Shown: positions 1 to 64,000 of the stretch, piece after piece
How the letters are laid out: every line of letters starts with the position of its first letter
Position numbering within the stretch: position 1 is the stretch's first letter
Source: an uncultured Verrucomicrobiae bacterium
Lineage (GTDB): Bacteria; Verrucomicrobiota; Verrucomicrobiia; Limisphaerales; UBA11358
DNA: 64,000 nucleotides
Assembly: GCA_963719075.1 (NCBI GenBank)
Contig: CAVRAN010000003.1
Location: 408,659 to 472,658, forward strand
Reading direction: 5' to 3'
Made by a program: the position numbers and the translations under genes
Notes under the pieces: generated by a model
Database searches by the model: none
The model's input: only the letters and a program-made list of their open reading frames with translations
What the model was told of the DNA's origin: nothing

Positions 1-800
1 AAAAGCAAATCGGCGCGCTGGCGGCGATACTCGGCTTCGACGGCTGCGGCAAGTTCGTCTTCCCACCTTTCGCGCAAATCTTTTTCCACGTCGTCATATT
101 TTTCAAGCGGCGAACGCGCGCTCAAATTTTCATCCACGCGCGAACGGATTTCGCCGAGTTTCTGGAGTAGCGCGTCGAGCAGACGATAACGGCCAAACAG
201 GCTTTTTTGTTCATTGGCCGCCACTGTGCCGAACTGCGTGAGCCATTCGGCTTCTGATTCATTCATTTGCTGCGAACCTTCGCTGGAAAAATTCAGACGC
301 AGACAACGCGACAAAATCGTCTCCAAAATCCGTTGTGGTTCGGTCGAAAGCAAAACCAAGATAGAATTCGTGGGCGGCTCTTCGAGCGTTTTGAGAAAAG
401 CGTTAGCCGCTTGCGCATTCAGCCGATCTGCGGCGACGATGACTGTTACTTTATATTCGGCTTCGGCCGGTTTGAGTTGGATCTCACGCATTAATTCGCG
501 CATTTGCTCGATGGTAACGACGCGCGATTTGGATTCGGGCCGCGTCCAATGCACGTCGGCGTAAGTTTCGTTGTCAATTTTTTGGCAACTCACACATTGG
601 TCACAACAATCCGTTCGCGCGCCGCCGATTTTGACCGGCTTTTGGCAGTTCAACGTTTTTGCTAGCGTTCGCGCGAGCGATTCCAATTCTTCAAGCCGCT
701 CGCCGGCGAACAAATAAGCGTGGCCGAGCCGCCCGCGCGCTAGCGAACGCTGGAGTAATTGAACACCCTGCGTTTGTTTTGGAAAATGTTTGAAGGCCAT
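1..800 (-). CDS. holB: DNA polymerase III subunit delta-prime (partial; 3' end runs off the window)
   Basis: Absent from the ORF track because it is open at position 1. Hand translation from ATG (complement of 798-800) gives MAFKHFPKQTQGVQLLQRSLARGRLGHAYLFAGERLEELESLARTLAKTLNCQKP..CCDQCVSCQKI..VTVIVAADRLNAQAANAFLKTLEEPP..LSRC. It shows the clamp-loader GHAYLF box, the Cys zinc module, LKTLEEPP and the SRC motif. Confidence 0.85.
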   Translation of the reverse strand, partial: MAFKHFPKQTQGVQLLQRSLARGRLGHAYLFAGERLEELESLARTLAKTLNCQKPVKIGGARTDCCDQCVSCQKIDNETYADVHWTRPESKSRVVTIEQMRELMREIQLKPAEAEYKVTVIVAADRLNAQAANAFLKTLEEPPTNSILVLLSTEPQRILETILSRCLRLNFSSEGSQQMNESEAEWLTQFGTVAANEQKSLFGRYRLLDALLQKLGEIRSRVDENLSARSPLEKYDDVEKDLRERWEDELAAAVEAEYRRQRADLL

Positions 801-812
801 GCGTGCTGGATT

Positions 813-1841
813 TTATTGGCGGTTTCCAACCAGTTCTTTCGGCAAGTCTTCGCGATTGACGATCAGCGGATCGTTCAGCAATTCCATTGTGTTGGTATTC
901 GAAGCCAGACTCCACCTCGCGTTCCAACTCATAAAGAACACTGTTCGTGGAAAATTCTGCCGCACGCCGTCAATAAAGCGGAGGTAATCGTAGTCCCCCG
1001 GCGGATTGCTTGGCCCGTGCGGGCCGAATTCGGTGAAGCCGAACGGCTTTGGCAACCGCGCCACTTCGGCGTAGCCTTTGATGTGATTTGTGTCAACGAA
1101 GTCGGTATATGCGTCGAGGCCGACCAGATCTACATAATGGTCGCCGGGATAATACACGGCGGTGTTGGTGCCATGATTGGGTGCATAAACCCAAAGCAGA
1201 TTGTTAAGTTTCTTTGTCTTGGTGAAATAGTCGAACATCTGCCTCCAGAGTTTGATAAACGTCTGCGGGTTTTTGCCGTCCCACCAAAACCAGTCGCCGT
1301 TCATTTCGTGGAACGGGCGCCACAAAACCACAACCCCGGCGTCATCGAGTTGTTGCAAGCCCGCGGCAATTTGATCGAGCTCGCGCATCCAACGGGCGTG
1401 TGTTTCGGTTTTGGGATCAAGCAAGGTGTTAAGGTCAACGTCCTTGTCGCGCAGCCCGCCCATCACATTCACATTCGTCCTGGCCGGATCATAAAGATGC
1501 GTACTCACAGTGACCAAACCGCCCTGTTTCCAATATTCAATGGCGGCTTTGTTCGGCGCGTTGGGAGCAACGCCGCCGCGTCCGGCATAATCAACGCCCA
1601 AAATGGCCGGCCAATGGCCGGTCTGGTCGTGAACCGAATCCACCAAATGCAAATTCGCTCCGCCTCCGAAATTGGAAAATTGGCCGGACAACAAACATTT
1701 GTTCGTGCGACCTTCGAGACTTTGGAAATATTTCAGGATGGCTTTGGCCTGCGCGTTTGAATGTGTGTTGGCGGACGATTGAGGCGTGCGGCAACCGGAT
1801 GCGAGAAACGCCACCAACAGCAGGCTAAAAAAAAATCTCAT
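813..1841 (-). CDS. Glycoside hydrolase family 26 (beta-mannanase-like) lipoprotein
   Basis: 342-aa ORF with lipobox LLLVAFLASGC and the GH26 signature WRPFHEMNGDWFWWDGK. The stop lies 12 nt upstream of the holB start on the same strand. Confidence 0.85.
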   Translation of the reverse strand: MRFFFSLLLVAFLASGCRTPQSSANTHSNAQAKAILKYFQSLEGRTNKCLLSGQFSNFGGGANLHLVDSVHDQTGHWPAILGVDYAGRGGVAPNAPNKAAIEYWKQGGLVTVSTHLYDPARTNVNVMGGLRDKDVDLNTLLDPKTETHARWMRELDQIAAGLQQLDDAGVVVLWRPFHEMNGDWFWWDGKNPQTFIKLWRQMFDYFTKTKKLNNLLWVYAPNHGTNTAVYYPGDHYVDLVGLDAYTDFVDTNHIKGYAEVARLPKPFGFTEFGPHGPSNPPGDYDYLRFIDGVRQNFPRTVFFMSWNARWSLASNTNTMELLNDPLIVNREDLPKELVGNRQ

Positions 1842-1891
1842 AAGTTATCAGCGCAACATCGCGCAGGAAATGGCCGCGCCCGGTTGTCATG

Positions 1892-1916
1892 GATGGTGCC
1901 GACGGAGGGGGTCGAA
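1892..1916. repeat. Distal att direct repeat (orphan copy of the tRNA-Leu 3' end)
   Basis: GATGGTGCCGACGGAGGGGGTCGAA is identical to 43063-43087. Flanking bases differ on both sides, and no tRNA body follows it. Confidence 0.85.
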
Positions 1917-2046
1917 AACAAATCATAGACTTTCGTGACCCTGCGTAAACCTGCATCGTGACCGCATAAACACACGCGATTATGCACATTTGCCAAGTGG
2001 GCGTCAAGACAGCGTTTCGCGCACGAAAACGCACCAAAACGTGCAA

Positions 2047-2071
2047 AAAGTGTAACAACATTGTAACAACA
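2047..2071 (+). repeat. Tandem TGTAACAACA decamer pair (candidate recombinase arm-type site, distal arm)
   Basis: AAAGTGTAACAACATTGTAACAACA matches 43007-43031 at 24 of 25 positions, in the same orientation. It lies 130 nt inside the distal att repeat. Confidence 0.6.
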
Positions 2072-2272
2072 AAATGAGGCACGAGGGGGCGGGAGTATTG
2101 CCCTGTCGCCGAGTTTGAAAAGGGTAACGGATTGGCTCGCGTAAAATTTTTTTTAAAAGGGCAATTCTCGCCCGATTGATTTGTTATCTTCTTCAGCCAC
2201 ACACTGTGCCGGTTGCTGGCCATTGACACTCGGCAGGGTTACACCCCATAGCGCCCGCAAGATCGTCAGGCG

Positions 2273-3430
2273 ATGCTCTTAGCCATGAACAATAATATGC
2301 GACTCGTCGAAGTAGAAGTTGCGGTTTGCCTTGTGGCGGTGGCAATTGTTGCGTTCATTTTAATGGCTGCTAACGCCATCTGGAAATGCATGGTTTCCCC
2401 ATGGCCCGCTGCGATGTTATTGGTCACTTGTGTTTTGACAGGCTGTCAATCACCGCAGGTTATGTCGCAGAGTCAAACCGGCGCGGCACCAATGACACGA
2501 AACAATTGCTACAGTTTGCTCCATCAACTTCTGGACGAACAAAAGGACGTCAGCATCCTGCGCTTCTTCAAGCCTGAACAGGCTGATCTCAAAAATCTGG
2601 TAAAGAAAATCGCCACGACTTCCGGAACCGGAGCCACACTGTTGGAGGAATTTGCCAAGGACGATCCTTCAATCAAGCTGGATGACATCGGGCTTCCACC
2701 AGGAGAGGTAAGCACACGCGATGCGATTGCTTCCACCGAGGAGAAGAAATTATTGAGTAAGACCGGCAACACATTTGAACTGACCCTGCTTTTGACCCAG
2801 ACCGAGGCGTTAAACTATGCCTGGCATTTGGCAAAAGTCGCCGGCGAAAACGAGCCGCAACCCGAACGCGCCCGTGCGTTGGCAGGTTTAAGCGAGGATA
2901 TGCAGAACCTTTATAACGAAGTATTCGAGCTGTTGCTTTCAAAGACAAGATCATCAGCGACGAACTCAATCGCGGCCCAAGCAGCCCTGACTTCGACAAA
3001 CTCCGCTTCGACCAATCGGATTCTCATGATTGATCGCAGTTCCATGCCGATTGGCGCGGGCAAAGCCACTCTGATCATCGGGGCGCTCCAACGTGCGAAC
3101 GGCGTTTATTCGGGCGATTACAAAATTAAGGTGTTTCCCTATTTCTTCAAAAATGAAACGGGCAGGCTGGCCATTGTCGTTTCGGATAAGTCACTAGCGG
3201 AAATTAATCTGGGAAAAGTCGCCGCGATCATCGGAACCGCCACCACGAGCGGCAAAGGCGGCGCAAGCCGTCACATTGATGCAACGGCCACGCCGGTTGA
3301 CATCAATCGCGGAACGCTCAAGCTGTGGTTCACGGCGGGAAACAGGAATATGATCTTCGAGCCTGCCTATCACTTTGCCGAACAAGGGACGACAGTGGCA
3401 TTGGCACAGACGACTGAAACCAACCCTTGA
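2273..3430 (+). CDS. Hypothetical lipoprotein
   Basis: 385-aa ORF. The internal MLLVTCVLTGCQSP lipobox suggests the real start is the ATG at 2390 or 2414. No family was recognised. Confidence 0.5.
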   Translation: MLLAMNNNMRLVEVEVAVCLVAVAIVAFILMAANAIWKCMVSPWPAAMLLVTCVLTGCQSPQVMSQSQTGAAPMTRNNCYSLLHQLLDEQKDVSILRFFKPEQADLKNLVKKIATTSGTGATLLEEFAKDDPSIKLDDIGLPPGEVSTRDAIASTEEKKLLSKTGNTFELTLLLTQTEALNYAWHLAKVAGENEPQPERARALAGLSEDMQNLYNEVFELLLSKTRSSATNSIAAQAALTSTNSASTNRILMIDRSSMPIGAGKATLIIGALQRANGVYSGDYKIKVFPYFFKNETGRLAIVVSDKSLAEINLGKVAAIIGTATTSGKGGASRHIDATATPVDINRGTLKLWFTAGNRNMIFEPAYHFAEQGTTVALAQTTETNP

Positions 3431-3602
3431 ATTTTTTGTAAACGAATCACAGTTTCTTGAACCATCATTCAGCAAACGCCGCCGCATCATTTTTAACTCC
3501 TTAACCACCGTGCTACCGAGTCTGTGATAAAACAGCGGAACAAGGTAAATCCACAGGCATAGTTATTCCGTATTGTTTAAGCACACGACCCATTGGCGCT
3601 TA

Positions 3603-4562
3603 CTATCTGGAATTCGGAGTGACGCTATTCAAAAGAAGCGATGAAGGCGAACTTTGCGATGCTTTGGCTTGGGCGTTTGTGATGGCAATGACGGGCGACC
3701 ATTTAAGCCATTTCTTGTCCGCTTTTTCGTTGAGTGGAAAAGTGCTGTCGTTGGATACTAGCATTCCCGGCGACGGCGGCGTGGCAAAGGCGATTCCACC
3801 GATGACCAGCGATTTGAGGGTTTCCGCACTCATGCTGAATCCGGAAAATAACCCAAAGTGGGCACTAATGCCGCCGGCATTCCAGAATTTTGAATCCGTC
3901 CGCACCAGAGACTCAAAATTTGTCTCGATCAAAACATGAATATTGACCGCGGTTGAATCTTTCCCCAACACAAAATATCGCACCGAACCCACTTCCATGC
4001 CGCGATAATAAACCGGTGCGCCAACGGTCAATGAGCCGAGACTGGGTGTAGTCAAAATAATTTCCAGTTCACCTTCAGACGTTTCAAGAATGGGCGGCTC
4101 TTCCGCGCCAATGAATTTTTTTTGTTCCCCGCCGTTGCCCGGCTGCACTTGAATGTAGGGTCCCGATACAATCGTTTCCAAACCCTGCAACCCGCCCGCG
4201 CCTACTTCAGGACGCACGATCCAGAACACGGAGCCTTCGCGGGCCAGACTTTCAGCCGATTTGTCCAAACGCGCCTGCACTTCGACATATTTCGCTTCTT
4301 TGGCCAGTTGCACCGAAAGAACTTCGCCGACGCGCACACCACGATATCGAAGCGTGGTTTGATTGGCTTCAATTTCATTTCCGTTGTTGAACAGGATACT
4401 AATGACCGGTCCCGCTTGCCGAACATGTTTGAAAACGAGCCAGCCGCCGACGATTGCAGCCACCAGCGGCACAATCCAGACCATGGAAATCCGGGACGGC
4501 TTTTTTATTCTCGCCTCGGGCAAATCGCACGCTGGGGATTCATCCTTTTTTGTCGGGTTCAA
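3603..4562 (-). CDS. pqiB: MlaD/PqiB-family (MCE domain) intermembrane transport protein
   Basis: 319 aa with an N-terminal TM (MVWIVPLVAAIVGGWLVF) followed by MCE-like repeats (LRYRGVRVGEV.., VYYRGMEVGSV..). It overlaps the upstream pqiA-like gene by 23 nt. Confidence 0.8.
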   Translation of the reverse strand: MNPTKKDESPACDLPEARIKKPSRISMVWIVPLVAAIVGGWLVFKHVRQAGPVISILFNNGNEIEANQTTLRYRGVRVGEVLSVQLAKEAKYVEVQARLDKSAESLAREGSVFWIVRPEVGAGGLQGLETIVSGPYIQVQPGNGGEQKKFIGAEEPPILETSEGELEIILTTPSLGSLTVGAPVYYRGMEVGSVRYFVLGKDSTAVNIHVLIETNFESLVRTDSKFWNAGGISAHFGLFSGFSMSAETLKSLVIGGIAFATPPSPGMLVSNDSTFPLNEKADKKWLKWSPVIAITNAQAKASQSSPSSLLLNSVTPNSR

Positions 4563-5148
4563 TAATTTCCTCCTTCCAAATCAAGCGCGGGTCATAGCTC
4601 GAAGAAGCCAGGATCGTCAGGACGACGACGGACGCAAAAACGAAAATGCCCGGACCGGGAATCACCGTGGCGAATTTTCCGAACCGGATCAACGCCACCA
4701 TCACCGCCAGCAGAAAAACATCCAACATCGCCCACGGCCCAATCTTGTAAATTATCTTGTGAACGCGCGTGCGTAATTTTTGCCAGCGTTGTCCGCGATT
4801 CGAGACGAGGAAAACTAATCCGAGCAGTTTTAAAAGCGGAATAAGAATGCTCGCGGCAAAAACCAGCGTTGCCACCGCCCACATTCCATCACGATACAAA
4901 GCCCTCACGCTGCCCAAAACGGTATTTTGCGTATGACGCCCCATGTATTCCATGATCATGATGGGATAGATATTCGCCGGCACATACAGGCAAAGTGCCG
5001 CGAGCGCCAATGCCGCCGTTCGCGCGCGGCTGTTGGGATTGTCACGTCGGAGAATTCCCTCGCAGCGCGCGCATTCCGCCAGATGGCGCGGCGGCACGTC
5101 GCCCAGTTGCTGAACCAAACCGCAAGTTTCGCAGGCGATGACATTCAT
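4540..5148 (-). CDS. pqiA: Paraquat-inducible protein A family membrane protein (single-module, half-size)
   Basis: 202 aa. It has the N-terminal CxxC..CxxC zinc ribbon (CETCG..CARCEG) followed by TM helices typical of PqiA. It is paired with pqiB. Confidence 0.8.
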   Translation of the reverse strand: MNVIACETCGLVQQLGDVPPRHLAECARCEGILRRDNPNSRARTAALALAALCLYVPANIYPIMIMEYMGRHTQNTVLGSVRALYRDGMWAVATLVFAASILIPLLKLLGLVFLVSNRGQRWQKLRTRVHKIIYKIGPWAMLDVFLLAVMVALIRFGKFATVIPGPGIFVFASVVVLTILASSSYDPRLIWKEEIIEPDKKG

Positions 5149-5275
5149 GCGTCAATCAAAGAAAATTATTTTCGCACAAACACGGTCTCAAAAAGCGGCG
5201 AGTCAATAAATAGGGTGAACACCTTATAGGATCCCGCGCTTGGATTTCTGGCCTGAGCCGCCCCTTGTCTCTTCG

Positions 5276-6628
5276 TTACTGCTGCGCCTTGAGCTGAGCG
5301 TTTGCCGAGGAACCAGATTTTTCTTTCTCAAGGCGCTTTTCATCCGCTTCTCGCTTTTTTTCCTGCGCCAACTTTTGCTCTGGTGTCTGCACCGGTTGCG
5401 CTGGCTGCTTGACCACGGTACCTTGTTCAGTCTGTGGCTTCCGCTCCGGGTTAACTTCTGCCTGAACGGCGGGTTTGGGTGCCTTGTCTGGTTCCGCGCC
5501 TGGCTTGACTGGTTGACCCGCTGTCTTCACCACCTCGTCGGGTTTAGGTGCTGGCCTGAATTCTTCATTAGGCAGGCTTTTTTTCACTTCACCGGAAACA
5601 GTTTTTTCGTTTGACGTGACGACATTTGGTTCCTCGGCCTTGGGTTTCATCGGCAACGGTTCGGTCGGCTCGGCCATCGTCTCCTTCTTCTGAGCCGATT
5701 CTGCATTATTGAGCACCACTGGCTGGACTTTTTTCTCTGTCGTGGGTGCGTTTTTTCTGTGCGCGATGACCACGGCTGCTTCCTGCCGGGTTCGCAACCC
5801 TCTAGCTGCCACTACTTCGACTTTGCGCCCACTGGCCTGCGCGATGACCTCGGGACGTGGACCTTCATTGATCACCGTTTTGTTCACCACCTGGATTTTG
5901 GTGATATTAACCGTGTTATTAATGATGGTCGTATTGTTGACGATGACAGTTTGGTGGTGTTGAGGCTCCAACATTCGCCCTTCCTCCACGAAAACAAACG
6001 CGTGCGGGTCGATGGTTCCCTCTCGATATTCAAGACCCCCGTTTACTCCAATTCTCGCTTCCGGCGGCAAGGGTGCCCAACCGGCGTAACCTCCGCCTTC
6101 CCGCCAGGCAACCCAGGCCGGTGCCCACTGTGTCTGGGGAACCCAAACCCATCCGTTGTCCGGGTCCTGATACCAGCGTCCGTAATGACACGTCGCCCAG
6201 CCCCAGCGTTCGTCGCTGACCCAATACCAGCCGGCGTCCGTCCGTTGCCAATGGCCTTCGGTGTAAGGACGCCAATCCTGGTCAACACCAGCCGGCACCC
6301 AGCACCGTCCATACCCCTGTACTACAATCCAGCGCCCATACGCATTCAGCGGTTCGTAAAAGTCACTTACTGCATTAATCTCCAGAACCGCATCCGGTGC
6401 AGGTGCAGGTTCGACATATACCGGAGCTGGCTGAACATAGGCGGGTTGTTCGGTTACTACCACTGGCGCGGGCGCGGGCTGATAAACCTGCGCTGGTTGA
6501 GGTTGATAGACCGCCCGATCTTCAACCACACAGCCCGCCAGTAAAAGTGGGATGACCAAGAGTAAAACCGGTTTAAGTATTGTTTTTCGATTTAACATGG
6601 GAGGAAAATTACGACATGAGTTCGTCAT
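5276..6628 (-). CDS. Lipoprotein with Trp/Gly-rich WxxGxW-type repeats (DUF6600/BcpO-like) and a Pro/Lys/Glu-rich tail
   Basis: 450 aa with lipobox LLLAGC. The repeats are YGRWIVVQGYGRCWVP, GHWQRTDAGWYWVSDERWGWATCHYGRWY and GWVWVP. The C-terminal third is low-complexity (P/K/E/A). The family name is from memory. Confidence 0.5.
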   Translation of the reverse strand: MTNSCRNFPPMLNRKTILKPVLLLVIPLLLAGCVVEDRAVYQPQPAQVYQPAPAPVVVTEQPAYVQPAPVYVEPAPAPDAVLEINAVSDFYEPLNAYGRWIVVQGYGRCWVPAGVDQDWRPYTEGHWQRTDAGWYWVSDERWGWATCHYGRWYQDPDNGWVWVPQTQWAPAWVAWREGGGYAGWAPLPPEARIGVNGGLEYREGTIDPHAFVFVEEGRMLEPQHHQTVIVNNTTIINNTVNITKIQVVNKTVINEGPRPEVIAQASGRKVEVVAARGLRTRQEAAVVIAHRKNAPTTEKKVQPVVLNNAESAQKKETMAEPTEPLPMKPKAEEPNVVTSNEKTVSGEVKKSLPNEEFRPAPKPDEVVKTAGQPVKPGAEPDKAPKPAVQAEVNPERKPQTEQGTVVKQPAQPVQTPEQKLAQEKKREADEKRLEKEKSGSSANAQLKAQQ

Positions 6629-6806
6629 ACACTATAAGGTTTTCACCCCATGGCAAAGAAGAGGGTTGTAAAATAGTTTCGCCGAAAATCTTTATTGATG
6701 GCAACGAACAACCGGCTGCCGTGCTCAAAAATGTCACAGCCGGCAAAGGAGATGAGAAAACCGACCCTTGACAGCGGCACAAAAATCACCGCGTTAATGC
6801 CTGCCC

Positions 6807-7100
6807 GTGTGGGCGTGGATGAAACGGCGTGGTTTCTCGGCTTGGGGAATGTTGTCGGCGGGCCATTATCCCATTGTGATGTTCGGGCCCGTGCATCTGC
6901 CGTCGATTCTTCCAGCCAACCCAATGCTATACGCCATATTGCGCAAAACCCATACGATACTGGCATATCTCCTATTCGTAACTTTTCTCTTCCACCTCGG
7001 CACTGTGTTGTTCCACACGCTCATCGTTCGCGACCGGCTGCTGAACCGCATGGCTCTGTGGCCAGTTCGCTCCCGCAATGTAAAAGTCGAAAAGAATTGA
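6807..7100 (+). pseudogene. Cytochrome b561-family remnant (C-terminal half only)
   Basis: The 97-aa ORF ends with the b561 C-terminal pattern ..LRKTHTILAYLLFVTFLFHLGTVLFHTLIVRDRLLNRM. The two N-terminal helices are absent, and an in-frame TAA lies at 6795-6797. Confidence 0.5.
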
Positions 7101-7203
7101 ATTTCTCGCAGCGAAAGCTCCTTCGCGCTCGGATGCAAACGAACTTCGCTGCAATGTGCAACCTCTGACGACGGACACCACGCCAGTGTCGCAAATCAAT
7201 AGT

Positions 7204-7238
7204 GTCTGATTTGTCAGACTTTGATTGACATTAAGTCT
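7204..7238 (+). promoter_or_regulatory. Overlapping inverted repeats around a TTGACA hexamer upstream of hipB (candidate operator/promoter)
   Basis: The repeats are GTCTGA(7204-7209)-N4-TCAGAC(7214-7219) and AGACTT(7216-7221)-N11-AAGTCT(7233-7238), flanking TTGACA (7225-7230). No convincing -10 box was placed. Confidence 0.3.
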
Positions 7239-7259
7239 TCTATAGCCGACACTAATCCC

Positions 7260-7577
7260 ATGTCGCAACAAGCCGCATCCCTGCCATTGCCCGCCGAACG
7301 TGCGCTCCGCAAGTTGGGCCGCGACCTCGCGCTCGCCCGGCGCAAGCGCGGCATCTCCACGAACGACATGGCCGCGCGGCTTTTTGTCAGCCGCGATACG
7401 CTCTGGCGGCTTGAGCGCGGCGACCCGACCGTCGCGCTCGGCACTTTGGTCACGGCAACTTTCATCCTTAACCTGCACGACCGTCTGGCAAATCTCGCCG
7501 CGCCCGCCAGTGACGAACTCGCTCTCAGCTTGGATGAGCGCCGTCTGCCTCAACGCATTCACCGCGCCAAACCATGA
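7260..7577 (+). CDS. hipB: HipB-like XRE-family HTH antitoxin
   Basis: The HTH segment is LRKLGRDLALARRKRGISTNDMAARLFVSRDTLWRLERG. The ATG at 7260 is preferred over the TTG at 7221. There is a 4-nt ATGA overlap with hipA. Confidence 0.75.
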   Translation: MSQQAASLPLPAERALRKLGRDLALARRKRGISTNDMAARLFVSRDTLWRLERGDPTVALGTLVTATFILNLHDRLANLAAPASDELALSLDERRLPQRIHRAKP

Positions 7578-8803
7578 GCTTGGAAGTCCACATTGATTGG
7601 CAGGGGCAGACTCATTTTGTGGGTCGTCTCCACACTGCCGAACGCGGCTCGTCCGTTTCATTTGAGTATACGACCGAATGGCTTCAGCGTGACGGAGCTT
7701 TCGCCATTGATCCGACATCGCTTCCGTTGCAACGCGGCGCACATCATGCGGCAACGCTTTTCGGGGCGATTCAGGATTGCGGGCCTGACCGTTGGGGGCG
7801 CGTCTTGATTGAGCGTGCCGTCCGTAAAAAAGTTCTCGCACAAAAACCGTATCACGAAATTGATTATGTGCTGGCGCTCGACGATGCGTCGCGCATCGGT
7901 GCTTTGCGTTTCCGGCTTGATGCTAAAAGTCCGTTTCTCGCCGCTACCAGTGGAAAACTCCCGCCGTTGGTTCGTCTCAACGCCCTGCTTCACGCCACGG
8001 ATGCAATTCACAGCAAGACTGAAACCGCCCAGGATTTGCGATTCCTCCTCGGCGCTGGTTCGCCGCTCGGCGGTGCCCGGCCAAAATCAGCGGTCAGTCT
8101 GGCCGACGACCGGCTCGCCATCGCGAAGTTTCCCAAACCCGATGATACGCGGGACATTGCTGCGGGCGAGATTCTCGCGCTTACACTTGCAGAGCAAGCT
8201 GGTATTCAAGTCGCGGAACATCGGCTCGTGTCTGTGAGGAACCAAAGCGTCGCTGTCATCACCCGTTTTGATCGCGCGGGAGAAAATCGCATCCCTTTCA
8301 TCTCTGCGGCCAGCTTATTGGGACTGCCTCAAGGTGATGTCGGTGCCTACACCATGTTGGCTGACGGTATTCGTCAATTTGGCAACGATGTCCCCGACGA
8401 CCTCCGCGAACTGTGGCGTCGCCTTATTTTCTCGCTGCTCGCCAGCAACTACGATGACCATCTCCGCAATCATGGTTTTCTCATGCGCGAACCGGGACGC
8501 TGGTCGCTCTCGCCGGCCTACGACATCAACCCCGTGCCGGAAATGGATCGTGTCCACATGAGCAAAACTGCCATTACCGAAGATCAAGTTGAACCAACCA
8601 TTGCGGTTGCACTGACCGCTGCCGAGCGGTTCGGTCTCAAGGCTGTTGAGTCGAAGAAAATTCTTCGTGAAGTTTTCACTACCATTTCTGGCTGGCGCAA
8701 AACCGGACGAAAACTGCGTCTCAAAGCGTCCACGCTTGATACCTACGCCAGTGCCTTCGAGCATCCGCTCATGGATGAAACCAAGCACCTGATTGGTAAA
8801 TAA
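7574..8803 (+). CDS. hipA: HipA-family serine/threonine kinase toxin
   Basis: 409 aa with HipA signatures GSPLGGARPK, NYDDHLRNHGFL and LSPAYDINP. Confidence 0.9.
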   Translation: MSLEVHIDWQGQTHFVGRLHTAERGSSVSFEYTTEWLQRDGAFAIDPTSLPLQRGAHHAATLFGAIQDCGPDRWGRVLIERAVRKKVLAQKPYHEIDYVLALDDASRIGALRFRLDAKSPFLAATSGKLPPLVRLNALLHATDAIHSKTETAQDLRFLLGAGSPLGGARPKSAVSLADDRLAIAKFPKPDDTRDIAAGEILALTLAEQAGIQVAEHRLVSVRNQSVAVITRFDRAGENRIPFISAASLLGLPQGDVGAYTMLADGIRQFGNDVPDDLRELWRRLIFSLLASNYDDHLRNHGFLMREPGRWSLSPAYDINPVPEMDRVHMSKTAITEDQVEPTIAVALTAAERFGLKAVESKKILREVFTTISGWRKTGRKLRLKASTLDTYASAFEHPLMDETKHLIGK

Positions 8804-8813
8804 CCGCCGCGTT

Positions 8814-9497
8814 TCACTTTTTCCGCCGCCGCACTTCTTCGAGCAGCATCCGTGCAAAGGTTTTGGCGTGTGGGTTGGGGCGTAAAGCCGAAAGGCCTAT
8901 CATCACCACCGCGCTGGGCAACATCGGCGCAAACGGCCGGGCAACAAGAGTCCGTGGCATGATGCTGAGGATGCCCTCGGTCAGAATTGCCGCAGCACGG
9001 TGCGCCTCCAATTCCGTGAACAATGTTGAAAGGCCATCGTTCACAAGTGAAACGAAGCGCGGCAAAACTCCGAATGGTTTAAGTATTCCGCGCACGTGCG
9101 GCACTTATTCGGGACAATTGCCCTTCGCCAGACCGATGAGGGGAAGATCGCGCAAACGCTTGGGCGGAATTCGCTTTAACTTTGCCAGCGGGTGCGTCTC
9201 CGGCATGACCAAAACGGGCTGCAAGCGTTGCAACTCGGTCCATTGAAATTCTGAAGTTCCCTTCGTTATGGAAATGCCGGGACTGATCACTAGGTCGAGC
9301 CGTCCTTCGTTGGCCAGTTCGTTGATTTCCCGCGACGAAAGATCCGTCAGCTCGATGCGCACGCGCGGAGTGGCCGTTTGAAATTTTTCCAAAACGGCGG
9401 ACATGACGCCGGCGATGATCGAGGGAGCGTAGCCGACGCGCAGAGTCTCGCTACGCGCTTCGCCGCGCACGTTAAAGCTAAAGCGCGTGATCCACAA
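8814..9497 (-). pseudogene. LysR-family regulator remnant (no HTH domain; in-frame stop)
   Basis: Two same-phase ORFs (9105-9497 and 8814-9104) are separated only by TAA at 9105-9107. Together they encode a LysR substrate-binding domain (LRVGYAPSIIAGVMSAVLEKF..RLDLVI..). The N-terminal wHTH is missing, with an upstream stop at 9537-9539. Confidence 0.7.
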
Positions 9498-9773
9498 CTT
9501 TGAATCATTTAATGGACACGCTCCGCAACGGAAGATTTATTGGGCGAAATGTAATCGAGTTTCGGCGGCGCAAAAATTGGACGCGGGAACAGCTCTCCGA
9601 GGTTGACCTGGACAGCACGGGATGTGGGTGGCCCTTGCATTGAAACGTTCTGATGAATAGCAGGAAACGAAGCACCTGCCAACGTTGCAAGGCCTTGAAC
9701 TCTAAGAAGCTCATTCGGTATTGACTTTCAAGTGGATGACGTTCCGTCAGACCATTGGTTGCCGACTTATCCA

Positions 9774-10013
9774 CTATGGGAAAACTTGGACGCGGTAGAA
9801 ACTTACTGGATCGGTAAAGTTGTCGGTGTTTTGGGTTGTCGGTCCGATAGCAGTAATGACACCGCCGAATCTCGTGAACGGAATGCACAGGTTGGTGGTG
9901 GACCAGACTTGATAGGTCATGCCGGAAATACTTGTCCAATTCAGTACGCCGTTACCTTGCATGCTTAAAATAGGAAGCCCTGGACATTGGCCGAGGAAGT
10001 TGCGGGGATGCAT
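9774..10013 (-). pseudogene. C-terminal fragment of a large secreted Verrucomicrobia-type protein
   Basis: The ORF ends ..LNWTSISGMTYQVWSTTNL..GGVITAIGPTTQNTDNFTDPVSFYRVQVFP. This resembles the conserved C-terminal module (..YxVQxSTNL..FYRV) of large PVC surface proteins. Only ~75 codons are present. Confidence 0.35.
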
Positions 10014-10286
10014 ATGCCGGCACCACTCGCATCGGCGGTTGTGGCAACGCTGGTGCAGTTCATCTGCTCATTGTTCATCGTCGTTGGATTGTTCACGCGA
10101 ATCAACGCTGCTTTGCTGGTCTGCGCCCTCAGTGGTGCGATTTGTCAAAATCTGCTGGCTGGTCGCGATCCACAACTAGCGATTCTCTACACATTGGTCG
10201 TCGTGACACTTGTCTTCATGGGCAGCGGAAAACATTCGCTCGACGCGCGAATTTCCACCAAAAGCGGAGATGGAATTAAAAATTGA
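9987..10286 (+). CDS. DoxX-family membrane protein (apparently N-terminally short)
   Basis: 99 aa: ..FICSLFIVVGLFTRINAALLVCALSGAI..LAILYTLVVVTLVFMGSGKHSLDARI matches the C-terminal two-thirds of DoxX. The usual first helix is absent. Confidence 0.5.
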   Translation: MAEEVAGMHMPAPLASAVVATLVQFICSLFIVVGLFTRINAALLVCALSGAICQNLLAGRDPQLAILYTLVVVTLVFMGSGKHSLDARISTKSGDGIKN

Positions 10287-10360
10287 AAACTTAATTTTCA
10301 ACCAACACCGATAGCCCATAGTATTGACCAAGCTGACGGTTGATATGACATCTTGCTGAA

Positions 10361-11458
10361 ATGACAAATTCACGAATCACGAAAGACTCCGCGAAGGAGC
10401 AGCGGATTCAGCCGATGCAAGTGGGCATTGACAGTTTCGCCACCGCGTTTACGAATGATGCGGTTGGTTCCGCAGCTAATTCATCGGATGCTCTACGCAA
10501 TCTTGTTGACCGGATTGAACACGCCGAACAAGTGGGCTTGGATGTTTTTGGCATCGGCGAACATCACCGCCGCGAATTTCTCGACTCGGCTCCGCCGGTC
10601 ATTCTCGCTGCCGCCGCTGCCAGAACGAATCGCATCCGGCTCACGAGTGCCGTGACGGTATTAAGCGCCGCTGACCCGGTTCGCGTGTTCCAGCAATTCG
10701 CCACGCTGGATCTGCTTTCGCAAGGCCGGGCGGAGATGGTCGTTGGGCGTGGCTCGTTCATCGAATCCTTTCCGTTGTTTGGTCTGAAACTTGAAGACTA
10801 CGATTCGCTGTTTTCAGAGAAACTCGATTTGCTGCTCAACATCCGCGAAAACGAATTGGTTCACTGGTCCGGCAAACATCGCGCCCCGCTTACCGGTCAA
10901 GGTGTCTATCCGAGGTCGTTTCAAAATCCGTTTCCGATCTGGCTTGGGGTGGGTGGAACGCCGGAATCGTTTGCCCGTGCTGGGATGTTGGGTCTTCCGT
11001 TGATGGTCGCCATCATCGGTGGAGAGACGCGGCGCTTTCGTCCACTCGTTGATCTTTACCGGGAGGCTGGTCGGCGAGCGGGCTTCACCCAAGAACAACT
11101 CAAGGTCGGCGTTCATGCTCTAGGTTACGTTGCTGAAACGACTCAACAGGCGGTTGACGATTTCTTCCCTGGTTACGCCAAAGCGTTCACTGAAATTGGC
11201 AAGGAACGCGGCTGGCCACCGGTCACGCGGGCACAGTTCAATGCTTTGCTTGGTCCGCATGGCGCATTGATGGTCGGCAATCCCGAAGAAGTGGCGGAGA
11301 AAATTCTCGAACACAGCGAGGCGCTGGGCGGCATTTCCCGGATCAGCTTCCAGATGGATGTGGCCTCGTTGCCTCACGCTAAGCTCATGCAGTCCATCGA
11401 ACTGATTGGCATCCGCGTCGCGCCGATTTTGCGCGCAGTAGATAAAAATCCATCGTGA
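10361..11458 (+). CDS. LLM-class (luciferase-like) flavin-dependent oxidoreductase
   Basis: GIGEHHRREFLDSAPPVILAAAAARTNRIRLTSAVTVLSAADPVRVFQQFATLDLLSQGRAEMVVGRGS is typical of the LLM family. The likely real start is the ATG at 10415 (MQVGIDSF). Confidence 0.85.
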   Translation: MTNSRITKDSAKEQRIQPMQVGIDSFATAFTNDAVGSAANSSDALRNLVDRIEHAEQVGLDVFGIGEHHRREFLDSAPPVILAAAAARTNRIRLTSAVTVLSAADPVRVFQQFATLDLLSQGRAEMVVGRGSFIESFPLFGLKLEDYDSLFSEKLDLLLNIRENELVHWSGKHRAPLTGQGVYPRSFQNPFPIWLGVGGTPESFARAGMLGLPLMVAIIGGETRRFRPLVDLYREAGRRAGFTQEQLKVGVHALGYVAETTQQAVDDFFPGYAKAFTEIGKERGWPPVTRAQFNALLGPHGALMVGNPEEVAEKILEHSEALGGISRISFQMDVASLPHAKLMQSIELIGIRVAPILRAVDKNPS

Positions 11459-11634
11459 TTAACGAATTATATTTGGACAATTGAGGAATTGATTACAAAT
11501 ATGACGTAACTCGCCGTGGAAAGCGACGACAGCATTGGGGCGCAAGAAATCGTCACACAGGTTCAGGAAAGACCAAAGGCTTAATATGTATGCTTCGTGA
11601 ATTCCTAAAAGCCGCCGACTGCGAAACGAGCATT

Positions 11635-11670
11635 GTCAAAGTGGAGCGCAGCCGGATGAGGCGAGCAATA
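11635..11670. repeat. Left copy of a 29-bp (36 bp with 2 mismatches) inverted repeat pair
   Basis: TGGAGCGCAGCCGGATGAGGCGAGCAATA (11642-11670) is the exact reverse complement of 41515-41543. Similarity extends through TTGAC after 2 mismatches. Confidence 0.85.
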
Positions 11671-12022
11671 CAAGCATAGTGGAGCGGTATAATCGCAACG
11701 GCAATTCTTTGACTAAGTTGGGATCATTGGCAGGCAGTGCCTTCTCGGCATTTTCGAACGCATCCTTGTCCGCTGATCGTATGTGAGCCAAGGCAGCAGG
11801 GTCGTTGTAGATTCTTGGAATTTCACGCACGGAGGCAAACGATGGGAATTTTTTATCCTCCCAGAGCCAATCAAAGACTTCATCGCGTTTGTTGGGGTCT
11901 ACTTCGCCCCAATCATCCGCCTGAGATGCCGCTGTAAACTTCGCAGGTGGTTGTCCTGCGATTACGTTGGGTAACCGGTTTCTAATGTGCTGTCGTCTGA
12001 AGTGGAACTCCGAACTAGTGTT

Positions 12023-13684
12023 TTAATTAAAATTGCTTGACGAAGTGGGCTTAATAATCTGCTGGAGTTGCTGTTTTAGCTGGTCGAACGCTTCCTCTGC
12101 AGAATTTGGTCCGTATAAAGCAAACTCAATCTTCTTTCGCTCCAAACGGCGTTCGCCATAAAAGGCAGTCTGGAAGCGGTTCAAGCTATCCGCCCGTTCG
12201 GTTTGAACGGTGTGATTGGCATTGTGGCGATCCTGCCATAGGCATACGAAGACATAAGCGGTGTTACCATCTATTTCGAAAATGTATCGCAAAAACGAAA
12301 GGTCAATGCCATTGACCCGAATGGTCTTGCTTGGAAATTTCTGTACCAACTTCCAACCTGCATTAGAAAGACATATTTCAGGAAGATGCTCGGTGCTTTC
12401 GTATGTCTCCATATTATTCGGTTCCCACTGAAGGTATGCCCCGTGCCATACACTGCCGTTTTCATCAGTCCAACCGGCTCCGTCCGAGTGATCGCAGTGT
12501 AGAATGTCGAGCGATCTCGGAGCTATCGGTTCCTCCTGAAACGAAACAGCATTGGTTGGCCAGCAGAGGGTCCAAGCCGGATTCTTTATCAGGTTATGAT
12601 CTTGGTGTCGGTACCACGCCTCATTTAAGGCTTCTGAGGCCGGCACGAACAATCCCAGAACCACGAGCAACGGAAGCGGCAGTAATCGAATGGCGACATC
12701 CGGCATCACTGCCGGGTTTCGATGGTTCGCCAAATGAGATTCAATGCCATCCTTGGTCCGAAGCAGGGAGACCGATGGCCAAATAGTTCCCATGATAAAT
12801 ACCAACACCATCAGCCCCGCACAGTCATGCCAGGCATTCATCGTCCCGAAGCCAAACCGGGCGGCCATCCAAGTTAAAAATGACGTGCGTCCCACGTTTG
12901 CCACCAAAGCCAGCACGATCGCAAATACAACACCCCAAAGCCGCCGCCACGGACTGAGTAAATAACATTCGCCCAAGAACAGGCCGATCATGATCCCAAG
13001 ATGCATGGAGCGCACACCACTGCAAGCCTCGTCCACGCCCAACATCCCCGTACTGATCTGCAACGTTGCGCCATGCTGGATGGCGGGTATGCCTAGAAAC
13101 GCCACCACATCAACGGTCGCAGCGGCCACCACGCGCATCAGATGCGAAACGATAATGCCTTCAGGAACGCGCGGCCAAGGCACGGCCACGAGAAGAAAAG
13201 CCACCGGGAAAAAAAAGTGCCGCAGCCATGACTTTCCGCCACTCACCCACAAGGCAACGCAAGTTAGACCGGCAACCACAAAGGCATGAAGCCAAAACAT
13301 GGCCCGCCAACCGATGTTGGCTTCCGAGCTAATCCTAATGGGAAGGATCAAAACCACTAGGCCGAGCGCAACGCAGAGAACCAGCCGGTCACGCGAGGGA
13401 TTTGGCAATGGTGCGTTCGGCGCAGGCCGGATTTTCCAGCGCTGCCAGAATATCACCGCCGCCAGCAGAGGCACGAACCAGCCATAGGCATATTCAGGGT
13501 TGGAAGTCCAGTCATAGCGCAGTTGATTGAAAAGCTGGAGCCAGTACAGTACGATAACCGCCGGAAGCGCCCATTTGCCGATGGAATTTCTCGAATGAGA
13601 CATGAAAAATGGAGAATGGTGAATGGAGGATGGCATTAAAAAATCAGAGCCTGTTCGCTCTCTTCCCAGAAGCGTGCTTCGCAC
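12023..13684 (-). CDS. Exosortase (EpsH family) fused to an EpsI-like C-terminal domain
   Basis: Polytopic N-terminal domain with NPEYAYGWFVPLL and the catalytic-Cys motif VDEACSGVRSM. The C-terminal ~200 aa carry the EpsI-type HLPEICLSNAGWKL motif. The likely start is the ATG at 13603 (MSHSRNS..). Confidence 0.85.
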   Translation of the reverse strand: MRSTLLGRERTGSDFLMPSSIHHSPFFMSHSRNSIGKWALPAVIVLYWLQLFNQLRYDWTSNPEYAYGWFVPLLAAVIFWQRWKIRPAPNAPLPNPSRDRLVLCVALGLVVLILPIRISSEANIGWRAMFWLHAFVVAGLTCVALWVSGGKSWLRHFFFPVAFLLVAVPWPRVPEGIIVSHLMRVVAAATVDVVAFLGIPAIQHGATLQISTGMLGVDEACSGVRSMHLGIMIGLFLGECYLLSPWRRLWGVVFAIVLALVANVGRTSFLTWMAARFGFGTMNAWHDCAGLMVLVFIMGTIWPSVSLLRTKDGIESHLANHRNPAVMPDVAIRLLPLPLLVVLGLFVPASEALNEAWYRHQDHNLIKNPAWTLCWPTNAVSFQEEPIAPRSLDILHCDHSDGAGWTDENGSVWHGAYLQWEPNNMETYESTEHLPEICLSNAGWKLVQKFPSKTIRVNGIDLSFLRYIFEIDGNTAYVFVCLWQDRHNANHTVQTERADSLNRFQTAFYGERRLERKKIEFALYGPNSAEEAFDQLKQQLQQIIKPTSSSNFN

Positions 13685-13702
13685 TACTTCGATAGGCCAT
13701 TT

Positions 13703-13885
13703 TTAAAAAATCCCTCCTTCATGCAACTTCTTGTCTTTGATTGCAACTGACAGTTTTGGTTTCACTTTTTCTTGGGCCTTCTTAAATCCAATCAAACCCA
13801 ATATCGCGACCAAGGCACCAGATGGCAGCCACGGGGTTATTTTCACCAACTCCGGCAGAATACCACTTATCAATGCGAAGATCAA
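13703..13885 (-). CDS. Small hypothetical membrane protein upstream of the exosortase
   Basis: 60-aa ORF with a TTG start and a hydrophobic core (IFALISGILP..GALVAILGLIGF). It ends 18 nt before the longest exosortase ORF. Support is weak. Confidence 0.3.
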   Translation of the reverse strand: MIFALISGILPELVKITPWLPSGALVAILGLIGFKKAQEKVKPKLSVAIKDKKLHEGGIF

Positions 13886-13916
13886 CCCGCTAGACGAAGG
13901 GGTATTATATCAATTT

Positions 13917-13985
13917 GGTGGGGCGAGCGTTCCCGCGAGCCGGAATCCACTTGATTGTTCGGCTCGCGGGAACGCTCGCCCCACC
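13917..13985. repeat. Perfect 26-bp-stem palindrome (REP-like hairpin element)
   Basis: GGTGGGGCGAGCGTTCCCGCGAGCCG (13917-13942), a 17-nt loop, then CGGCTCGCGGGAACGCTCGCCCCACC (13960-13985). T13916/A13986 add a 27th pair. It lies in the divergent exosortase / PEP-CTERM intergenic region. Confidence 0.9.
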
Positions 13986-14381
13986 AGTTGCAATCAAAAT
14001 GATGCAATACTGACGAAGGTCAATGTGCCAACAACATTTACTCCAAAAAAATCGAAAAACTGCTTGCGATGAGATCATGACCCGGCCGGACTTTCGTGGG
14101 GACAATGGCTTGCGGCTTAAGTTCCGGCGGCAAATCCGAGGCATCTGTGTGCATCATCCTCTTTCAGGGTTTAAACGATTTCCTAGATGAAGTTTTGCAT
14201 GCCACTAAGTGGCAAAAGGTTGCGTTTGAAATCGGCGCTTCATCCGCATGTCTCAATCGTGTTATTAGTATGCCCGATTATGAACTATAATTTTAAAAAA
14301 ATTATTGACTGATTTCCATTTTCGAATAAGAATGTGTTAGATGGGGTTGAGGAAGGATGATTGGTGAAATAAAATTTAGAT

Positions 14382-15029
14382 ATGAAAAAAAATAATTTCA
14401 AAATCAGGTCGCGTTTTTTTAAAGCGGGTGTCGCGGCTCTGGCATTTGCCGGTGCCACGCAATTTGTTCAAGCGTCTGTCATACCCTATGACCCTGTCAA
14501 TTTGGCAACCCCGAATCCTGACAATTACTACTTTACCACTACGTCCACTGAAGTGACCTTATATGACGCACCCTCTTCTGCTGGAGACACGGATTTGTTA
14601 AGTGTGTCCATTAATGGTGGTACGCCGATTTCAACCGGCTTAAACAACCGCATGGCTGTCGGCAGTCCGTTTTCCTTCGCTGTAACACCCGGCGAAAAAC
14701 TGACATTTAGCATATTTAACACTTTTACAGGTTCAACCCTATATTCAAGTTCGTTGCTGAACAGCGACGGGTATAACCATGCGTATGCCCAAAATTATGT
14801 TGGTGGCTCGATTCCCAGTTTCGGTACCATTCCATCGGGCACATATGTTGGATTTGAAGATTTGAAACAAGGTCAGCAAACCGACTTTGACTATAATGAT
14901 TTAACATTTGTCGCTACGAATTTAAAACTCACAGTTGTTCCAGAAACCACGACGTTGGTCGGAGGAGCCTTGTTGTCGGGGATGGGGATGCTGGTGATGT
15001 TGCGCAATCGAAAAATGAAGTTGGGGTGA
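14382..15029 (+). CDS. PEP-CTERM sorting-domain protein with a DUF4114-like domain (exosortase substrate)
   Basis: Signal peptide (ALAFAGATQFVQA). The DUF4114-like motif is GFEDLKQGQQTDFDYNDLTFV. The C-terminus VVPETTTLVGGALLSGMGMLVMLRNRK is a VPEx motif plus TM plus basic tail. Confidence 0.85.
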   Translation: MKKNNFKIRSRFFKAGVAALAFAGATQFVQASVIPYDPVNLATPNPDNYYFTTTSTEVTLYDAPSSAGDTDLLSVSINGGTPISTGLNNRMAVGSPFSFAVTPGEKLTFSIFNTFTGSTLYSSSLLNSDGYNHAYAQNYVGGSIPSFGTIPSGTYVGFEDLKQGQQTDFDYNDLTFVATNLKLTVVPETTTLVGGALLSGMGMLVMLRNRKMKLG

Positions 15030-15070
15030 TAATCATTAGGATTGGATTTTTATATCGTATTTTAAGGATA

Positions 15071-15102
15071 AGGCCGGTTCACAAGACCGGCCTATTCTTT
15101 TT
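15071..15102 (+). terminator. Rho-independent terminator after the PEP-CTERM gene
   Basis: AGGCCGGT-TCACAAG-ACCGGCCT followed by ATTCTTTTT, 42 nt after the stop codon. Confidence 0.6.
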
Positions 15103-15307
15103 GATTGGAACATCAAGAGCGGAACGCAAAGTTCGCACCGATTCATGAAATGGCGGACTCTTTCATCACCGCTGTCTGGCAGCCCGCTGGACTGACGCTG
15201 GACTAACTCGGTCACTATAATTTCCGTAAGCGTCACGCCAAACACCTTTTTGACAGAGCAACTAAAGCGGCAGTTTCGTAAGTGTGAGAGATAATATGCT
15301 ATGACGT

Positions 15308-15427
15308 TTATGATGCGAGCCGTTGCACTGGCGGTTGCGTTTTGGTCCAGGTTTGGGGCGTGACTTCGGGGATTTGGTGATTGGTCATGTTGGGCAGGCG
15401 GGTGAGGACTTCACGAAGATATGACAC
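15308..15427 (-). pseudogene. IS66-family transposase C-terminal remnant
   Basis: Minus-strand translation VSYLREVLTRLPNMTNHQIPEVTPQTWTKTQPPVQRLASS* matches the conserved IS66 C-terminus (..YLRDVLxRLP...IxELLPxxW). It is preceded by an in-frame stop, and no transposase body is present. Confidence 0.45.
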
Positions 15428-15561
15428 TTATGACTTCACGGAATAGAGGTGCTTGGCGTGACGCTTACTAATTTCCTTGTAGCATCGGTGATGGGAATTG
15501 CAAAAGCGGGCGATCAAACCTTTGAAAAATCTGGGCCCCATCAAGAATAAACCGGAGAAGT

Positions 15562-15602
15562 CGGAAAATAACAACGGGCGGAAGAATGGTTCTTCCGCCC
15601 GT
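15562..15602 (-). terminator. Rho-independent terminator after the tyrosine-kinase gene
   Basis: 13-bp stem ACGGGCGGAAGAA / TTCTTCCGCCCGT (15574-15586 / 15590-15602). On the minus strand it is followed by TGTTATTTTCC. It lies 67 nt downstream of the stop at 15669. Confidence 0.55.
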
Positions 15603-15668
15603 GCTTTGAAATATAATTTACTGAAGTCGCCAGCACACATTTATGTCGCACGGCAACGCCACCGCAAA

Positions 15669-17834
15669 TCAAGTGGCGACTTTGGTGAGTTTGTCCTTGG
15701 ATTCCTTCCGGCCATAGTGCTCGTAACCGTAACCAAAGTAATAATAACCGCTCAAACTGCGTTTGGGCAACTGGTTCAATATGATGCCATCAAGCGGAGC
15801 GTTCGCGTTTTTTAGCAGTTGAACGCCGTGTTCGGCAATTCTACGCGAGGTTTTGCAGCCCTTCACCACCAGCACGACGGATTGAACTTTGCCGGCCAGC
15901 AGCAACGTATCACTCACGGCGAGAACCGGTGCGCTGTCAATGACGATGCGGTCGTAATGAGCCAGGCCATCATTGAGCAATTGTTGAAAATCCGACTGCG
16001 AGAGCAGTTCGGCCGGATTGGGCACCATGTTGCCGGCGGCTATCCACGACAAATTGGGAACATCTTTGTGCTGCCGACAAATCTCGTTTAATAAATTGCG
16101 TCCCAGAAAATAATCGGTGATGCCGGGCAAGGCGCTGTTTTCTCCGGAAAACAAACTTTCGATCATCGGACGGCGCAAATCCATATCCACCAGCAGGGTG
16201 CGCAGGCCTTGCTGGGCGAGACTGACGGCATAGTTGATGGACATGAATGTTTTTCCTTCTTCGGGCAACGCACTGGTAAAAAGGCAAATTTTCCGGTCGT
16301 TTTCAGGCCCCAGCAGCGAAAGGGTTGTTCGCAATGAGCGGAACACTTCCGCGCCAATGGAGGCAGAGTCCGCCGTTACCAGCAGTCGGCTACCTTTGCT
16401 ATCGGCTGAGGACAATTTGGGAATGGCGCCTAAAACGGGCAATGAAAGGTATTGCTCGGCTTCGTCCACGGTCTTAAATGAAGTGTCCAGTGAATAAAGG
16501 ACAAAACTGATCCCCAATCCAACGACCGATCCGCCGAAAAGGGCCAGCGCAAAAATCAAGATGATTTTTGGTGAAACGGGCTTTTCTGGAACCGTTGCCG
16601 GGTGGACGATTTGAATTCTTTCCGGTGCAAATTGTTCCCCGACCGTAGACTGGCCAAGCCGGCTAATGACGGAATTGTACAGGACGCTGTCGGATTGCAC
16701 ATCGGCGGCCAGCACATTGAAACGAACCGAGCTTTCGCTCAACTGCATGGTATTGGATTTGGCGTCATCCAGTTGTTTTTCCAACCCCTGTTCGGCCGTC
16801 CGGGCGGTTTCGTAGGCAATCCGCTGGCTTTCCTGAATTCGCGAACGGGTCTGCAGCACGGTATCGGCAAGTTGTTCTTTAAGACTGGCCAGCGCCGAAG
16901 CCGCGAGAATATATTTTGGGTTTTTTTCGCGATAGCGCTGGCAAATGACTGCAAAATTGTTTTCCTGAGTGGCCACGGCGGAGTTGATCTGCACCACGAT
17001 CGGGTCGGTGGCAATTTGTGTATAGGCCAGCAAATCGTCAATGTTGGTCCCCATTTTCAATGAATCCTGATAAGCGCCTTCAGCTTGAACAAGGTCGGCT
17101 TTGCTTTGCGTCAGCAGCTTGTTCAAATCCTGCAGTTGCGGTGTGATTATATCCTGATTCTGATCCAGGGAAACGGTGCCAGCCTGTTTGCGATAATCCT
17201 GCAACTTCTGCTCCGCTATTTCCAATTTCGCTTTCAACTGATCGGCTTCCTGTTGAAGGAAGGCATTCGCTCCGGCCGTGGTGGTTTGTTGTTCAAGCGC
17301 GTCCAGCCCCAAATAGTTTTCCACCAGCGAATTGGCCAGTTGCGCAGCCATCTGGGGATCGGTATTTTTAACCGCAATGTTTATCAAATGCGTATTGCGA
17401 ATCAACGTCACTTCGACATGTTTTGAAAACCACAAAATAATGTCATCGCGCGTGAATATTTTGGAACCAACCGTTACGCCGCCTTGCGACGGCAGCAAAT
17501 TATTGGCCACCAGCACCTTTTCCAACAAGCCACTGTCGGAGAATTTCTGGGCCACGGTATTTATAACGTCCACATCCTGCAAATTATCCGAGACCACATT
17601 TTCCACGGCAACTTTTGCATCCTGTTCTTCCACTTGAACGGTGGTGGTTGCCTCATACATGCGGGGTGCCAATACCACATAAACCGCCGCGAGAATTACC
17701 GTCAGAACGATGCACGAAACGATCAGCCAGCGTTTATCCAAAACCAGCCTCACCACGCCTTGCAAATCGGTGATCGAACCGGGCGGAGGCGGTTCCTGCG
17801 AAGGAGGCAAATCATGCGGGTCAATGTCTGGCAT
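15669..17834 (-). CDS. Polysaccharide co-polymerase / tyrosine autokinase (Wzc/GumC-type, PEP-CTERM-locus type)
   Basis: 721 aa. It has an N-terminal Wzz-like domain with two TM segments and long coiled coils. The C-terminal P-loop is LPEEGKTFMS, and the Tyr-rich tail is SGYYYFGYGYEHYG. Confidence 0.9.
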   Translation of the reverse strand: MPDIDPHDLPPSQEPPPPGSITDLQGVVRLVLDKRWLIVSCIVLTVILAAVYVVLAPRMYEATTTVQVEEQDAKVAVENVVSDNLQDVDVINTVAQKFSDSGLLEKVLVANNLLPSQGGVTVGSKIFTRDDIILWFSKHVEVTLIRNTHLINIAVKNTDPQMAAQLANSLVENYLGLDALEQQTTTAGANAFLQQEADQLKAKLEIAEQKLQDYRKQAGTVSLDQNQDIITPQLQDLNKLLTQSKADLVQAEGAYQDSLKMGTNIDDLLAYTQIATDPIVVQINSAVATQENNFAVICQRYREKNPKYILAASALASLKEQLADTVLQTRSRIQESQRIAYETARTAEQGLEKQLDDAKSNTMQLSESSVRFNVLAADVQSDSVLYNSVISRLGQSTVGEQFAPERIQIVHPATVPEKPVSPKIILIFALALFGGSVVGLGISFVLYSLDTSFKTVDEAEQYLSLPVLGAIPKLSSADSKGSRLLVTADSASIGAEVFRSLRTTLSLLGPENDRKICLFTSALPEEGKTFMSINYAVSLAQQGLRTLLVDMDLRRPMIESLFSGENSALPGITDYFLGRNLLNEICRQHKDVPNLSWIAAGNMVPNPAELLSQSDFQQLLNDGLAHYDRIVIDSAPVLAVSDTLLLAGKVQSVVLVVKGCKTSRRIAEHGVQLLKNANAPLDGIILNQLPKRSLSGYYYFGYGYEHYGRKESKDKLTKVAT

Positions 17835-17867
17835 ACAGGTTACAAGTTTAAATCGGTGTCCTGATTC

Positions 17868-18632
17868 TTAAAAAGTTCTCTGGCCGACCGTGATAATGTC
17901 GTCGGGCAAAATTTCAAACGGGGTTTTTGCCGGGTCTTTTTCCATTTCACCGGCGTTCAGGTGATAAACTTTTGGCTCGCCATTTACAACGCGGCGCACC
18001 GTTATTTTGGACGGCGCTCCCAGACGCGTATAACCGCCGGCCATCGCAATGGCCTCCAATAAATTGACGGATTCATTCTGCGGAAAATCAAAGCTCCCGG
18101 GATGCTGCACTTCACCCAGCACGGAAAACAGCCGGCTGGCAAATTGGTCCAGGGTAATATTGACCTGCGGATTGACCAGATAATCCTTGTTGTAGAGTTG
18201 CTGGATAAGCGTCGTGGCCTCGACAACGGTCAGGCCGCCGATTTTCACCTGCCCCAAAAGCGGCAATTGCACCATGCCGCTGCTGTCAATGGTGGTTTTG
18301 GTTTCCAAATCGTCTTCCTGATAAACCGTCATGTCAATCACGTCGTTGGGACATAACGTCCGCGCAGCCGTGGATTCGGAGCTGACAGCATCCGGCATTT
18401 GTGCCGACTGCACTAGATTATTGCCCGAAACGTTCGCCGCCGGTCCCGGGCCGGCAGCCGCTGGTTGGTTTGTGTCTGCGCACCCGGATACGATTAAACC
18501 TACTGAAACAAGCACGCCAAACAAACAGTTCCTTAAGATCATAATGACATTACCATCCTGGGAATGATTTATTACGAGTATGTGGCCGTTGACAAGTTCA
18601 AAATGGTTCTTGTTTGAGACGATGCCTGACAT
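17868..18632 (-). CDS. Polysaccharide export outer-membrane lipoprotein (Wza-like, Poly_export + SLBB)
   Basis: Lipobox LIVSGC. Other motifs are GDVIDMTVYQEDDL, SSGMVQLPLLGQVKIGGLT and LLEAIAMAGG. The probable start is the ATG at 18542 (MILRNCLF..). Confidence 0.85.
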   Translation of the reverse strand: MSGIVSNKNHFELVNGHILVINHSQDGNVIMILRNCLFGVLVSVGLIVSGCADTNQPAAAGPGPAANVSGNNLVQSAQMPDAVSSESTAARTLCPNDVIDMTVYQEDDLETKTTIDSSGMVQLPLLGQVKIGGLTVVEATTLIQQLYNKDYLVNPQVNITLDQFASRLFSVLGEVQHPGSFDFPQNESVNLLEAIAMAGGYTRLGAPSKITVRRVVNGEPKVYHLNAGEMEKDPAKTPFEILPDDIITVGQRTF

Positions 18633-18666
18633 TTTTGCAATATCCCGGAGGTAAATCGAAGAGGTT

Positions 18667-20298
18667 TTAATAAGCGTTTTGGTGGCTGAAAAACGTCATT
18701 AAAATGATGCGCAAATCGAGAATCAAGCTCCAGTTTTCCACATACCAGATGTCGAAACGGATGCGTTCCTCCAAGCTGGTGTTGCCGCGCCAGCCGTTGA
18801 CCTGCGCCCAGCCGCTTATTCCCGGACTGCAGGTGTGGCGGGCCTGATAATGCGGAACCTTGAATTTGAAACGCTCGATCAATTCGGGACGCTCCGGCCG
18901 CGGCCCGATCAGACTCATATCTCCTTTAAGCACATTCCAGAATTGGGGAATTTCATCAATATTCCATTTGCGCATAAATGCCCCGATCTTAAGCCGGCGC
19001 GGATCATTTTCCGTGGCCCAACACGCTTTACCATCGTTTTCCGCGTTCATTTGCATACTGCGAATCTTTAACATGTAAAACAACTTCCCATTAAGTCCCG
19101 ACCGCAACTGCCGGTAAAAAATCGGGCCGGGTGATTCCAGATAAACCAAAATCCCGAAAATCAGGATCAGCGGGCAGGCAACCAGCAATCCAATGCATGC
19201 GCCCACAATGTCCAACGTTCGTTTAATCAGGCGGTTTTCATATGCGTCCATGGGCAGGGAATCCACGCCCAGTACCGGAACTCCTCCCACAATGCTGGGG
19301 CGCAGGCCGGAAATCAAAATCTCGAAGTAATGTGGAACCATTTTAAATTGAACATGTTCCCTCTCACAGACTTTCGCCACATGCGCCGCCCCCTCGCTTT
19401 GCAAGGTCTCGGATTCGGTAAGCACGGCCACATCTACGGCATATTCCCGCAAGATGCCCTCCAGCTCGTGCAGGGAACCCAGCCGGCATTCCTGTAATTC
19501 ACCAAAACGGTTTGGCCTGTTGCCTTGGACCCAGCCGATCATTTCCAACTCAGGGTTTGTCTGAAGGGTCTTTTTAATCCGGAGCGTTTCAGGCCCCGCC
19601 CCGATTACGACCAGCCGCTTGCGCAATCGCAAAACCACAGCGGGATGCCGTAATATGCGGCTCAACAACAAACGCCAGATATAAAGGGCCAGAAAAATAA
19701 AAATCCAACTGCAAACGACAAATAACCTCGAAATGGGCGGATTCGTTTTGACAGCCAGGCTGACGCCGATGAATGCGAACAGACAAACGCTCAAAATGAC
19801 GGTGAATTTGGCCAGGTATTTATCAGGCGCAAGCAAATCTTTATATTCATAGGAACATTTGGTCAACAAGCCCCCAAGCACAGCCATCATGCCAAATAAA
19901 ATCAATTTCCAGTAATCGGTTATCACCGGTAAATACACGCCTAGACCGGAGTGTAAAGGGATGAGACCGCTTTGAAATCGCAGCCAGTAGGCAAGAACAA
20001 ACCCCAGCAGAATCATTAGCAGATCGCCCGCAACTGCCGACAGAGCTATAGTGCTTTCCCACTTTGCACGGTTATGGCGTATGGCTTGAGGCGCGTCTTG
20101 GCGTGCAAAATCCAGAGCATATGGAAAGGCTTTGAATTCCTTTCCCGTGATATCGCCAACATTTATCGAAATGTCGTTTTGCATCAGGTCGCGAATTCCG
20201 GATTGATGGCGCTGGTTTTCTTCACCTTTTTCTCCCTTTAATTTGGCAATGTCTTTTCGGAACTCGTTAAATGACTTGCTCAACCACACGCACCGCAA
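18667..20298 (-). CDS. Polyprenyl-phosphate glycosyl-1-phosphate transferase (WbaP/EpsB-type priming enzyme)
   Basis: 543 aa with N-terminal TM helices. The C-terminal bacterial sugar transferase domain carries IDEIPQFWNVLKGDMSLIGPRPERPE. Confidence 0.9.
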   Translation of the reverse strand: MRCVWLSKSFNEFRKDIAKLKGEKGEENQRHQSGIRDLMQNDISINVGDITGKEFKAFPYALDFARQDAPQAIRHNRAKWESTIALSAVAGDLLMILLGFVLAYWLRFQSGLIPLHSGLGVYLPVITDYWKLILFGMMAVLGGLLTKCSYEYKDLLAPDKYLAKFTVILSVCLFAFIGVSLAVKTNPPISRLFVVCSWIFIFLALYIWRLLLSRILRHPAVVLRLRKRLVVIGAGPETLRIKKTLQTNPELEMIGWVQGNRPNRFGELQECRLGSLHELEGILREYAVDVAVLTESETLQSEGAAHVAKVCEREHVQFKMVPHYFEILISGLRPSIVGGVPVLGVDSLPMDAYENRLIKRTLDIVGACIGLLVACPLILIFGILVYLESPGPIFYRQLRSGLNGKLFYMLKIRSMQMNAENDGKACWATENDPRRLKIGAFMRKWNIDEIPQFWNVLKGDMSLIGPRPERPELIERFKFKVPHYQARHTCSPGISGWAQVNGWRGNTSLEERIRFDIWYVENWSLILDLRIILMTFFSHQNAY

Positions 20299-20516
20299 TC
20301 ATATTTTATAATCCATGGACCTATAATCTATTGCATTGTAAGACATGTTTAATCACATTTGAGACAAGCACACCCATACAACCACTTTGAAGTTTGCGGG
20401 CTGGCGTTGCCTCGAATTGGTGGCGGGTTGGTCCGAATTTTAGAAAATGTTACGCAAAATAACTTTTCCCGATTCTGTGCCGTTCTTTTTTCAGAATAGA
20501 CCAGCTAACAACCTTA

Positions 20517-20864
20517 TTAATCAATTGGCTCAAACCGGCGGCTGTTGAAGTAAAGCATGCTAAAGTCACCCTCTTCACTCATCACTGCCAACACGATGTC
20601 CAGAGGTTCGCGAAAATACGATGTGCCAGTCCCATGCGCATCAGCGTTGTCATAGAGCGGTTCACGGAGAACCTCCCATACAATTGCGGGTTCGTTGTAT
20701 TCAGGCACGGCTTTGTTTTTCAAGCCTTGTTTCCAGCGAACCAGTTGCTTTGGCTTAAAAGCGTGCTTTGTTGCCATGGACTCAAAAGCCTGAACCAATT
20801 TTTGATTCAATGCCTTTGCCTCATCGGGAGTTATTGACTTTTCCATTTTATACTTATTTTGCAA
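20517..20864 (-). CDS. Hypothetical protein (no family recognised)
   Basis: 115-aa AT-rich ORF in the same orientation inside the EPS gene array. Confidence 0.4.
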   Translation of the reverse strand: MQNKYKMEKSITPDEAKALNQKLVQAFESMATKHAFKPKQLVRWKQGLKNKAVPEYNEPAIVWEVLREPLYDNADAHGTGTSYFREPLDIVLAVMSEEGDFSMLYFNSRRFEPID

Positions 20865-20870
20865 TAATTA

Positions 20871-21065
20871 TTAGTATTCCGAAAAATTTGAGACGCACAA
20901 AGGAGCTTTAAAATTATTACGACTTCCAACTATCGTCTGTTCTACCACACGGATTGCGTCCAGTTGAATGCGCTTTTTGGGTGAACGAACCAGGTTGGAA
21001 TAATACGGTTTAACCATTGGCGGCTGATATGCGACTCGCTGAGTTCTTTTCGTGACGTCGTCCAT
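20871..21065 (-). CDS. Hypothetical small protein
   Basis: 64-aa ORF ending 6 nt upstream of the 20517-20864 ORF. Coding status is uncertain. Confidence 0.25.
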   Translation of the reverse strand: MDDVTKRTQRVAYQPPMVKPYYSNLVRSPKKRIQLDAIRVVEQTIVGSRNNFKAPLCVSNFSEY

Positions 21066-21133
21066 AAACGATTATTGCCACAGAACAGCCCAAAAGAGAA
21101 ATCAAATTTCAGACCACACTACCGACCAATGAC

Positions 21134-22438
21134 TCATTTGAATTTGTGATTGTAATGCGCATGAGAACGACTGTTTTTAAAAATTTCTTCAAATCGGTTG
21201 CCAATCATTTGAATGTCAAAGTGGGTTTCGGCATAGCGTCGGGCGCGTTCCCCACATTGACTTCTCAAATCCAAGTCAGTGTATAGTTTATCCGCCGCCA
21301 CGAGAAAACCTTTGATATCATCAGGGGCGGTGCAAAGCCCCGTTCGATTATCTAAAATAATCTTGGCGGCCAGATTTTGAAGCGGAATCGCTCCAAGCAT
21401 GGCTCGCCCAGCGCAATGATAAGAAAGAACTTTTGAGGGCACTGAAAAAACGCCCGCGTCCGATTCAAGAATGGTAAGCAGCACTTCGGCGGACCCCAGT
21501 ACTTCCGGCATCTCTTCAAAACGTTGAAAGGGCAGGACTTCAAGGTTTGCAAGTCCATCAAGAACCTTTTGTTCTCGTAGATAATTCGCACCGGGACCTT
21601 CTGAAATCACAATTACCCGGACTCGTAAATTGTTTCGATATGCAATTGCCAGTTGCTTCAATATGTCCGGGTTGTGTTTCATCGCCAGTGTGCCGGAATA
21701 GAGGAACACGAATTTGTCGTTTAAACTGTGCGCCGCCGACCATGCATTTCCACGCGGTTTTAAAGACAGTTCATCTCGTGGTGCCCAGTTTGGAATCACG
21801 ACAATTTTTTCTTGCGGCACGCCGAACCGACGTAACATCGGCACAAAATCTTCAGTTATGGCCACCACCGCCGATGCCTGCCGCAGCGTGTCACATTCCA
21901 GATGCCGATACCACCAGCCAATTAGATTGCCAATGCCAGGCAATTTTTTTTTTGCTAGTTTGGTGACAGCGATGCTATAAAAGTCCTGAATCCATGGAAC
22001 GAAAGAAATCTTCGATCGAGCACACAATCTAGCAATCCTCAACTGCGGTTCAGTCGGAGTATTTGCCGAGATCACAACGTCCGGGCACTTCTTTTCTATC
22101 AACGCTGCAATTTTGCGTCCGTAATCCAATTCCATTTGCCTCCGCCGGATGAAACGATATTTATCCCTGCGATAGTTCACGTCCATTGGCACTTCTACCA
22201 ATTCAAGTGTCTTTGCATCATTTGATCTTTTATGAAGACTTCCTCTGGGAGTCAATAATCCCCCAGCATAGGCATGCATGACCGAGTGCCCCCGATTGGC
22301 CAGTTCACGGCTTAACTGGACTTGAAACGGATGCCCTGCGTAATCGTGAATTAGCAATCGCATAACATTAAATGAGCCCACTGCAAAACGAGTTATGTCC
22401 TGGCTGTGTTCCGATAAATTCGCTTGGATGCCTTGCAT
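21134..22438 (-). CDS. Glycosyltransferase family 4 (GT-B, WcaI/WbuB-like)
   Basis: The N-terminus is MRLLIHDYAGHPFQVQLSRELANRGHSV. The C-terminal GT1-type domain follows. The probable start is the ATG at 22363. Confidence 0.85.
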   Translation of the reverse strand: MQGIQANLSEHSQDITRFAVGSFNVMRLLIHDYAGHPFQVQLSRELANRGHSVMHAYAGGLLTPRGSLHKRSNDAKTLELVEVPMDVNYRRDKYRFIRRRQMELDYGRKIAALIEKKCPDVVISANTPTEPQLRIARLCARSKISFVPWIQDFYSIAVTKLAKKKLPGIGNLIGWWYRHLECDTLRQASAVVAITEDFVPMLRRFGVPQEKIVVIPNWAPRDELSLKPRGNAWSAAHSLNDKFVFLYSGTLAMKHNPDILKQLAIAYRNNLRVRVIVISEGPGANYLREQKVLDGLANLEVLPFQRFEEMPEVLGSAEVLLTILESDAGVFSVPSKVLSYHCAGRAMLGAIPLQNLAAKIILDNRTGLCTAPDDIKGFLVAADKLYTDLDLRSQCGERARRYAETHFDIQMIGNRFEEIFKNSRSHAHYNHKFK

Positions 22439-22804
22439 TTTCGGCCATCGGTCGGACGCTACATCTTTCGGAAATGTGATTTTGCATAGCCTCCGTCTCT
22501 TATTTCACGACGCGTTTGCCTTTTTTGCGTTTTTGATTGTTCATGAATCCACTTATACGTCGCTGCCAAGCCATTGTTCAAGGTCGTGTCCGGTCCCCAT
22601 TTAAGCATCTTCTGTATGAACGTGTTGTCACTGTTGCGCCCCGCTACTCCCAGGGGCGCATTCAGATCAGAGCTGGGTCTTTTTCAACAAGTCGTTTAGT
22701 TTCCATATTAATTTGTAATTTGTTTGATTTAGTTACTTTGAATTAACAGGTCGGAATATTTTTCCGTACAAAGAGATAAAAGAGCTGACAATGCGGTTCA
22801 ACTC

Positions 22805-24901
22805 TTAAGGCCCGACTTGACTAATATCTATGGGATGAAATCCTATTTTCAGTGCTGGCGAACTGGCTTTTAGCCGGAAATCATAGTTTTGCGGCGCGAC
22901 GAATTGTGGATTGGCAATAATCGAATTCAGATCGTGGCCACGTTTCTGCCAGTCCTCGAACGTCCCGGTGTCAAATTGTAGAGGTTCACCCGACGATCCA
23001 GAACGCGCGTCGAAATAGACGTTTCCATCCATTACAAAGTGGTCATCATCCGACCAGTTGTGATCTAAAAGATCGCCGGTGTCAAAATACACAATGTTGG
23101 TTTGGAAATAGAAACTAATGTGACTTTCGGAGACGGAACGGCGGAGTTGATGGTCACGCCCAAATGCAAAGATATTATTTAACACCACATTGGTTTCGCC
23201 ATAGTGCTGATGAAAGCCGCCGTGCGTTGTGCGATAAACGACATTACTTACCGCCAGAATCCCGCTGCTCCCCTCATCAAAATAGATGCCCCAACCTCCA
23301 TAAATCAGTCCGGCTACATCATGCAACAGGTTGTTGCAAATAATGGTTCCTGGTTGTTTGCCGAGAGTATAAATGGCTCCCATGTCGCTGAGAATCGGGC
23401 CTTCACCGTCTGATTTGATACCGATATGATGGACCTCATTAAATCCGACATAGTTGTTGGATGCCAGTGCCGGCCCATATCCCCAACTCCAGCCGATGGA
23501 AATGCCGGTATAATAAAAATTGTAAATAAGGTTGTGGGTAATGCGATTGTTTGACGTCTGACTCAGCCAAATTCCGACGGCACTTGGAAACAGGAAACCG
23601 CCGTCGTGAATGCGACAATGGCTGATTTCATTCCCTTGTGTCTGATCGAGCGGATTCTTTCGGATGGTACCTTCTCCCAGTTTTAATCCACCGGCACCAA
23701 GGTCATGAAATTCACATTGGAACACACTATTACTTTGACAGCCGCGCGATAATTCAAGCCCATATCCACCCATATTGACGAAGTTACATTTATCAAAAGC
23801 ACATTGGCGCATTCCCACCCCACCCACCCCACCCGGGACACCAAATTCAGCTTGTTCGAAACCGCCAACTGCCATGGTCCCCTTTGGATTCCCATTGGTA
23901 GACTGGGGATAATTCCACTCCGTGTTGGCAAACGTCAACCCTCTCACAATAACGTTTTGAACGAAATGTCCGGTCTCCGGTTGACCTTCAAAACGCAACA
24001 CCTGGGGCAAACGCGGGGCAATCGCGATTATTTTCTGGAGGTCTTCGCCCAGCCGGGGGAAATAATATACCTTGCCTGTCATCGGGTTGAGATACCACTC
24101 TCCGGGTTCAGTCAAAAAATTCATTGCGCCTTCCACGTAGTAGATGTCACCCAGTGTAATTGGATAAATCGTACGTTTACTAAAACTCACCCAACGATTT
24201 TGTTCATCTATTGCGGCTATTGGCAAACGAGATTCCAACCAACGATCCATCACAACAACCTCGGCATTCGTAAGATCATTCCACGCCCTGAGATCGCTGT
24301 TACGATATTGGAAGCGGCTTTGGCGATCTAAAACATTTTTTGATTTGTCAGGCACTCCATATACATGAAAATAGCCCTCGGCCGGCAACCGAGCGCTCAC
24401 CGCCCGCTCTCCGTCAAGCCAAAGTTCACGAAAAACCCATTTGCCATTGCGGGAGTCGGGCACATCCGCAACCCAAAGCTCGCTCCCATTTAACGTCGTT
24501 TTATGCCATGAGGTAATCCGCTGGCCACCGCTTAAAATTGGCGATTCGCCAGCGTATGCGGCAATCAGGAGATTTGAATCTCCGGGTTTCAAAATCAATG
24601 GCTGATCCAGATAATAAGTTCCGCCTCGAATAAACACGGTCACCGGCTGTATTGGGTCGCTGGTTCGCCACGAATTGAAATCGCGCACCGCTTTCAATGC
24701 CCTGGGCAACGTGGCAAAAGGGCCCTCTCCAGAATTTGCAAGATGTGACGGACTGCGCCCGGACCAATGGTCATTCCCGTTTGTAGCCACATAGAATGTC
24801 CCCGGGGTTTCCAAACCAGCTGCAATTAGCTCCTTGGCAAAACCCAAGATCATGAGCATTATTGAAGCAAATAAGAAAATACGATTTACACCAGACTTCA
24901 T
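22805..24901 (-). CDS. Secreted right-handed parallel beta-helix repeat protein (polysaccharide lyase/hydrolase-like)
   Basis: 698 aa with a signal peptide. It has repeated beta-helix rungs (NLIYNFYYTGISIGWSWGYG, GWGIYFDEGSSGI, NNIFAFG). Confidence 0.65.
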   Translation of the reverse strand: MKSGVNRIFLFASIMLMILGFAKELIAAGLETPGTFYVATNGNDHWSGRSPSHLANSGEGPFATLPRALKAVRDFNSWRTSDPIQPVTVFIRGGTYYLDQPLILKPGDSNLLIAAYAGESPILSGGQRITSWHKTTLNGSELWVADVPDSRNGKWVFRELWLDGERAVSARLPAEGYFHVYGVPDKSKNVLDRQSRFQYRNSDLRAWNDLTNAEVVVMDRWLESRLPIAAIDEQNRWVSFSKRTIYPITLGDIYYVEGAMNFLTEPGEWYLNPMTGKVYYFPRLGEDLQKIIAIAPRLPQVLRFEGQPETGHFVQNVIVRGLTFANTEWNYPQSTNGNPKGTMAVGGFEQAEFGVPGGVGGVGMRQCAFDKCNFVNMGGYGLELSRGCQSNSVFQCEFHDLGAGGLKLGEGTIRKNPLDQTQGNEISHCRIHDGGFLFPSAVGIWLSQTSNNRITHNLIYNFYYTGISIGWSWGYGPALASNNYVGFNEVHHIGIKSDGEGPILSDMGAIYTLGKQPGTIICNNLLHDVAGLIYGGWGIYFDEGSSGILAVSNVVYRTTHGGFHQHYGETNVVLNNIFAFGRDHQLRRSVSESHISFYFQTNIVYFDTGDLLDHNWSDDDHFVMDGNVYFDARSGSSGEPLQFDTGTFEDWQKRGHDLNSIIANPQFVAPQNYDFRLKASSPALKIGFHPIDISQVGP

Positions 24902-24926
24902 TGCGGAGTTAAACTCGTCGACATTG

Positions 24927-26108
24927 TTATAGGGAATTTTGAGACATACCGAAAAATTGTTGCCACTTCGAACTCACGGTTTTCAGACTAAAACTTTCAA
25001 GCAAGGCGTGGCTATTAGCGCGAATCATTTGGTATTTGTTAGTAAAAGCGAAAGACTTTACGACTTCTCTCAGTTGGGCTAGATCTTTTATCAGTATACC
25101 ATTGATTTCATTTTGCATCGGAATTCCTTCCCAAGCGAAACGGGTTCCAATTACGCAGGCCCCACAAGCGACGGCATAAATAGTGCGATTTTTTATTCCT
25201 GTTCCGCAAAGGTCCGGGATTAGCACAAAATCAACAGAAGAAACTAATTCATCAAGATCATTGACTCGAGTGTATACATTCCACCCGGCTTGAGAAACCT
25301 CCTTCTTTAGTTCCTCATTATTGCCAATCAAAAAAATATATTTTGCTTTTGTTTCCGTTTTCCAACTTTTCACAAGATCGAAAACTGTTCGGATGCTTTT
25401 TTCGAGATATGGGTAACTGGCGTCAGCCCAAACAAGAATTTTAATTTGCTCGTTGACGGTGTTTTGCAAAGAAAATGACCTAACCTGTTCGGCGATCGGT
25501 ATCGCTTGGACATGAACGACATGGTGAAAGCGGCGAAATATACAGGCATCGTGCTCGCTGTACATGTGTATTCTTTTAGCACGTTTGATGGCTATTCGTT
25601 CTACCTGCCGCGCTAATGACAGAGTGATGTATCCACGTATTTTACTTAGATATCCAAAGCGGTACAATCTATGAAAACGAAGCAAGTAAGAATCTACTGT
25701 TCCCCAGTAAACATCAGACACCTTCAACCAACTTAGCCAACTAGCCAGTGGAAACCCTTCAAAGAAAAAAATTGTACCTTTCTTGTCCCTGGCTTTAACC
25801 CACCGGCGAGAAGTTAAAAGTCCTGGCCAAGGCAACAAAATCCAACTCGTTATAACGCACAACAGCGCCTGAATTCCGTAATCTCCGGGAAATACCAATT
25901 CAGTAATATGAATGTTGTCTAGCTTCTTAATGTCAGCCGGATAATCGCCAACCAAGTCAGAAGCAGAACGAGCCAACCCAAGCACCTCCACGCTTTGAAA
26001 CTGATCGGCCATCAATTTCAGAAACTTAAAGAACTGAACTTGTTTTCCATCGTGAGGTTGTCTCGCATAACGAGAGAAAACAAAACAAAGTCTGCGCTGA
26101 TCCTTCAC
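24927..26108 (-). CDS. Glycosyltransferase (GT-B fold, GT1/GT4-like)
   Basis: The C-terminal segment PDLCGTGIKNRTIYAVACGACVIGTRFAWEGIP fits the GT1 nucleotide-sugar binding region. The gene is AT-rich. Confidence 0.6.
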   Translation of the reverse strand: MKDQRRLCFVFSRYARQPHDGKQVQFFKFLKLMADQFQSVEVLGLARSASDLVGDYPADIKKLDNIHITELVFPGDYGIQALLCVITSWILLPWPGLLTSRRWVKARDKKGTIFFFEGFPLASWLSWLKVSDVYWGTVDSYLLRFHRLYRFGYLSKIRGYITLSLARQVERIAIKRAKRIHMYSEHDACIFRRFHHVVHVQAIPIAEQVRSFSLQNTVNEQIKILVWADASYPYLEKSIRTVFDLVKSWKTETKAKYIFLIGNNEELKKEVSQAGWNVYTRVNDLDELVSSVDFVLIPDLCGTGIKNRTIYAVACGACVIGTRFAWEGIPMQNEINGILIKDLAQLREVVKSFAFTNKYQMIRANSHALLESFSLKTVSSKWQQFFGMSQNSL

Positions 26109-26265
26109 AACAAAAAATTATTCATATTTCACGAGTTAAAGGCACCTCAACAAGAATCACAGAATGACCTTTGGAACCGGAAAATGATTTTAAGAACATG
26201 CTCACCGATTTAGCTATTGCTTTCGCCCTGCGAATCCAAACCTATTCCAACTTCATCTATCACTT

Positions 26266-27422
26266 GAGACCTCTGAAAAACTCTTTTGAACAAGATGTGA
26301 CAAAAGAAGTCTGAAGGACATGCAAACGACGACCAATCCGCAATTGGGATTTTTGGACAGCTTCATGCCTTTGGCCCCGGCCAATGATTTTCTGCAAACG
26401 CTCGACACGGCACTGGACTGGAAACCGATCGAGCGGGCGTTGCAGGCGATGTATCCGGCCACCACAGGCCGGCCGCCGTGTGCGCCGCTGGTGCTGTTCA
26501 AGATGAGCGTGCTCCAGCATTGCTACGGCCTGTCCGATCCGCAATGCGAGGAGTTGGTCGGCGACCGCTTGAGTTGGCGGCGTTTTGTGGGTTTGGGGTT
26601 GCAGGACGCGGTGCCCGATGAAACCACGCTGGTCAATTTCCGCAAGCGGTTGCGTCAGCATGGCCAGCACGAAAACCTGCTGGCGCTGGTCAATCGGCAG
26701 TTGGAACAAAAGGGATTGATCTTGAAAACCTGCACGCTGGTGGACGCCACGTTGTTGCAAGCCGCCCGCCGTGCACCGGCGAAGGAAGCCAAAACCGGCG
26801 GGGATGGCGATGCGGGTTATACGGTGAAACAAGGCCAGCCGCATTATGGTTACAAGGCGCATATGGCAGTGGATGAAACGCACACGCTGATCCGGCAGGT
26901 GACGCTGACGGCGGCCAACGTGCATGACAGCCGGGAATTTGAGAACGTGGTGAAGGGTGACGAGGACATGGTCATGGCCGACAAAGCCTATTGGAGCCGG
27001 GAGCGCAGTGAATGGTGCGGACGGCACGGCGTGGCCAATGGGATTTTGCGCAAGCCCAGTCGTGGCGAAAAGCTGCGGGACTCGGCCGTGCGGGCCAACC
27101 GACTGTTCAGTTCGATCCGGTGCAAGATTGAAAAGGTCTTTGGCTGGTGGAAGCGCAGCACGGGTTATCGGCGGGTGCGCTATGTGGGACGCGAGCGCAA
27201 TCGGTTGGAACTGGAGTTCAAATGCGTGTGTTGGAACCTGAAACGGCTGGCCACTTTGAGCGTGGCATGAAAAAACATGCCGCCACCGCCCGCCGTCGGG
27301 CGGAAACGACCAGCCGCGAGGCGCAAAAGCGCCTCGGACTCCGGTTCGGCAAACCCTTTTCACGTTGAAAAATGTCGGTGACATCAAAACAAACAACTCA
27401 AGCAGCCTTTTTCAGAGGTCTC
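26266..27422 (+). mobile_element. IS5-family insertion sequence (1157 bp) with 15-bp terminal IRs and a 5-bp target duplication
   Basis: IRL is GAGACCTCTGAAAAA (26266-26280) and IRR is TTTTTCAGAGGTCTC (27408-27422). Direct repeats CACTT sit at 26261-26265 and 27423-27427. The element is visibly more GC-rich than its neighbours. Confidence 0.9.
26320..27270 (+). CDS. IS5-family DDE transposase
   Basis: 316 aa. It has an InsH-type N-terminal region (FKMSVLQHCYGLSDPQCEELVGDRLSWRRFVGL) and a DDE_Tnp_1 core (DATLLQA.., DKAYWS.., IEKVFGWWK). Confidence 0.9.
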   Translation: MQTTTNPQLGFLDSFMPLAPANDFLQTLDTALDWKPIERALQAMYPATTGRPPCAPLVLFKMSVLQHCYGLSDPQCEELVGDRLSWRRFVGLGLQDAVPDETTLVNFRKRLRQHGQHENLLALVNRQLEQKGLILKTCTLVDATLLQAARRAPAKEAKTGGDGDAGYTVKQGQPHYGYKAHMAVDETHTLIRQVTLTAANVHDSREFENVVKGDEDMVMADKAYWSRERSEWCGRHGVANGILRKPSRGEKLRDSAVRANRLFSSIRCKIEKVFGWWKRSTGYRRVRYVGRERNRLELEFKCVCWNLKRLATLSVA

Positions 27423-27477
27423 CACTTCTTAGATTTCGCTCAGCGCGATGGAAAATATAATCAAACGACTCTCACCT

Positions 27478-28620
27478 TCATACCAACACCTCTGGCCGTG
27501 GCTTTTTGAAGGAGGAGAGTCCGAGTTCCTGGGCGAGTGAGTGAGCGAAGGCACTAATCTCGCGCTCGGAACGGTCGAAACCGAAACGCTGGCAGGCCTC
27601 GGCGACTGCCCTTGCTCGTTGCGGGGCGTAGGCTGCCAAACGCGCGTCGGCAGTGGCGAGCACCTTTGCCAACGAGGACGGATCGTACGGGTCAAAACAA
27701 CTCGTCAACATGGCCTGTGGCAAGATTTCGCGCACTCCGCCCAGACCGGTGGAGATAACAAAACATCCCGCCTGCACCCCCTCCGCGACGACCAGCCCGA
27801 ACGGCTCGCGCTCTATCGTGCCGTGCAACAATACATCGTAACGCGCCATGAGTTCCGGAACATCCCGCCGCACGCCCAGATAGTCCAGCACTACGCCCGC
27901 CAGCGCAGCCTGCGCTTGCACCTGAGCCCAATAGCCAGCTTCGACCACCTCTCCAGCAATACGCAAAGTGGGGCAACTGCCTTCCTGGCGCTTGAGTTCG
28001 GTAAGCCCTGCCACAATTTCTCGCAGACCTTTCCACACGGTGATTGAACCGACGTACAGTACGGCTGTGCGAACTGGGATCCGTTCCACAGACACCTCCG
28101 CCGGAGGGCGAACCGCGCAGTAAACTACCGTCGGGACATTGCCACCCGAGAGCCGCCCCACCACGGTAGCGACATCGTGGGAACAAACCAGCACCTTCGA
28201 GCAACTGCGTAGAAGAATAGCCGACAAAATCTTACGAGCCGATCCTCGATGATCCAGATAACTATGCACATACCACAACCACGGTAACCCACAAATTATG
28301 CGCAACAGCGCCGCCATAACTGCACTCTTGAGATTGGAGACTACGATGAGCTGAACATCGTCATCTGATGTGAGTTCTTTCAAGCGACGCAGAAAACCAA
28401 CAAAACCGAGGTCATCGGCAACCCTGGTGACCACCAATGACTCGGCGTTGGCACCACCGGCTTTAACAATTGCAGGCAACTCACGAACTAGACGCTCCAG
28501 CCCTGTAATAACAAGCCCCCCGCCAAACCCCACTGAAAGAGCGCGCAATGTCTCCTGCTCCGCTCCCGAATAATAGGGGGAGTAACAGGCGTAAACAACC
28601 TTAGGATTGATCGCACTCAT
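27478..28620 (-). CDS. Glycosyltransferase family 4
   Basis: 380 aa with the GT4 motif EREPFGLVVAEGVQAGCFVISTGLGGVREIL. It is conspicuously GC-rich relative to the adjacent EPS genes. Confidence 0.85.
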   Translation of the reverse strand: MSAINPKVVYACYSPYYSGAEQETLRALSVGFGGGLVITGLERLVRELPAIVKAGGANAESLVVTRVADDLGFVGFLRRLKELTSDDDVQLIVVSNLKSAVMAALLRIICGLPWLWYVHSYLDHRGSARKILSAILLRSCSKVLVCSHDVATVVGRLSGGNVPTVVYCAVRPPAEVSVERIPVRTAVLYVGSITVWKGLREIVAGLTELKRQEGSCPTLRIAGEVVEAGYWAQVQAQAALAGVVLDYLGVRRDVPELMARYDVLLHGTIEREPFGLVVAEGVQAGCFVISTGLGGVREILPQAMLTSCFDPYDPSSLAKVLATADARLAAYAPQRARAVAEACQRFGFDRSEREISAFAHSLAQELGLSSFKKPRPEVLV

Positions 28621-28709
28621 AAGAAGACTTACCCTTCAACACTCATTACAGCTTCAACTTCCAAAAAAGCAAGTCTGTCAGGCCGTGTGTAAGGATATTC
28701 ATTTTTACC

Positions 28710-30047
28710 TCAAATCGCCCCATGTTGACCTAACGGAATTTGTTTAACACCGATTGCACTTTTCTTCTTCATACCCGTAGCTACTGAAGCTTTAAGCGTT
28801 TTTCGAACCACAAAAAGAAGAAATAAAGGAAACACGTTTGGCATAAACACAAATTCGTTCATAAAGGGGACAAAGATAATTGCCGGAATAAAATTTAGAT
28901 AAACGAGTAACCAACGCGGGCTGTATTTAGAGTGATTATGGGCTGTCGCCACAAGCAGTAATAATCCTAATCCTACGAGCAGGGAACCGACGTAGCCGAA
29001 ATCGGAGTAGAGGTCTGCGTACATCGTTCGAAACGTAAATCCGTTATAATAGATAAGACCATATCCACTCATATATTGAATTGAATCATCGGGTACATCC
29101 ATTAGCTTGTCAGATATAAAATAAGGAAAGAGCTGTGAAACGAAAATTTTACCATATTCCAGTTCGGGAGGAGGATGTGTAATTATTTCATTTAGATTTA
29201 GAAGGTTTGGTTCGATGTAACTCACTGGCCATGCTAAAGACGTTTCCAACCACTTAGGCATTTTTATACTGGTGGAGAAATTCACAAGCTCTTGACTTCC
29301 AGTGCGAATATTACCAATAATTATAAATCCGATGCTAAGGGCAAGCAGACAGAACACAATAACTGACCTGGGGATTTTAAATCTTGTTTTCAGTGCGACT
29401 AAAATGATGAGCACACCAAGTATAGAAGTACTACGCATCCCATCTAATGAATTTAACATCATGCCTACAGTGCTGCACAACACTAGAATCCAATGTCGTT
29501 TTATCCATTCTGCCAAACCGATTTGACTGCCAGCCAGAGACAGAGCGGTCAAAACCACCATTGCTCTTCCGCATGACCATTCCAAGTTTGTGTAAAACGG
29601 AAGAAAGGCATCTGAACGGCTGGTCACTTTAGTGGCCGTATCGTGTGAAAATACAAACAGTGGGAAGCCACCTGCAAAATGATAAGTTAGCAGAGAGCAC
29701 ACTGCGGTAATTGCAGCCAACGTCAGCATGATTAAACTTGGCGGAAACAAAAACTCCAGCTTCCATGCTGTCTTGAGCCCAATTTGACTACCTTTTAAAT
29801 ACAGTGAAACACAAACCAAACTTACTGCAATACAGCAGAGAAAAACTTCCGTTATGGAAGCGAGTTGCTCTCCACCTCCCATAAGAGGGAAGAAAAGCGT
29901 GAGCGTTTCCAGTAATAATCCCATGTTCATTATCACAAATGGGCTGAAGCCGACTTTGCGAACAAATAACAAAAGAAAAATTGAAATAGAAAAAAGCAGT
30001 AGCGCAATTAGGCTTATCCCGGATGCAATCAATAAATCCATTGGCAA
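28710..30047 (-). CDS. O-antigen/EPS repeat-unit polymerase (Wzy-like polytopic membrane protein)
   Basis: 445 aa with ~10 or more predicted TM helices, AT-rich, sited between glycosyltransferases. The assignment rests on topology and context. Confidence 0.55.
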   Translation of the reverse strand: MPMDLLIASGISLIALLLFSISIFLLLFVRKVGFSPFVIMNMGLLLETLTLFFPLMGGGEQLASITEVFLCCIAVSLVCVSLYLKGSQIGLKTAWKLEFLFPPSLIMLTLAAITAVCSLLTYHFAGGFPLFVFSHDTATKVTSRSDAFLPFYTNLEWSCGRAMVVLTALSLAGSQIGLAEWIKRHWILVLCSTVGMMLNSLDGMRSTSILGVLIILVALKTRFKIPRSVIVFCLLALSIGFIIIGNIRTGSQELVNFSTSIKMPKWLETSLAWPVSYIEPNLLNLNEIITHPPPELEYGKIFVSQLFPYFISDKLMDVPDDSIQYMSGYGLIYYNGFTFRTMYADLYSDFGYVGSLLVGLGLLLLVATAHNHSKYSPRWLLVYLNFIPAIIFVPFMNEFVFMPNVFPLFLLFVVRKTLKASVATGMKKKSAIGVKQIPLGQHGAI

Positions 30048-30077
30048 TCTAATATTTAATTCTTCTTCGTAAGGATT

Positions 30078-30824
30078 TCAAGAAAGTCTGTGTTCAACTT
30101 TTTCAAACCAGGGAGAGGCTTGGAGAAAATGTCCTTTACTGATAAACTTTAATTTCCCATTTGGTGTACAGTCCAGCAATGTCACGCCAATCGCTTCCAA
30201 ATGAATTTGAAGAATAACGAGATACGGTTCCATCCATCTTCTTGGATTAGCGATAAAAACGTCATTCACGTAAGAAATGGAACTCTCCATTCCAGAAAAG
30301 TAGTCCTTTGGCACAGAATAACTTGTTTCCATCCCCGTTAAGCATACGACCTTATGACCGTGCATTACCGCAAGTTGAATGGCGCTTATCGTCACACTCT
30401 GACCAAAATTGAATCCTGTCTTGAGATCGAATGTAAATAGCCCCTTGTCAAACACCAACCCCGAGAAAAGCTGTGGCCATTGAACACGACGCAGCGGCGG
30501 CAGCTTCGTATAGCGCCGCTTCATCAATTGTCGCAAAGGGTGAAAATCCCGCTGGACAAGTTTGCGTATGTATTTGGCCGGCGGATCGCTATACCGCTCA
30601 TCGCCAATCCAAAGCTGACCAGAATAATTACGATATGCGTCACCGATTTCTGGTAGTCGTCGTGAATCGCTAATGAGCACATGATCGGTTGGCCGTCCCC
30701 AATCTGGAAATTTCTTATAAATATGATTGCATCCATAAGTGGTGAAGTGCCCGAGTAAAGCCGGGTCAAGCCGATCCACACTTGGTCCGTTGCCGATAAT
30801 TAGAGCAGTTGTTTCTTTATTCAT
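30078..30824 (-). CDS. DUF115/MptE-like protein (putative ulosonic-acid-type glycosyltransferase)
   Basis: The N-terminal ALIIGNGPSVDRL..YGCNHIY pattern resembles GNGPS-containing DUF115 and sialyltransferase-like proteins. The assignment is tentative. Confidence 0.4.
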   Translation of the reverse strand: MNKETTALIIGNGPSVDRLDPALLGHFTTYGCNHIYKKFPDWGRPTDHVLISDSRRLPEIGDAYRNYSGQLWIGDERYSDPPAKYIRKLVQRDFHPLRQLMKRRYTKLPPLRRVQWPQLFSGLVFDKGLFTFDLKTGFNFGQSVTISAIQLAVMHGHKVVCLTGMETSYSVPKDYFSGMESSISYVNDVFIANPRRWMEPYLVILQIHLEAIGVTLLDCTPNGKLKFISKGHFLQASPWFEKVEHRLS

Positions 30825-30827
30825 TTG

Positions 30828-31967
30828 TCATGCCTGTTGAGTTTGAGTGCGAATTTTCCACTGTTTTGAAATAGTTTGGCTTTTTTTTCGCCAAATTACG
30901 CGAGCAGGTTCTTCCAAATATAAGTGAACTATTATACCTACACCAATTGCGGCTAAAAAGCTTGCGGCGCAAAGCAGAGCCTCCAAGAAGATATTACTTT
31001 TATATGGAGTAATTTTTAGACTCATGAGATATACAGGTGTCTGGACCATGTAAATCGCATACGATGCCCGCCCCAATAAACGAACGAAAGCGGTACCCAT
31101 GAAACGAGCGATCAAACCCTTGTTAAATGACAGTGCATAAATAAACCCAGCCAGAAATGGCACACAAAATATCTGCGTATTCATGTGGTGCGCAAATTCA
31201 GCAGATATAATCCATACCCCGATAACACCACCTCCTATCCAGACATCTGGTTTAATAAAAGGCGCCTCAGTTCGTTGAGAATATAATTTGTAAAGGAGAC
31301 AACCAATTGGAAATTCAAATACAATTCTAATTAATCCGTAAGCTGCCGACAAAGGAAACCGTTGGAGATTGCACAAAATGAATAAGCATGTTAAACAAAA
31401 TCCAATTGCAACGACGGATGTTGCAGATTTTTTAATTGACTTTAGGCAAAAGAGATATCCAGGAAAACAAAGATACGCCAACCACTCACTGCTTACAGAC
31501 CATGCTGGACCATTCCAGTTCATAGATATAGGATATGCCCACGCTTGAACCAAAGTTATTTGTTGTGGCAATGTGCCAAAATCAGCCCACTCTGGCTTTT
31601 TCTTTGATACCACAATAGATACAAATGCCAGCACGAACATTACGAACAAACAGGCGATATGCGTCGGATATATTCTGGCCAGCCGGGTTGAAAGAAAATT
31701 GAGATAGCCCTTCCATCCGCGCAACATTTCCGAACCTGAATAATTGTAACAAAGAATGAATCCGCTCAGCATGAAAAAAAGATCGACGCCAAGGTCTCCA
31801 CTAAGAGTAGGGGCGAAAAACCAATTATTGACGCAAATTTGATGGAGCTTCGGAAATTGTTTTTCTTCTCCCTGAAGATGAAATAAAAGCACCCAAAAAC
31901 ATGCAATTGCGCGAATCCCGGTTAACGCGGGCAACTCTGGACGATTTGAGTGCAGCTTATCATTCAT
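30828..31967 (-). CDS. Acyltransferase family 3 (O-acetyltransferase, OafA/YrhL-like)
   Basis: The N-terminus is LPALTGIRAIACFWVLLFHL, with ~10 TM helices. Confidence 0.85.
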   Translation of the reverse strand: MNDKLHSNRPELPALTGIRAIACFWVLLFHLQGEEKQFPKLHQICVNNWFFAPTLSGDLGVDLFFMLSGFILCYNYSGSEMLRGWKGYLNFLSTRLARIYPTHIACLFVMFVLAFVSIVVSKKKPEWADFGTLPQQITLVQAWAYPISMNWNGPAWSVSSEWLAYLCFPGYLFCLKSIKKSATSVVAIGFCLTCLFILCNLQRFPLSAAYGLIRIVFEFPIGCLLYKLYSQRTEAPFIKPDVWIGGGVIGVWIISAEFAHHMNTQIFCVPFLAGFIYALSFNKGLIARFMGTAFVRLLGRASYAIYMVQTPVYLMSLKITPYKSNIFLEALLCAASFLAAIGVGIIVHLYLEEPARVIWRKKSQTISKQWKIRTQTQQA

Positions 31968-32089
31968 CTAGTGAAATGCTCCGACAAATCCGGATCAAGC
32001 TGGTCACCCTCTACCCGTTGCCGAAGACTTGAATGAGTTTATACGACCGTGGTCGTTTAACAATTATTCTAATTTAAAATTAAAAGGCG

Positions 32090-33556
32090 TTAAGGAAACA
32101 AAAGCTGAGCGCCGGCCCCTAACAAAATAAAAATTGCGGCAGGCAAAAACGTGCGCCGTTCGAATATCCAAAGCGGAATATGAAATTCGCGCCATGACAG
32201 GGACACTGAATACAAAACATAAAAGCCAAGATAACCGGCAAGCATTCCGATGGGGAACGCGTAAACACCGAGAGGTTTTAACAACAACATTGTTATAAAC
32301 ATCAGGAGACCGGATACGCCATTTGCAATATGCCAGACAATACGATTCGTAGTGCTGTAAAGTTGCAAGTGCATCGCGCCGTAACGCTCGGCCAGCATTG
32401 CCGCCGCCAATAACCACCATAAAACCGGAGAAACAAAAGAGATGTGACTGCCGGTCATTTTTAGAAAATGCGGCAACAGCCAACCCGCCGACACAACACC
32501 TGCAGCAAACGTGAGATGCGACCAGCGCATCCCGCGTTGTGCCAACAGCAGAAGTTCTGGAATGCGTCCCAAAGCTTGCAATCGTGCCAGACTCGGCAGT
32601 TTACTGTAAAAGGGTGCTTGTGAGAATTGTGTGATGGCTGTCAAATAACGCAGGGCAATCAAATAAGCCGCCACTTCAGCCGGTTTTCCAAATTGGGAAT
32701 AAATAAAACCTGTGGCCTGCACAAAGCCGCTGGTCATCATGACGCCGACGCCGCTTCGCCAAGCAGCCGGCCAGGCTTCACGCCAGATTTCAGGTTCGAG
32801 CCGGGCACGACCGAATTGTTTCGCGCGGCCTTCAGAAACGTAACGGCAAAGACGCCAATTTCGCCAGAGTGCAAAAATAGTCCAAAGTTGCGTGCTGATT
32901 ATGAGGGCAACAATCTTCCCACCAAGCAGCAAGACCAGAAAATTGGAGAAAATGGCTCCGATGGCCGTAAACGCTTCCCAACGTCGCAATAGCGGAATTT
33001 GATTCAGCCCCTGTAGATAAGATGAATAGGCGAGTGTCGGAAAAATCAACGGCGCGGTAAGCGCGACAATTGTCCATGCCAGCCAGCCCATCATTGGATT
33101 TTCCAAATGACTCATTGCTGTCCATAGCGCAATCGTGCCAATCGGTGCAATCAACAACCAACTTCCCATCATTGACCAGTGATAGAGCCAATGCATCGTC
33201 CGCCAGATGGCTCCCACTTTTTCCCAGTCTGTGGTTCCGAACGAACTTGAATCAGCGTTTTTGTGGGCTGCCCGCGCAAAAAGCCGGGAAAAAGTGGGAG
33301 ACAGGCCGATGTCCAGCAGCATTTGAAATCCCAATACGCTGGCAAGCAACTGCCAGACCTGAAGTTCGGACGCGGAGAGTTGCCGCATTGCGAACGGCAG
33401 AACTATGAGCAAACTTAGTGATCTTGTAACAAATCCCGCCCAAGTCGTCAGCGTCGGGGAATCCCACGCGCGATCAAACCAGCGACCCAGTGGTTGTCTC
33501 CAGATATTGATCAAAGCGGGATTATGTATTTGATGCAATTTCGGTCTATTCTTCAT
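32090..33556 (-). CDS. Oligosaccharide flippase (Wzx/MOP-superfamily-like)
   Basis: 488 aa with ~12-14 TM helices in an EPS context. No sharp motif was seen. Confidence 0.6.
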   Translation of the reverse strand: MKNRPKLHQIHNPALINIWRQPLGRWFDRAWDSPTLTTWAGFVTRSLSLLIVLPFAMRQLSASELQVWQLLASVLGFQMLLDIGLSPTFSRLFARAAHKNADSSSFGTTDWEKVGAIWRTMHWLYHWSMMGSWLLIAPIGTIALWTAMSHLENPMMGWLAWTIVALTAPLIFPTLAYSSYLQGLNQIPLLRRWEAFTAIGAIFSNFLVLLLGGKIVALIISTQLWTIFALWRNWRLCRYVSEGRAKQFGRARLEPEIWREAWPAAWRSGVGVMMTSGFVQATGFIYSQFGKPAEVAAYLIALRYLTAITQFSQAPFYSKLPSLARLQALGRIPELLLLAQRGMRWSHLTFAAGVVSAGWLLPHFLKMTGSHISFVSPVLWWLLAAAMLAERYGAMHLQLYSTTNRIVWHIANGVSGLLMFITMLLLKPLGVYAFPIGMLAGYLGFYVLYSVSLSWREFHIPLWIFERRTFLPAAIFILLGAGAQLLFP

Positions 33557-33614
33557 AATTTACGTTCGTTTCCGTTATTTCGCTTTGGCGTCCTTCGCTA
33601 CGCGCTTGACGTGC

Positions 33615-34328
33615 TCAATCACCTTTTTGGGAAAGAGCCTTTTGATTGCGTGGTGCGTTTTTAACGCCATTGGATGTTTCTTTTTTTGTGCCATTAGTCA
33701 GTTTTTCGTAAGTGAGTTTTTCGGCTGACACCAATTTTATCATGGCATCCCGAAACGCCCACTCATTTTTCCGGTTGTTATACCGAAATTCCAGTTCATC
33801 AAGGTAGGAGTCAAGGTGTTTGACGCTGACCTTGTGATATGAGCCGATGATGGAGCGTTTGAGTAAGCTCCATATATTTTCGACTGTGTTTGTGTGAACC
33901 TTGCCATTCACCCATTGTTCCGCGCTATGGTTCACAGTTTCATGCCTTGTATCGGCATCGCCGATGCCGCGATAGGCTGGCCATTCATCCGTGTAAATCG
34001 CTTCCGTATCTGGCGCGGTGTTTGTGTGGATGAATCTGTGCAAATTCTTGCGGCTGGCACTGTTAATCGTCTGCAATCGCAACGAACCTTCGCGCTCGAC
34101 CGCGCCGACGACAATGACTTTATTCTTCTTGTAGCCGCGTCCCCGATTTCTGGCTTTTCCGCCTATCCATGTTTCATCCACTTCGACCGTGCCGCGCAAT
34201 GGCAACGGGTTTTGTTCCCGCAATGCCGCCCTGACACGGTGACAGAGATACCATGCTGTCTTGTAGGAAACAGCTAGCGTGCGTTTAAGCTGGTTTGCCG
34301 ACACGCCTTTCTTGGCTTCCAGCATCAT
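33615..34328 (-). pseudogene. IS1595-family (ISXO2-like) transposase, 5'-truncated
   Basis: The DDE core is KTAWYLCHRVR..VEVDETWIGGK..IYTDEWPAYRGI..NTVENIWSLLKR. The N-terminal zinc-ribbon domain is missing, and the ORF begins 46 nt from the SDR stop codon. Confidence 0.8.
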
Positions 34329-34374
34329 GGATCAAAGTAAGTGTCGAGGAAATCACTGTCATTGAGGTTCATTA

Positions 34375-35109
34375 TCAAACCGGATCATGCAATCGTCCGC
34401 CAATACCGCCGTCAATATGCAGACATGCGCCGGTGATAAAGGCGGCGTCTTCCGACGCCAAAAATATGGCGGTCTTGGCCACTTCCCAAGGTTGGGCGAT
34501 TCGTTCCAAGGGATGGTTTTTTGCCAGTTCATCAAATTCCTTCGATTTTCCTTCAAATCCCGCAAGCAACATCGGGGTGGCAGTGGCGGCAGGATTGATT
34601 ACATTAACGCGTACGCGCGGGCCAAGATCAACAGCTAGTGCCCGGGTCATGCCAACCAGAGCCGCCTTGCTGGTGGCGTAACAAATAAATCCGGGTTTGG
34701 TGGCCACCGAATGAATACTGGCGATATTGACCACCGAGCCTTTTGCTTTCTCCAAATCCGGCAACAGACTTTGGGTCAGTAAAAACGGAGCCACAAGATT
34801 CGTCTGTAAGGTGTCGTCCCAGTCGGAAATTTTAACATCATCGGTTTTGTTGAGAATTTGGGTAGCGGCGTTATTAACCAACGTCCTCAATCCATGGTGG
34901 CCGATGATTGTGCGCACTTCCGCCGTAAGTTTGTCCCGCATTTCGGCGTTCAGGTAGAGGTCACGGATGTTAATTTGTAAAAAGGCATTGCAAGAGCAAT
35001 TCCCCGCCCGTTTGTCCGTGCCGATAACGAAGTAGCCTGCTTTTTGGAATTCCGCGCAGAGGGCTTGTCCGATGCCTCCCAACGCGCCGGTAATGAGGGC
35101 CGTTTTCAT
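34375..35109 (-). CDS. SDR-family NAD(P)-dependent oxidoreductase
   Basis: Motifs are TGALGGIG, NNAA and the catalytic YATSKAAL. There is a 4-nt overlap with the upstream dehydrogenase. Confidence 0.9.
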   Translation of the reverse strand: MKTALITGALGGIGQALCAEFQKAGYFVIGTDKRAGNCSCNAFLQINIRDLYLNAEMRDKLTAEVRTIIGHHGLRTLVNNAATQILNKTDDVKISDWDDTLQTNLVAPFLLTQSLLPDLEKAKGSVVNIASIHSVATKPGFICYATSKAALVGMTRALAVDLGPRVRVNVINPAATATPMLLAGFEGKSKEFDELAKNHPLERIAQPWEVAKTAIFLASEDAAFITGACLHIDGGIGGRLHDPV

Positions 35110-36050
35110 TTGATGTCAAGGAACTGGAACAAAATATCAATGGCGCGGTCACTCGTACGAATAACGGCGTCGAGTGTATTGGAACCATTGTGTGAGCCAA
35201 AGATGCAACGATCAAATTTGCGCAATGCCGAATCAACAGGCAATGGTTCGGACTCAAACACATCCAATGCCGCGCTATGAACATGGCCGCTTTCCAGGGA
35301 AGCGACCAAAGCTGATTCATCAATCAATGGTCCGCGCGCCACGTTGACGATACGAACGCCAGCCTTTGCAGCGGCCAAAGTCTGGTTATTTAGCATGTGC
35401 CGGTTTTCTTTGGTGAGGGCACAGGTAAAAACAATGAAATCACATTCGCCAATGTGGTCTGGCCATTGAGCCGGCAATACCGATTCCAACCCTTCCATCG
35501 GCTTGAAAAATGGATCGTAAGCAATGACTTTCATTTCCGCAGCGAACAATCTTTTCGCCGTTTGCCTTCCTATGTCACCGAAACCAACAAGTCCAGCCGT
35601 ACGCCCGGCAAGGGAAATACCGACGGGTTTGGGCCATTGCCCGCTCCGAACCCCACGATCTATTAAAAATGTCTGACGCGCGAGTGCGGTAACGTAGCCC
35701 ATGGCAACGTCGGCGACTTCCCTGCCAAACGCTGCAGGGGTATTGGCGATGGGAATGCCAAGGTCTTTACAGGCGACAAAATCCACGTTGTCAACGCCCA
35801 CGCCCCATTTGGCAGCGGCGCGCAACCGTCCGGCTTTTCCAGCGGCAAAGACGCGGCGTGTCGCGGGGTCGTCGCCGATAATCCAGCCGTCAAATCCAGG
35901 AAGAAGAGAGACCAATTCATCTTCAGTCAACGTTTGCACTACATTCGGAGTAACAACCTCAACACGTTTATCCAAAAAACGCGAACGGCAGTTGTCTATT
36001 GACCGCAACATCGGCGGACAAGTCACTAAAATTCGAACGGCGGAATTCAT
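35106..36050 (-). CDS. D-isomer-specific 2-hydroxyacid dehydrogenase (PGDH-like)
   Basis: Motifs are GLVGFGDIGRQ and NVARGPLIDESALVASLESGHVHSAALDVFESEPLP. There is a 4-nt overlap with the upstream cytidylyltransferase. Confidence 0.9.
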   Translation of the reverse strand: MNSAVRILVTCPPMLRSIDNCRSRFLDKRVEVVTPNVVQTLTEDELVSLLPGFDGWIIGDDPATRRVFAAGKAGRLRAAAKWGVGVDNVDFVACKDLGIPIANTPAAFGREVADVAMGYVTALARQTFLIDRGVRSGQWPKPVGISLAGRTAGLVGFGDIGRQTAKRLFAAEMKVIAYDPFFKPMEGLESVLPAQWPDHIGECDFIVFTCALTKENRHMLNNQTLAAAKAGVRIVNVARGPLIDESALVASLESGHVHSAALDVFESEPLPVDSALRKFDRCIFGSHNGSNTLDAVIRTSDRAIDILFQFLDIK

Positions 36051-36745
36051 TTGGATGATCCCTTTCGCGACAGTCCGGCAGCCATGATTTCAGCGATGTC
36101 CCAGCCTTCCTGATCGTCAATGTCGGCGGATTCAACGCGAGGCGTTTCAAACATCATTGGTTTGGCGCCAATGCGCGCCGACGTCGCTGCAAAGCTTTGG
36201 CGATTGAACAGGTAGAGATTGGAATTTTCTTCAAACCACGGTTCCAAGTCCTGGGTGCGGACCAATTTTTTGGGGTCATGGTTCACGGGCGAGCCGTCGG
36301 CGCGGTAAAAACGGGTTTGAAATTTATTGACGGCAAAGAGGCTGTCAGCCATTCCTTTCGCAACGGCTTCACGATGGGCGGCCAGCGCGCGCCGGATGGT
36401 ATCGGCGCTTAACAAAGGATTGGTGGTATGCGTCATCAAATAGGTTTCACTGGCTATGGCGGCAATATCGTCGGCCAGCACCAGGTTCATGCTCACAAAG
36501 TCACCGCAAATTTCCGGTTTGCGGTCGCGAATCAAAATCCGTCCGCTGTCCGTCAGTCCGTTGGCGGCAAGGATATCGCGCGCGTCGGTGTTGATGATAA
36601 TTTTTTGAATTTCATCCACGTTCAACAACGTATTGAGAATCCAACGAAAGAGCGGCTTGCCGGCGAAATCACGGAAGTTTTTTCCCGAAACCCGCGCGCT
36701 ATGCGCTTTCATCGGTAAAAGGGCAACATATTGATAGTCAGTCAT
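36047..36745 (-). CDS. Acylneuraminate/KDO-type cytidylyltransferase family protein (CTP_transf_3)
   Basis: LLPMKAHSARVSGKNFRDFAGKPLFRW..IIINTD fits the NeuA/KdsB/PseF family N-terminus. The substrate is unknown. Confidence 0.75.
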   Translation of the reverse strand: MTDYQYVALLPMKAHSARVSGKNFRDFAGKPLFRWILNTLLNVDEIQKIIINTDARDILAANGLTDSGRILIRDRKPEICGDFVSMNLVLADDIAAIASETYLMTHTTNPLLSADTIRRALAAHREAVAKGMADSLFAVNKFQTRFYRADGSPVNHDPKKLVRTQDLEPWFEENSNLYLFNRQSFAATSARIGAKPMMFETPRVESADIDDQEGWDIAEIMAAGLSRKGSSK

Positions 36746-36846
36746 TTTTTAGTTTGCCTCTTGATGCTTTCAAACGATTGTCCAAGATAGAGTCCATCAT
36801 GGAATGTTATGTGGCCAGACTAATAACCATCGCAGATGCTGGCACA

Positions 36847-37656
36847 TTACTTTTGTGCTGTTAATACATAATTCCGCCCACAGATCAAAAAGCGCAAGGC
36901 AAATGGCGGCGCAAGTTTTTTGTGGAGATACTTGACTTCCCCGGGAAACGTACTGTTTGGACCGAACAAATCCCAATGTGTCGGCACTAGGACATCCGCC
37001 CCCGTCCGTTCGGCCATCATAAACGCTTCGCGAATGCTCATATTGCCTACGATGCCGGCTTCATTCCGGAAATAGTTGCGTTCATTGACTGGAAGGAACG
37101 CATAGTCAATCGCCACGCCGGCAAGTGCCAAGAAAATTTCCGAATGGGGAATGGTATCTCCGGCATGGTAGATGGTGCAATCAGGCCATTCCATGAGATA
37201 ACCCATGAAACGCAATTCGCCGGCGGAGTTGCGTTCCAAAATCGTGTGCGCTGCGGGAATGGCACGAATACGCAACGTCCCGATAGTCGTCTCCTTTTCC
37301 GAGGCGCGGATGATTTTAGCCTTTGGAATACCGCATTCGAGGAGAATGGAATCCACTTCGTAGGGACATATAAAGCGAACGGCTGGCGAGGCTGCGGCAA
37401 TCATTCGGACGCTCTTCGGATCAGTATGGTCTAGGTGCGCGTGAGTCAGCAAAACGTGGCTGATACCGGAAAGCCCATGTGCTTGAACCGCCGCCGGGTA
37501 AAGCCGTTTCATATGACTCCCGAACTGATCAGCCACAGCATCCGTCAAATAAGGGTCTATCGCCACACGGTCTCCATCGTGTTCAAACAGATAACCCGTT
37601 TGCCCGAGCGAACAAACGTTTAGGAAATTCTGTTTATTAGGATGGTTTTTAGGCAT
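36847..37656 (-). CDS. MBL-fold metallo-hydrolase
   Basis: HVLLTHAHLDHTD (HxHxDH) plus downstream His/Asp ligands. Confidence 0.8.
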   Translation of the reverse strand: MPKNHPNKQNFLNVCSLGQTGYLFEHDGDRVAIDPYLTDAVADQFGSHMKRLYPAAVQAHGLSGISHVLLTHAHLDHTDPKSVRMIAAASPAVRFICPYEVDSILLECGIPKAKIIRASEKETTIGTLRIRAIPAAHTILERNSAGELRFMGYLMEWPDCTIYHAGDTIPHSEIFLALAGVAIDYAFLPVNERNYFRNEAGIVGNMSIREAFMMAERTGADVLVPTHWDLFGPNSTFPGEVKYLHKKLAPPFALRFLICGRNYVLTAQK

Positions 37657-37706
37657 CGGGTGGAGTGCAAAGCGTGGAGTGAAGTAAACCGCAAGACCGT
37701 GTTACC

Positions 37707-39005
37707 TTAAAAGCCCAACGTAAATTGAACACCGGCCTGATTGTCTGTCACGTTGCCGCCGGTTGGTCTTTGATCATAATACCATTGGTAAAAAATCTGG
37801 CCGACAAGGTATTTGCCAAGTTTCGCCTGGAAGCCAAGGCGGGCGTTCCAATAGTCATCCGTATATTTCGCAAGTCCGGTGGCGGTGGTGTCAGGGGTGT
37901 AATCAACGTTGTAGTAGCCCACATTGAAGGTGGCCATAAAGCGGTCCGTGATACCTTGGTTCACACCGAGTCTGGCTCCGGTGCTAGTGTAATAGTAGCC
38001 GCTGTAAATGGAGGCATATTGCTGCCGGGAGCCGGTCAGGTTCATTGTCGTGCGTTCCGCAAGCTGGTACTGGCCGGTAACGGTGAACACGGTGGAAATG
38101 GTGTCGGGGTTGCCATCTTCATATTGAATCCATTCCGCGCCGACGGAAGCATCGAAGGTGAGTTTTTCAGTGTAATTATAGCGCAAGCGCGCGAGGAGCT
38201 GTTCAAACGTCTGGTCCTGACCCCCGGTGACCACATCCAAACCGCCGATCACACCCACACTAGCATGCAGGTTCTCTTCAATTTCATAATTAAACCAGTC
38301 CTTGGTATTGTATTCGGTGTAACCGGTCAGACCCGGCTGGTCATAGCCGACGCTGTATCGCTGGAAATCGCTTTCCAGAGAGGTACGTTCCCCCAATTGA
38401 TACGCGAGGGAAATCGTGGTGGTGATGGTTTGGATTCCGGTGCGCTGGCCGGCCTCAACCAGGGTAGTTTTCTGATCTTCATAATCCTGCCTCAATCCGA
38501 AAATGAACTTGCTTATCGGCCAGAGCAGATTGAGTGTGCCGAACTGGTCTATGGAATTATTGCTAGAATAATGGTCAAAGAATTGAAAGCGCGGGCCGTA
38601 GTCCAGGATGAACAATTTCCCCGGCCAGTCTTCGGGCGGTTGAATAATGAGAGCGTCGGGTGAAAGGGAGAGGACATCAACATGGGCGTCGCGATAGGTA
38701 ACTAAGGCGGCATCGTCCCCGGCGACAGCCTGCACGGCGGGCTGAACGGTCCATATTTCATCGGCCTCGGTGTTCATGGAGGAAAACAATATGTTATCGT
38801 CGTAAGTCATGCCGGCGGTAACCCGCGGATGCAAATCAAATGGTCCCAGCCGAAAGTCCAGAGGCTTTTTTTGGTCGGTTGATTCAGTCGTGGTATCGTC
38901 TGACGCTGCCGCAGTTGAATCATTTTGCGCGACTGCGTTGGCACTCGACTTTAAAAACACACACGCCACCGCGAGGCTAATCCAGTTTCGAAAGATGCAA
39001 TACAT
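37707..39005 (-). CDS. Outer-membrane beta-barrel protein (EpsL-like, first gene of the EPS array)
   Basis: It has a signal peptide, alternating beta-strand pattern with aromatic girdles, and a C-terminal ..VQFTLGF with terminal Phe. Confidence 0.6.
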   Translation of the reverse strand: MYCIFRNWISLAVACVFLKSSANAVAQNDSTAAASDDTTTESTDQKKPLDFRLGPFDLHPRVTAGMTYDDNILFSSMNTEADEIWTVQPAVQAVAGDDAALVTYRDAHVDVLSLSPDALIIQPPEDWPGKLFILDYGPRFQFFDHYSSNNSIDQFGTLNLLWPISKFIFGLRQDYEDQKTTLVEAGQRTGIQTITTTISLAYQLGERTSLESDFQRYSVGYDQPGLTGYTEYNTKDWFNYEIEENLHASVGVIGGLDVVTGGQDQTFEQLLARLRYNYTEKLTFDASVGAEWIQYEDGNPDTISTVFTVTGQYQLAERTTMNLTGSRQQYASIYSGYYYTSTGARLGVNQGITDRFMATFNVGYYNVDYTPDTTATGLAKYTDDYWNARLGFQAKLGKYLVGQIFYQWYYDQRPTGGNVTDNQAGVQFTLGF

Positions 39006-39237
39006 TTGGCCTTGGTTTTGGAATCGTCCGTCAGCAATTACACCGTATTTTCAATAACTCCTTCAAAATTTTTATATCACGCCGAATTTGTGTGTCTATT
39101 AAATAAAAAAAATAAAAAGCCCGTTTCATCATCGAACATTTTTAATTACGACCGGCCACGCACATCCGTTTATTTTCACACTTCGTGCCCGTCAGTTCGC
39201 AGATGCTTTTTGCTCTCGCATTTGCCAACCGAGTTTT

Positions 39238-39612
39238 TCAGCTCCCCGGGTTGCCATAAAAGTTGACCTCGTTGCCGCTGTTCCCCAAACAGTCCATAAA
39301 GTCCACAAAGAGCGCCCGGAAAGAAAACGGGCATATTAAATCATCGTGCAAAAAATACCGGTCTGTGGAGACATCCTGGTCGAGGGCATTGAGTTGATGA
39401 TCCAGCAGGAACAAGCCCGCCTGGTGGTGTTGACACCAATGCCATAGTCGGTTGCCGTCAGATGTGTTGTTACAGCGTAGATGCCGCTTTCGGAAAATCC
39501 TATGTCGAAGTCGTTTGAAACCGGCCAGAGCCACGCCTATGCGAAGGATTCTTGCAATTGATAATTTTATAAATTTGATAGGCTTTGGTTTTGTTTGAAA
39601 AGTTTTTGGCAT
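39238..39612 (-). CDS. Hypothetical protein
   Basis: 124-aa ORF that overlaps the upstream 71-aa ORF by 46 nt in another frame. The two may be one frameshifted gene. Confidence 0.25.
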   Translation of the reverse strand: MPKTFQTKPKPIKFIKLSIARILRIGVALAGFKRLRHRIFRKRHLRCNNTSDGNRLWHWCQHHQAGLFLLDHQLNALDQDVSTDRYFLHDDLICPFSFRALFVDFMDCLGNSGNEVNFYGNPGS

Positions 39613-39782
39613 CTACCGTCCTGATTCTCCTTCATTTCTTCCATTGCAATAACTAAATCAAAAAGCTCGTCTTGTGTCATTACAATTTTAGGCCAATGGT
39701 ATTCATATTTCGGACGCGAGGTGATCGTGAACAGGGGAACGGTCTTGACAACAGCGAAAGCCTTCTTCCACATTAAAATCAA
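39567..39782 (-). CDS. Hypothetical protein
   Basis: 71-aa ORF with no family recognised. Confidence 0.2.
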   Translation of the reverse strand: MILMWKKAFAVVKTVPLFTITSRPKYEYHWPKIVMTQDELFDLVIAMEEMKENQDGRCQKLFKQNQSLSNL

Positions 39783-39791
39783 TTTATTTTC

Positions 39792-40469
39792 ATGACCCTC
39801 AAAACCGAACTATTTTACAAACTTCCACAAAATGTCATCGCCATCTTCACCGGTCGCAATCTCTTATGGCACGCGCTGGCCATTGTCCTGACGATCATGA
39901 GTGTCATGTCAGGCTTCGACTGGTTTTATTATCGTTCGACGCGGGTAGAGGCGTTGCTTCAACTTGCCCGCCCGGCCATTATGTTCGGAGCCATACTTCC
40001 GGCTTTGGCAACTTTTGTCATTTTGATAATTGGCGAGGTTAGAAAAAACCGCCGCATCATCACGACTGCGTGGGCTTTGGGACAGACGGCCATTCTCAGC
40101 TATGTTGTATCCTGCGGCTACAAGGCATTCACCGGACGCACCGGGCCGCCATTTAGAGGCTTCAGAATGCCTGACGCCACTTCACTGGCTGACCCCAGCC
40201 ATGGCTTCCATTTCGGTTTCATCAAAGGGGGCGTCTTCTGGGGCTGGCCCTCGTCGCACACCACCGTTACGTTTGCCATGACGGCCTGCCTGATCACCCT
40301 CTATCCCAAAAACAAGACGCTTGTTTTCATCGCGTTGTTTTATGCGCTCTATATCGGCTTCGGCGTCTCGGTGACCATCCATTGGTTCTCCGACTTTGTG
40401 GCCGGAGCCATCATCGGCAGTATGAACGGGACAGTAATAGGAAGAAGTTTTAGAATGAAACTGGCTTGA
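39792..40469 (+). CDS. PAP2-family phosphatase (possible undecaprenyl-diphosphate phosphatase)
   Basis: The three PAP2 motifs are present: YKAFTGRTGPP, WPSSHT and SVTIHWFSDFVAG. There are multiple TM helices. Confidence 0.8.
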   Translation: MTLKTELFYKLPQNVIAIFTGRNLLWHALAIVLTIMSVMSGFDWFYYRSTRVEALLQLARPAIMFGAILPALATFVILIIGEVRKNRRIITTAWALGQTAILSYVVSCGYKAFTGRTGPPFRGFRMPDATSLADPSHGFHFGFIKGGVFWGWPSSHTTVTFAMTACLITLYPKNKTLVFIALFYALYIGFGVSVTIHWFSDFVAGAIIGSMNGTVIGRSFRMKLA

Positions 40470-40721
40470 AGCTCGCAATTCAAATAAAGAATGTAGTCCT
40501 TTTGAAATCAGAAGCGTTTCCGATTGCCGCCCCAGTGGCTCGCAAAACTAGAAACACCAACCTTCAGGAATTCTTCGTGCTTGCCGGAATTTTGAAAGAG
40601 ATTGCCGTTGCTGTTCAGCCGACAATTTGCGGAAGAGTTTCCATCCCTTATCAACAAGGCCGTTCCCGTGTGAATAACGAACGCAATCTGCGTGTCAGTC
40701 CGAAAAAAAATGCGCCGACGC

Positions 40722-40961
40722 CTAACCCGTTTCTTGGCCGTGAGCGTTGATGTGAAAATGCCGGGCGAGATAAGCGTCCACTTCGACTTTGGGAAAACGA
40801 ACGATTTTTGACGTGAGTTTGATGAAGGGCAGACGACGCTGCCGCATGAGATTATCAATCGTCCGTCGGCTGACATTCAAGCGTCGGGCAACCTGTGATT
40901 TGGTTTCGTAATCCGGCAGTGCGGAAATTTCTGTTCGCTCCGGGTTCATGTTCGTATCCAT
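40722..40961 (-). CDS. Excisionase-like helix-turn-helix DNA-binding protein
   Basis: 79 aa. KSQVARRLNVSRRTIDNLMRQRRLPFIKLTSKIVRFPKVEVDAYL is an MerR/AlpA-type Xis fold pattern. It lies near the integrase. Confidence 0.7.
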   Translation of the reverse strand: MDTNMNPERTEISALPDYETKSQVARRLNVSRRTIDNLMRQRRLPFIKLTSKIVRFPKVEVDAYLARHFHINAHGQETG

Positions 40962-41097
40962 TTATATGTTCACAGCTATCACTTTGCCAGAAGACGAAAT
41001 AGCAAAGGTGTCTTTGGGACACTAAATTCATCGCGCAATCCGGCTGCGACATTGGAGCATTTGACCGTCAGGAAGCTGTTTAATCTTCAATACGCTT

Positions 41098-41428
41098 TAC
41101 CCCTAATTTTCATTAGGCTTTCGAGTGCGCGCAAAAGCCGCGCCAGAGCCGCGCAATTTTTCGCAGTCGCGGACAAGGAACAGGCAGTCCCTGATCGTGG
41201 ACTTGGCCGTGCATAAAACGCGAACACGGATGACCGTGTCCGTGAACAGTCCGCAGTCATTTTCAGTCCGTGACCGTGACCGCGTCCGTGATTTGTCCGT
41301 GTCCACGTCCAGTCCAAGCCCGCGCACAGTCCGCGAACAGGCAACGGATAATCTGGCGCGAAGTAATTTTTGCGCGGAAATTCCGCGACTCATGCGTGAA
41401 CCCCAAAACCATAATCTGATTAGGGGTA
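41098..41428. repeat. Non-coding repeat-dense block (iteron-like) between int and xis
   Basis: It is bounded by TACCCCTAAT (41098-41107) and ATTAGGGGTA (41419-41428). GTCCGTG occurs 4 times (41238, 41266, 41284, 41295) and CAGTCC 5 times (41185, 41247, 41264, 41310, 41327). CCGCG..CGCGG palindromes sit near both edges. Confidence 0.7.
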
Positions 41429-41514
41429 GGGCTTTGTCCTAAAAAAGAATGACTGCGATACTGTGTGCGCGTGAATCAGAGGCCGATTATGTGTCGCCGG
41501 TCGGCGCGTCAATC

Positions 41515-41550
41515 TATTGCTCGCCTCATCCGGCTGCGCTCCAAATTGAC
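41515..41550. repeat. Right copy of the 29-bp inverted repeat pair
   Basis: TATTGCTCGCCTCATCCGGCTGCGCTCCA (41515-41543) is the reverse complement of 11642-11670. It lies 85 nt downstream of the int stop codon. Confidence 0.85.
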
Positions 41551-41627
41551 CCGCCGCCCGGCTCCGAGATTTTGCCTCTAGATTCCGCGCACGGGGAATT
41601 TACGGTGCGACAGATACAGGCGCAGCA

Positions 41628-43001
41628 TCATGCGTTGGCGGTAATTCGCAGCGGGACGACGTTGCCAGCCTGCTTGGGCGGCATGATGGAGAACCAAGCT
41701 TTTGCCTCGGCATCGGTCGCCAAGGCGCGGTAGTTGGAAAATATAACCTGTGGTGAATTGCCACATTCCAGCGCCACGGCAGGCACGTCTTTGAGCACAG
41801 CCACGCGATAGGAAATATAAGAGTGGCGGAACCCGTTGCGCTTCCACGACACCTTGGCCCGTGCCGCCGCGCGCTCAAAACGGTCGCCCAAGGCGTTACC
41901 GACATTTTCGGCCTTTTCATCGCAGGGATTCATCAAGCCGAACCGCTTGGCATACGGAGTCAGCCACACGGCGAGATTGTCACTAATTGGCACCAACCGG
42001 CGGGCGGCCGTCTTGGCGTTTTCCGCGCTCACAACAATCAATTTTTCAGACAGCCGCACATCTCGCCAGTCCAGTCGTGAAACTTCTGACAATCGCAAAC
42101 CGGCAAACGCGGCAATGGCCAGCGCCGGGACAATGGCCGCGTCCGCTGCCGCGAGGATGGCGCGCATTTCATCCGGCGGGTAGATGCCGATGGGCGCGGG
42201 CACTTTCCGGGGCGTGGAAATTTCTGAAAGTTCAAGGGCAAGTTCAGCGGACACATATTTCTGGCGGCGGGCGAAGTTGAACAGGCTCACGATCTGCCGG
42301 AGCATATTTTCCTTGGTGCGCGCGGCGGTGTCCTTTTTCGTCTTTTGTTTTTTCAATCCGTAAATCCATTGTTGAACCAGCGGCGCGCTGACGGCGATCA
42401 TGGGCAGCACAAACGCTTTGGAGAATTGACCGAGGCGAAATTGAAGGTCGTGGATATGCACCGCCGAACAACCGGCGCTCCGCCGATCAGCGATGAATTC
42501 CGTGACGACTTCGGCGACAGTTTTGCGCGGCATGTTGGACGGATGCTTCTGTTTGTAGAACTGCATCGCTTCCGTGAGGGTCACACCCGGTAACAGACTC
42601 GCGCGGGCAGTGGTGTAGTCACGCACGATTTCCACCAGCCGGGCGGCACTGGCGTTGCCGATGCCTTCGTTCTTGGCCAGCAACGCGAGGGCTTGTTCGA
42701 GGGATACGCGATCTGCGGCGCTCAACGCCGCCGCTCCGAGCGCACCCTGTGCTTTCTGCTCCGCGACGCACAGCGCCTCGGCATTGGCCTGGGCGAAGTC
42801 CATGAAGCGGCGAAGCTGACGCTTTCCGCCCGCGTAGTAACTCAACAAAAAAGTCGGAAAATTTTTACCGCGAACATGACCGTTATTTTTGTAAATTTTC
42901 ACCGCGACATCGCCATTGCGGACAACGTGCGGCCAAGTTTTCGGCAGACGAGCGGGCTTTGATTTCGGCAAAATCAAATCAGCAGAAAAACCATTCTTCA
43001 T
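41628..43001 (-). CDS. Tyrosine-type site-specific recombinase (island integrase)
   Basis: 457 aa. The C-terminal catalytic domain carries GLRLSEVSRLDWRDV, NGFRHSYISY and VIFSNYRAL (R..HxxR..Y pattern). The start codon is ~60 nt from the tRNA 3' end. Confidence 0.9.
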   Translation of the reverse strand: MKNGFSADLILPKSKPARLPKTWPHVVRNGDVAVKIYKNNGHVRGKNFPTFLLSYYAGGKRQLRRFMDFAQANAEALCVAEQKAQGALGAAALSAADRVSLEQALALLAKNEGIGNASAARLVEIVRDYTTARASLLPGVTLTEAMQFYKQKHPSNMPRKTVAEVVTEFIADRRSAGCSAVHIHDLQFRLGQFSKAFVLPMIAVSAPLVQQWIYGLKKQKTKKDTAARTKENMLRQIVSLFNFARRQKYVSAELALELSEISTPRKVPAPIGIYPPDEMRAILAAADAAIVPALAIAAFAGLRLSEVSRLDWRDVRLSEKLIVVSAENAKTAARRLVPISDNLAVWLTPYAKRFGLMNPCDEKAENVGNALGDRFERAAARAKVSWKRNGFRHSYISYRVAVLKDVPAVALECGNSPQVIFSNYRALATDAEAKAWFSIMPPKQAGNVVPLRITANA

Positions 43002-43006
43002 GCGTC

Positions 43007-43031
43007 AAAGTGTAACAACACTGTAACAACA
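43007..43031 (+). repeat. Tandem TGTAACAACA decamer pair (candidate arm-type site, tRNA-proximal arm)
   Basis: AAAGTGTAACAACACTGTAACAACA begins 5 nt upstream of the int start codon and ends 31 nt before the att core. Confidence 0.6.
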
Positions 43032-43062
43032 TTTCAAGACATATCAAAAAACCCTTTATTTT

Positions 43063-43087
43063 GATGGTGCCGACGGAGGGGGTCGAA
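43063..43087. repeat. Proximal att direct repeat (within the tRNA-Leu 3' end)
   Basis: Identical to 1892-1916. It covers the tRNA T-loop through CCA plus 2 nt. Confidence 0.85.
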
Positions 43088-43151
43088 CCCACACATCTGT
43101 GAAGATACTAGATTTTGAGTCTAGCGCGTCTGCCAATTCCGCCACATCGGC
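43065..43151 (-). tRNA. tRNA-Leu (anticodon CAA), CCA-encoded, long variable arm
   Basis: Minus-strand sequence: GCCGATGTGGCGGAATTGGCAGACGCGCTAGACTCAAAATCTAGTATCTTCACAGATGTGTGGGTTCGACCCCCTCCGTCGGCACCA. The acceptor stem has 7 bp (one G-U). The anticodon stem is CTAGA/TCTAG with loop CTCAAAA. The T-loop is TTCGACC, with one U-U mismatch in the T stem. Confidence 0.85.
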
Positions 43152-43249
43152 CACCAAGAGCAACTATATTTTCAGTTTCGCCCAAAGTAAATCATTTTCA
43201 GCGCGCGGAAAAATTTGCTTTGCGGCGCAACTGCGTTTTCAATGATTGC

Positions 43250-44023
43250 GTGATAGCAAAACGTGTCATTCCGTGCCTCGACGTTCACGACGGCAACGTC
43301 ACGCGCGGCGTGCAATTTGGAAAAGCCGAGGCGGGCGAATTAAAAAATGTCGGCGACCCCGTCGCGCTCGCGCTGCGTTACAACGAGCAGGGCGCGGACG
43401 AAATGGTTTTCTTCGACATCACCGCCAGCGCGCACGGTCGCGGCACGATGGTGGACGTGATCGAGCGCGCCGCCGACCAATGCTTCATGCCCCTCACCGT
43501 CGGCGGCGGAATTAAATCCGTCGAGGAAATGTATCAAATGCTGCGCGCCGGTGCGGACAAGATCAGCATCAATTCTTCCGCGCTGGCGAATCCCGATTTG
43601 ATCCGCGCGGGCGCGGAAAAATTCGGCAGCCAGTGCATCGTCGTTTCCATTGACGCGAAAAAAATCGCGCCGGACAAATGGGGCGTGTTTTCGCACGGCG
43701 GACGCAAGGACACCGGCCTCGACGCGATTGACTGGGCAAAAAAAGCGGTTCAACTTGGCGCGGGCGAAATTGTTTTGAACTCCATTGACGCCGACGGCAC
43801 GAAGGCCGGGTTCGACCTCGTCATCACGCGGCGCGTGAGCGAAGCCGTGGGCGTGCCGGTGGTGGCCAGCGGCGGCGCGGGCACGCTGGAACACATGGCG
43901 GAAGTGCTGCTCGCCGGCAAAGCCGACGCCGTCCTCGCCGCGAGCATTTTCCATTTCGGCACGTTCACCGTGGGCGACGTGAAACAATTTTTGGCGAAGA
44001 AAAAAATTTCGGTGCGCTTATGA
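43250..44023 (+). CDS. hisF: Imidazole glycerol phosphate synthase cyclase subunit
   Basis: A GTG start at 43250 gives [37 protein letters not shown]. The upstream part of the listed 302-aa ORF overlaps the tRNA and is not coding. Confidence 0.9.
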
Positions 44024-44057
44024 ATTAGTCGTATAAAACAATTACAGACTCAATCCA

Positions 44058-44912
44058 ATGCAACTCTACAAATACGCAGGCTTGGCAGGATTGAAAATTC
44101 TCGAAGATTTACGGCTCAAGGTAACGCCTCCAAACCAGTTTAACGACCCTTTTGAATTAACTCCGCGTTCAAGAGTTACAATCAAACAGGGTGACATGAT
44201 AGAAAAGGTAAAAAATAATCCTGAATATTTCCGACCTGTTTACAACGACATGGTTGAAAAAGAAGGTTATCCGTATTCCTTTTCAAAATTCCTTGACGAC
44301 TTACCAGCACAAATAAATAAGCAGTATAATAAATTTTTGAAACTCTATGGGGATGCACTCGTTGAACAAGATTTGGCCTCTTTAAATGACGCAAGTAATT
44401 ATATTGGAATTCTCTGCCTTACATCGACAAATAACAGCATTCCAATGTGGTCATACTACACCGACCATCATCGAGGAATGGTTGTCGGCTTCGACCTGAA
44501 TCAAACTTCATTTCCTCATTCTGTTTTCAGCAAGATATGGTATCTGAAACGTCGATTAAGTGTTGACCCGCAATTAAGGCCGCCAAGCAGACAATGGTTT
44601 ATCCAAGTCACAAAAGTCATTTTTTCCAAAAGTGAAGAATGGAAATCAGAAAATGAATATAGATTTGTATTTCGGTTACGAGATCTTGTTCAGCCTAAAG
44701 CCAAAGGAAAGAAAATTAGCTTTTTCGTCGATATTTCGAGCAGCATGGTCAAAGAAGTGATTTTGGGTTGTCGTGTTTCAAAAAAGAGAGAAGCTCAAGT
44801 TAGAAAAATCCTTGAGGCAAAGCGTTTTTCTCATGTAAAACTTCTGCGCATCAAACGCGATAGAAAGAAATTTCAATTTCAAATAGTTTCTGCCGCAAAA
44901 TCAGAAAATTAA
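44058..44912 (+). CDS. DUF2971-family protein
   Basis: MQLYKYAGLAGLKILEDLRLKVTPPNQFNDPFEL matches the DUF2971 N-terminal signature. The gene is strongly AT-rich compared with hisF. Confidence 0.7.
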   Translation: MQLYKYAGLAGLKILEDLRLKVTPPNQFNDPFELTPRSRVTIKQGDMIEKVKNNPEYFRPVYNDMVEKEGYPYSFSKFLDDLPAQINKQYNKFLKLYGDALVEQDLASLNDASNYIGILCLTSTNNSIPMWSYYTDHHRGMVVGFDLNQTSFPHSVFSKIWYLKRRLSVDPQLRPPSRQWFIQVTKVIFSKSEEWKSENEYRFVFRLRDLVQPKAKGKKISFFVDISSSMVKEVILGCRVSKKREAQVRKILEAKRFSHVKLLRIKRDRKKFQFQIVSAAKSEN

Positions 44913-44916
44913 ATTT

Positions 44917-45279
44917 ATGAACGACCTGACCCAATCCCGCTGGCTGCCCATCGTGCTGCTGACCTGCTCGAACATTTTCATGACGTTCGCGTGGTATGGC
45001 AATCTGAACTCGAAATTCAAAGGCACGCCGCTCTGGCTGGTCATCCTCGCGAGCTGGGGCATCGCTTTCTTTGAATATCTTTTCATGATCCCGGCCAATC
45101 GCTGGGGCAACTCGGTTTATTCCGTCACGCAACTCAAAATCATCCAGGAAGTCATCACGCTCTCGGTCTTTTGTGTCTTCGCGATTTTTTATCTCGGCGA
45201 ACGCATCCGGTGGAATTACGTCGCGGCGTTTGTGTGCATCCTCGCAGCGGTGGCGTTCGCCTTTTTGCCAAAAGACTGA
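44917..45279 (+). CDS. DMT-superfamily small membrane protein (DUF486)
   Basis: 120 aa with 4 TM helices. NIFMTFAWYGNL..PANRWG is typical of DUF486. Confidence 0.7.
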   Translation: MNDLTQSRWLPIVLLTCSNIFMTFAWYGNLNSKFKGTPLWLVILASWGIAFFEYLFMIPANRWGNSVYSVTQLKIIQEVITLSVFCVFAIFYLGERIRWNYVAAFVCILAAVAFAFLPKD

Positions 45280-45348
45280 ACAACCGAGGCGCAGAGTTGA
45301 AAACTCTCTTGGCAGCGGCGATTCGTTCTGTTTAATTGGCCGCGCCGA

Positions 45349-47575
45349 ATGAGAAGTTCACCCGCCATTGCGCGACTTATTTTTTTAGTCGCGGTTTTTC
45401 CATTCATTTCCAACGCGCAACAATCGGAGTGGGAAGTTCAGGCGCTGAATCAAATCATCCCGGACGCGCCTCAAGGTCATGTGGAATATGATCTGGCGTC
45501 GGGCACGGCGCACGGCACGAACGGCGTTTTCGTGAAATACGGCGGGACGACGCTCACGGCGGATAACGCGTCGTTGAACTGGCAGACGGGCGGAGCGGTG
45601 GCCGACGGACATGTGCGCATCGAGGAAGGCGACCAAATCTGGATTGGCGAACACATCAGCTACAATTTCAAAACGCACCAGATGCAGAGCGAGGAATTTC
45701 GCACCGGCAAGCCGCCGGTGTTTGCGCAAGGCGAACAACTGCGGGGCGACTTGAGCAATCACGTTTATACCGCGCGCAACACTTATGTCACGACGGATGA
45801 CGTTAGCGACCCGGTCGTTCGCGTGGAGGCCAGCAAAATAAAAATTGTTCCCGGCAAATATGTGGAAATGTGGAACGCGGTTTTGTTCGTGGACGGTGTG
45901 CCGTCCTTTTATTTTCCGTATTACCGGCGCAATTTGGGATGGCACGCGAACAATTTGAATTTCCTTCCCGGCTATCGCAGCGCTTACGGACCGTATTTGC
46001 TTACAAGTTACAATTGGTTTCTTGGCGACGACGCGGACGGCAAATTTCATTTGGATTATCGTGAACGCCGCGGCGTCGGCACCGGCCCGGATTTGAACTT
46101 GCATCTCGGCCAATGGGGCGAAGTTAAATTCAAATATTATTATCTCCACGACCACGATTCTGGCGAAAGCATCAGCACCAACGGCTTTGCCAATTTGGGC
46201 ACGATTCCCCAAAACCGCCAGCGCGTTTATTTCGCCTATCAGGCGACGCCATTCACGAATCTGAACGTCAAGGCGCTCGTGAATTATCAAAGCGACCCGC
46301 TCGTGCTGCACGATTTTTTTGGAAACGACTATGCCGACAATCCGCAGCCAAACTCGTTCGTCGGAGATCAACCGCGACTGGCCAAACTGGAGCCTCGATG
46401 CCGAAACCACGCCGCACGTGAATAATTTTTTTGACCAGGTCGAACGCCTGCCCGACGTGAAACTCACCGGGTTCAGCCAGCAGGTTTTTAACACGCCAGT
46501 CTATTACCAGAGCGAAAGTTCGGCCGGTTACTATCGCCATGTTTTTGCGGACACCAATGACGCGCTGTATGCCACCACGAATGGTCCGATGCCAAGTTAC
46601 TCCGCCGCTCGCGCCGACACGTATCATCAATTGCTTCTGCCCGAGGTGCTTTTAGGCTGGCTGAACGTCACGCCACGCGTCGGCGGCCGGTTCACTTATT
46701 ACAGCGAGGAGAGCGGCCCGGGCGCGACCAACAGCGAAACTTACCGCACCGTTTTCAACACCGGGGTGGACGTTTCGTTCAAAACCTCGCGCCTGTGGCC
46801 AAACGCAACCAATTCGCTGCTGCAAGTTGACGGTCTGCGCCACATCGTCGAGCCGTCGGTTAATTATGTTTTTGTACCCGCGCCGAGCACAACACTGCCA
46901 CAATTCGATTCCGAGTTGCCGAGTCTCATGCTGCTGCCGATTGAATTTCCCGATTACAACGACATTGATTCGATTGACAGCCAGAACGTGATCCGATTCG
47001 GCCTGCGCAACACGCTGCAAACCAAACGCGACGGCGAGGTCGAAAATCTTTTGGACTGGAATGTTTTAATGGACTGGCGGCTGCATCCAAACCCGACGCA
47101 GCAAACGTTCAATGATTTGTATAATGAACTCGCCTTTCGCCCGCGCACGTGGCTCACGTTCGAATCACAAACGCGTTACGACATCAATAACGGCCATTTC
47201 AACATGGCCTTCGATCAAGTCACGCTCGCGCCGAACGAAAAATGGAGCTGGAGTCTCGGCCATTGGTATTTGCGGCAGGAATTCATCGGCGAAGCGGACA
47301 ATTTGATCACGAGCACCATGTTTTTCCGGCTGAACGAAAACTGGGGGTTTCAGGCCACGCATGATTTCAACGCGCAAACTGGCCTTTTGCAGGAGCAATT
47401 TTATACCATTTACCGCGACATGCGGAGTTGGACGGGTGCGCTTACTTTTCGTTTGATTGACAATGGCACCGGCCCGGAAGATTTCACCGTGGCTTTCACC
47501 TTTTCGCTTAAAGCGAGCCCGAACTACCACCTCGGCGATGACGCCGTCCAGCCGTATAACCTCGTCGGCGAGTAA
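45349..47575 (+). pseudogene. lptD: LptD/OstA-family outer-membrane LPS-assembly protein, split by a +1 frameshift near 46363
   Basis: ORFs 45349-46425 (frame 1) and 46319-47575 (frame 2) together encode an OstA N-terminal domain plus beta-barrel (VRIEEGDQIWIGEHISY.., VPSFYFPYYRRNL..). The sense reading ..PQPNSFV|EINRDWPNWSL.. requires skipping one G in GTCGGAG (46360-46366). Confidence 0.7.
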
Positions 47576-47580
47576 AGTTT

Positions 47581-48435
47581 TTATTGCACCGCCGGAAGCA
47601 AAATGCTGAATGTCGCACCTTTTTTCGTTTCGCTTTCCGCGTGGATTTCGCCGCCGTGTTCCTGCGCGATGCGCTGGCAAATGGCGAGACCCAATCCGGT
47701 TCCGTTTTTCTTCGTTGTAAAAAATGGATCGAACAATTGTTTGAGATTTTCAGGCGCAATGCCCACGCCCGTGTCGCTAAATTGAATCCGCATACACCGT
47801 TGCCCCGGTTTTACTTCCACGATTTCCGTGCCGACCGTCAATGTGCCGTTCGTTCCCATTGCTTCGATGGCATTGAACAGGAGATTCATAAACGCCTGTT
47901 GCAATTGATATTCATCCCCGCGAACCGTATCCGGCACTGCTTGGTACCGGCGTTCGAGCGAAATCAACTTGCCATGGAGTTGATGTTCAATCAGCCGCAA
48001 CGAATGATCCAGCAGCTCATGCACGCGCACGGATTTAAATTCATTTCTGCCCGGCGTTGCAAACCGCAGCATTTGAGTGACGATCGAATCAATCCGCTTC
48101 AACTCGCGTTCAACCACTTCGGTCAATTCCTTGTCCTCGCCTTTTTTCAAAAGCAATTCAATGAAAGTGTTGATGGCGACCAGGCCGTTTTTAATTTCAT
48201 GCGCCATGCCCGCCGAAAGCATTCCGAGGCTGGCCAGCCGGTCGAGCCGCCGCAGGTTCTGTTCGGAAAGCTGCGCGGAATTCCAGGGAATGGAATCTTT
48301 CAAACCGCTGTTTTTTTCATTCGTGCCGTCCGCTGGCATATTAAAAATAAATTTTACCGCGCCTGCTTTCGACTTTTTGAACAAAGGGCATGGCAATACT
48401 AAACCGTCATCGCGTTCCGACAAACAAAAAAACAA
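47581..48435 (-). CDS. Soluble sensor histidine kinase (HisKA + HATPase_c only)
   Basis: The H-box is LGMLSAGMAHEIKNGL, the N-box is LLFNAIEAM and the G-boxes are DTGVGI and GTGLGLAICQRI. No TM or sensory domain is evident. The stop lies 5 nt from the lptD stop in convergent orientation. Confidence 0.8.
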   Translation of the reverse strand: MFFCLSERDDGLVLPCPLFKKSKAGAVKFIFNMPADGTNEKNSGLKDSIPWNSAQLSEQNLRRLDRLASLGMLSAGMAHEIKNGLVAINTFIELLLKKGEDKELTEVVERELKRIDSIVTQMLRFATPGRNEFKSVRVHELLDHSLRLIEHQLHGKLISLERRYQAVPDTVRGDEYQLQQAFMNLLFNAIEAMGTNGTLTVGTEIVEVKPGQRCMRIQFSDTGVGIAPENLKQLFDPFFTTKKNGTGLGLAICQRIAQEHGGEIHAESETKKGATFSILLPAVQ

Positions 48436-48485
48436 TCTGAATCGGCTGGCATTTGCACGCCTTGCGATTACGCTATCCTCGCCGA

Positions 48486-49685
48486 ATGGAAAAAACTTTT
48501 GACTACATCGAATCTGTAATCGCCGACACCCGCAAAGGCAAAATGGTCATCGTCGTGGACGACGCCGACCGCGAAAATGAAGGTGATTTGATTCTCGCCG
48601 CGCAGCATGTCACGCCTGCCGCCGTCAATTTCATGGCCAAGTTCGGGCGTGGTTTGATTTGCGTCGCCACAAATCCCGAACGCCTCCAGCAACTCGGCAT
48701 CGAGCGCATGGTCCGCCAGAACCGCGAAAGTTTCCGTACCGATTTTCAAGTGAGCGTGGACGCCGCGCGCGGAATCACCACCGGAATTTCCGCCGCCGAC
48801 CGCGCCAAGACGATTCAAATCATGGCCGACCCGACCGCCGTGCCGGAAGATTTGGTCCAGCCCGGCCACGTTTTTCCGCTGCGCGCGCGACCCGGCGGAG
48901 TTTTGCAACGCGCCGGCCACACCGAAGCCGCCGTGGATTTGGCCACGCTCGCCGATTGCCGTCCCATCGGCGTGCTGTGTGAAATTTTGAACGACGACGG
49001 CACGATGGCGCGCCTGCCACAGCTTTTGAAATTCGCCAAAAAGCACAAACTAAAAATCTGCACGATTGAAGATTTGATCCATTTCCGCCGCACGCGCGAA
49101 AAATTGGTCGAGCAGATTGAAGTCGTGAAGCTGCCCACAGATTACGGCGAATTTGATTTGCATTTATATCGCTCGAAGATTGACGGCCAGCATCACCTCG
49201 CGCTCGTACGCGGTGAAATTGCCGGCGCGAAAAATGTCCTCGTGCGCGTCCATAGCGAATGTCTGACTGGCGACGTCTTCGGTTCGCGCCGCTGCGATTG
49301 CGGGCCGCAACTGCATCAGGCGATGAAGCAAGTTTCAGAAGCCGGGCGCGGCGTGATTCTTTATATGCGGCAGGAAGGTCGCGGCATCGGCCTCGCACCG
49401 AAGATTCAGGCTTATAAATTGCAGGAGCAAGGGTTGGACACGGTCGAGGCGAATGAAAAACTCGGCTACGGGATGGATTTGCGCGAATACGGCCTCGGCG
49501 CGCAAATCCTCGTTGACCTCGGCCTGAAAACCATCCGGCTGCTGACGAACAATCCGAAAAAAGTCGTCGGGCTGGAAGGCTACGGCCTGAAGATCACCGA
49601 GCAGGTGCCGATCAAAATAAAATCCAATCCGCACAACGAACGGTATTTGAAAACGAAGCGCGAGAAATTGGGCCATCTTCTATGA
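48486..49685 (+). CDS. ribBA: Bifunctional 3,4-dihydroxy-2-butanone-4-phosphate synthase / GTP cyclohydrolase II
   Basis: DDADRENEGDLI is the DHBPS motif. RVHSECLTGDVFGSRRCDCGPQL is the GCH-II zinc site. The ATG at 48486 (MEKTFDYIE) is the preferred start. Confidence 0.92.
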   Translation: MEKTFDYIESVIADTRKGKMVIVVDDADRENEGDLILAAQHVTPAAVNFMAKFGRGLICVATNPERLQQLGIERMVRQNRESFRTDFQVSVDAARGITTGISAADRAKTIQIMADPTAVPEDLVQPGHVFPLRARPGGVLQRAGHTEAAVDLATLADCRPIGVLCEILNDDGTMARLPQLLKFAKKHKLKICTIEDLIHFRRTREKLVEQIEVVKLPTDYGEFDLHLYRSKIDGQHHLALVRGEIAGAKNVLVRVHSECLTGDVFGSRRCDCGPQLHQAMKQVSEAGRGVILYMRQEGRGIGLAPKIQAYKLQEQGLDTVEANEKLGYGMDLREYGLGAQILVDLGLKTIRLLTNNPKKVVGLEGYGLKITEQVPIKIKSNPHNERYLKTKREKLGHLL

Positions 49686-50074
49686 ACTTAAATCAGCATA
49701 ATAAATTTGTAAGGTTTATTTTGCGAACGATAGATGTTTTGGTTTCTTTTCGATCTGGGCGGATTGTTCGTTGGGACGAAGAACCGTTTCAGAAATCAAG
49801 TGAAGCACAAAAGCGTGTCGGTGGATTATTTATGGCGCTTTTCCCGATTTGTTTTTTGATTTTTCTAAAGAATGCCAAGCTTGTTGATTCTTGGGTGGAT
49901 TCAATACTGCGTAGTTCTGTTGCGTGGCTTTATCTTGGTTTTATCGGTGGAGTTTGTCTTGCTCTTCTTATCGCTTTCAAGGTTGCGCCGAAAATACCAT
50001 TGATTGTTTCAGTTCCAATTGCTTTTGTGGCTTGGCCGGTCTTTCTATGGTTTGCTTGGACGCGTCCATTTTGA
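49682..50074 (+). CDS. Hypothetical membrane protein (AT-rich orphan)
   Basis: 130 aa with 3 hydrophobic helices. The ATG overlaps the ribBA stop (ATGA). Confidence 0.4.
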   Translation: MNLNQHNKFVRFILRTIDVLVSFRSGRIVRWDEEPFQKSSEAQKRVGGLFMALFPICFLIFLKNAKLVDSWVDSILRSSVAWLYLGFIGGVCLALLIAFKVAPKIPLIVSVPIAFVAWPVFLWFAWTRPF

Positions 50075-50077
50075 ATC

Positions 50078-50152
50078 ATGTTAAAACCCATCAAAACCAA
50101 AACGGCACGCGCCAGCGGCGGCACATTCGCCATCGTCGCGTCGCGCACTTGA
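50078..50152 (+). pseudogene. ribH 5' fragment, copy A
   Basis: MLKPIKTKTARASGGTFAIVASRT* compares with intact RibH MLKTVSKLKLKTGGGTFAIVASRYNAEF. The core CGGCGGCACnTTCGCCATCGTCGCsTCGCGC lies at 50116-50146. Confidence 0.65.
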
Positions 50153-50183
50153 CGGCAGTCCAAAAACAGTCCATTTTTAGACC

Positions 50184-50456
50184 ATGAAAGTTTTAAGCGT
50201 CAGCAACGCCAAATCCAAACTTGGCCGCGTGATTGACCGGGTCATCAAAACGCGCGAGCCGGTTGTCATCCCGCGCGGCGTCAATCATGTGATGATCGCG
50301 CCGTATCACCTGCCCACGCCGGATGAAATGGAACTGGCGCGCATTGGCCGGGAAATGGATCAAGGCCGCGAACCTGTCGAGGAAAATGATGAATTGACGG
50401 AAGCGATCCAGTCGGAAATCCGCAAATATCGCGCTGAAAAACGCCGCCGCAAATGA
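50184..50456 (+). CDS. Phd/YefM-type antitoxin
   Basis: 90 aa. MKVLSVSNAKSKLGRVIDRVIKTREPVVIPRG.. fits the family. There is a 4-nt overlap with the PIN toxin gene. Confidence 0.75.
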   Translation: MKVLSVSNAKSKLGRVIDRVIKTREPVVIPRGVNHVMIAPYHLPTPDEMELARIGREMDQGREPVEENDELTEAIQSEIRKYRAEKRRRK

Positions 50457-50866
50457 CGGTTGTTTTTGACACGAATGTTTTCGTTTCCGCCGCCGCTTCG
50501 CGGAAAGGTTCTTCGTGGCAGTGCTTTGTGTTGCTGGCAAGACGGGAATTCCAACTGGCCGTCACAAAAGAAATTCTGGACGAATACGAAACCATCGCCG
50601 AACGCTTTTCGCGCAAACCCGGAAAACATTGCGGAATGAAATGGCGTCCGATCTTTCATTGGTTGCAGGACAGCGCAGGATTTTATGAACCCGCGCCGCT
50701 GGGCAAACAGCGCAGCCGCGATGCGGACGATGATATTTTTCTGGCTTGCGCGCTGGCAGGCGGCGCAAAAATAATCGTTTCAAAAGACAACGACTTGCTC
50801 GACTTGGGGAAACCGTTCGGCGTCGAGATTTTGAAGCCAGCGACTTTTGTCGCGCGTTTCAAATAA
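50453..50866 (+). CDS. PIN-domain toxin (TA-system PIN family)
   Basis: VVFDTNVFVSAA.. and ..DDDIFLACALAGGAKIIVSKDNDLLDL carry the acidic PIN residues. Confidence 0.85.
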   Translation: MTVVFDTNVFVSAAASRKGSSWQCFVLLARREFQLAVTKEILDEYETIAERFSRKPGKHCGMKWRPIFHWLQDSAGFYEPAPLGKQRSRDADDDIFLACALAGGAKIIVSKDNDLLDLGKPFGVEILKPATFVARFK

Positions 50867-50893
50867 ATTCCATTTAATCTGCAATTGAAAATT

Positions 50894-50989
50894 GTGTTGC
50901 GCAAAAATCCAAAACTGAAATTGAAGTCCGGCGGCGGCACGTTCGCCATCGTCGCGTCGCGCTTTTGTCTTGAAACCAGAAGCGCGTAG
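50894..50989 (+). pseudogene. ribH 5' fragment, copy B
   Basis: (V)LRKNPKLKLKSGGGTFAIVASRFCLETRSA*. The core lies at 50932-50962, and the upstream KLKLK codons also resemble intact ribH. Confidence 0.65.
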
Positions 50990-50997
50990 CGTATAAT
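50970..50997 (+). promoter_or_regulatory. Near-consensus sigma-70 promoter for TA cassette 2 (predicts a leaderless or near-leaderless mRNA)
   Basis: TTGAAA (50970-50975), a 16-nt spacer, then TATAAT (50992-50997). The antitoxin ATG lies at 51004, only 6 nt after the -10 box. Confidence 0.5.
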
Positions 50998-51003
50998 GAG
51001 CGT

Positions 51004-51276
51004 ATGAAGACTTTAACAATTACGGAAGGGCGCGGGCGGTTGGGACATTGGCTCAAAAAAGCGACCGAAGGTGAAGACGTGGGTTTTGTTTTTGAAGGAA
51101 AGATTGTCGCGCTGCGTCCGGTGGAAGTTTATTCCGGTGACTACGCCTTGCAGGAATACGGACTGACGCCAAAGGAAATGGCCAAGGCGGAGCAGCGCAT
51201 CCGCGCGGAGATAAAGGCTGCTCGCAAACGCGGTGAAGTCACCAAGTTCACGGGGAGTCTCAATGATTTCCGTTGA
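51004..51276 (+). CDS. Phd/YefM-like antitoxin
   Basis: 90 aa. MKTLTITEGRGRLGHWLKKATEGEDVGFVFEGKIVALRPVEV.. fits the family. It overlaps the downstream toxin ORF. Confidence 0.6.
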   Translation: MKTLTITEGRGRLGHWLKKATEGEDVGFVFEGKIVALRPVEVYSGDYALQEYGLTPKEMAKAEQRIRAEIKAARKRGEVTKFTGSLNDFR

Positions 51277-51538
51277 ACTGACGAAACGATTCAAGAAAAT
51301 CGTGCGTGAAGCCAAACGCGAAGCAGAAGTTTCCGCGACGCTCAAATTGGTGGTTGAAGGTTTTGGAAAGCCGCATCTTCATTCCGGCCTGTCCATCCGC
51401 AAGCTGGGCAAACGGCTTTACGAGTGCCGCACCAACTTGGCCTGGCGACTGGTTTTCGAGGCGAACAAAAGTGTTTTGCTTTTCGATTTTGCGGGTGACC
51501 ATGACGAAGTGCGGAATTATCTGCGCGGCAAACGCTGA
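51263..51538 (+). CDS. RelE/ParE-superfamily toxin (tentative)
   Basis: From the ATG at 51263 the product is MISVELTKRFKKIV..HLHSGLSIRKLGKRLYECRTNLAWRLVFEANKSVLLFDFAGDHDEVRNYL. This fits the RelE/ParE-like pattern (..KL.g...E.R....wR..F......l....G.H.ev..yl). Confidence 0.55.
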   Translation: MISVELTKRFKKIVREAKREAEVSATLKLVVEGFGKPHLHSGLSIRKLGKRLYECRTNLAWRLVFEANKSVLLFDFAGDHDEVRNYLRGKR

Positions 51539-51547
51539 AATTTTCCG

Positions 51548-52012
51548 ATGCTAAAAACAGTTTCAAAATTAAAATTGAAAACCGGCGGCGGCACCTTCGC
51601 CATCGTCGCCTCGCGCTACAACGCGGAGTTTGTGGACGCGATGCTGCACGCGGCGCGCGAGGAATTGCTGCGCGCCCGGGCGCACGTCCGCATCGTGCGC
51701 GTGCCGGGCGCGTTTGAGATTCCGGCGACGGCGGCGCGGCTGGCGCAACCGAAACGTTACGCGGCCATCATCTGCCTCGGCGTCATTTTTCAGGGCGAGA
51801 CGAGCCACGCGCAGCACATCGGCTGGGGCGTGACGCACGCGCTGGCGCAAATCCAGGTGCTGCAAAAAATCCCCGTCATCCACGGCGTGTTCGTTTTTGA
51901 AAAAGTGAAGCACGCGAAGGTTCGCTGCCTCGGCAAGAAACACAATCGCGGCACGGAAGCGGCGCAGACGGCTTTGGAAATGGCGCGGGTGATGAGAAAT
52001 TTGCGCAGTTGA
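51548..52012 (+). CDS. ribH: 6,7-dimethyl-8-ribityllumazine synthase
   Basis: 154 aa. FAIVASRYNAEFVDAML..VPGAFEIP..ICLGVIFQGETSHAQHI is the canonical RibH pattern. Confidence 0.92.
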   Translation: MLKTVSKLKLKTGGGTFAIVASRYNAEFVDAMLHAAREELLRARAHVRIVRVPGAFEIPATAARLAQPKRYAAIICLGVIFQGETSHAQHIGWGVTHALAQIQVLQKIPVIHGVFVFEKVKHAKVRCLGKKHNRGTEAAQTALEMARVMRNLRS

Positions 52013-52094
52013 AAAGCGGCAAGCCCAAGGCAAGCAACTTTTCGGCAAACGCTTGTGAAATTTTTCACAAAAAACTTGTCGCCTCTTTAATCGG

Positions 52095-52817
52095 ATGTTA
52101 AGCTTCGCGTGCATGATGAAAGTTTCTTCGGTTTTTCTTTTTGCCGCTGCGCTGTTTATCGCGCCGGTTTTACGCGCGGCGGACATTGTGGGTGTCATCA
52201 CCCTCAAAGGCACGCCGCCGGCGGAAAAGGAAATCACACCGCTGGAGGACGACCCGACTTGCGGCCCGCTGCAGACGGAAAAGCCCACAACGCATTTTTA
52301 TGTCGTCGGACCAAATGGTGAATTGGCCGACGTGGTTGTTTCGCTCAAAGGTGTCACTGGCAAGTCCACCGGTGCCAGCGCACCGCCCGCCCTGCTTGAT
52401 CAGAAAGGCTGCCTTTACGTGCCGACGATTTTGGCGGTGCAAACGGGACAAAAGATCACCGTTAAAAATTCCGACCCTTGCATTCATAACGTCCATACCA
52501 CTCCGACGGTGGCCGGCAATCAGGAATTTAACGACGCACAGATGCCCGGCGGGGCGGATTTGACCTACACCTTTCCGCAGCCGGAGATGTTCCTGCGATT
52601 CAAATGCGATGTGCATCCGTGGATGTTTGCGTGGGTGAGCGTGATTGACAGCCCCTATTTCTGCGTCAGCGACAAGGACGGCAAATTCGTCATCAAAAAC
52701 GTGCCGCCCGGCAAATACACTGTCGAGGCCGACCATCGCAAACTCGGCGCGCAAACGCAGGATGTCGAAGTTGCGGACAAAGACGTGACCGTTAATTTTA
52801 CTTTTGAGGTGAAATAA
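52095..52817 (+). CDS. Secreted amicyanin-like cupredoxin fused to a CarboxypepD_reg-like domain
   Basis: It has a signal peptide. The type-1 Cu ligand pattern is IHNVH ... CDVHPWM (amicyanin-type CxxHPxM). The C-terminus GKFVIKNVPPGKYTVEA is a regulatory-like beta-sandwich. Confidence 0.7.
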   Translation: MLSFACMMKVSSVFLFAAALFIAPVLRAADIVGVITLKGTPPAEKEITPLEDDPTCGPLQTEKPTTHFYVVGPNGELADVVVSLKGVTGKSTGASAPPALLDQKGCLYVPTILAVQTGQKITVKNSDPCIHNVHTTPTVAGNQEFNDAQMPGGADLTYTFPQPEMFLRFKCDVHPWMFAWVSVIDSPYFCVSDKDGKFVIKNVPPGKYTVEADHRKLGAQTQDVEVADKDVTVNFTFEVK

Positions 52818-52881
52818 ATTGTAGCGTCGGCGCCGTGTGCCGATCGAGTCGGGCACAAGCCCGGCACATTTGCAATTCTGA

Positions 52882-53940
52882 ATGAACGCAAACACGCCGA
52901 TAGAAACCAATCGTCCGTTGCACTGCTTCGCCGTGCTGACGGCGGTCGCCACGTTTTTGCTGCTCGGTGCCGGCGGGCTTGTGACCAGCCATGAAGCCGG
53001 AATGTCCGTGCCCGACTGGCCGAACAGTTACGGTTACAACATGTTTCTGTTCCCGCCGTCAAAATGGATCGGCGGAATTTTTTACGAACACACGCACCGG
53101 CTTTTGGCTTCGGTCGTTGGTCTGATGACGACAATTCTTGCCGTCTGGCTTTGGCGAAAAGATTCGCGCAAATGGATGCACCGGCTTGGCGTGGCCACGT
53201 TTCTGCTCGTCGTCGCGCAAGGCGTTCTGGGCGGCCTGCGCGTGACATTGCACATGGACAACTTGGGAATTTTCCACGGCATCATTGCTCAACTGTTTTT
53301 TGTTTTGACCTGCGCGATAGCATTGTTCACAAGCCAGTTTTGGGTTGAACTGGTGGCGAAGCGAAAAACTTTTTCCGTTCCGTGCAACTTGCGAACACTT
53401 GTACTGGCGACAACCTTCCTGATTTTCCTGCAATTGATTCTCGGCGCAACGATGCGGCATCAGCACGCGGGTTTGGCCATTTCCGATTTCCCGCTCGCGC
53501 ATGGAAAAGCGTGGCCGGACACGAGCGCCGACGCTGTCGCGCGCTACAACGCCGAGCGCGTGGACGTCATTTCTGAAAATCCCATCACCGCGTTTCAAAT
53601 CATATTGCAAATGATTCATCGCCTCGTTGCGCTGGCGATTCTCATTTTTGTCGCGGTGTGCGCGTGGCAGGCGTGGCGGCAGCTCGGCAAAAAAGATTTG
53701 CTCGCAAAATTCGCGCTGTTCTGGCTCGCGCTGATCGTTTTACAAATTGGACTTGGCGTTGGAACCATTTTGTCAAACAAGGCTGCCGACATCGCGACGG
53801 CGCACGTGCTCGTAGGCGCACTTTCGCTCGTGACAGGCGCGCTCTGGTGCATTATTGCTTTTGGCCGTTCGGCGAAAATGCCGGGCACGGAAACCGCGCT
53901 TTTCGGCGTGTTTGGAACTTTTGCCGTAAATAAACAATGA
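52882..53940 (+). CDS. ctaA: Heme A synthase (COX15/CtaA)
   Basis: 352 aa with 8 TM helices. Motifs include GGLVTSHEAGMSVPDWP and YEHTHRLLA. Confidence 0.9.
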   Translation: MNANTPIETNRPLHCFAVLTAVATFLLLGAGGLVTSHEAGMSVPDWPNSYGYNMFLFPPSKWIGGIFYEHTHRLLASVVGLMTTILAVWLWRKDSRKWMHRLGVATFLLVVAQGVLGGLRVTLHMDNLGIFHGIIAQLFFVLTCAIALFTSQFWVELVAKRKTFSVPCNLRTLVLATTFLIFLQLILGATMRHQHAGLAISDFPLAHGKAWPDTSADAVARYNAERVDVISENPITAFQIILQMIHRLVALAILIFVAVCAWQAWRQLGKKDLLAKFALFWLALIVLQIGLGVGTILSNKAADIATAHVLVGALSLVTGALWCIIAFGRSAKMPGTETALFGVFGTFAVNKQ

Positions 53941-54839
53941 AAGAAATCTCTGCAGAAATTTTAAGCTCGGCTCCCGCTGAAAAAAGTTGGACGGCGGTTT
54001 TTGCCGACTTGGTCAAGGCGCGGCTGACAACGCTGGTTTTGCTGACGACTGCCGTCGGATTTTACATCGGCGAAATTGGTACGATAAACTGGTTTCTCTT
54101 TTTCAACACACTCGCTGCGACCGGACTTGTTGCAATGGGCGCGTCGGCGTTGAACCAGTTGCTCGAACGCGAATACGACGCAAAAATGCGCCGCACGCAG
54201 GACCGTCCGCTGCCGTCGGGACGTTTGCAGCCGACGACCGTCGCCATTTTCGGCGGAATCACTTCGGTTGCCGGTTTAATTTATTTGGCGCTCGTGGTGA
54301 ATCTCCTCACGAGCGTTCTCGGCGCGGTCACGCTCGTCAGTTATCTTTTCATTTACACGCCACTCAAGCGCGTGACGTGGTTGAACACGGCGATTGGCGC
54401 GATTCCCGGCGCGTTGCCACCGCTCATGGGCTGGACGGCGGCGCGAAATGAGTTGAGCGGCGAAGGCTGGGCGTTGTTTGCGATTTTGTTTTTCTGGCAA
54501 TTGCCGCATTTTTTCGCCATCGCGTGGATGTATCGTGACGAATATGCGAAGGCCGGTTTTAAAATGCTGCCGGGTGTTGACGCCGACGGCAGTCGCACGG
54601 CACAACAGGCCGTGAGCAACACGTTCGCGCTATTGGTCGTAAGTTTGTGTCCGTTCGTCTTTAAAATGACGGGAACAATTTATCTTGTCGGCGCGATTAT
54701 TTTTGGTGTGGGATTTTTGTGGTGTGCGATTCGATTCTCGCGGCAACTGACCTTGACGCGCGCGCGGCAATTATTTTTTGCATCCATTATTTATCTGCCG
54801 CTGTTGCTGGCATTGATGGTCTTGGACAAATTAAAATAA
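53937..54839 (+). CDS. ctaB: Protoheme IX farnesyltransferase (heme O synthase)
   Basis: UbiA-family motifs are NQLLEREYDAKMRRTQDRPLPSG and FFWQLPHFFAIAW. There is a 4-nt overlap with ctaA. Confidence 0.92.
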   Translation: MKEISAEILSSAPAEKSWTAVFADLVKARLTTLVLLTTAVGFYIGEIGTINWFLFFNTLAATGLVAMGASALNQLLEREYDAKMRRTQDRPLPSGRLQPTTVAIFGGITSVAGLIYLALVVNLLTSVLGAVTLVSYLFIYTPLKRVTWLNTAIGAIPGALPPLMGWTAARNELSGEGWALFAILFFWQLPHFFAIAWMYRDEYAKAGFKMLPGVDADGSRTAQQAVSNTFALLVVSLCPFVFKMTGTIYLVGAIIFGVGFLWCAIRFSRQLTLTRARQLFFASIIYLPLLLALMVLDKLK

Positions 54840-54840
54840 T

Positions 54841-56721
54841 ATGGAACCAATCGTCCATCAATTTCCTCAGTATCGTGAAGGCGAAGAACATCGCGGGCAC
54901 GATGAACATGCACATGAACATCACAAACCTGATTTTTGGAGCGGTTACGTTTTTTCGACCGACCACAAAATCATCGGCATCCAATACGGCTTTACCGCGC
55001 TATGTTTTCTGTTGTTCGGATTTTTCCTGATGTTGATGATGCGCTGGCAGATTGCGCATCCCGGCACGCCCGTCCCGATTGTCGGGTCGTTGTTGGCGAA
55101 AATCCTCGGACAGCCGGCGGCAAATGGCGTCATCTCGCCCGACCTTTACAATTCTCTCGGCGCGATGCATGGAACAATCATGGTTTTTTTGGGAATCGTC
55201 CCGCTTGCGTTCGCGGCGTTCGGCAATTACGTAGTGCCGCTGATGATTGGCGCGCCGGACATGGCATTTCCGCGCGTCAACATGGCCAGTTATCAAGCCT
55301 ACTTCCTCGGCGGCCTTGTCATGTTCATCAGCTTTTTCATTCCGGGCGGCGCGGCGCAGGCGGGCTGGACTTCGTATTCGCCGCTGGCGACGACGATTCC
55401 GACACACGGACAACTGTTCTGGCTCATCGGCATGGTTTTGCTCATCTCCTCTTCGTTGCTCGGCGCGATAAATTTCATCGCGACAATAATTCAACTGCGC
55501 GCGCCGGGCATGACGTGGATGCGCCTGCCGTGGTTCGTCTGGACGCAATTCGTGACGGCGTTCCTGCTGCTGCTCGCGTTTCCGCCGCTCGAAGCCGCGA
55601 GCGTCATGCAGTTGATGGACAATGTTGCCCACACGAGTTTCTTTTTGCCGACTGGTCTTGCCATTGGCGGACAATTGGCAAACGTCAGCGGTGGCGGCAG
55701 CCCCCTGCTTTGGCAGCATTTGTTCTGGTTTCTCGGCCATCCTGAAGTCTACGTTTTGATTTTGCCGGCGATGGGTATCGTCTGCGAAATCATTGCCAAC
55801 AACACGCGCAAGCCAATTTGGGGTTACAAATCGCTCGTCTATTCGATCCTCTCGATTGGTTTTTTGTCGTTCATCGTCTGGGCGCACCACATGTATCTGA
55901 CCGGCATGGGCACGAAAATCGCCACATTCTTTCAGGCGACAACGATGATTATTTCGATTCCGTCGGTTATCATTTTGACGTGCTTGTTCATGTCGCTTTG
56001 GGGCGGTTCGATTCGCTTCAACACACCAATGCTGTTTGCGCTAGCGTTTCTGCCAATGTTCGGCATCGGCGGATTGACGGGTTTGCCGCTGGGCTTCAAT
56101 GTCAGCGACGTTCACCTGCACGACACGTATTACATCATTGCGCATTTTCATTACGTCGTTGCGCCAGGAACCATTTTTGGATTGTTCGCCGGAATTTATT
56201 TTTGGTTTCCAAAAATGACGGGCCGGATGATGAATGAATTTTGGGGGCGTGTGCATTTCTGGTGCTCGCTGATTTTCATGAACGTCGTTTTCATGCCGAT
56301 GTTCGCACAGGGCATGGCGGGGATGCTGCGGCGCATGTCGGACGGCGGCGCAAATTATTCCGCCGCGGTCAACAGCCGCGCCGGCGCGGACGTCATCGGT
56401 GGCCTGAGTGATAATATCATGGCGTTGCATGTTTGGATTCTTTGGGGAGCGATAGCTCTGGGACTGGCACAAATTCCATTTATCATCAATCTATTCTGGA
56501 GCATCAAACACGGCAAAAAGATCACGAGCGACAATCCGTGGCAGTCCACCACGCTCGAATGGCAGACACCAACGCCGCCGCCGCACGGAAATTTTGACAC
56601 GCCGCCGACAATTTATCGCGGCCCTTATGAATACAGCGTACCCGGGCATGCCACCGATTTTACACCGCAAAACGAACCACCGACCGGTTCGCCGGTTCCA
56701 AAGATTTCAACCGCGCACTAA
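54841..56721 (+). CDS. ctaD: Cytochrome c oxidase subunit I
   Basis: 626 aa with GAPDMAFPRVN, WFLGHPEVYVLILP and HDTYYIIAHFHYV. Confidence 0.95.
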   Translation: MEPIVHQFPQYREGEEHRGHDEHAHEHHKPDFWSGYVFSTDHKIIGIQYGFTALCFLLFGFFLMLMMRWQIAHPGTPVPIVGSLLAKILGQPAANGVISPDLYNSLGAMHGTIMVFLGIVPLAFAAFGNYVVPLMIGAPDMAFPRVNMASYQAYFLGGLVMFISFFIPGGAAQAGWTSYSPLATTIPTHGQLFWLIGMVLLISSSLLGAINFIATIIQLRAPGMTWMRLPWFVWTQFVTAFLLLLAFPPLEAASVMQLMDNVAHTSFFLPTGLAIGGQLANVSGGGSPLLWQHLFWFLGHPEVYVLILPAMGIVCEIIANNTRKPIWGYKSLVYSILSIGFLSFIVWAHHMYLTGMGTKIATFFQATTMIISIPSVIILTCLFMSLWGGSIRFNTPMLFALAFLPMFGIGGLTGLPLGFNVSDVHLHDTYYIIAHFHYVVAPGTIFGLFAGIYFWFPKMTGRMMNEFWGRVHFWCSLIFMNVVFMPMFAQGMAGMLRRMSDGGANYSAAVNSRAGADVIGGLSDNIMALHVWILWGAIALGLAQIPFIINLFWSIKHGKKITSDNPWQSTTLEWQTPTPPPHGNFDTPPTIYRGPYEYSVPGHATDFTPQNEPPTGSPVPKISTAH

Positions 56722-56729
56722 AATTTTTC

Positions 56730-57497
56730 ATGGAAATTCCCTACGCAATACACCCGCAACCGGACACCGGCCTTTACAACGCGAAAGTCGGCATCTGGCT
56801 TTTTCTGGCGTCCGAAGTCATGCTCTTCGGCGGACTTTTTTCCGCCTACGTGCTACTGCGCGTCGGTGCCGACCAATGGCCGCATGGCTGGCTCAATGTC
56901 GAACTGGGCACGCTCAACACGCTCATCCTCGCGCTTTCGGCCATTACGACGTTGCTCGCGTGGGTGGCGTGCAAAGTCGGGCAGTTCGGGAAGTTCAAAT
57001 TTTTTCACGCCTGCACGCTCGCGCTCGCGCTGTCGTTTTTGTGCGTGAAAATGTATGAATATCACGACAAACTCATTCACTACGAAATAAAACTCACCGA
57101 CGGTCGCATTGCCGACGGTCACATGATTGCCAGCGATACGGATTCCGTCACGATTGAAGGCCGTTATGTGGCTGACGAAAAGGATTTATACGATTTACGC
57201 GCACAGAAAAATATTCCGCACGACGAAATTAAAATTCCACGGTCGCAGATCAAATCCATGCAAAATTATGGCCCGTGGCACAATACGTTTCTGGCAATTT
57301 ATTTCACACTTACCGGTCTGCATGCACTGCACATTCTCGGTGGCAGCATCGTCATCGGCTACCTTTGGGGACCGGGCAGCAAGATGTATAAAACCGATCC
57401 CGAACACTTTACCAATCGCATCGAAGTTTCCGGCCTGTTCTGGCACTTCGTGGACTTGGTCTGGATATTTTTGTTCCCGGTCCTATATTTAACCTGA
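56730..57497 (+). CDS. ctaE: Cytochrome c oxidase subunit III (with a ~70-aa soluble insertion)
   Basis: Motifs are FLASEVMLFGGLF, YFTLTGLHALHILGG and FWHFVDLVWIFLF. The insertion HYEIKLTDGRIADGHMIASDTDSVTIEGRYV..IKIPRSQIKSM lies between helices. Confidence 0.9.
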   Translation: MEIPYAIHPQPDTGLYNAKVGIWLFLASEVMLFGGLFSAYVLLRVGADQWPHGWLNVELGTLNTLILALSAITTLLAWVACKVGQFGKFKFFHACTLALALSFLCVKMYEYHDKLIHYEIKLTDGRIADGHMIASDTDSVTIEGRYVADEKDLYDLRAQKNIPHDEIKIPRSQIKSMQNYGPWHNTFLAIYFTLTGLHALHILGGSIVIGYLWGPGSKMYKTDPEHFTNRIEVSGLFWHFVDLVWIFLFPVLYLT

Positions 57498-57504
57498 CGA
57501 ATTT

Positions 57505-57825
57505 ATGAGCGAATCGCATTCAGTTGATTACAAAAGTTATCTACGGCGCTGCCTTTACGTCTTCATAGCCGTGCTTTGCGCGACGGCGTTGATGATTTGG
57601 GTTTCGTATTTGCCGGAACATTACAGTTGGGCGTTGAAAGTGGCGCTCATCCTTGCGGTTGCCTGCGCCAACGCCTTCGTTGTCGCCGGATTTCTCATGC
57701 ACTTGATTTCCGAGAAAAAAATGATCTACACACTGCTCGCGTTTACTGTTTTCTTTTTTGCCGGATTGATGGGCTTGACACTTTATGCCATGCACGATTT
57801 TCCGTCGGGCACCCAAATGCACTGA
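57505..57825 (+). CDS. Cytochrome oxidase subunit IV-like small membrane protein
   Basis: 106 aa with 3 TM helices. Its position after subunit III matches prokaryotic CoxIV/CtaF-type proteins. Confidence 0.6.
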   Translation: MSESHSVDYKSYLRRCLYVFIAVLCATALMIWVSYLPEHYSWALKVALILAVACANAFVVAGFLMHLISEKKMIYTLLAFTVFFFAGLMGLTLYAMHDFPSGTQMH

Positions 57826-58035
57826 ATGTCGTTGAAAGCATTCCATCTTATTTTTGTAACGCTGCTGACGACGCTCTCGTTCGGCTGCGCGGCGTGGGCA
57901 TTCGCGGCCTATGCCGGCGCACAAGGCACAACCAAGGATTTGACCTTCGGTTTGGCTGCGGTCGCGGTTGGAATTCTGGTTATCATTTACGGCATTTATT
58001 TTTTGAAGAAATTGAAAAAAATCAGCTACCTATGA
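57826..58035 (+). CDS. Small membrane protein (2 TM)
   Basis: 69-aa ORF contiguous with neighbouring genes, with start/stop overlaps on both sides. Confidence 0.4.
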   Translation: MSLKAFHLIFVTLLTTLSFGCAAWAFAAYAGAQGTTKDLTFGLAAVAVGILVIIYGIYFLKKLKKISYL

Positions 58036-58295
58036 AATCGTCCCGCAAATTTTTAAAAACAATTTTCACCGCCGCCTTGCTTGCTGTTTCCGCGCCATCT
58101 TCGCTGTTTGCCTGCGCGGCGTGTTACGGCAAATCCGATTCGCCGCTGGCTGGCGCTCTGAACTGGGGGATTTTCACCCTGCTCGGCGTCGTGCTGACAG
58201 TGCTGACCTGTATTGCGGTTTTCTTCGTTCACATCGTGCGTAAAGAATCGGATTCGGTGAACGCCAATCCACCATCAGAAGAAATCAAGTCATGA
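58032..58295 (+). CDS. Small secreted/membrane protein with a CAACYG motif
   Basis: The ATG at 58032 gives 87 aa: a signal-like N-terminus (LLAVSAPSSLFACAACYG) plus one TM. It is the only plausible part of listed ORF 57576-58295. Confidence 0.4.
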   Translation: MKSSRKFLKTIFTAALLAVSAPSSLFACAACYGKSDSPLAGALNWGIFTLLGVVLTVLTCIAVFFVHIVRKESDSVNANPPSEEIKS

Positions 58296-59056
58296 AAGAA
58301 TGGTTTAGCAAACTGCTGGGAATGCCGCCGCTGGCCTCGTCCAACGGTCAGGACGTTGACGATCTTATCATTTACGTTCACTGGCTGATGATTGCGCTGT
58401 TCGTCGGCTGGATCATTTATTTTTTCTATGCGCTTTATCGTTTTAACAGCGCGCGCAATCCAAAAGCTGATTATCACGGCGTCCGCAACCACGCCTCAAG
58501 CTACATCGAACTCGCCGTCGCCGCCGTTGAAGCCGTGCTGTTGATTTTCATTGCCGTGCCGTTATGGGCAAAAGCGGTGGACAAATTTCCGTCCGCGAGC
58601 GAATCCACCGTCATTCAAATCGTCGCGCAACAATTTGCTTGGAACGTGCGCTACGCCGGACCGGACGGAATTTTCGGCAGGCAGGACATGAAATTTGTCG
58701 CCTCCGACAATGTTTTTGGCGTTGACCCGAGCGACCCTCACGGCAAGGACGACATTCAAGTGCTCAATGAAGTTCATGTGCCCGTCGGCAAGCCCGTTAT
58801 CATTTACCTGAGCTCGAAGGATGTGATTCATTCGCTGAAAATCATTGCCATGCGCGTCTGCCAGGACGCCATTCCCGGGCTGCGCATCCCTCTTTGGTTC
58901 ACACCAACCAAGGAAGGTCGTTATCAAATTAACTGCGCGCAACTCTGCGGCAACGGTCACGCCGCCATGACTCATGGCTACCTCATCGTCGAAAGTCAGG
59001 CAGACTTTGACAAATGGATTGCCTCCAAGAGCGGCGCAGCCACCAGTTTTGAATAA
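58292..59056 (+). CDS. coxB: Cytochrome c oxidase subunit II (CuA domain, no fused cytochrome c)
   Basis: It has two N-terminal TM helices. The CuA ligands are DVIHSLKI and CAQLCGNGHAAM. Confidence 0.9.
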   Translation: MKEWFSKLLGMPPLASSNGQDVDDLIIYVHWLMIALFVGWIIYFFYALYRFNSARNPKADYHGVRNHASSYIELAVAAVEAVLLIFIAVPLWAKAVDKFPSASESTVIQIVAQQFAWNVRYAGPDGIFGRQDMKFVASDNVFGVDPSDPHGKDDIQVLNEVHVPVGKPVIIYLSSKDVIHSLKIIAMRVCQDAIPGLRIPLWFTPTKEGRYQINCAQLCGNGHAAMTHGYLIVESQADFDKWIASKSGAATSFE

Positions 59057-59067
59057 CGGAGACGGCG

Positions 59068-59733
59068 TTGTGGCTTATGTCTGAATCTCCACAACAAGTG
59101 CCGCGGACACTTTGGATCGGCATCAGTTTTCTCTTCGGTTTGCTCGGCGTAATTTATTTGGTCTCTCTTTTGCAAATGAGCCGCGCCCGTGAACAACCGT
59201 TGCTCGTCATTGGCCTGGTCGCCGATTTTACCCTGACCAATCAGGACAGCCAAGTCACCACGCTTGCGGATTTGACCAATCATGTCTGGGTCGGCGATAT
59301 CATTTTCACCCGCTGTGCCGGTCCCTGCCCAATCATGACCGCGCAAATGAAATCGCTTCAAGACGCGCTGCCGCAATCCAGCGACGCAAAACTCGTGACG
59401 TTGACGACCGACCCCGATTTCGACACGCCGCCCATAATGAAAAAATACGGTGAACGCTTCGGCGCGGATTTCAACCGCTGGACGTTTCTGACCGGAACGA
59501 AAGCACAAATCGGCGCGCTCGCGACTGGTAGTCTGAAATTAAGCGCCGTGCCCGTGAAACCCGGGGAACAAACAAATTCAGTGGACTTGTTCGTTCACAG
59601 CACGATTTTCGTGGTCGTGGACAAACAGGCGCAACTGCGCGGCGTGTTTGAAACCGAAGGCGAAGGCGTTGATTGGACAAGTGTCAAGCCGCGTATTGTC
59701 ACCGCTGTCCGTAAACTCGAACGCGAGCCATGA
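59068..59733 (+). CDS. SCO1/SenC copper chaperone
   Basis: Thioredoxin-fold CxxxC motif FTRCAGPCP plus a conserved His region (LFVHST). The ATG at 59077 is an alternative start. Confidence 0.85.
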   Translation: MWLMSESPQQVPRTLWIGISFLFGLLGVIYLVSLLQMSRAREQPLLVIGLVADFTLTNQDSQVTTLADLTNHVWVGDIIFTRCAGPCPIMTAQMKSLQDALPQSSDAKLVTLTTDPDFDTPPIMKKYGERFGADFNRWTFLTGTKAQIGALATGSLKLSAVPVKPGEQTNSVDLFVHSTIFVVVDKQAQLRGVFETEGEGVDWTSVKPRIVTAVRKLEREP

Positions 59734-60176
59734 GTATCCACGATTTGCCTGCCGTCAACGCCTCGCTCAACGGCCTCAGCGCAATTTTCCTCACCGCCGG
59801 ATTTATTTTCATCAAACGCGGAAATAAAATTGCCCACCGCAACTGCATGATTGCGGCGTTCTGCACTTCGGTTGTTTTTCTTGGCTGTTATCTGACTTAT
59901 CACGGCTATCTCGCCGTTGTTTTGCATCGCGGCCCGACCCGATTTCTGAATCCACAGTGGTTTCGTCCGATTTACCTGACGATTTTGCTGACGCACACCA
60001 TTTTAGCCGTTGTCATTGTGCCCATGATTTTGATCACGCTGAACCGCGCGCGCTTGCAACGTTTCGAGCTTCACAAAAAAATCGCGCGCTGGACGTGGCC
60101 GTTGTGGATGTATGTTTCCGTGACCGGCGTCATCGTTTATCTTTTGCTCTACCGGATTTTTCCGCAGACGCAATGA
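59730..60176 (+). CDS. DUF420 membrane protein (oxidase-cluster associated)
   Basis: 148 aa. LPAVNASLNGLSAIFLTAGFIFIK..HR..M is typical of DUF420. Confidence 0.8.
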   Translation: MSIHDLPAVNASLNGLSAIFLTAGFIFIKRGNKIAHRNCMIAAFCTSVVFLGCYLTYHGYLAVVLHRGPTRFLNPQWFRPIYLTILLTHTILAVVIVPMILITLNRARLQRFELHKKIARWTWPLWMYVSVTGVIVYLLLYRIFPQTQ

Positions 60177-60394
60177 AGCAAAATTGGAAACCGATGCGAA
60201 GACCCAAGGGCAAAATCGTTGTTAAACCTAATGCCGAAAAAAACATTCGCGTCGCTGCGTCCGGAAACATTTCCGGCGAACATTGGCGGTTTTGTTTGCA
60301 ATGCGGGCATGAGTTGATCAACGAGAAATGCAAGCTTCGTTGTCCACGTTGCCATTACTTCATGAGCTGTTCGGATTTCGACTTCGCCGGGTGA
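60173..60394 (+). CDS. Small zinc-ribbon protein
   Basis: The ATG at 60173 overlaps the DUF420 stop. The 73-aa product carries CLQCGH..CKLRCPRCH. Confidence 0.4.
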   Translation: MKQNWKPMRRPKGKIVVKPNAEKNIRVAASGNISGEHWRFCLQCGHELINEKCKLRCPRCHYFMSCSDFDFAG

Positions 60395-60529
60395 TTTTTC
60401 CTCCTCGTTCTCGTCCTCGTCCTCGATAAATTTAATTCGATTACGAGGACAAGGAGGAAGATTTTGTTCGAGCGAAATAAATTTTCTTCGTGTTCATCCG
60501 TGTCCATTCGTGGTTAAATTCTCGCGCCC

Positions 60530-61117
60530 ATGAACGAATGGAACATCCAGTCCCGCGCCCACGCCTGCGAAGCCTGCGGCAAAAATTTTGCCGACCGTGA
60601 AATTTTTCACACGCTGCTCTTCGACGAGCGCGCCGAGGATTTGCGCCGCTCCGACATCTGCGAGGCGTGCTGGCAGAACCAGTTCAGCGACGGCGCGCGC
60701 GAACGCAAGGGTTTCATCTCGCACTGGCAGGGGATTTACGAAGCGCCCGCGCCGCAGGTGGACGCGATCCAGAAAGACACGGCGGAAACCGTGTTGCGCA
60801 AATTGATCGAACAAAATGATCCGCGCCATGCCGCCGCCGGTTACATCCTCGCCGTGATGCTCGAACGCAAGCGCATCCTCAAGGTGAAGGAACAGATCGT
60901 CCGCGACGGCCAGCGCGTGTTCATCTACGAGCAGCCGAAGACCGGCGACATCTTCACCATCGCCGACCCGAACCTGCGGCTGGATCAACTCGAAGAAGTC
61001 CAGCGCGACGTGGCGATGCTGCTGGAACAGGGAGTGAATCCGGCGGCGCAAAATGAAAATGTGTCGAATGCGATTGCGCAAACTGTCGTTGCTGAAATGA
61101 ATTCATCGGTGGAATAA
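60530..61117 (+). CDS. Conserved hypothetical protein with an N-terminal CxxC..CxxC motif
   Basis: 195 aa with CEACGKNF..CEACW. Codon usage looks like the core genes. Confidence 0.5.
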   Translation: MNEWNIQSRAHACEACGKNFADREIFHTLLFDERAEDLRRSDICEACWQNQFSDGARERKGFISHWQGIYEAPAPQVDAIQKDTAETVLRKLIEQNDPRHAAAGYILAVMLERKRILKVKEQIVRDGQRVFIYEQPKTGDIFTIADPNLRLDQLEEVQRDVAMLLEQGVNPAAQNENVSNAIAQTVVAEMNSSVE

Positions 61118-61141
61118 TTTTTTTGAAGGAGAAATATAATT

Positions 61142-61543
61142 ATGAATGGCCTAACCGTGAATGAAGCTCACGCAACTATGTTTGCCTTTCTTGAAAGGCG
61201 GTATAATCGGACAAAAGCAGATGACGTTGGCAATATGCTTGGCGATATGTCCTTGCTTCCAGACGGCGGCACGGCAGACCCAGCGATATGGGGAGACTGG
61301 CTGAAATGCGTTAAGGAGATTAAGCCGGATTCTGAAAATAAAATAACTGTAACTGAGGCTTTTGCGGCAATGCGTCTCTTTGTCGTAAAGATTTATAGCT
61401 GGACGCAGATTGCCGCTGAATTTAGCAAAATTTCCTTTTCGTCAAGCGGTGAACCGATGGACAAAACTTACTGGCCTGAATGGCTGGAATGTGTTGAAGC
61501 AGCCCAAAAAGGCAATGTAGATTTGCGGTTGCATTTGAAATAA
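61142..61543 (+). CDS. Hypothetical protein with an internal two-fold repeat
   Basis: The two ~60-aa repeats are LTVNEAHATMFAFLERRY..DPAIWGDWLKCV and ITVTEAFAAMRLFVVKIY..DKTYWPEWLECV. The gene is AT-rich. Confidence 0.45.
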   Translation: MNGLTVNEAHATMFAFLERRYNRTKADDVGNMLGDMSLLPDGGTADPAIWGDWLKCVKEIKPDSENKITVTEAFAAMRLFVVKIYSWTQIAAEFSKISFSSSGEPMDKTYWPEWLECVEAAQKGNVDLRLHLK

Positions 61544-61550
61544 AATTTCT

Positions 61551-62246
61551 GTGTCTGCATTTTCCGCACTTCAAAAACGTCTCGCATATAATTTTCGCGA
61601 CGAAAATCTTTTGCGCCTCGCGCTCACGCATCCGTCCGTCGCGCACGAAAGCGGCGTGGCGAGCGAACACAATCAACGGCTGGAATTTCTCGGCGACGCC
61701 GTGCTGCAACTCGTCCTCACGCAAAAGCTCTACGAAAAATTTCCCGCGTTCGATGAAGGTGTGCTGACCAAGGCGCGCGCCAAACTCGTCAATCGCGGCA
61801 CGCTGGCCGAACACGCCCGCGCGCTCGACCTCGGCGCGCATCTGATCTTGAGTCGCGGCGAGGAAACCAGCGGCGGACGCGAACGCGCCTCGGCCTTGGC
61901 AGACACGTTTGAGTCGCTGCTCGGCGCGATTTTTTTGGACGGCGGCTTTGACGCGGCGCGCGAATTTATCTTGCGCGAGTTCGAAAATGATTTTTCCGCG
62001 CTGACAGAAATTTCAGGAATTGAAAATCCAAAAGGCGAGTTGCAGGAACTGTTGCAATCGCGTTCGCCGAACGCGCCGGAATATCAAACCGTTTCCGCCA
62101 CCGGCCCGGATCACGACCGCGTGTTTGAATGCATCGTGCAGCACGAAGGCGTCGAACTCGCGCGCGGTCGCGGCAAAAGCAAAAAAGCCGCCGAGAGCGA
62201 GGCGGCTCTGGCGGCTTTGAAAAGATTGCGGGAAGAATTGAAATAA
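61551..62246 (+). CDS. rnc: Ribonuclease III
   Basis: GTG start. The signature is NQRLEFLGDAVLQLV. The C-terminal dsRBD carries GRGKSKKAAESEAA. Confidence 0.92.
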   Translation: MSAFSALQKRLAYNFRDENLLRLALTHPSVAHESGVASEHNQRLEFLGDAVLQLVLTQKLYEKFPAFDEGVLTKARAKLVNRGTLAEHARALDLGAHLILSRGEETSGGRERASALADTFESLLGAIFLDGGFDAAREFILREFENDFSALTEISGIENPKGELQELLQSRSPNAPEYQTVSATGPDHDRVFECIVQHEGVELARGRGKSKKAAESEAALAALKRLREELK

Positions 62247-62275
62247 GAATCAAAACCTGAATAATTCAACCAAGT

Positions 62276-62704
62276 ATGAAGCGTCGAATACTTTTAATTT
62301 CTGTTGTCTGTATTCTCATTGCTCTTGGATGGTTCATTTTCTTTGGCGTTGGGCAATTGCGACATTTTGTAGAGTCACAGAATTGCGGAAATCAAATGGT
62401 GGCAATTTGTTATGCTGCGCGTGTTTGGGCTGGAGATCATGATGGTCATTACCCGTCGGACTTTACTTCAATGTCGAATGAACTTGGCACGACAAGAATT
62501 TTGATTTGTCCAAGTGATAAATTGAGAGTTCCGGCAAAAGATTGGACAAGTCTAACATCAAGCAATTCGAGTTATGAAATTATTACACCGGGTATAACAC
62601 TAACCAATTTTGATACGCCGTTTCTCCGATGCAAGGTTGATGGTCAACTCGGTTATTGTGACGGAACTTTTTTTGACGGAAAGCGACGGCGGACGAAATG
62701 GTAA
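62276..62704 (+). CDS. Hypothetical membrane-anchored protein (pseudopilin/DUF1559-like C-terminal pattern)
   Basis: It has an N-terminal TM. CGNQMVAICYAARVWAGDHDGHYP..ILICPSD resembles PVC prepilin-like proteins. The gene is AT-rich. Confidence 0.4.
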   Translation: MKRRILLISVVCILIALGWFIFFGVGQLRHFVESQNCGNQMVAICYAARVWAGDHDGHYPSDFTSMSNELGTTRILICPSDKLRVPAKDWTSLTSSNSSYEIITPGITLTNFDTPFLRCKVDGQLGYCDGTFFDGKRRRTKW

Positions 62705-62716
62705 TTTTCCAAAAAC

Positions 62717-63193
62717 TTACGCCCGATTCTTGAGCAAGTCACGGATTTCAGTCAGGAGTTTTTCCTGCGCGGTCGGTTCGGGCGGCAATGTTGGCTTTGC
62801 CTGTTCATGGCGCTTGAGCGCGTTCATGCCTTTCACCAGCAGAAAAATACAAAACGCCACGATGAGAAAATTCAGCGTGATGGTCACGAAATCGCCCCAC
62901 GCGAGCACCGGGCCGGCTGCTTGCGCCAGATTCAGCGGCATATGCTGGCCGGTGGTCGCCGGAGCGGCCTCGTAAGCTGCCTGTACCTGCCGGACTTTTT
63001 CGGACAACGGAAAGTAAAGGTTGGTGAAATCAATGTTGCCCACGAGCCCGGCAATGGGCGGCATGATGATGTCCGAAACGAGCGCGGTGACAATTTTTCC
63101 AAACGCCGCGCCGATGATGACGCCGACGGCTAGGTCGGCTACGTTGCCGCGCAGCGCGAACTCTTTAAACTCTTCCAGAATGGGTATTTTCAT
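62717..63193 (-). CDS. mscL: Large-conductance mechanosensitive channel
   Basis: From the ATG at 63193 the product is [48 protein letters not shown].., a canonical MscL N-terminus. Confidence 0.9.
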   Translation of the reverse strand: [158 protein letters not shown]

Positions 63194-63275
63194 ATTGTCC
63201 TTTTCTAAATTGTGAAAACCGTAGCAAAAAGATTTCGCATAGGAAATTGAAATTGCAACGGCGTGAGTTTTTATT

Positions 63276-63327
63276 TGTAGCGGCGCTCTATGAGCGCCGT
63301 TTTCGACGGTCACAGACCGCCGCTACA
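63276..63327. repeat. Nested palindromic element between the IscU-like gene and mscL
   Basis: The outer arms are TGTAGCGGCG (63276-63285) and CGCCGCTACA (63318-63327). The inner hairpin is GGCGCTC-TAT-GAGCGCC (63282-63298). Confidence 0.7.
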
Positions 63328-63330
63328 GCT

Positions 63331-63822
63331 CTACCGCTTTTCCTCGTCCAAGAAAGTCAGCTTCACGCTGTCCTTCGGCTTGGAAAAACTGTCGAGCAGA
63401 TTTGAACCGGAACTTGGCGCGGAAGATTTTTCCTTTTTCGTTTCCGCATTTTGCGGTTCCAGCGCGGAACGCAGCGCGCCTTCGACAAGTTGCGCGCAAT
63501 GGATTTTCATCGGCGGCAGCGGGCCGAGTTCGCCGGCGAGTTCCTCGGTCTTGAGCGCGAGCGCTTCCTCGGCGGTCTTGCCGCGGATCAATTCCGTCGC
63601 GAGGCTGGCGACGGCGATGGCGGTTTCGCAGCCGAAGGATTGGAACGTGGCGCGGTCAATGACGCGTTTGCCGTCCTGCTGCTTGAACTTCACCCACAGC
63701 CGCAGCATCTCGCCGCAATCGGCGTTGCCCACCGTGCCGATGGAATCCGCGCCCGCCATCTCGCCCATGTTCTGCGGATTGGCGAGCGCGGCTTGAATGC
63801 GTTTTTGTAAATCTTCAGTCAT
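63331..63822 (-). CDS. IscU/NifU-like Fe-S cluster scaffold protein
   Basis: GNADCGEMLRLWV.., FQSFGCETAIAVAS and KIHCAQLVEGAL supply the three conserved Cys. An extra ~40-aa C-terminal tail is present. Confidence 0.85.
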   Translation of the reverse strand: MTEDLQKRIQAALANPQNMGEMAGADSIGTVGNADCGEMLRLWVKFKQQDGKRVIDRATFQSFGCETAIAVASLATELIRGKTAEEALALKTEELAGELGPLPPMKIHCAQLVEGALRSALEPQNAETKKEKSSAPSSGSNLLDSFSKPKDSVKLTFLDEEKR

Positions 63823-63831
63823 TTTCGAAAA

Positions 63832-64000
63832 TCAAAACGGCTTTGTTGCGGCGGGAACTGATGGACTTGCGGCTTTCGCCTGCCGAAGCTTAAATTCTTC
63901 GTATTTGGCTGACAAAACGTAAACGTAATCACAAATAGCAATAGTGAAGTCGAGTAAATCACTCGCATCCTCACGAGTAATTTCTTCATCAGTAACATGC
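63832..64000 (-). CDS. Hypothetical protein, partial (5' end outside the window)
   Basis: The open minus-strand frame ends ..HVTDEEITREDASDLLDFTIAICDYVYVLSAKYEEFKLRQAKAASPSVPAATKPF* with its stop at 63832-63834. It may be DUF4145-like. Confidence 0.3.
   Translation of the reverse strand, partial: HVTDEEITREDASDLLDFTIAICDYVYVLSAKYEEFKLRQAKAASPSVPAATKPF

Follow-up and report, generated by a model that had tools for sequence, protein, structure and literature searches.

Does the segment of about 41 kb beside tRNA-Leu(CAA) in this 64-kb stretch of DNA (the window, meaning the whole stretch that was analysed) represent an element integrated at the tRNA gene, or is it native chromosome framed by a repeat that recurs by chance? 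The earlier note had proposed an integrated island between perfect 25-bp direct repeats, and a search of the whole 64 kb returned exactly two copies of the 25-mer GATGGTGCCGACGGAGGGGGTCGAA, at 1892-1916 and 43063-43087, lying 41,171 bp apart from start to start. No third copy was found in the 64 kb with up to 3 mismatches allowed, and a match occurred in 0 of 100 shuffles. Among 126 related loci the 25-nt core is confined to tRNA-Leu genes or island attL ends, and the 25-mer is therefore not a dispersed sequence. Only one tRNA was called, by both ARAGORN and Rfam (RF00005, 53.1 bits): an intact tRNA-Leu(CAA) at 43065-43151 on the minus strand, which is the integration target and is identical in sequence to the empty-site tRNA of L001. 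The right repeat copy, the attR core (from the repeat, the tRNA call and alignment), therefore covers the tRNA from the T-loop to the CCA end and 2 nt beyond. The left copy, the attL core, has no tRNA body and is an orphan tRNA-Leu 3' end, as the earlier note had also described; it aligns with the attB of L120 and L121 and with the attL of L119 and L090.

Beyond the left repeat lie holB (DNA polymerase III delta'; 3-800, minus strand; PF13177, 164 bits), of which the window holds the N-terminal 266 aa and the remainder lies past the window edge, and a GH26 mannanase-like gene outside the island (813-1841, minus strand; PF02156, 6e-60). Beyond the right repeat lies hisF (43250-44023, plus strand; PF00977, 263.8 bits), whose protein is 96% identical to its L001 counterpart. 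These family matches agree with the housekeeping flanks reported before. GH26 has more than 1,000 homologs, those listed and named being all from Verrucomicrobiota; it stays adjacent to holB in L119, L120 and L121, and the window holB is alignable to L001, L009, L090 and L119.

It is also evident that relatives lack the segment. In two metagenome contigs from relatives (L120 and L121, about 87% nucleotide identity), holB, GH26, the core and tRNA-Leu(CAA) run unbroken with no island, and the GH26 protein is 90% identical to that of the window. The predicted empty site, with GH26 abutting tRNA-Leu, therefore exists, and its junction coincides exactly with the repeat: the attB of these contigs equals the left flank of the window attL joined through the core to the attR tRNA body. 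In two more distant relatives (L001 and L009), holB directly adjoins tRNA-Leu and the 41 kb is absent, and in L001 the tRNA-Leu runs straight on into hisF. Two observations on L120 and L121 are counted against the explanation that we prefer, namely that they come from other species and not from strains of the same species, and that beyond the tRNA they carry an LpoB/CsgG cluster in place of hisF. The reading of the repeat as a chance or dispersed sequence, with the 41 kb as native chromosome, is ruled out by the shuffles, the confinement of the core in the 126 loci and the empty sites; no point in its favor was found, and we give it practically no weight.

The composition of the segment points the same way. 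GC in 2-kb windows ranges from 41.9% to 57.3%, which bears out the patchiness noticed earlier; the island has 50.1% GC overall (patches of 42-57%) against 52.3% in the right flank. In non-overlapping 4-kb windows, with flank windows scored leave-one-out, the tetranucleotide distance to the flank profile was 18.9-31.4 in 10 of 10 island windows and 10.7-15.2 in 5 of 5 flank windows (P = 3e-4, Mann-Whitney test), so that the contrast suggested as a check was found, every island window being farther from the flank profile than any flank window. The empty site, the non-dispersed repeat and the composition contrast support the attL/attR reading of the earlier note, and we hold with high confidence that positions 1892-43087 are a 41,171-bp (41.2 kb) integrative genomic island at tRNA-Leu(CAA). 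Its host is a Limisphaerales-like soil or peat Verrucomicrobium, and the island is of the ordinary integrase-driven, classical tRNA-integrated kind that is already known.

How could the island have entered? Next to the tRNA, with 63 nt between its start and the tRNA 3' end (about 60 nt had been claimed), lies a tyrosine integrase of 457 aa (41628-43001, minus strand; PF00589, 34.6 bits, cutoff 27.1; phrog_1, 2e-22). It aligns to XerD over the Arg and Lys region and keeps the family invariants R303, K330, R392, H393 and Y424, and 457 aa is the usual length among the close homologs listed; there are 323 homologs, many of them 80-95% identical. By motif inspection, not structural alignment, the two His positions of the canonical pentad are seemingly Asn (N389 and N415) family-wide, an observation that we count against the preferred explanation. 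The excisionase-like gene, placed earlier at about 670 nt past the integrase, starts 666 nt downstream of the integrase stop (40722-40961, minus strand). It encodes an HTH_17 protein of 79 aa (TIGR01764, 38.6 bits, cutoff 28.8; PF12728, 42.2 bits; phrog_66), a candidate recombination directionality factor, which is full length, having the same 79 aa as in L090, and 77% identical at the protein level to the gene adjoining the integrase in L083. The spacer between the two genes (41231-41590) contains GTCCG(Y)G iterons (about 41231-41340) and an imperfect palindrome 'S' of about 125 nt (41467-41590), features by which it could be a candidate origin of transfer or replication.

At the opposite end, the P' arm (1917-2093, plus strand), delimited by alignments to L090 and L119, bears the tandem motif GTGTAACAACATTGTAACAAC at 2050-2070; window positions 1894-2093 share 85% identity with the L090 element at its left end, and the alignment of positions 1-2081 to L119 (88.7%) continues through this arm. 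The P arm (43010-43030, plus strand) lies between the core and the start of the integrase, and its tandem motif GTGTAACAACACTGTAACAAC has the same placement in L081-L088 and L113. The motif GTGTAACAACAYTGTAACAAC is present on both arms and is conserved across the integrase family, and it (also as GTAACAAC) fits putative arm-type integrase sites. On the preferred explanation, the island entered when its attP recombined site-specifically with the chromosomal tRNA-Leu(CAA) gene at the 3' end, in a reaction catalysed by its own integrase. The element carries a copy of the final ~23 nt of the tRNA and 2 nt more, and integration thereby restores an intact tRNA at attR and leaves an orphan at attL. 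The N-terminal domain of the integrase would probably bind the tandem GTGTAACAAC repeats at 2050-2070 and 43010-43030, its catalytic domain would swap strands somewhere within the 25-bp identity, and the excisionase may steer the reverse reaction. Excision competence at present is plausible.

An integrase, an excisionase and tRNA attachment are common to prophages and integrative conjugative elements, and the island could be read as either. However, no capsid, terminase, tail, relaxase, coupling protein or type IV secretion (T4SS) domain was found, nor any other phage or conjugation gene, in the island ORFs tested against Pfam, NCBIfam and PHROGs, and the integrase family is absent from IMG/VR save for one relative of 27% identity. 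We therefore regard this reading as very improbable.

To what family does the island belong? Integrases 80-95% identical to that of the window are common in Verrucomicrobiota metagenomes. On contigs with enough upstream DNA, to which this assessment was limited, at least 20, from at least three chromosomal neighborhoods, have a relative of the integrase immediately downstream of tRNA-Leu(CAA), and L113 is the sole exception; L093 and L096 have family integrases at a tRNA-Leu adjoining hisF. The acceptor stem of the L084 tRNA is chimeric (5' GCCGACG, 3' CGCTGGC), as expected if the element donates the tRNA 3' end. Moreover, the same site is alternatively occupied. L119 has the holB-GH26-attL-P' arm in common with the window (88.7% identity) and then unlike cargo (Gp49/HTH toxin-antitoxin genes and Fic). 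In L090 the interval from this tRNA to holB is taken up by a 7.5-kb sister element, which contains int and xis, a fragment of HsdR, an IS1-like gene and a gene for a DUF4143 ATPase. Both sister islands have the same site, attL arm and integrase end, and cargo unrelated to that of the window. The window element belongs to an island family that is specific to tRNA-Leu(CAA) and common among Verrucomicrobiota of peat and soil; its members have the int-xis end and an opposite arm of ~180 bp in common and carry interchangeable cargo. After xis, sister elements have a second HTH_17 gene, a gene for a protein of 352-462 aa and in one case primase/DUF3987; the window island has lost these genes, which we count against the preferred explanation.

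The main cargo, whose exosortase/exopolysaccharide (EPS) nature was absent from the earlier note, is a complete exopolysaccharide locus of the Wzx/Wzy type that includes both an exosortase and a PEP-CTERM-like substrate. The exosortase (EpsH family; 12023-13684, minus strand; PF09721, 3.7e-41) has a long C-terminal extension and matches the signature TIGR04178 (50.7 bits, cutoff 23), and it falls below every subtype cutoff (XrtA, 102 bits against 208). Apart from a near-identical JGI contig, its nearest non-self homolog is 42% identical, whereas the flank genes and the integrase have relatives at 90-96%, which fits foreign cargo. A secreted DUF4114 protein (14382-15029, plus strand; PF13448), for which no NCBIfam match was found, ends in a PEP-CTERM-like tail that reads VPE, a hydrophobic stretch and RNRKMK in the translation. 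Export and initiation genes (15669-20298, minus strand) encode a Wzc-like chain-length determinant/tyrosine autokinase (TIGR01007, 149.6 bits, cutoff 108), a Wza-like exporter (Poly_export/SLBB) and a priming polyprenyl glycosylphosphotransferase (TIGR03025, 385.5 bits, cutoff 295.6). The assembly genes (21134-33556, minus strand; Pfam and NCBIfam) occupy the low-GC part of the island (42-47%) and comprise three glycosyltransferases, a beta-helix/GH141-like protein, an acyltransferase_3, a Wzy-like polymerase (28710-30047) and a Wzx-like flippase (32090-33556). Sugar-modification and envelope genes follow (34375-40469; Pfam and NCBIfam), including an SDR, a 2-hydroxyacid dehydrogenase, a cytidylyltransferase, an MBL-fold hydrolase, a weakly matched PEP-CTERM-associated outer-membrane protein (37707-39005) and a PAP2 phosphatase (39792-40469).

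The remaining cargo is mixed. Near the left end (2273-6628) lie a 385-aa protein with no family match in Pfam, NCBIfam or PHROG (2273-3430) and, by Pfam, MCE/MlaD (3603-4562), PqiA-like (4540-5148) and DUF6600 (5276-6628) proteins. Family matches confirm the hipB-hipA toxin-antitoxin pair named before (7221-8803, plus strand; hipB 7221-7577, HTH_31, 31 bits; hipA 7574-8803, HipA_C, 6.6e-46; Couple_hipA), and a luciferase-like monooxygenase lies at 10361-11458 (plus strand; PF00296, 8.8e-55). Partial Pfam matches also verify the gene fragments of the earlier note: a C-terminal cytochrome b561 pseudogene piece (6807-7100, plus strand), which matches PF01292 only at profile positions 132-176 of 179, and LysR and DoxX fragments (8814-10286). 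The LysR fragment is a substrate domain without HTH (match on ORF 9105-9497), ORF 8814-9104, with no family match in Pfam, may be a further LysR piece, and the DoxX fragment is at 9987-10286. Two of the three IS families claimed earlier were verified, and a third was not found. An intact IS5-type element (26266-27422, plus strand; transposase 26320-27270, DDE_Tnp_1 and DUF772) sits inside the EPS locus with perfect 15-bp terminal inverted repeats, a 5-bp target duplication (CACTT) and 58-64% GC against a neighborhood of ~40%, and an IS1595-family transposase of 237 aa lies at 33615-34328 (minus strand; PF12762, 1e-41; NF033547, 191.9 bits, cutoff 75). The pseudogene fragments and the two IS elements are counted against the preferred explanation, since they suggest that the island may be degenerating.

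It is possible, although we would not bet on it, that the island integrated as described and is now a fixed, decaying remnant that has lost its replication and transfer functions, is disrupted in its regulation and can therefore neither excise nor move. The fragmented LysR, cytochrome b561 and DoxX genes, the IS insertions, the missing modules found after xis in sister elements and the relaxase, T4SS and phage genes not found in Pfam, NCBIfam and PHROGs searches are consistent with this, but the 25-bp repeats are perfect, the integrase has its usual length with all family-invariant residues, the excisionase is not truncated, the arm-site pairs are intact on either side, and int, xis and att sites suffice for excision.

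The route by which an integrated island reached 41 kb is a further question. An isolated 36-nt copy of the palindrome apex (11635-11670, plus strand; inverted repeat I1, 94% complementary) is inverted relative to the apex in the int-xis spacer (41515-41550), and the pair brackets the EPS block. The 28-mer core of this copy was found only in int-xis spacers of the integrase family and at 11635-11670, and the junction recurs in L125, a separate JGI record of 99.7% identity. The inverted copy, which is counted against the preferred explanation, is a hint that the island was rearranged internally or assembled in steps. A small member of the family, such as the 7.5-kb element of L090, may have integrated first and captured the EPS block of ~30 kb and other DNA later, by recombination that was mediated by IS elements or involved the spacer palindrome; we keep this as a tentative alternative, somewhat short of an even chance. 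It would agree with the bracketing pair, with sister islands alike only at their ends and wholly different in cargo (window, L090, L119 and L083), with the mosaic of ~53-57% GC in the left part against 42-47% in the EPS core, and with the IS5-type element, whose target duplication shows ongoing insertion. However, no form intermediate between the small and the 41-kb element was seen, other element sequence is absent around the 36-nt copy, and EPS loci that travel as a single unit typically have a mosaic composition as well.

Genomic or pathogenicity islands with a lambda/P4-style tyrosine integrase are known at tRNA genes, among them one at leuX in uropathogenic Escherichia coli 536 (PAI II) and one at asn-tRNA in Yersinia (HPI). 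Like these, the island described here is inserted at a tRNA gene 3' end, here tRNA-Leu(CAA), with a short direct repeat that regenerates the tRNA, an integrase adjoining the tRNA and a small excisionase nearby, and it has mosaic composition, IS elements, cell-surface cargo and absence from relatives. Unlike them, it resides in a Verrucomicrobium and carries exosortase/EPS cargo, not virulence genes, and its integrase is not P4-like, with weak XerC/D-like and PF00589 similarity only and no Arm-DNA-bind Pfam domain detected. Integrative mobilizable and small tRNA-targeting elements resemble the family in having small members (L090, 7.5 kb), a conserved int-xis end with att arms and exchangeable cargo, including restriction, toxin-antitoxin and ATPase genes; however, no relaxase or recognisable oriT was identified in the window element, which is five times larger than L090 and without the primase-type genes of one relative. 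PEP-CTERM/exosortase EPS loci are likewise a known system (Haft et al. 2006, as cited in PMC4886054). The window locus is similar in that its exosortase shares the locus with a Wzc-like tyrosine kinase, a Wza-like exporter, a priming sugar transferase, glycosyltransferases and a protein whose tail is PEP-CTERM-like. It differs in that its exosortase lies below subtype cutoffs, at 42% identity to the nearest relative, and in being contained as a whole within an island that is bounded by an integrase.

The 25-mer GATGGTGCCGACGGAGGGGGTCGAA is present exactly twice in the whole window, at 1892-1916 (attL) and 43063-43087 (attR), with a distance of 41,171 bp between the two copies. No further copy was found in the window when up to 3 mismatches were allowed, nor in 100 dinucleotide-preserving shuffles, and it is thus ruled out that the 25-mer is a dispersed repeat within the window. 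The only tRNA gene in the 64 kb, according to ARAGORN and Rfam, is an intact tRNA-Leu(CAA) on the reverse strand (43065-43151), which is identical to its counterpart in L001, a contig of a relative in which this site is empty. The right repeat therefore corresponds to the tRNA from T-loop to CCA plus two bases, and the left repeat stands without a tRNA body. The earlier note had described the repeat and the tRNA in the same way and at the same coordinates, and had named holB and a GH26 gene as the left flank and hisF as the right one. All of this is borne out, with holB at 3-800 on the reverse strand (PF13177), the GH26 gene after it at 813-1841, and hisF at 43250-44023 (PF00977).

HisF is 96% identical to that of a Verrucomicrobiota MAG, and almost all of the best ~60 HisF-related loci belong to Verrucomicrobiota, many being labelled Limisphaerales, Pedosphaera or subdivision 3. 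More than 1,000 homologs were found for GH26, the best of 90% identity, and those listed and named are from Verrucomicrobiota. Two contigs, L120 and L121, each bear a 90% identical GH26 homolog, and positions 499-1916 of the window align with them unbroken at ~87.5% identity. Positions 43063-43211 align with the same two contigs from the same core onward, where ARAGORN finds an intact tRNA-Leu(CAA). In a six-way alignment, L120 and L121 are made up of the attL left flank, the core and the attR tRNA body, which matches the attB expected of an uninterrupted site. An empty site in relatives, which the earlier note had suggested looking for, is therefore present. In the more distant L001 and L009, the tRNA-Leu lies 17-82 nt after holB, with neither GH26 nor island; hisF directly follows the tRNA in L001 and is separated from it by ~5.5 kb in L009. 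A HisF scan of a genome collection yielded only species-level relatives, and the nearest two with holB lack both GH26 and the island. The possibility that GH26 is part of an older island was rejected, because GH26 adjoins holB in L120, L121 and L119 (a contig with a sister island at the same site); GH26 next to holB is thus ancestral in the closest lineage.

Variation is also seen outside the island. A second variable spot lies immediately to the right of hisF (44025-44915), where the window includes a DUF2971 gene (44058-44912) that L001 lacks. In L002, L009 and L025, the DNA downstream of hisF contains up to ~2.7 kb of inserted sequence, and the hisF 3' end recurs as a duplicate 0.5-0.8 kb past the gene. 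Farther to the right, two incomplete copies of the 5' coding end of ribH (51548-52012) precede the gene, at 50094-50147 and 50910-50963. The small ORFs that separate the copies, paired behind the first and single behind the second, resemble antitoxin/toxin genes on sequence inspection. This region (50079-52012) looks like the product of serial cassette insertion at the ribH start, regenerating the 5' end of the gene. L002 contains two copies (47 and 69 nt) that are 100% identical to window positions 50073-50146.

The tyrosine recombinase and the excisionase-like HTH gene that the earlier note had placed ~60 nt from the tRNA and ~670 nt farther downstream are both found, at measured distances of 63 and 666 nt. 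The integrase (457 aa, 41628-43001, reverse strand) reaches 34.6 bits against PF00589 (cutoff 27.1), a partial match over residues 277-354, and it matches PHROG 1 ("integrase") over residues 142-398 (2e-22). XerD aligns weakly with it across the catalytic Arg/Lys region, including R303 and K330. Among 13 members of the integrase family, with 57-94% identity to the protein of the window, residues R303, K330, R392, H393 and Y424 are invariant, and Asn (N389 and N415) seems to occupy the two canonical His positions, as judged by motif inspection rather than structural alignment. The second gene encodes a 79-aa HTH_17 protein (40722-40961, reverse strand), 666 nt downstream of the integrase stop, which scores 38.6 bits against the TIGR01764 "excisionase" model (cutoff 28.8) and also matches PHROG 66. 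An excisionase gene is kept beside the integrase in L083, L084, L090 and other contigs with relatives of the integrase.

A total of 323 integrase homologs were found at E ≤ 1e-10, dozens of them 80-95% identical; a length of 457 aa is shared by most close homologs, and the few named ones come from Verrucomicrobiota metagenomes. The integrase gene adjoins tRNA-Leu(CAA), directly downstream, in every contig with enough upstream DNA, the only exception being L113, and the chromosomal neighbours at these sites vary among hisF, a GH94/response-regulator region and an LRR_5 gene. One integrase family thus repeatedly lands at tRNA-Leu(CAA). In L113 (9700-10010), a family integrase is still preceded by the arm motif, but neither a tRNA nor the core lies within 10 kb of it, and its tRNA-proximal end appears to have been replaced. 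The tRNA-Leu by the sister island in L084 (565-651) has a mismatched acceptor stem (5' GCCGACG versus 3' CGCTGGC), and its 3' strand CGCTGGC is the version that accompanies the L083-type element. The mismatch suggests that the 3' end came with an element whose previous host had a different tRNA sequence.

Between the integrase start and the attR core lies a tandem motif, GTGTAACAACAYTGTAACAAC (43010-43030), which takes this position in all sister loci checked as well. A second copy is located 133 nt inside attL (2050-2070) and is kept in L090 and L119. The nonamer TGTAACAAC occurs 5 times in the window against 0.26 expected, and four of the five occurrences are at these two places. By analogy with the lambda paradigm, the tandem repeats (GTAACAAC) are putative arm-type integrase binding sites on the P and P' arms. 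The attL, attR and attB sequences, together with this motif, provide handles for annotating further members of the family.

With these repeats, genes and empty sites, we consider it very likely that the island was inserted at tRNA-Leu by its integrase. In such an event, the attP of the element, carrying a copy of the tRNA 3' end, would have recombined with the chromosomal tRNA-Leu; the outcome would have been a restored tRNA at attR and the orphan copy at attL. Composition also sets the island apart from its flanks, as the earlier note had anticipated. The GC content is 50.1% in the island versus 52.3% in the right flank, and 2-kb windows range from 41.9% to 57.3%, so that patches of 42-57% contrast with ~52%. 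Tetranucleotide distances separate fully, being 18.9-31.4 in all 10 non-overlapping 4-kb island windows and 10.7-15.2 in all five flank windows, the latter scored leave-one-out (P = 3×10−4, Mann-Whitney test).

The same site is filled differently in close relatives. L119 shows 88.7% identity with window positions 1-2081, covering holB, GH26, the attL core and the arm, and its cargo past the arm is unrelated to that of the window, comprising Gp49/HTH toxin-antitoxin genes and Fic. In L090, a 7.5-kb element lies between tRNA-Leu and holB; its 201-nt attL end is 85% identical to that of the window, and its genes encode the integrase, the excisionase, an HsdR C-terminal fragment, an IS1-like protein and a DUF4143 ATPase. 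Family integrases are also present at tRNA-Leu beside hisF in L093 and L096. Among close relatives, the cargo at this tRNA-Leu site therefore turns over completely, from exopolysaccharide (EPS)/exosortase genes in the window to restriction and toxin-antitoxin genes elsewhere. This turnover suggests that surface-polysaccharide diversity in Limisphaerales-type Verrucomicrobia may be driven by such islands.

From attL inward, the cargo begins with a 385-aa protein without family match, an MCE/PqiA-like pair and a DUF6600 protein, followed by a cytochrome b561 fragment and hipBA, and then by a LysR substrate-domain fragment, a DoxX fragment and a luciferase-like monooxygenase; hipBA and the several gene fragments reported in the earlier note are thus found. 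The EPS locus spans 12.0 to 40.5 kb of the window. It includes an exosortase (EpsH, 12023-13684) with 141.6 bits against PF09721 (cutoff 25.7) and 50.7 bits against the TIGR04178 signature (cutoff 23), which reaches no subtype cutoff. Apart from a 99.7% identical 2.7-kb contig from JGI sample 3300048822, its best relative among 5.8 billion proteins is only 42% identical, unlike the flank genes and the integrase, for which relatives of 90-96% identity exist. A DUF4114 protein (14382-15029) ends in VPETTTLVGGALLSGMGMLVMLRNRKMKLG, a PEP-CTERM-like tail, and is matched by no NCBIfam PEP-CTERM model. Between these two genes lies a perfect 27-nt inverted repeat with a 17-nt loop (13916-13986), probably a terminator or regulatory hairpin. 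The EPS-linked genes for a tyrosine kinase, an exporter and a priming transferase occur together with the exosortase: a Wzc-like tyrosine autokinase and a priming glycosylphosphotransferase score above the TIGR01007 and TIGR03025 cutoffs, respectively, and a Wza-like exporter matches Poly_export (68.8 bits, cutoff 28) and falls below the cutoffs of the NCBIfam EpsE and XrtA-exporter models. Assembly is covered by genes for a Wzx-like flippase, a Wzy-like polymerase and three glycosyltransferases, along with an acyltransferase and a beta-helix protein. For modification and the envelope there are genes for an SDR, a 2-hydroxyacid dehydrogenase, a cytidylyltransferase, an MBL hydrolase and a PAP2 phosphatase, and one further product weakly matches a PEP-CTERM-associated outer-membrane protein. 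At the 3' end of the PAP2 gene (40373-40500), a 129-nt stretch is 80% identical to one in L081 (9409-9537), L082 and L089; in these contigs, with a 95% identical relative of the integrase, the stretch lies outside the tRNA, on the chromosomal side.

Three IS families had been claimed inside the island, and two of them stand: an intact IS5-type element (26266-27422; GC ~60% versus ~40% in its surroundings) with 15-bp perfect terminal repeats and a 5-bp CACTT duplication, and an IS1595 transposase (33615-34328). No third family was found among the ORFs without assignment, which include those at 2273-3430, 30078-30824 and 39238-39612. Searches of the island ORFs against Pfam, NCBIfam and PHROG detected no relaxase, coupling protein or type IV secretion genes, and no capsid, terminase or tail genes. 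Only the integrase and the excisionase match PHROGs in phage functional categories, the excisionase also weakly matching a terminase small-subunit family via its HTH, and one small ORF matches a PHROG of unknown function. Apart from one 27% identical relative, the integrase family is absent from IMG/VR viral contigs.

The chances that the island can still excise seem about evenly balanced; in favor are the perfect repeats, the full-length integrase and excisionase, and the arm motifs intact on both sides. Downstream of xis, the sister elements carry a second HTH_17 gene, a gene for a 352-462-aa protein and, in one case, a primase/DUF3987 gene, and no remnants of these are found in the window. 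The loss of these genes, together with the pseudogene fragments and the IS elements, suggests decay or stepwise growth of the island.

The int-xis spacer (41231-41590) contains GTCCG(Y)G iterons and a ~125-nt imperfect palindrome (41467-41590) bounded by GCGCGGAATC and GATTCCGCGC. The palindrome is kept across the integrase family with few compensatory changes. A reading of it as an RNA was rejected: both strands fold equally well and compensatory changes are few, as expected for a DNA palindrome, and Rfam gives no match. Relative to the integrase gene, the palindrome and iterons of the window and L090 are in the opposite orientation to those of the L083 (11554-11817) and L108 (1787-1887) type. 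A simple invertible switch was rejected, since block order changes besides orientation, which argues for modular rearrangement rather than one clean inversion. The spacer may be an origin of transfer or replication, or a regulatory switch. The palindrome apex (41515-41550) has an inverted 36-nt copy of 94% identity at 11635-11670, and this pair brackets 29.8 kb with the EPS locus and xis. Across 126 related loci, the 28-nt core of the apex sequence is confined to the int-xis spacers of the family. The junction at 11.6 kb is also present in L125, a separate JGI record, at 99.7% identity, and the inverted copy may mark cargo capture or be a relic. It would go much further, and we think it improbable, that the window element is a live member of an undescribed tRNA-Leu(CAA) element family that moves whole surface-polysaccharide/exosortase loci among peat and soil Verrucomicrobia, with the palindrome and GTCCG iterons as its origin of transfer or replication and the 11635-11670 copy as a secondary recombination site for capture or inversion of the 29.8-kb EPS module.

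To our knowledge, Limisphaerales-type Verrucomicrobia are abundant in soil and peat and almost uncultured, and their mobile elements have hardly been described. The island is a clean and well-bounded example of horizontal transfer in this group, and it adds a well-defined att system and evidence that cargo is rapidly exchanged at one site in a poorly known phylum; the general understanding of how genomic islands function is unchanged by it. We found no account of this element in the literature, nor any clear earlier case of a tRNA island with an exosortase locus. With an intact tRNA, tRNA-derived repeats, an adjacent integrase, an empty attB and a contrast in composition, its organisation follows the textbook pattern of a genomic island integrated at a tRNA gene. 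Among named systems, the enterobacterial islands at leuX and asn-tRNA come closest, and the present island differs from them in its host (Verrucomicrobiota), in an integrase that is not P4-like by sequence, and in its exosortase/EPS cargo.

Follow-up and report, generated by a model that had tools for sequence, protein, structure and literature searches.

The 64-kb window, that is, the whole stretch of DNA analysed, comes from a soil or peat Verrucomicrobium and contains a 41.2-kb genomic island (1892..43087) whose insertion site is a leucine tRNA gene. The target gene, tRNA-Leu(CAA), lies at 43065-43151 on the minus strand, and its 3' end is overlapped by the proximal att site (43063-43087, minus strand), while the distal att site (1892..1916) repeats the final 23 nt of the tRNA gene plus 2 nt. 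Together these form a 25/25 direct repeat, the sole pair of its kind in the window even with three mismatches allowed, where the chance expectation is 0. Beside the tRNA gene is a full-length tyrosine integrase of 457 aa (41628..43001, minus strand; PF00589 34.6 against a cutoff of 27.1), which is collinear over its whole length with many metagenome homologs at ~82–87% identity, followed by a 79-aa HTH_17 excisionase-type protein (40722..40961, minus strand; PF12728 42.2 against a cutoff of 27). Each end also carries two tandem TGTAACAACA repeats on the plus strand. Those of the distal end (2051..2071) are candidate arm-type sites for the integrase, and the integrase-proximal pair (43011..43031) recurs in 19 of 30 related loci; the window holds five copies of TGTAACAACA against 0.06 expected. 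A prior sequence-only reading had described intact att sites with an adjoining integrase, and the perfect 25-nt repeats bear this out; the island that it outlined is real, but its cargo span of 12.0–40.5 kb falls short of the true limits.

The chassis carries ~39 kb of cargo, ~30 kb of which is one self-contained surface module. The remainder includes a left cargo (2273..11458), characterized by Pfam and NCBIfam matches, with genes for a 385-aa unknown protein, an MlaD/PqiA pair, a DUF6600 protein, a HipB/HipA toxin-antitoxin, a split LysR regulator and an LLM monooxygenase; its GC content of 0.535 is similar to that of the flanks. A GH26 gene (813-1841) is present between the distal att site and the conserved flank, and is left unaccounted for by a simple insertion model.

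The surface module begins with an exosortase carrying an EpsI-like C-terminal domain (12023..13684, minus strand; PF09721 141.6 bits, TIGR04178 50.7 against a cutoff of 23), whose true start is likely Met28, giving a 526-aa product. All named Xrt subfamily models scored under their cutoffs. The possibility, raised in the sequence-only reading, that catalytic residues were lost is not borne out by alignment, as Cys221, Arg266 and His286 are invariant across 24 exosortase homologs. EpsI models gave no direct match to the C-terminal domain, and its EpsI-like identity was reached via the homologs P0064, P0054 and P0065, with a BLASTP value of 4e-34 to the region of P0064 that holds its PF11984 match. 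An exosortase-EpsI fusion is explicitly described in Haft et al. 2006 (PMC1569441). The exosortase homologs are all located in polysaccharide loci, three of which are flanked by TPR proteins. Among them, five loci with available DNA from other Verrucomicrobiota have neither a tRNA gene nor a relative of this integrase within 10 kb, and the island location seen here is therefore supported. The lack of PrsK and PrsR genes in the island was correctly noted earlier, but is not a special feature, as Table 1 of Haft et al. 2006 likewise has no PrsK, PrsR or PrsT for Verrucomicrobium spinosum (PMC1569441). Exosortase chemistry is not known to have been demonstrated in biochemical work, and according to a 2018 review exosortases had yet to be analysed experimentally (PMC6098224).

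Transcribed divergently from the exosortase gene is that of a candidate substrate of 215 aa (14382..15029, plus strand), with a signal peptide, a DUF4114 domain (PF13448 29.8 bits) and a C-terminal tail made of VPET, a hydrophobic TM helix and RNRKMK, in the manner of a degenerate PEP-CTERM signal. No PEP-CTERM model matched this tail, even at E values up to 10; TIGR02595 matches the homologs P0123 and P0126 and not the island protein. In the family alignment the VPET tail falls in the same columns as canonical VPEP tails, with invariant P187 and E188. One homolog of the DUF4114 protein is encoded in an EPS locus (L119) with two further PEP-CTERM proteins. Of the single divergent PEP-CTERM substrate previously proposed, the divergent gene and the tripartite tail thus stand, and the canonical PEP motif and model match do not. 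Pairing of the exosortase with its DUF4114 neighbor would fit this arrangement.

The remaining genes form an array read in one direction on the minus strand, from 39005 down to 15669. It opens with an outer-membrane beta-barrel ending in Phe (37707..39005), assigned from sub-threshold matches (TIGR03016 E 6.4e-9, under cutoff; PF10082 22.5 bits), which is a candidate partner of the short OPX protein described below. A sugar-precursor module follows (34375..37656), comprising an MBL-fold hydrolase, a CTP_transf_3 cytidylyltransferase, a D-2-hydroxyacid dehydrogenase and an SDR. The next assignments include three that are also sub-threshold: a Wzx-like flippase (32090..33556) with no Pfam match (NF041503 E 1.6e-28 over 380 residues, under the curated cutoff), a DUF115/MptE-like protein (30078-30824; PF01973 E 0.0018, weak) and a Wzy-like repeat-unit polymerase (28710..30047; TIGR04370 E 1.4e-8, 34.2 against a cutoff of 40), the last having ~10 hydrophobic TM segments and no Pfam match. 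An Acyl_transf_3 O-acyltransferase (30828-31967; PF01757 108.4 bits) sits between the flippase and DUF115-like genes. Further down are a GT4 glycosyltransferase (27478..28620; Glycos_transf_1 52.5 bits), a weakly matched GT1/GT4-like glycosyltransferase (24927..26108; PF13692 30.8 bits), a secreted right-handed beta-helix protein resembling GH141 (22805..24901; PF13229 54.8, PF21231 48.9, N-terminal hydrophobic segment), which is a candidate polymer-modifying or trimming enzyme, and another GT4 glycosyltransferase (21134..22438; Glyco_trans_4_4 and Glycos_transf_1). The array closes with a polyprenyl glycosylphosphotransferase of the WcaJ/WbaP family (18667..20298; TIGR03025 385.5 against a cutoff of 295.6, PF02397 220.7 bits), a short OPX (Wza-like) protein of 254 aa (17868..18632) with Poly_export and SLBB only, EpsE/EpsY-like matches and no outer-membrane-spanning domain, and a Wzc-type co-polymerase/tyrosine autokinase (15669..17834; TIGR01007 149.6 against a cutoff of 108; Wzz, GNVR and AAA_31) with a Tyr-rich C-terminus. 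Every array ORF that had been named from sequence was found in place, most with the same identity, and the PAP2-family phosphatase placed beside the array on the opposite strand was recovered at 39792..40469 (plus strand; PF01569 46.9 bits).

Two IS features lie within this block, both overlooked in the sequence-only reading. A complete IS5-family element (26266..27422, plus strand) occupies an intergenic gap antisense to the array, with 15-nt perfect terminal inverted repeats, a 5-bp CACTT target duplication and a transposase (26320-27270) matching annotated IS5 transposases at E 4e-51; the region around it (26260-28620) has a GC content of 0.573. The ORF at 26260..27396 was rejected as a glycosyltransferase, being an antisense frame of this element; of the three to four glycosyltransferases first counted, three hold and the fourth is probably this frame. 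Between the SDR and Wzx genes is a 5'-truncated IS1595-family transposase (33615..34328, minus strand; NF033547 191.9 bits from profile position 15, PF12762 complete) whose N-terminal zinc-ribbon region is missing and around which no terminal inverted repeats were found. The IS5 element and the IS1595 remnant interrupt the array and may block transcription of downstream genes.

Comparison with relatives whose flanking DNA is 77–90% identical reveals the site without the island. In two of them (L003 and L008) the counterpart of window positions 1-803 is joined straight to tRNA-Leu, and these empty sites run against synteny and vertical inheritance of the locus in all relatives. Relatives of the integrase occur on 30 metagenome contigs at 70–95% identity with cargo unlike that of this island, which, where identifiable, includes a Toprim/DUF3987 primase, an IstB-like protein and a restriction subunit; tRNA-Leu(CAA) adjoins most of them, counting those with that side present. 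The 79-aa HTH_17 gene is kept in 12 integrase loci, with 84–92% amino-acid identity in the best six. A complete sister island, L087, has 7.5 kb between its att copies, homologous ends that keep the distal TGTAACAACA repeats, and the same left-flank gene. The chassis conserved in this family consists of four parts: the tyrosine integrase, the 79-aa HTH protein, ~200 bp at the far end and the paired TGTAACAACA repeats.

Taken with the observed gene identities and att sites, the empty sites and this chassis family of variable cargo support the placement of the exosortase and EPS genes inside a true integrase- and att-bounded insertion. The EPS block also departs from the flank in GC and tetranucleotide use, which speaks for the island as well. 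The best explanation, with a probability of roughly 0.72, is that 1892..43087 is a tRNA-Leu(CAA) integrative island whose chassis carries an EPS and exosortase surface module, and that it belongs to a family targeting the 3' end of tRNA-Leu(CAA) in subdivision-3/Pedosphaera-like Verrucomicrobiota. Its parts are all of familiar kinds; their joint presence on one island is what is uncommon. The island may still be able to excise. As for the earlier suggestion that sorting and polymer synthesis are mobile together, the island location is upheld, but movement of the package as one unit is no more than plausible: against it stand the mosaic composition, the lack of transfer genes and the finding of no second copy of this cargo anywhere.

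In the mechanism proposed from these genes, the WcaJ/WbaP-family transferase would prime undecaprenyl phosphate, upon which three GT4-type transferases, perhaps with the DUF115-like protein, would assemble the repeat unit. A CMP-activated sugar acid, supplied by the cytidylyltransferase, 2-hydroxyacid dehydrogenase, SDR and MBL proteins, may serve as a substrate for the DUF115-like protein. The unit would then be acylated by the Acyl_transf_3 enzyme, flipped by Wzx and polymerized by Wzy under control of the Wzc tyrosine kinase, and the polymer would likely be exported through the periplasmic short OPX protein and the separate outer-membrane beta-barrel, much as in the composite EpsY/EpsX translocon of Myxococcus xanthus. 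In a parallel route, the Sec-exported DUF4114 protein would be anchored to the inner membrane through its C-terminal helix, cleaved at VPET by exosortase-EpsI via Cys221, Arg266 and His286, and, by analogy with sortase and archaeosortase, handed to an envelope or polymer acceptor.

A different history for the block is possible, if rather unlikely, in which a small chassis resembling L087 came first and the 30-kb exosortase/EPS block was added later by separate recombination, making it an accidental passenger rather than a cargo module shaped by evolution. The scar of this event would be a perfect 29-nt inverted repeat bracketing the block, formed by 11642..11670 (plus strand) and 41515..41543 (minus strand), the latter being the tip of a conserved long hairpin (fold z-score -4.1) that separates the integrase gene from a conserved non-coding stretch of backbone beyond; L087, L088, L097 and L112 carry the tip sequence downstream of their integrase genes as well. 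Composition points the same way, as the block, mosaic and with its two IS features, has a GC content of 0.487 against 0.523 in the flank and a tetranucleotide correlation with the flank of 0.84 against 0.97 for the control, and is unlike the left cargo as well. However, the shared stretch is only 29–36 nt and inverted instead of direct, the backbone order past the repeat matches L087, and no donor locus was found. Such accretion is compatible with the integrative-island explanation, because the block would still fall between the att sites.

It is likewise doubtful that the island is a fixed remnant of an old integration, its transfer ability gone, the EPS/exosortase locus now effectively resident in the chromosome and the island setting without present consequence. 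This reading draws on the absence of conjugation, mobilisation, replication and phage genes from the island, on the split LysR gene and truncated IS1595 transposase, and on a viral contig collection in which no integrase relative was found; it is countered by the perfect att repeats, the full-length integrase and its collinear homologs, the intact HTH_17 gene and arm repeats at both ends, and the perfect-ended IS5 element, a sign of recent activity in the region.

The exosortase could also be a general sorting enzyme serving many chromosomal PEP-CTERM proteins and not dedicated to its neighbor, in which case the island would bring or replace the main sorting enzyme of the genome. Verrucomicrobia may hold dozens of PEP-CTERM proteins, with 65 in V. 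spinosum (PMC1569441), and those for XrtA and general EpsH are the models that come closest to the exosortase in score. This role is nonetheless judged unlikely, as the 64-kb window has no other convincing PEP-CTERM tail, a motif scan giving one doubtful 63-aa ORF, and the homologous exosortase loci L083 and L085 have a C-terminally tagged protein directly downstream, the pattern of a dedicated pair. Finally, polysaccharide loci are often lost and the compared relatives have only 77–90% identity in their flanking DNA, yet vertical inheritance of an EPS/exosortase locus by tRNA-Leu, with deletion in L003, L008 and L087, is already disfavored and highly improbable. Apart from 1.1 kb with the GH26 gene beyond the distal end, the duplicated tRNA 3' end and the arm repeats enclose the extra DNA on both sides. 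L087 shares these ends but holds different and far smaller cargo, no island gene has a close counterpart in any of 80 hisF loci of relatives, barring weak generic-domain matches, and the top exosortase homolog from outside this population has only 42% identity.

Set against known systems, the island resembles EpsH/PEP-CTERM systems (PMC1569441): its exosortase, a fusion with an EpsI-like domain, sits within a locus for EPS synthesis and export and is accompanied by a secreted protein with a tripartite C-terminal signal. The likeness to XrtA-associated families extends to its Wzc-, OPX-, priming-transferase- and barrel-like proteins, but every XrtA-system model scores under cutoff here and the exosortase falls in no named Xrt subfamily; it differs further in its VPET in place of PEP, its one nearby substrate, its lack of PrsK, PrsR and PrsT genes, and its enclosure in an integrase-bounded element (PMC1569441). 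Like P4-like integrase islands, it is integrated at a tRNA 3' end with duplication of that end, its integrase gene neighbors the tRNA, a small HTH gene of excisionase type is close by, and cargo varies between hosts. Unlike them, its integrase is weakly similar to characterized families (best to Xer models at 45 bits, PF00589 partial), and replication and mobilisation modules are missing from this copy, whereas sisters carry Toprim/DUF3987 primase or IstB-like genes. Flexible genomic islands for O-antigen or EPS, such as fGI5 and fGI6 of Alteromonas macleodii (PMC3542563), also hold strain-variable Wzx/Wzy polysaccharide clusters with divergent Wzx, Wzy and GT genes, lower GC and IS elements; those are exchanged through homologous recombination in their conserved flanks, whereas the present cluster is enclosed in a site-specific integrative element. 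The 254-aa OPX protein, with its EpsY-model match, and the separate barrel gene recall the composite D1D2-OPX/beta-barrel translocon EpsY/EpsX of M. xanthus (PMC9601211), the barrel being weakly assigned from sequence (PF10082, 22.5 bits) and the two island genes lying 19 kb apart in the array.

The exosortase and polysaccharide genes lie within a site-specific insertion at tRNA-Leu(CAA) (43065..43151, minus strand), the sole tRNA gene of the window according to ARAGORN and Rfam; the Rfam scan returned nothing besides it. The 3' end of this gene plus two bases, GATGGTGCCGACGGAGGGGGTCGAA, occupies 43063-43087 and is repeated perfectly at 1892-1916, and no further att copy was found in the window with up to 3 mismatches allowed (0 expected by chance). 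Directly inside the tRNA-proximal att copy is the gene of a 457 aa tyrosine recombinase (41628..43001, minus strand; PF00589, 34.6 bits). The decamer TGTAACAACA, present in 5 copies in the window against 0.06 expected, forms a tandem pair at either end of the island, immediately inward of the att copies (2051-2071 and 43011-43031), as would be expected of arm-type sites for an integrase; its fifth copy is at 39465. Taken together with the gene of a 79 aa HTH_17 excisionase-type protein (40722..40961, minus strand; PF12728, 42.2 bits), these features therefore delimit an island of 41.2 kb at 1892..43087. The sequence-only reading, which described a complete exosortase-EpsI, PEP-CTERM and Wzx/Wzy system as the cargo of a bounded, integrase-adjacent island, had the boundaries right in kind, while the extent of 12023-40469 is too small and the island is considerably larger. 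Three ORFs (41125-41442, 40508-40876 and 39238-39612) are probable non-genes, as they have odd composition and no significant family match at the thresholds used.

Related genomes carry the same site without the insertion. Among 80 loci from GTDB genomes that were retrieved via the flanking hisF gene, the closest belong to Verrucomicrobiota MAGs of subdivision 3, Pedosphaera or Limisphaerales type, with HisF 85-96% identical. One of these loci, L003, aligns at 4354-5156 with window positions 1-803 and, after a 17-nt spacer, at 5174-6133 with 43065-44025; another, L008, shows the same join of the left flank to the tRNA side, and thus both carry an empty site. No relatives of the island proteins occur across the 80 hisF loci save weak matches (25-52% identity) of four generic-domain proteins, which, together with the empty sites, argues against a locus that is syntenic and vertically inherited in all relatives.

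Scanning of metagenome contigs with the island integrase yielded 30 loci at 70-95% identity. In 21 of these loci tRNA genes were sought, and in 18 of them tRNA-Leu(CAA) is directly upstream of the integrase gene; paired arm decamers are seen in 19 of the 30. A 54.9-kb contig (L087) contains a complete sister island with att copies at 3715 and 11228. Over the 200 bp at the distal end it is 85% identical to window positions 1894-2093, arm repeats included, and a homolog of the window's left-flank gene comes directly after the distal end. The cargo of this sister is ~6 kb (6509-10945) and unrelated, consisting of a type I restriction R-subunit fragment, an IS1-like gene and an AAA/DUF4143 protein, and other sister islands carry a Toprim/DUF3987 primase or HTH_36 and IstB-like genes (L105 3830-6262 and L108 2659-4436). 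EPS or exosortase genes are absent from the other members of the integrase family in these 30 loci, and no relic of the primase or IstB modules was found in the window. With att repeats, integrase, empty sites and the L087 sister in agreement, the boundaries hold, and both the island and the status of its contents as cargo are well supported. From the comparison it is concluded that these loci represent a tRNA-Leu(CAA)-specific family of integrative elements with a conserved chassis, in the window roughly 40.7-43.09 kb plus 1894-2093, and variable cargo. Because of the primase, IstB-like and restriction genes of the sisters, the chassis resembles a satellite-like or mobilisable element family of peat and soil Verrucomicrobiota; it is not a recognised prophage, as a viral contig collection scanned for the integrase and for the hairpin motif that follows its gene contained no relatives. 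A 35%-identical integrase of a related genome (L061, 12677-14142) adjoins tRNA-Arg(CCT), so distant relatives of the island integrase use other tRNA targets.

The exosortase (12023..13684, minus strand) belongs to the exosortase/archaeosortase family both by its EpsH domain (PF09721, 141.6 bits against a cutoff of 25.7) and by its signature region at residues 217-307 (TIGR04178, 50.7 against 23). When compared with models of the named subfamilies XrtA, XrtB, XrtC, XrtD, XrtN, XrtO, XrtT, XrtV and XrtW, it scores below cutoff with all of them (XrtA, 102 against 208; XrtD, 93 against 400; XrtW, 65 against 425; XrtV, 61 against 313; the remainder lower than XrtV), and with the general TIGR02602 model it falls just below (100.1 against 105.55). 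The homologs are proteins of 500-630 aa from Verrucomicrobiota and a few Acidobacteria. The best of them beyond the organism's own population is 42% identical, P0001 from the same population is 100% identical, and an exact-sequence look-up found no record. The chemistry of exosortases is for the most part still deduced from that of sortase and archaeosortase. Across 24 aligned homologs Cys221 (ACSGxRS motif), Arg266 (NxxR) and His286 are invariant, so the candidate catalytic residues are retained. They may correspond to Cys173, Arg214 and Arg253 of ArtA (PMC9263693).

The C-terminal 224 residues of the exosortase had been read as an EpsI-like domain. They have no direct match to the EpsI models PF11984 and TIGR02914 at E up to 1-10; over 212 aa, however, they align with residues 323-532 of the homolog P0064 (BLASTP E 4e-34), and the matches of the homologs P0054 and P0065 cover nearly the whole of PF11984, with scores of 34.3 and 33.1 that exceed its cutoff of 26.1. 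The label EpsI-like is thus supported by transitive homology. Fusions of EpsH with EpsI have been described previously by Haft et al. 2006 (PMC1569441).

Divergent from the exosortase gene is the gene of a 215 aa protein (14382..15029, plus strand) with a signal peptide and a DUF4114 domain, the tail of which is VVPETTTLVGGALLSGMGMLVMLRNRKMKLG. Its homologs form a small family with canonical VPEP tails at the end; in the family alignment Pro187 is invariant and Glu188 nearly so, and the third position is Thr here and Pro in most homologs. The protein has no match to TIGR02595 or PF07589 (E up to 10 in NCBIfam and up to 1 in Pfam), and its homologs P0123 and P0126 match TIGR02595 with 25 and 26.3 against a cutoff of 16. 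In a protein with an N-terminal signal peptide, a PEP-CTERM signal has three parts at the extreme C-terminus, a Pro-Glu-Pro motif, a hydrophobic helix and a basic cluster. What had been proposed as the single PEP-CTERM substrate is a divergently encoded secreted protein with a Pro-Glu plus helix tail that escapes the family models, and this tail is best called a putative degenerate PEP-CTERM signal. The locus of P0123 contains EPS genes and two other PEP-CTERM proteins, which supports a functional link between the DUF4114 protein family and EPS loci. A motif scan of the window for more PEP-CTERM tails gave one doubtful ORF only (63 aa, 11783-11974, plus strand), convergent with the exosortase gene and without any model match; it ends in LPEP, a hydrophobic stretch and RLRCRCKLRR, and may be either what is left of a PEP-CTERM tail or a coincidence.

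The gene content listed for the one-direction array (39005 down to 15669, minus strand) was recovered except for a fourth glycosyltransferase; the ORF probably counted as such (26260..27396, 378 aa) is rejected as a probable non-gene, being odd in composition, antisense to an IS5 transposase and without a significant family match at the thresholds used. A Wzx/Wzy pathway is indicated by a priming phosphoglycosyl transferase (TIGR03025, 385.5 against a cutoff of 295.6), a PCP/tyrosine kinase (TIGR01007, 149.6 against 108) and an OPX protein (PF02563, 68.8 against 28). The probable identities of Wzx, Wzy, the outer membrane barrel and the DUF115 protein rest on significant but sub-cutoff matches. 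For the Wzx candidate this is NF041503 (E 1.6e-28, 99.9 against 300) and for the Wzy candidate TIGR04370 (34.2 against 40); neither has a Pfam match, both are polytopic, and these two sub-cutoff calls lean additionally on the hydrophobicity profiles. At 254 aa, and with no domains besides Poly_export and SLBB, the OPX protein is short; it has an EpsY-model match, and along with the separate barrel in the array this points to a probable composite OPX/beta-barrel translocon, likened to EpsY/EpsX of Myxococcus xanthus (PMC9601211). Sugar-precursor genes at 34375-37656 encode a NeuA/PseF-like cytidylyltransferase, a D-2-hydroxyacid dehydrogenase, an SDR and an MBL hydrolase, and with a DUF115/MptE-like protein (30078-30824) they suggest a CMP-activated sugar acid in the polymer; a nonulosonic-acid synthase gene is absent beside them. 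Exact-sequence look-ups found Wzc on two short contigs only, both from the same population, and no record of the PAP2 protein.

The array is interrupted by insertion sequences and is uneven in composition. A complete IS5-family element (26266..27422) runs antisense to the array and encodes a transposase of 316 aa (plus strand). Its terminal inverted repeats of 15 nt are perfect, and 5 bp of target (CACTT) are duplicated; the element occupies the intergenic gap between two glycosyltransferase genes, so the coding sequences are unbroken. The GC content of 26260-28620, which includes this element, is 0.573. Separating the SDR gene from the Wzx gene is that of an IS1595-family transposase (33615..34328), of which the DDE domain is complete and the N-terminal zinc-ribbon region missing; a search for terminal repeats around it found none. 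It is placed exactly where the sugar-precursor genes, with a GC content of about 0.52, meet the low-GC Wzx, Wzy and glycosyltransferase genes. Both IS elements may affect expression of the block. The EPS block as a whole has a GC content of 0.487, ranging from 0.42 to 0.57, against 0.523 in the right flank, and its tetranucleotide correlation with the flank is 0.84, compared to 0.97 between the flank halves.

Exosortase systems are usually described as resident and tied to chromosomal EPS loci. All six neighborhoods of homologous exosortases that were compared (L083, L085, the P0009 contig, L116, L117 and L118) are polysaccharide loci; L117 has a barrel, a short OPX protein and a 716 aa Wzc-like protein directly upstream of the exosortase, and in L083 and L085 a secreted protein with a C-terminal VPxxx plus helix tail is encoded directly downstream. 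The five loci with DNA have no tRNA gene within 10 kb and no relative of the island integrase by tblastn, the Pfam listings of all six contain no integrase family, and the L116 locus has housekeeping genes on its flanks. The system in relatives then lies outside recognisable islands, and the window is the exception. TPR proteins adjoin three of the six loci and are absent from the window's island. The remark that PrsK/PrsR-type regulators and the TPR lipoprotein are missing is borne out, as no histidine kinase, sigma-54 activator or TPR match was found inside 1892..43087, with the left-cargo ORFs scanned against Pfam; for Verrucomicrobia it is normal to lack PrsK, PrsR and PrsT (PMC1569441, Table 1).

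The observation is confirmed with corrections, and its interpretation, that the package could move as one unit, is partly supported. The location in an island stands; transfer as a single unit would be plausible, but no second copy of the EPS/exosortase cargo exists in the collections searched, transfer functions are lacking, and the block is an IS-interrupted mosaic. Pfam and NCBIfam scans of island ORFs turned up no relaxase, type IV secretion, replication or mobilisation genes, and the island does not qualify as an integrative conjugative or mobilisable element.

One clue to how the cargo arrived is the 29-nt TGGAGCGCAGCCGGATGAGGCGAGCAATA at 41515-41543 (minus strand), the tip of a long hairpin that comes right after the 3' end of the integrase gene (z-score -4.1) and is conserved in sister islands. 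The gap separating the LLM gene from the exosortase gene holds a perfect inverted copy, stemless, at 11642-11670, and the two copies flank the exosortase/EPS block almost exactly. The repeat could be a recombination scar from capture of this block. That it is the capture or exchange site of the island family, at which the 30-kb exosortase, substrate and EPS block was swapped in as a unit, is improbable, at perhaps one chance in ten; if true, the three would make up a discrete portable surface-coat cassette. An origin of the 11.6-kb copy as relic of a second integrase or backbone is rejected, as it has no integrase-like coding remnant beside it and no hairpin.

EPS and O-antigen clusters are classic content of flexible islands (e.g., PMC3542563). 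No report of an integrase-bounded exosortase island was found in the literature on exosortases with genomic islands, integrases or horizontal transfer; the advance is incremental, since island polysaccharide loci are well known, as are exosortases within EPS loci. Here the whole package, with one exosortase-EpsI, one substrate, a Wzx/Wzy pathway and an OPX/barrel exporter, is inside a site-specific integrative element that has sister copies with other cargo at the same tRNA, thereby illustrating in a concrete case how uncultured peat and soil Verrucomicrobiota could come to differ in their surface coats through the spread of such elements. The compact ~30-kb block is also clonable for a test of exosortase processing with a single defined substrate.

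The left cargo, from 2273 to 11458, encodes an unknown 385 aa protein, an MlaD/PqiA pair, a DUF6600 protein, a HipB/HipA toxin-antitoxin pair (7221-8803), a LysR-type regulator split in two ORFs and probably a pseudogene (9105-9939), and an LLM-class monooxygenase, for which an exact-sequence look-up with two start codons found no record. The conserved left flank ends near 805, and between it and the distal att copy is a gene for a GH26 glycoside hydrolase (813-1841); this gene is absent in L003, L008 and L087, and its position does not fit a simple insertion picture. Origin from a tandem island is unsupported because neither a third, degenerate att copy (up to 3 mismatches) nor a convincing tRNA remnant was found near 805, where the surrounding sequence was aligned. 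Beyond the tRNA as seen from the island, a DUF2971 gene (44026-44914, GC 0.371) separates hisF from a DMT_6 gene; the two abut in L003, and L004 and L008 have 2.5-2.7 kb of other DNA at this position, so that the hisF-DMT_6 gap resembles another, small site of variation.

Follow-up and report, generated by a model that had tools for sequence, protein, structure and literature searches.

In related soil Verrucomicrobia, selfish cassettes have docked repeatedly at the start of ribH, the lumazine synthase gene. In the 64-kb window (the whole stretch of DNA analyzed here), the ribH 5' end occurs three times between ribBA and the intact gene inclusive, always in direct orientation. The interval from ribBA to ribH holds two unrelated toxin-antitoxin (TA) pairs, and a copy of ribH codons 1–23 bounds each of them (Table 1); the third, live copy of these codons spans 51548-51616. 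A shared 31-mer, CGGCGGCACNTTCGCCATCGTCGCSTCGCGC, matches with 0 mismatches at 50116, 50932 and 51586 (3 observed versus 0 expected), with no match at other positions in the 64 kb and 0 in 100 shuffles. A first-pass annotation of this DNA had located and translated the three copies, and both its coordinates and its translations were reproduced. Copy B required clarification: its homologous start codon is the GTG at 50894, the TTG at 50885 merely opening the reading frame. Similarity was said to end after TCGCGC, and does, but the following T is still common to copy B and ribH. A repeat search returned a 54-nt family with 89% identity between B and ribH and 67% between A and B, the latter pair having only ~31 nt in common; the spacing of the three repeats is 816 and 654 nt.

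Table 1. Features of the ribBA–ribH interval, in window positions
Feature	Position	Strand	Basis or remark
ribBA (bifunctional DHBP synthase / GTP cyclohydrolase II), left anchor of the site	48486..49685	+	Pfam DHBP_synthase 2.9e-86, GTP_cyclohydro2 7.5e-76; NCBIfam PRK09311
ORF130, 130-aa predicted membrane ORF	49682..50074	+	start overlaps ribBA stop (ATGA); stop 3 nt before relic A
Relic A, ribH codons 1–23 (MLKPIKTKTARASGGTFAIVASR), then T + stop	50078..50152	+	repeat segment ~50067-50147
Cassette 1 leader, -35-like TTGACG (50149-50154) and imperfect palindrome GTCCAAAAA...TTTTTAGAC (50158-50182)	50149..50183	+	read from sequence
Cassette 1 antitoxin, Phd/YefM-like (weak match)	50184..50456	+	PF02604, E 2.6e-6
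Cassette 1 toxin, PIN_3 domain	50453..50866	+	PF13470 1.4e-19; TIGR00305 1.6e-13
Relic B, ribH start (V)LRKNPKLKLKSGGGTFAIVASR, GTG replacing ATG	50894..50963	+	ORF as listed 50885-50989
Cassette 2 promoter, TTGAAA, 16 nt, TATAAT	50970..50997	+	11/12 consensus matches
Cassette 2 antitoxin (predicted)	51004..51276	+	antitoxin-like position; overlaps toxin gene by 14 nt
Cassette 2 toxin, RelE/YafQ/YoeB fold	51263..51538	+	predicted structure and Foldseek
Intact ribH (lumazine synthase)	51548..52012	+	PF00885 9e-39; TIGR00114

Cassette 1 fits a type II TA system of the PIN/VapC type, as judged from its sequence: a small antitoxin gene precedes a PIN-domain toxin gene with a 4-nt overlap. The Phd-PIN assignment made earlier stands for the toxin, whereas the antitoxin match is weak, scoring 27.5 bits against a Pfam cut-off of 29.8 and covering only the N-terminal 31 residues. 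The palindrome in the leader is likely an operator, and the leader is kept in the PhdPIN cassettes of five relatives (L137, L146, L199, L200 and L201). Cassette 2 is a putative type II TA pair of the RelE/ParE superfamily, an assignment resting on a modeled RelE-fold toxin encoded after a small overlapping antitoxin gene. Pfam returned no significant match for this toxin (best YafQ, E 0.085). Its AlphaFold (AF2) model (pLDDT 80.5) matched HP0892, RelE, YafQ and YoeB best in Foldseek (probability 1.0, TM 0.56-0.64). The RelE-like half of the earlier label for cassette 2 holds; the Phd-like half is not supported, the antitoxin having no Pfam or PDB sequence match and aligning with the cassette 1 Phd at an hhalign probability of 1%. 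A promoter had been proposed for each cassette. That of cassette 2 is near consensus and is kept in L059, L072, L105 and L169, whereas for cassette 1 the promoter scan called no consensus -10 beside TTGACG. The live ribH begins 9 nt past the cassette 2 toxin stop, and a terminator scan found none on the + strand between 51276 and 51548. ORF130 has no match in Pfam or NCBIfam; L005, L008 and L181 have homologues at this position, none of the 15 relatives with an empty site has one, and ORF130 is probably an earlier insert, a 'cassette 0'.

The array was present on 11 contigs with an identical cassette 2 antitoxin and also on contigs with identical RibBA. Overall, the layout recurs in at least 12 independent metagenome assemblies or contigs (JGI, ENA, Logan) and is therefore not an assembly artifact. 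We surveyed 38 species-level relatives (Limisphaerales/Pedosphaerales) carrying ribBA and ribH on one stretch. The site was empty in 15, with a gap of <150 nt and a single ribH start, and occupied in 23, with inserts of 0.3-3.1 kb. One to three relic ribH starts were found in 10 of the 23 occupied relatives; the other 13 occupied sites had no detectable relic. Further arrays occur in L105, L110, L137, L146 and L169. Cassettes measure 0.5-3 kb and carry TA pairs, an FHA-response regulator, cytochrome c or GNAT, cargo varying between genomes and all real cargo lying on the ribH strand. The same cassettes sit beside differing neighbors: RelE-like in the window, L059, L072, L105 and L169; HicBA in L001, L014, L045, L053 and L169; PhdPIN in the window, L137 and L146. 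Junctions in relatives hold zero, one, two or three cassettes with differing cargo, in agreement with the serial, separate insertions first proposed. Cassette DNA is 75-82% identical between genomes and all contigs of the window's own population have the same array, so there is no direct sign of recent movement.

The three direct repeats at similar spacing (816 and 654 nt) might suggest local tandem duplication of one ancestral TA-ribH unit, or faulty assembly, but we give this almost no probability. The two toxins have different folds (PIN_3 versus RelE), the antitoxins fail to align, this junction holds other cargo in relatives, and the array recurs across independent assemblies; both explanations are refuted. 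These were the outcomes that the first-pass annotation had named as fatal to its reading, near-identical tandem cassettes or fragments missing from independent assemblies, and what is seen instead is unrelated cassettes in at least 12 assemblies.

Several cassettes travel with their own ribH start. Foreign starts, including the start codon, are carried by PhdPIN, RelE-like, FHA-response-regulator and cytochrome cassettes. The PhdPIN cassette brings MLRKNPK..KLK in the window and in L146: relic B is the start carried by cassette 1, and its unusual N-terminus is that of the live ribH start beside PhdPIN in L146. The RelE-like cassette likewise brings ATGCTnAAAACnGT in the window, L169 and L105, and the earlier claim that cassettes restore the gene start is upheld for these two. 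Other features indicate exchange at the site. Nine loci (L003, L008, L011, L025, L029, L034, L053, L169, L181) have a relic or live ribH start that matches a 69-mer of relic A at 95-100% identity, whereas ribBA DNA identity to these loci is only 79-90%. The RibH body is discordant with its flanks in L059 (RibBA 92%, RibH 63%) and L053 (RibBA 89%, RibH 62%). In both the window and L169, the copies flanking the RelE-like cassette have lineage-unique sequence in common (+16 to +48), and all 86 copies from other genomes are less similar than this flanking pair.

Duplicated gene ends are not confined to ribH. The same TA families also lie between duplicated uvrD 3' ends or ribBA 3' ends. The uvrD duplicate in L073 is 156 nt at 97% identity with 5/5 differences at third codon positions; ribBA 3' duplicates occur in L008 and L201, with 6/8 differing codons synonymous in L008. 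Duplications are ~28, 51 and 69-90 nt long at ribH and 66-156 nt at other loci, and they break off precisely at the target gene's stop codon or close to its start codon. At ribH, flanking repeats of 54-90 nt align with the single ribH start of the 15 empty-site relatives. The window B/C and L169 pairs speak for an origin of both repeats from the recipient's own target, and the foreign cassette starts and the synonymous differences in L073 and L008 speak against it.

Cassette leaders of at least eight kinds meet the relic somewhere in the 20 nt from +57 to +75, mostly at +70 to +72, and relics in relatives end mostly within ~5 nt of the window's break. Among the ORFs of 140 aa or longer from 28 occupied gaps, none encodes a recombinase or transposase. 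Insertion described earlier as site-specific is unproven, given this spread of break points and the gaps free of recombinases. Nor was it strictly correct that no recombinase is nearby: some 7 kb upstream of ribBA, at 41628-43001 and beside tRNA-Leu, is a gene for a tyrosine recombinase. It has no homologue in any fetched locus and looks like part of a tRNA-Leu island. Collectively, gaps without recombinases, lineage-unique flanks and the uvrD and ribBA 3'-end cases argue for general long-duplication insertion or homologous recombination, not for an integrase dedicated to ribH.

With moderate confidence, we read the locus as an array of small selfish addiction cassettes at the essential ribH start that enter, leave and exchange through host homologous recombination. 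The cassette unit would comprise promoter, antitoxin and toxin. Insertion would set a working ribH start straight behind the toxin gene and strand the previous start (codons 1–23) upstream as a relic, so that the cassette nearest ribH would be the youngest. We infer that in the window ORF130 arrived first, Phd-PIN second and the RelE-like pair last. ribH is most likely transcribed from the cassette promoter(s) or by ribBA read-through, either of which would account for all cargo being co-oriented with ribH. The 70-90-nt ribH segment flanking each cassette may act as portable homology: integration would be of the Campbell type or ends-in, and gene conversion would then act between the copies. 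Tentatively, the first 70-90 nt of ribH could have become the portable docking sequence of a cassette system that works without a recombinase, its stacking giving an integron-like array that lacks an integrase. Cassettes would overwrite the start of the host gene and put this essential gene under a cassette promoter; such overwriting would produce a 69-mer nearly identical among genomes that differ more elsewhere. In this view the ends of other genes, among them the 3' ends of uvrD and ribBA, would be used likewise.

We prefer host recombination via the carried ribH segment to a site-specific recombinase that has escaped notice, although such recombination does not itself explain why independent founding events end within +57 to +75, and a plain single Campbell crossover is at odds with the near-identical flanks in the window and L169, which need later gene conversion or gap repair. 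It is unlikely, in our judgment, that a tyrosine or serine recombinase encoded elsewhere recognizes the ribH core and integrates circular integrase-less cassettes by crossover near +70, much as integron cassettes or cis-mobilizable elements borrowing an integrase would. Junctions of at least six unrelated leaders do fall tightly at ...TCGCGC T, the 69-mer is conserved far beyond its flanks, which would suit an att site selected at the level of the element, and the window holds one tyrosine recombinase gene. But that gene resembles an ordinary tRNA-island integrase, no element at the site carries an integrase, junctions are not confined to one base, and cassette left ends have no common core-type site. 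Attachment hairpins of the attC type are also absent (single-stranded DNA folds of the three junctions on both strands, z -0.27 to +0.29), no viral contig holds the core in a ribH-like context, and the uvrD and ribBA duplicates of other lengths would call for several different recombinases.

Quite improbable, to our mind, is true duplicative insertion, in which TA DNA is copied into ribH by double-strand-break repair or a replication template switch while 30-90 nt of recipient sequence is duplicated. The nearly identical, lineage-specific flanks of the RelE-like cassette would fit, as would the variable duplication lengths, which match the long, variable duplications reported for restriction-modification modules. 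Target duplication, however, cannot supply a foreign ribH start with its start codon. The almost wholly synonymous differences at uvrD and ribBA ends are better explained by two alleles that evolved as working genes than by a recent duplicate of which one copy decays, and it also counts against this mechanism that the duplicates end at the target's stop codon or close to its start codon.

Restriction-modification gene complexes provide the class 'insertion with long target duplication' (Nobusato et al. 2000; Furuta, Abe and Kobayashi 2010, PMC2853133), in which recombination through flanking ribH segments would place these cassettes. Such modules are inserted without transposase or integrase and lie between direct repeats, tens to hundreds of bp long, of which empty-site relatives have a single copy; the repeats vary in length, and entry, amplification and release through them have been proposed (PMC2853133). 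Addiction modules with ~30-420-bp duplications and no mobility gene are on record (PMC2853133, PMC3874152). By the standards of Furuta 2010, the ribH cassettes are addiction modules of <20 kb with no mobility gene, and their flanking repeats exceed 30 bp and match a single-copy empty site, the window A/B pair with ~31 nt only. The ribH site differs in its cargo of type II TA pairs plus a few other genes, in repeated hits on one site in an essential gene giving arrays of up to three or four repeats, in break points within ~20 nt, in the foreign replacement starts of some cassettes, and in its hosts, uncultured Verrucomicrobiota.

Like SXT in prfC, the ribH cassettes insert at the 5' coding end of a housekeeping gene, PhdPIN and RelE-like cassettes supplying ribH start codons and cassette 2 a promoter with 11/12 consensus matches. 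SXT/R391 ICEs supply prfC with a new promoter and 5' coding sequence and the gene stays functional, but SXT, at ~100 kb, encodes a tyrosine integrase of its own and has a short att core, whereas the ribH units are 0.5-0.8 kb, lack a recombinase and are stacked in tandem. Chromosomal integron arrays resemble the locus in their ordered, co-oriented small cassettes, many of them TA, separated by repeats and newest at a fixed end. Unlike integrons, the ribH array has neither IntI nor attI and is flanked by ribBA and ORF130, the sole integrase being ~7 kb away beside tRNA-Leu; its repeats are the start of a protein-coding gene and have neither an attC hairpin (z ~0) nor a GTTRRRY core. CIME-type islands at tRNA genes and Xer-dependent pdif modules on Acinetobacter plasmids are likewise integrase-less modules, often TA, bounded by host-target repeats and dependent on functions in trans, but they use defined att/dif sites and known enzymes, and no defined recombinase site or enzyme was identified at the ribH array.

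There is as yet no good account of how chromosomal TA pairs pass from genome to genome with neither transposase nor integrase, and the ribH locus offers a natural series of empty sites, single cassettes and arrays with sharp junctions across dozens of species. If host recombination through a carried gene end suffices, selfish cargo would have a very simple route of spread that defense genes could follow, and mosaic starts and discordant phylogenies of housekeeping genes would be explained. An essential vitamin-pathway gene would also be transcriptionally tied to addiction modules, and the cassettes may be very hard to lose. As a minor observation, the ribH start (TCATGTTAAAA) by eye resembles an E. 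coli XerD arm, with no inverted partner arm present. Both toxins have many relatives, 586 in the database for that of cassette 1 and 595, mostly ~80% identical, for that of cassette 2.

The first-pass annotation had described a triplicated ribH 5' end, and this was confirmed. A 31-nt core ending in TCGCGC is present in three copies without mismatch; the rest of the 64 kb lacks it, as do all 100 shuffled sequences. Copies A and B are relics, while copy C is the live start of intact ribH. The repeat search gave the ribH-start family a length of 54 nt, and no other long direct repeats were found within the window. In alignment, homology among the copies runs from ~10-15 nt 5' of the start codon up to TCGCGC(T), with none beyond.

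Features of the ribBA-ribH array in the window
Feature	Position	Strand	Evidence
ribBA	48486-49685	+	Pfam and NCBIfam
130-aa membrane ORF (predicted)	49682-50074	+	ORF listing; no family match
Copy A, 24-codon ORF opening like ribH	50078-50152	+	Sequence and ORF listing
Phd-like/PIN_3 pair (cassette 1, PhdPIN)	50184-50456, 50453-50866	+	PIN_3 confirmed by Pfam/NCBIfam; Phd match weak
Copy B, second ribH-like start	GTG 50894, core to 50962	+	Sequence
Second small gene pair (cassette 2, RelE-like)	51004-51276, 51263-51538	+	ORF listing
Intact ribH	51548-52012	+	Pfam and NCBIfam

A promoter scan placed a strong sigma-70-type promoter directly 3' of copy B, and a terminator scan found no terminator between the last toxin gene and ribH. 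The cassette 2 toxin has no significant sequence match in Pfam/NCBIfam; by predicted-structure comparison its model (pLDDT 80.5) matches RelE, YafQ and YoeB toxins. Classification of its antitoxin as Phd/YefM was rejected, with no support from Pfam, a PDB profile search or hhalign, and the protein could not be placed in any other family. The 130-aa ORF overlaps the ribBA stop, stops 3 nt ahead of relic A, is by eye richer in AT than its surroundings, and has homologues in three fetched loci (L005, L008, L181).

The array is present in independent assemblies (JGI, ENA, Logan), so an assembly artefact is ruled out. An identical cassette 2 antitoxin occurs on 11 contigs from these sources and an identical RibBA on six, with the same gene order in all. 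Strain-level polymorphism was likewise rejected, as every contig with identical RibBA or antitoxin carries the same array. Local tandem duplication is ruled out by the lack of detectable homology between the two cassettes. Serial independent insertion at the ribH start, proposed in the first-pass annotation, is strongly supported by the unrelated cassettes and by relatives with differing arrays at the same junction. The further proposal that insertion was site-specific was not established, the junctions forming a tight cluster with no single bond.

Comparison of the ribBA-ribH junction across relatives revealed empty sites, single cassettes, arrays and varied cargo. A RibH scan of a genome collection yielded 59 loci, all apparently Verrucomicrobiota of Limisphaerales/Pedosphaerales type despite some record titles. 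Occupancy was counted in the 38 with ribBA and ribH on one stretch: 15 were empty (gap <150 nt, single ribH start) and 23 were occupied by inserts of 321-3078 nt. A nucleotide profile detected additional ribH 5' fragments, between one and three per site, in ten of the 23 occupied sites. Metagenomes supplied further arrays (L105, L110, L137, L146 and the three-copy L169); a pattern scan for the core followed by a non-ribH base gave 120 matches, mostly chance GC-rich sequence, and about eight useful loci. Cargo between copies comprises toxin-antitoxin (TA) genes (Phd-PIN, the RelE-like pair and two HicB-HicA pairs), a 65-aa plus 84-aa pair, an FHA/response-regulator/DUF4388 gene, a GNAT acetyltransferase, a 2.9-kb cytochrome-c cluster and several genes without known family. 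All real cargo genes are co-directed with ribH. Several contigs of this Verrucomicrobiota clade (L005, L009, L010, L014, L015, L035, L044 and others) are yet titled 'uncultured Bifidobacteriaceae', 'Candidatus Methylomirabilota' or 'Sulfotelmatobacter', names that are probably labelling or binning errors.

Relic/cassette junctions form a tight cluster of more than one bond. Counted along the ribH start, the break lies at +57 to +60 in the FHA cassette, L046 and L005. It follows TCGCGC T in PhdPIN, the RelE-like cassette, the L011-type cassette and L110, TCGCGC TA in L053 and L004, and TCGC(G/A)C TACAA in HicBA leaders. Junction comparison found no common site at cassette left ends. Recurring short repeats are visible at some cassette borders (L072, ~3640-3700 and ~4330-4400; L201, ~3060-3130) and in cassette tails or leaders of L046, L004, L010, L015 and L053. 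One is a GC-rich hairpin, GGGAGGGACGGCGTGTCGCCGTCCC, and another the motif AAATTATTCGTGTCCATYTGTG...TTCGTGGTTAA; REP-like elements or terminators are possible explanations.

Cassettes behave as modules that different genomes share. The window's RelE-like cassette also occurs in L059, where a further cassette follows, in L169, where HicBA and an FHA gene precede it, and in L072 and L105; its homology extends from just past the core up to the next start codon. A 556-nt HicBA cassette is present in L001, L014, L053, L045 and L169. Despite close kinship with the window (RibH body 97% and downstream gene 96% identical), L001 has HicBA where the window has PhdPIN and the RelE-like cassette. HicBA (L026, L042) and PhdPIN (L199) also lie between ribBA and ribH without a relic.

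The ribH copies themselves are mosaic. After PhdPIN, the unusual start MLRKNPK..KLK is a relic (copy B) in the window and the live ribH start in L146. The RelE-like cassette always ends in AAATTTTCC(G/C)ATGCTnAAAACnGT, coding for MLKTV or MLKSI, and past ~+16 the right-hand flanking copy resembles the left-hand one. Flanking copies B and C share sequence absent from other genomes, as do fragment 2 and ribH of L169; none of 86 other copies reaches this similarity. The A-type 69-mer, the first 23 codons of ribH, retains 95-100% identity across ten further genomes in which ribBA DNA identity to the window is 79-90%. In a comparison of L042-L055 and L059 versus L001-L034, two types of RibH body sequence can be told apart, one ~60-63% identical to the window and the other at least 75%. 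These types are discordant with flanking ribBA, cupredoxin-like and ctaA/ctaB similarity; identity to the window is 92% for RibBA versus 63% for RibH in L059, and 89% versus 62% in L053. Such sequence patterns suggest exchange of entire ribH alleles. Collectively, mosaic copies, 69-mer identity and the discordant RibH body indicate frequent homologous exchange at the ribH locus.

The recurring unit is a cassette with copies of a gene end on both sides, the duplicated stretch extending precisely to the target gene's start or stop. At L073, the last 156 nt of uvrD are present twice (3509-3664, 4295-4450), with a pair of the RelE-like family in between; the uvrD copies are 97% identical with 5 of 5 differences at third codon positions. 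Another TA pair, in L008, lies between two ribBA 3' ends (6165-6290, 6857-6962; 105 nt) whose differing codons are synonymous in six of eight cases. L201 and L202 carry PhdPIN followed by a 66-nt ribBA 3' relic (~3925-3990), and the same TA families are intergenic, without duplication, in L069-L071 and L200. Thus, the TA genes are not tied to ribH. A perfect 127-nt repeat in L073 was discarded as a gene-end duplication; it flanks 100 N (4661-4760) and is a scaffolding artefact.

We give even chances to host homologous recombination as the entry route of the cassettes. In this view the incoming cassette, having either looped out of a donor array or been acquired as a DNA fragment, carries a single ribH segment and would recombine through that segment with the resident ribH start, leaving two copies around the cassette; donor and recipient sequence would subsequently be blended by gap repair and gene conversion. 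This route is favored by the mosaic copies, the horizontally homogenized 69-mer, the discordant RibH body, the mostly synonymous differences between duplicated gene ends, and the lack of any recombinase or transposase in the cassettes (0 of 17 distinct clusters formed by ORFs of 140 aa or longer, from 28 occupied gaps). Clustering of founding junctions at +57 to +75 is left unexplained by homologous recombination. A recombinase acting in trans on the ribH start would account for that cluster but is unlikely, given that no integrase-bearing element was found at the ribH site, the cassettes have no conserved site of their own, and duplications at other genes differ. True duplicative insertion, which we consider more doubtful still, would produce near-identical flanking copies, but the foreign start codons cannot come from the target. 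Other candidates were tried and rejected: as integron-like attC hairpins the junctions fold no better than shuffles, the repeat has no Rfam match as an RNA element or FMN riboswitch, and five viral matches to the core, considered as phage or plasmid attP, were all chance and without ribH context.

The published description nearest to the ribH arrays is the "insertion with long target duplication" reported for restriction-modification complexes, addiction modules without a mobility gene that are associated with ~30-420 bp duplications by an unknown mechanism (PMC2853133, PMC3874152). Our literature search found no paper on insertion of this kind for TA pairs and nothing on ribH as an attachment site or hotspot. 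SXT, inserted in prfC, supplies its target gene with a new 5' end and promoter. The ribH cassettes are alike in this function but differ in having no integrase of their own; integron arrays are also functionally alike, whereas ribH arrays have no attC.

The window does encode a 457-aa ORF (41628-43001, minus strand) with a partial Phage_integrase match (E 2e-8) covering only the first half of the catalytic domain. It is directly adjoined by tRNA-Leu(CAA) (43065-43151, minus strand), an arrangement typical of tRNA-targeting islands. The surrounding 10 kb showed no repeat of the tRNA-Leu end, and none of the fetched loci contains a homologue of the integrase. Given its place beside tRNA-Leu and its absence from every other locus, this integrase was set aside as a less likely candidate for the enzyme behind the ribH array. 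Elsewhere, window positions 1-36000 contain one ORF matching an IS1595-type transposase (E 1e-41) and another matching HipA_C (E 6.6e-46).
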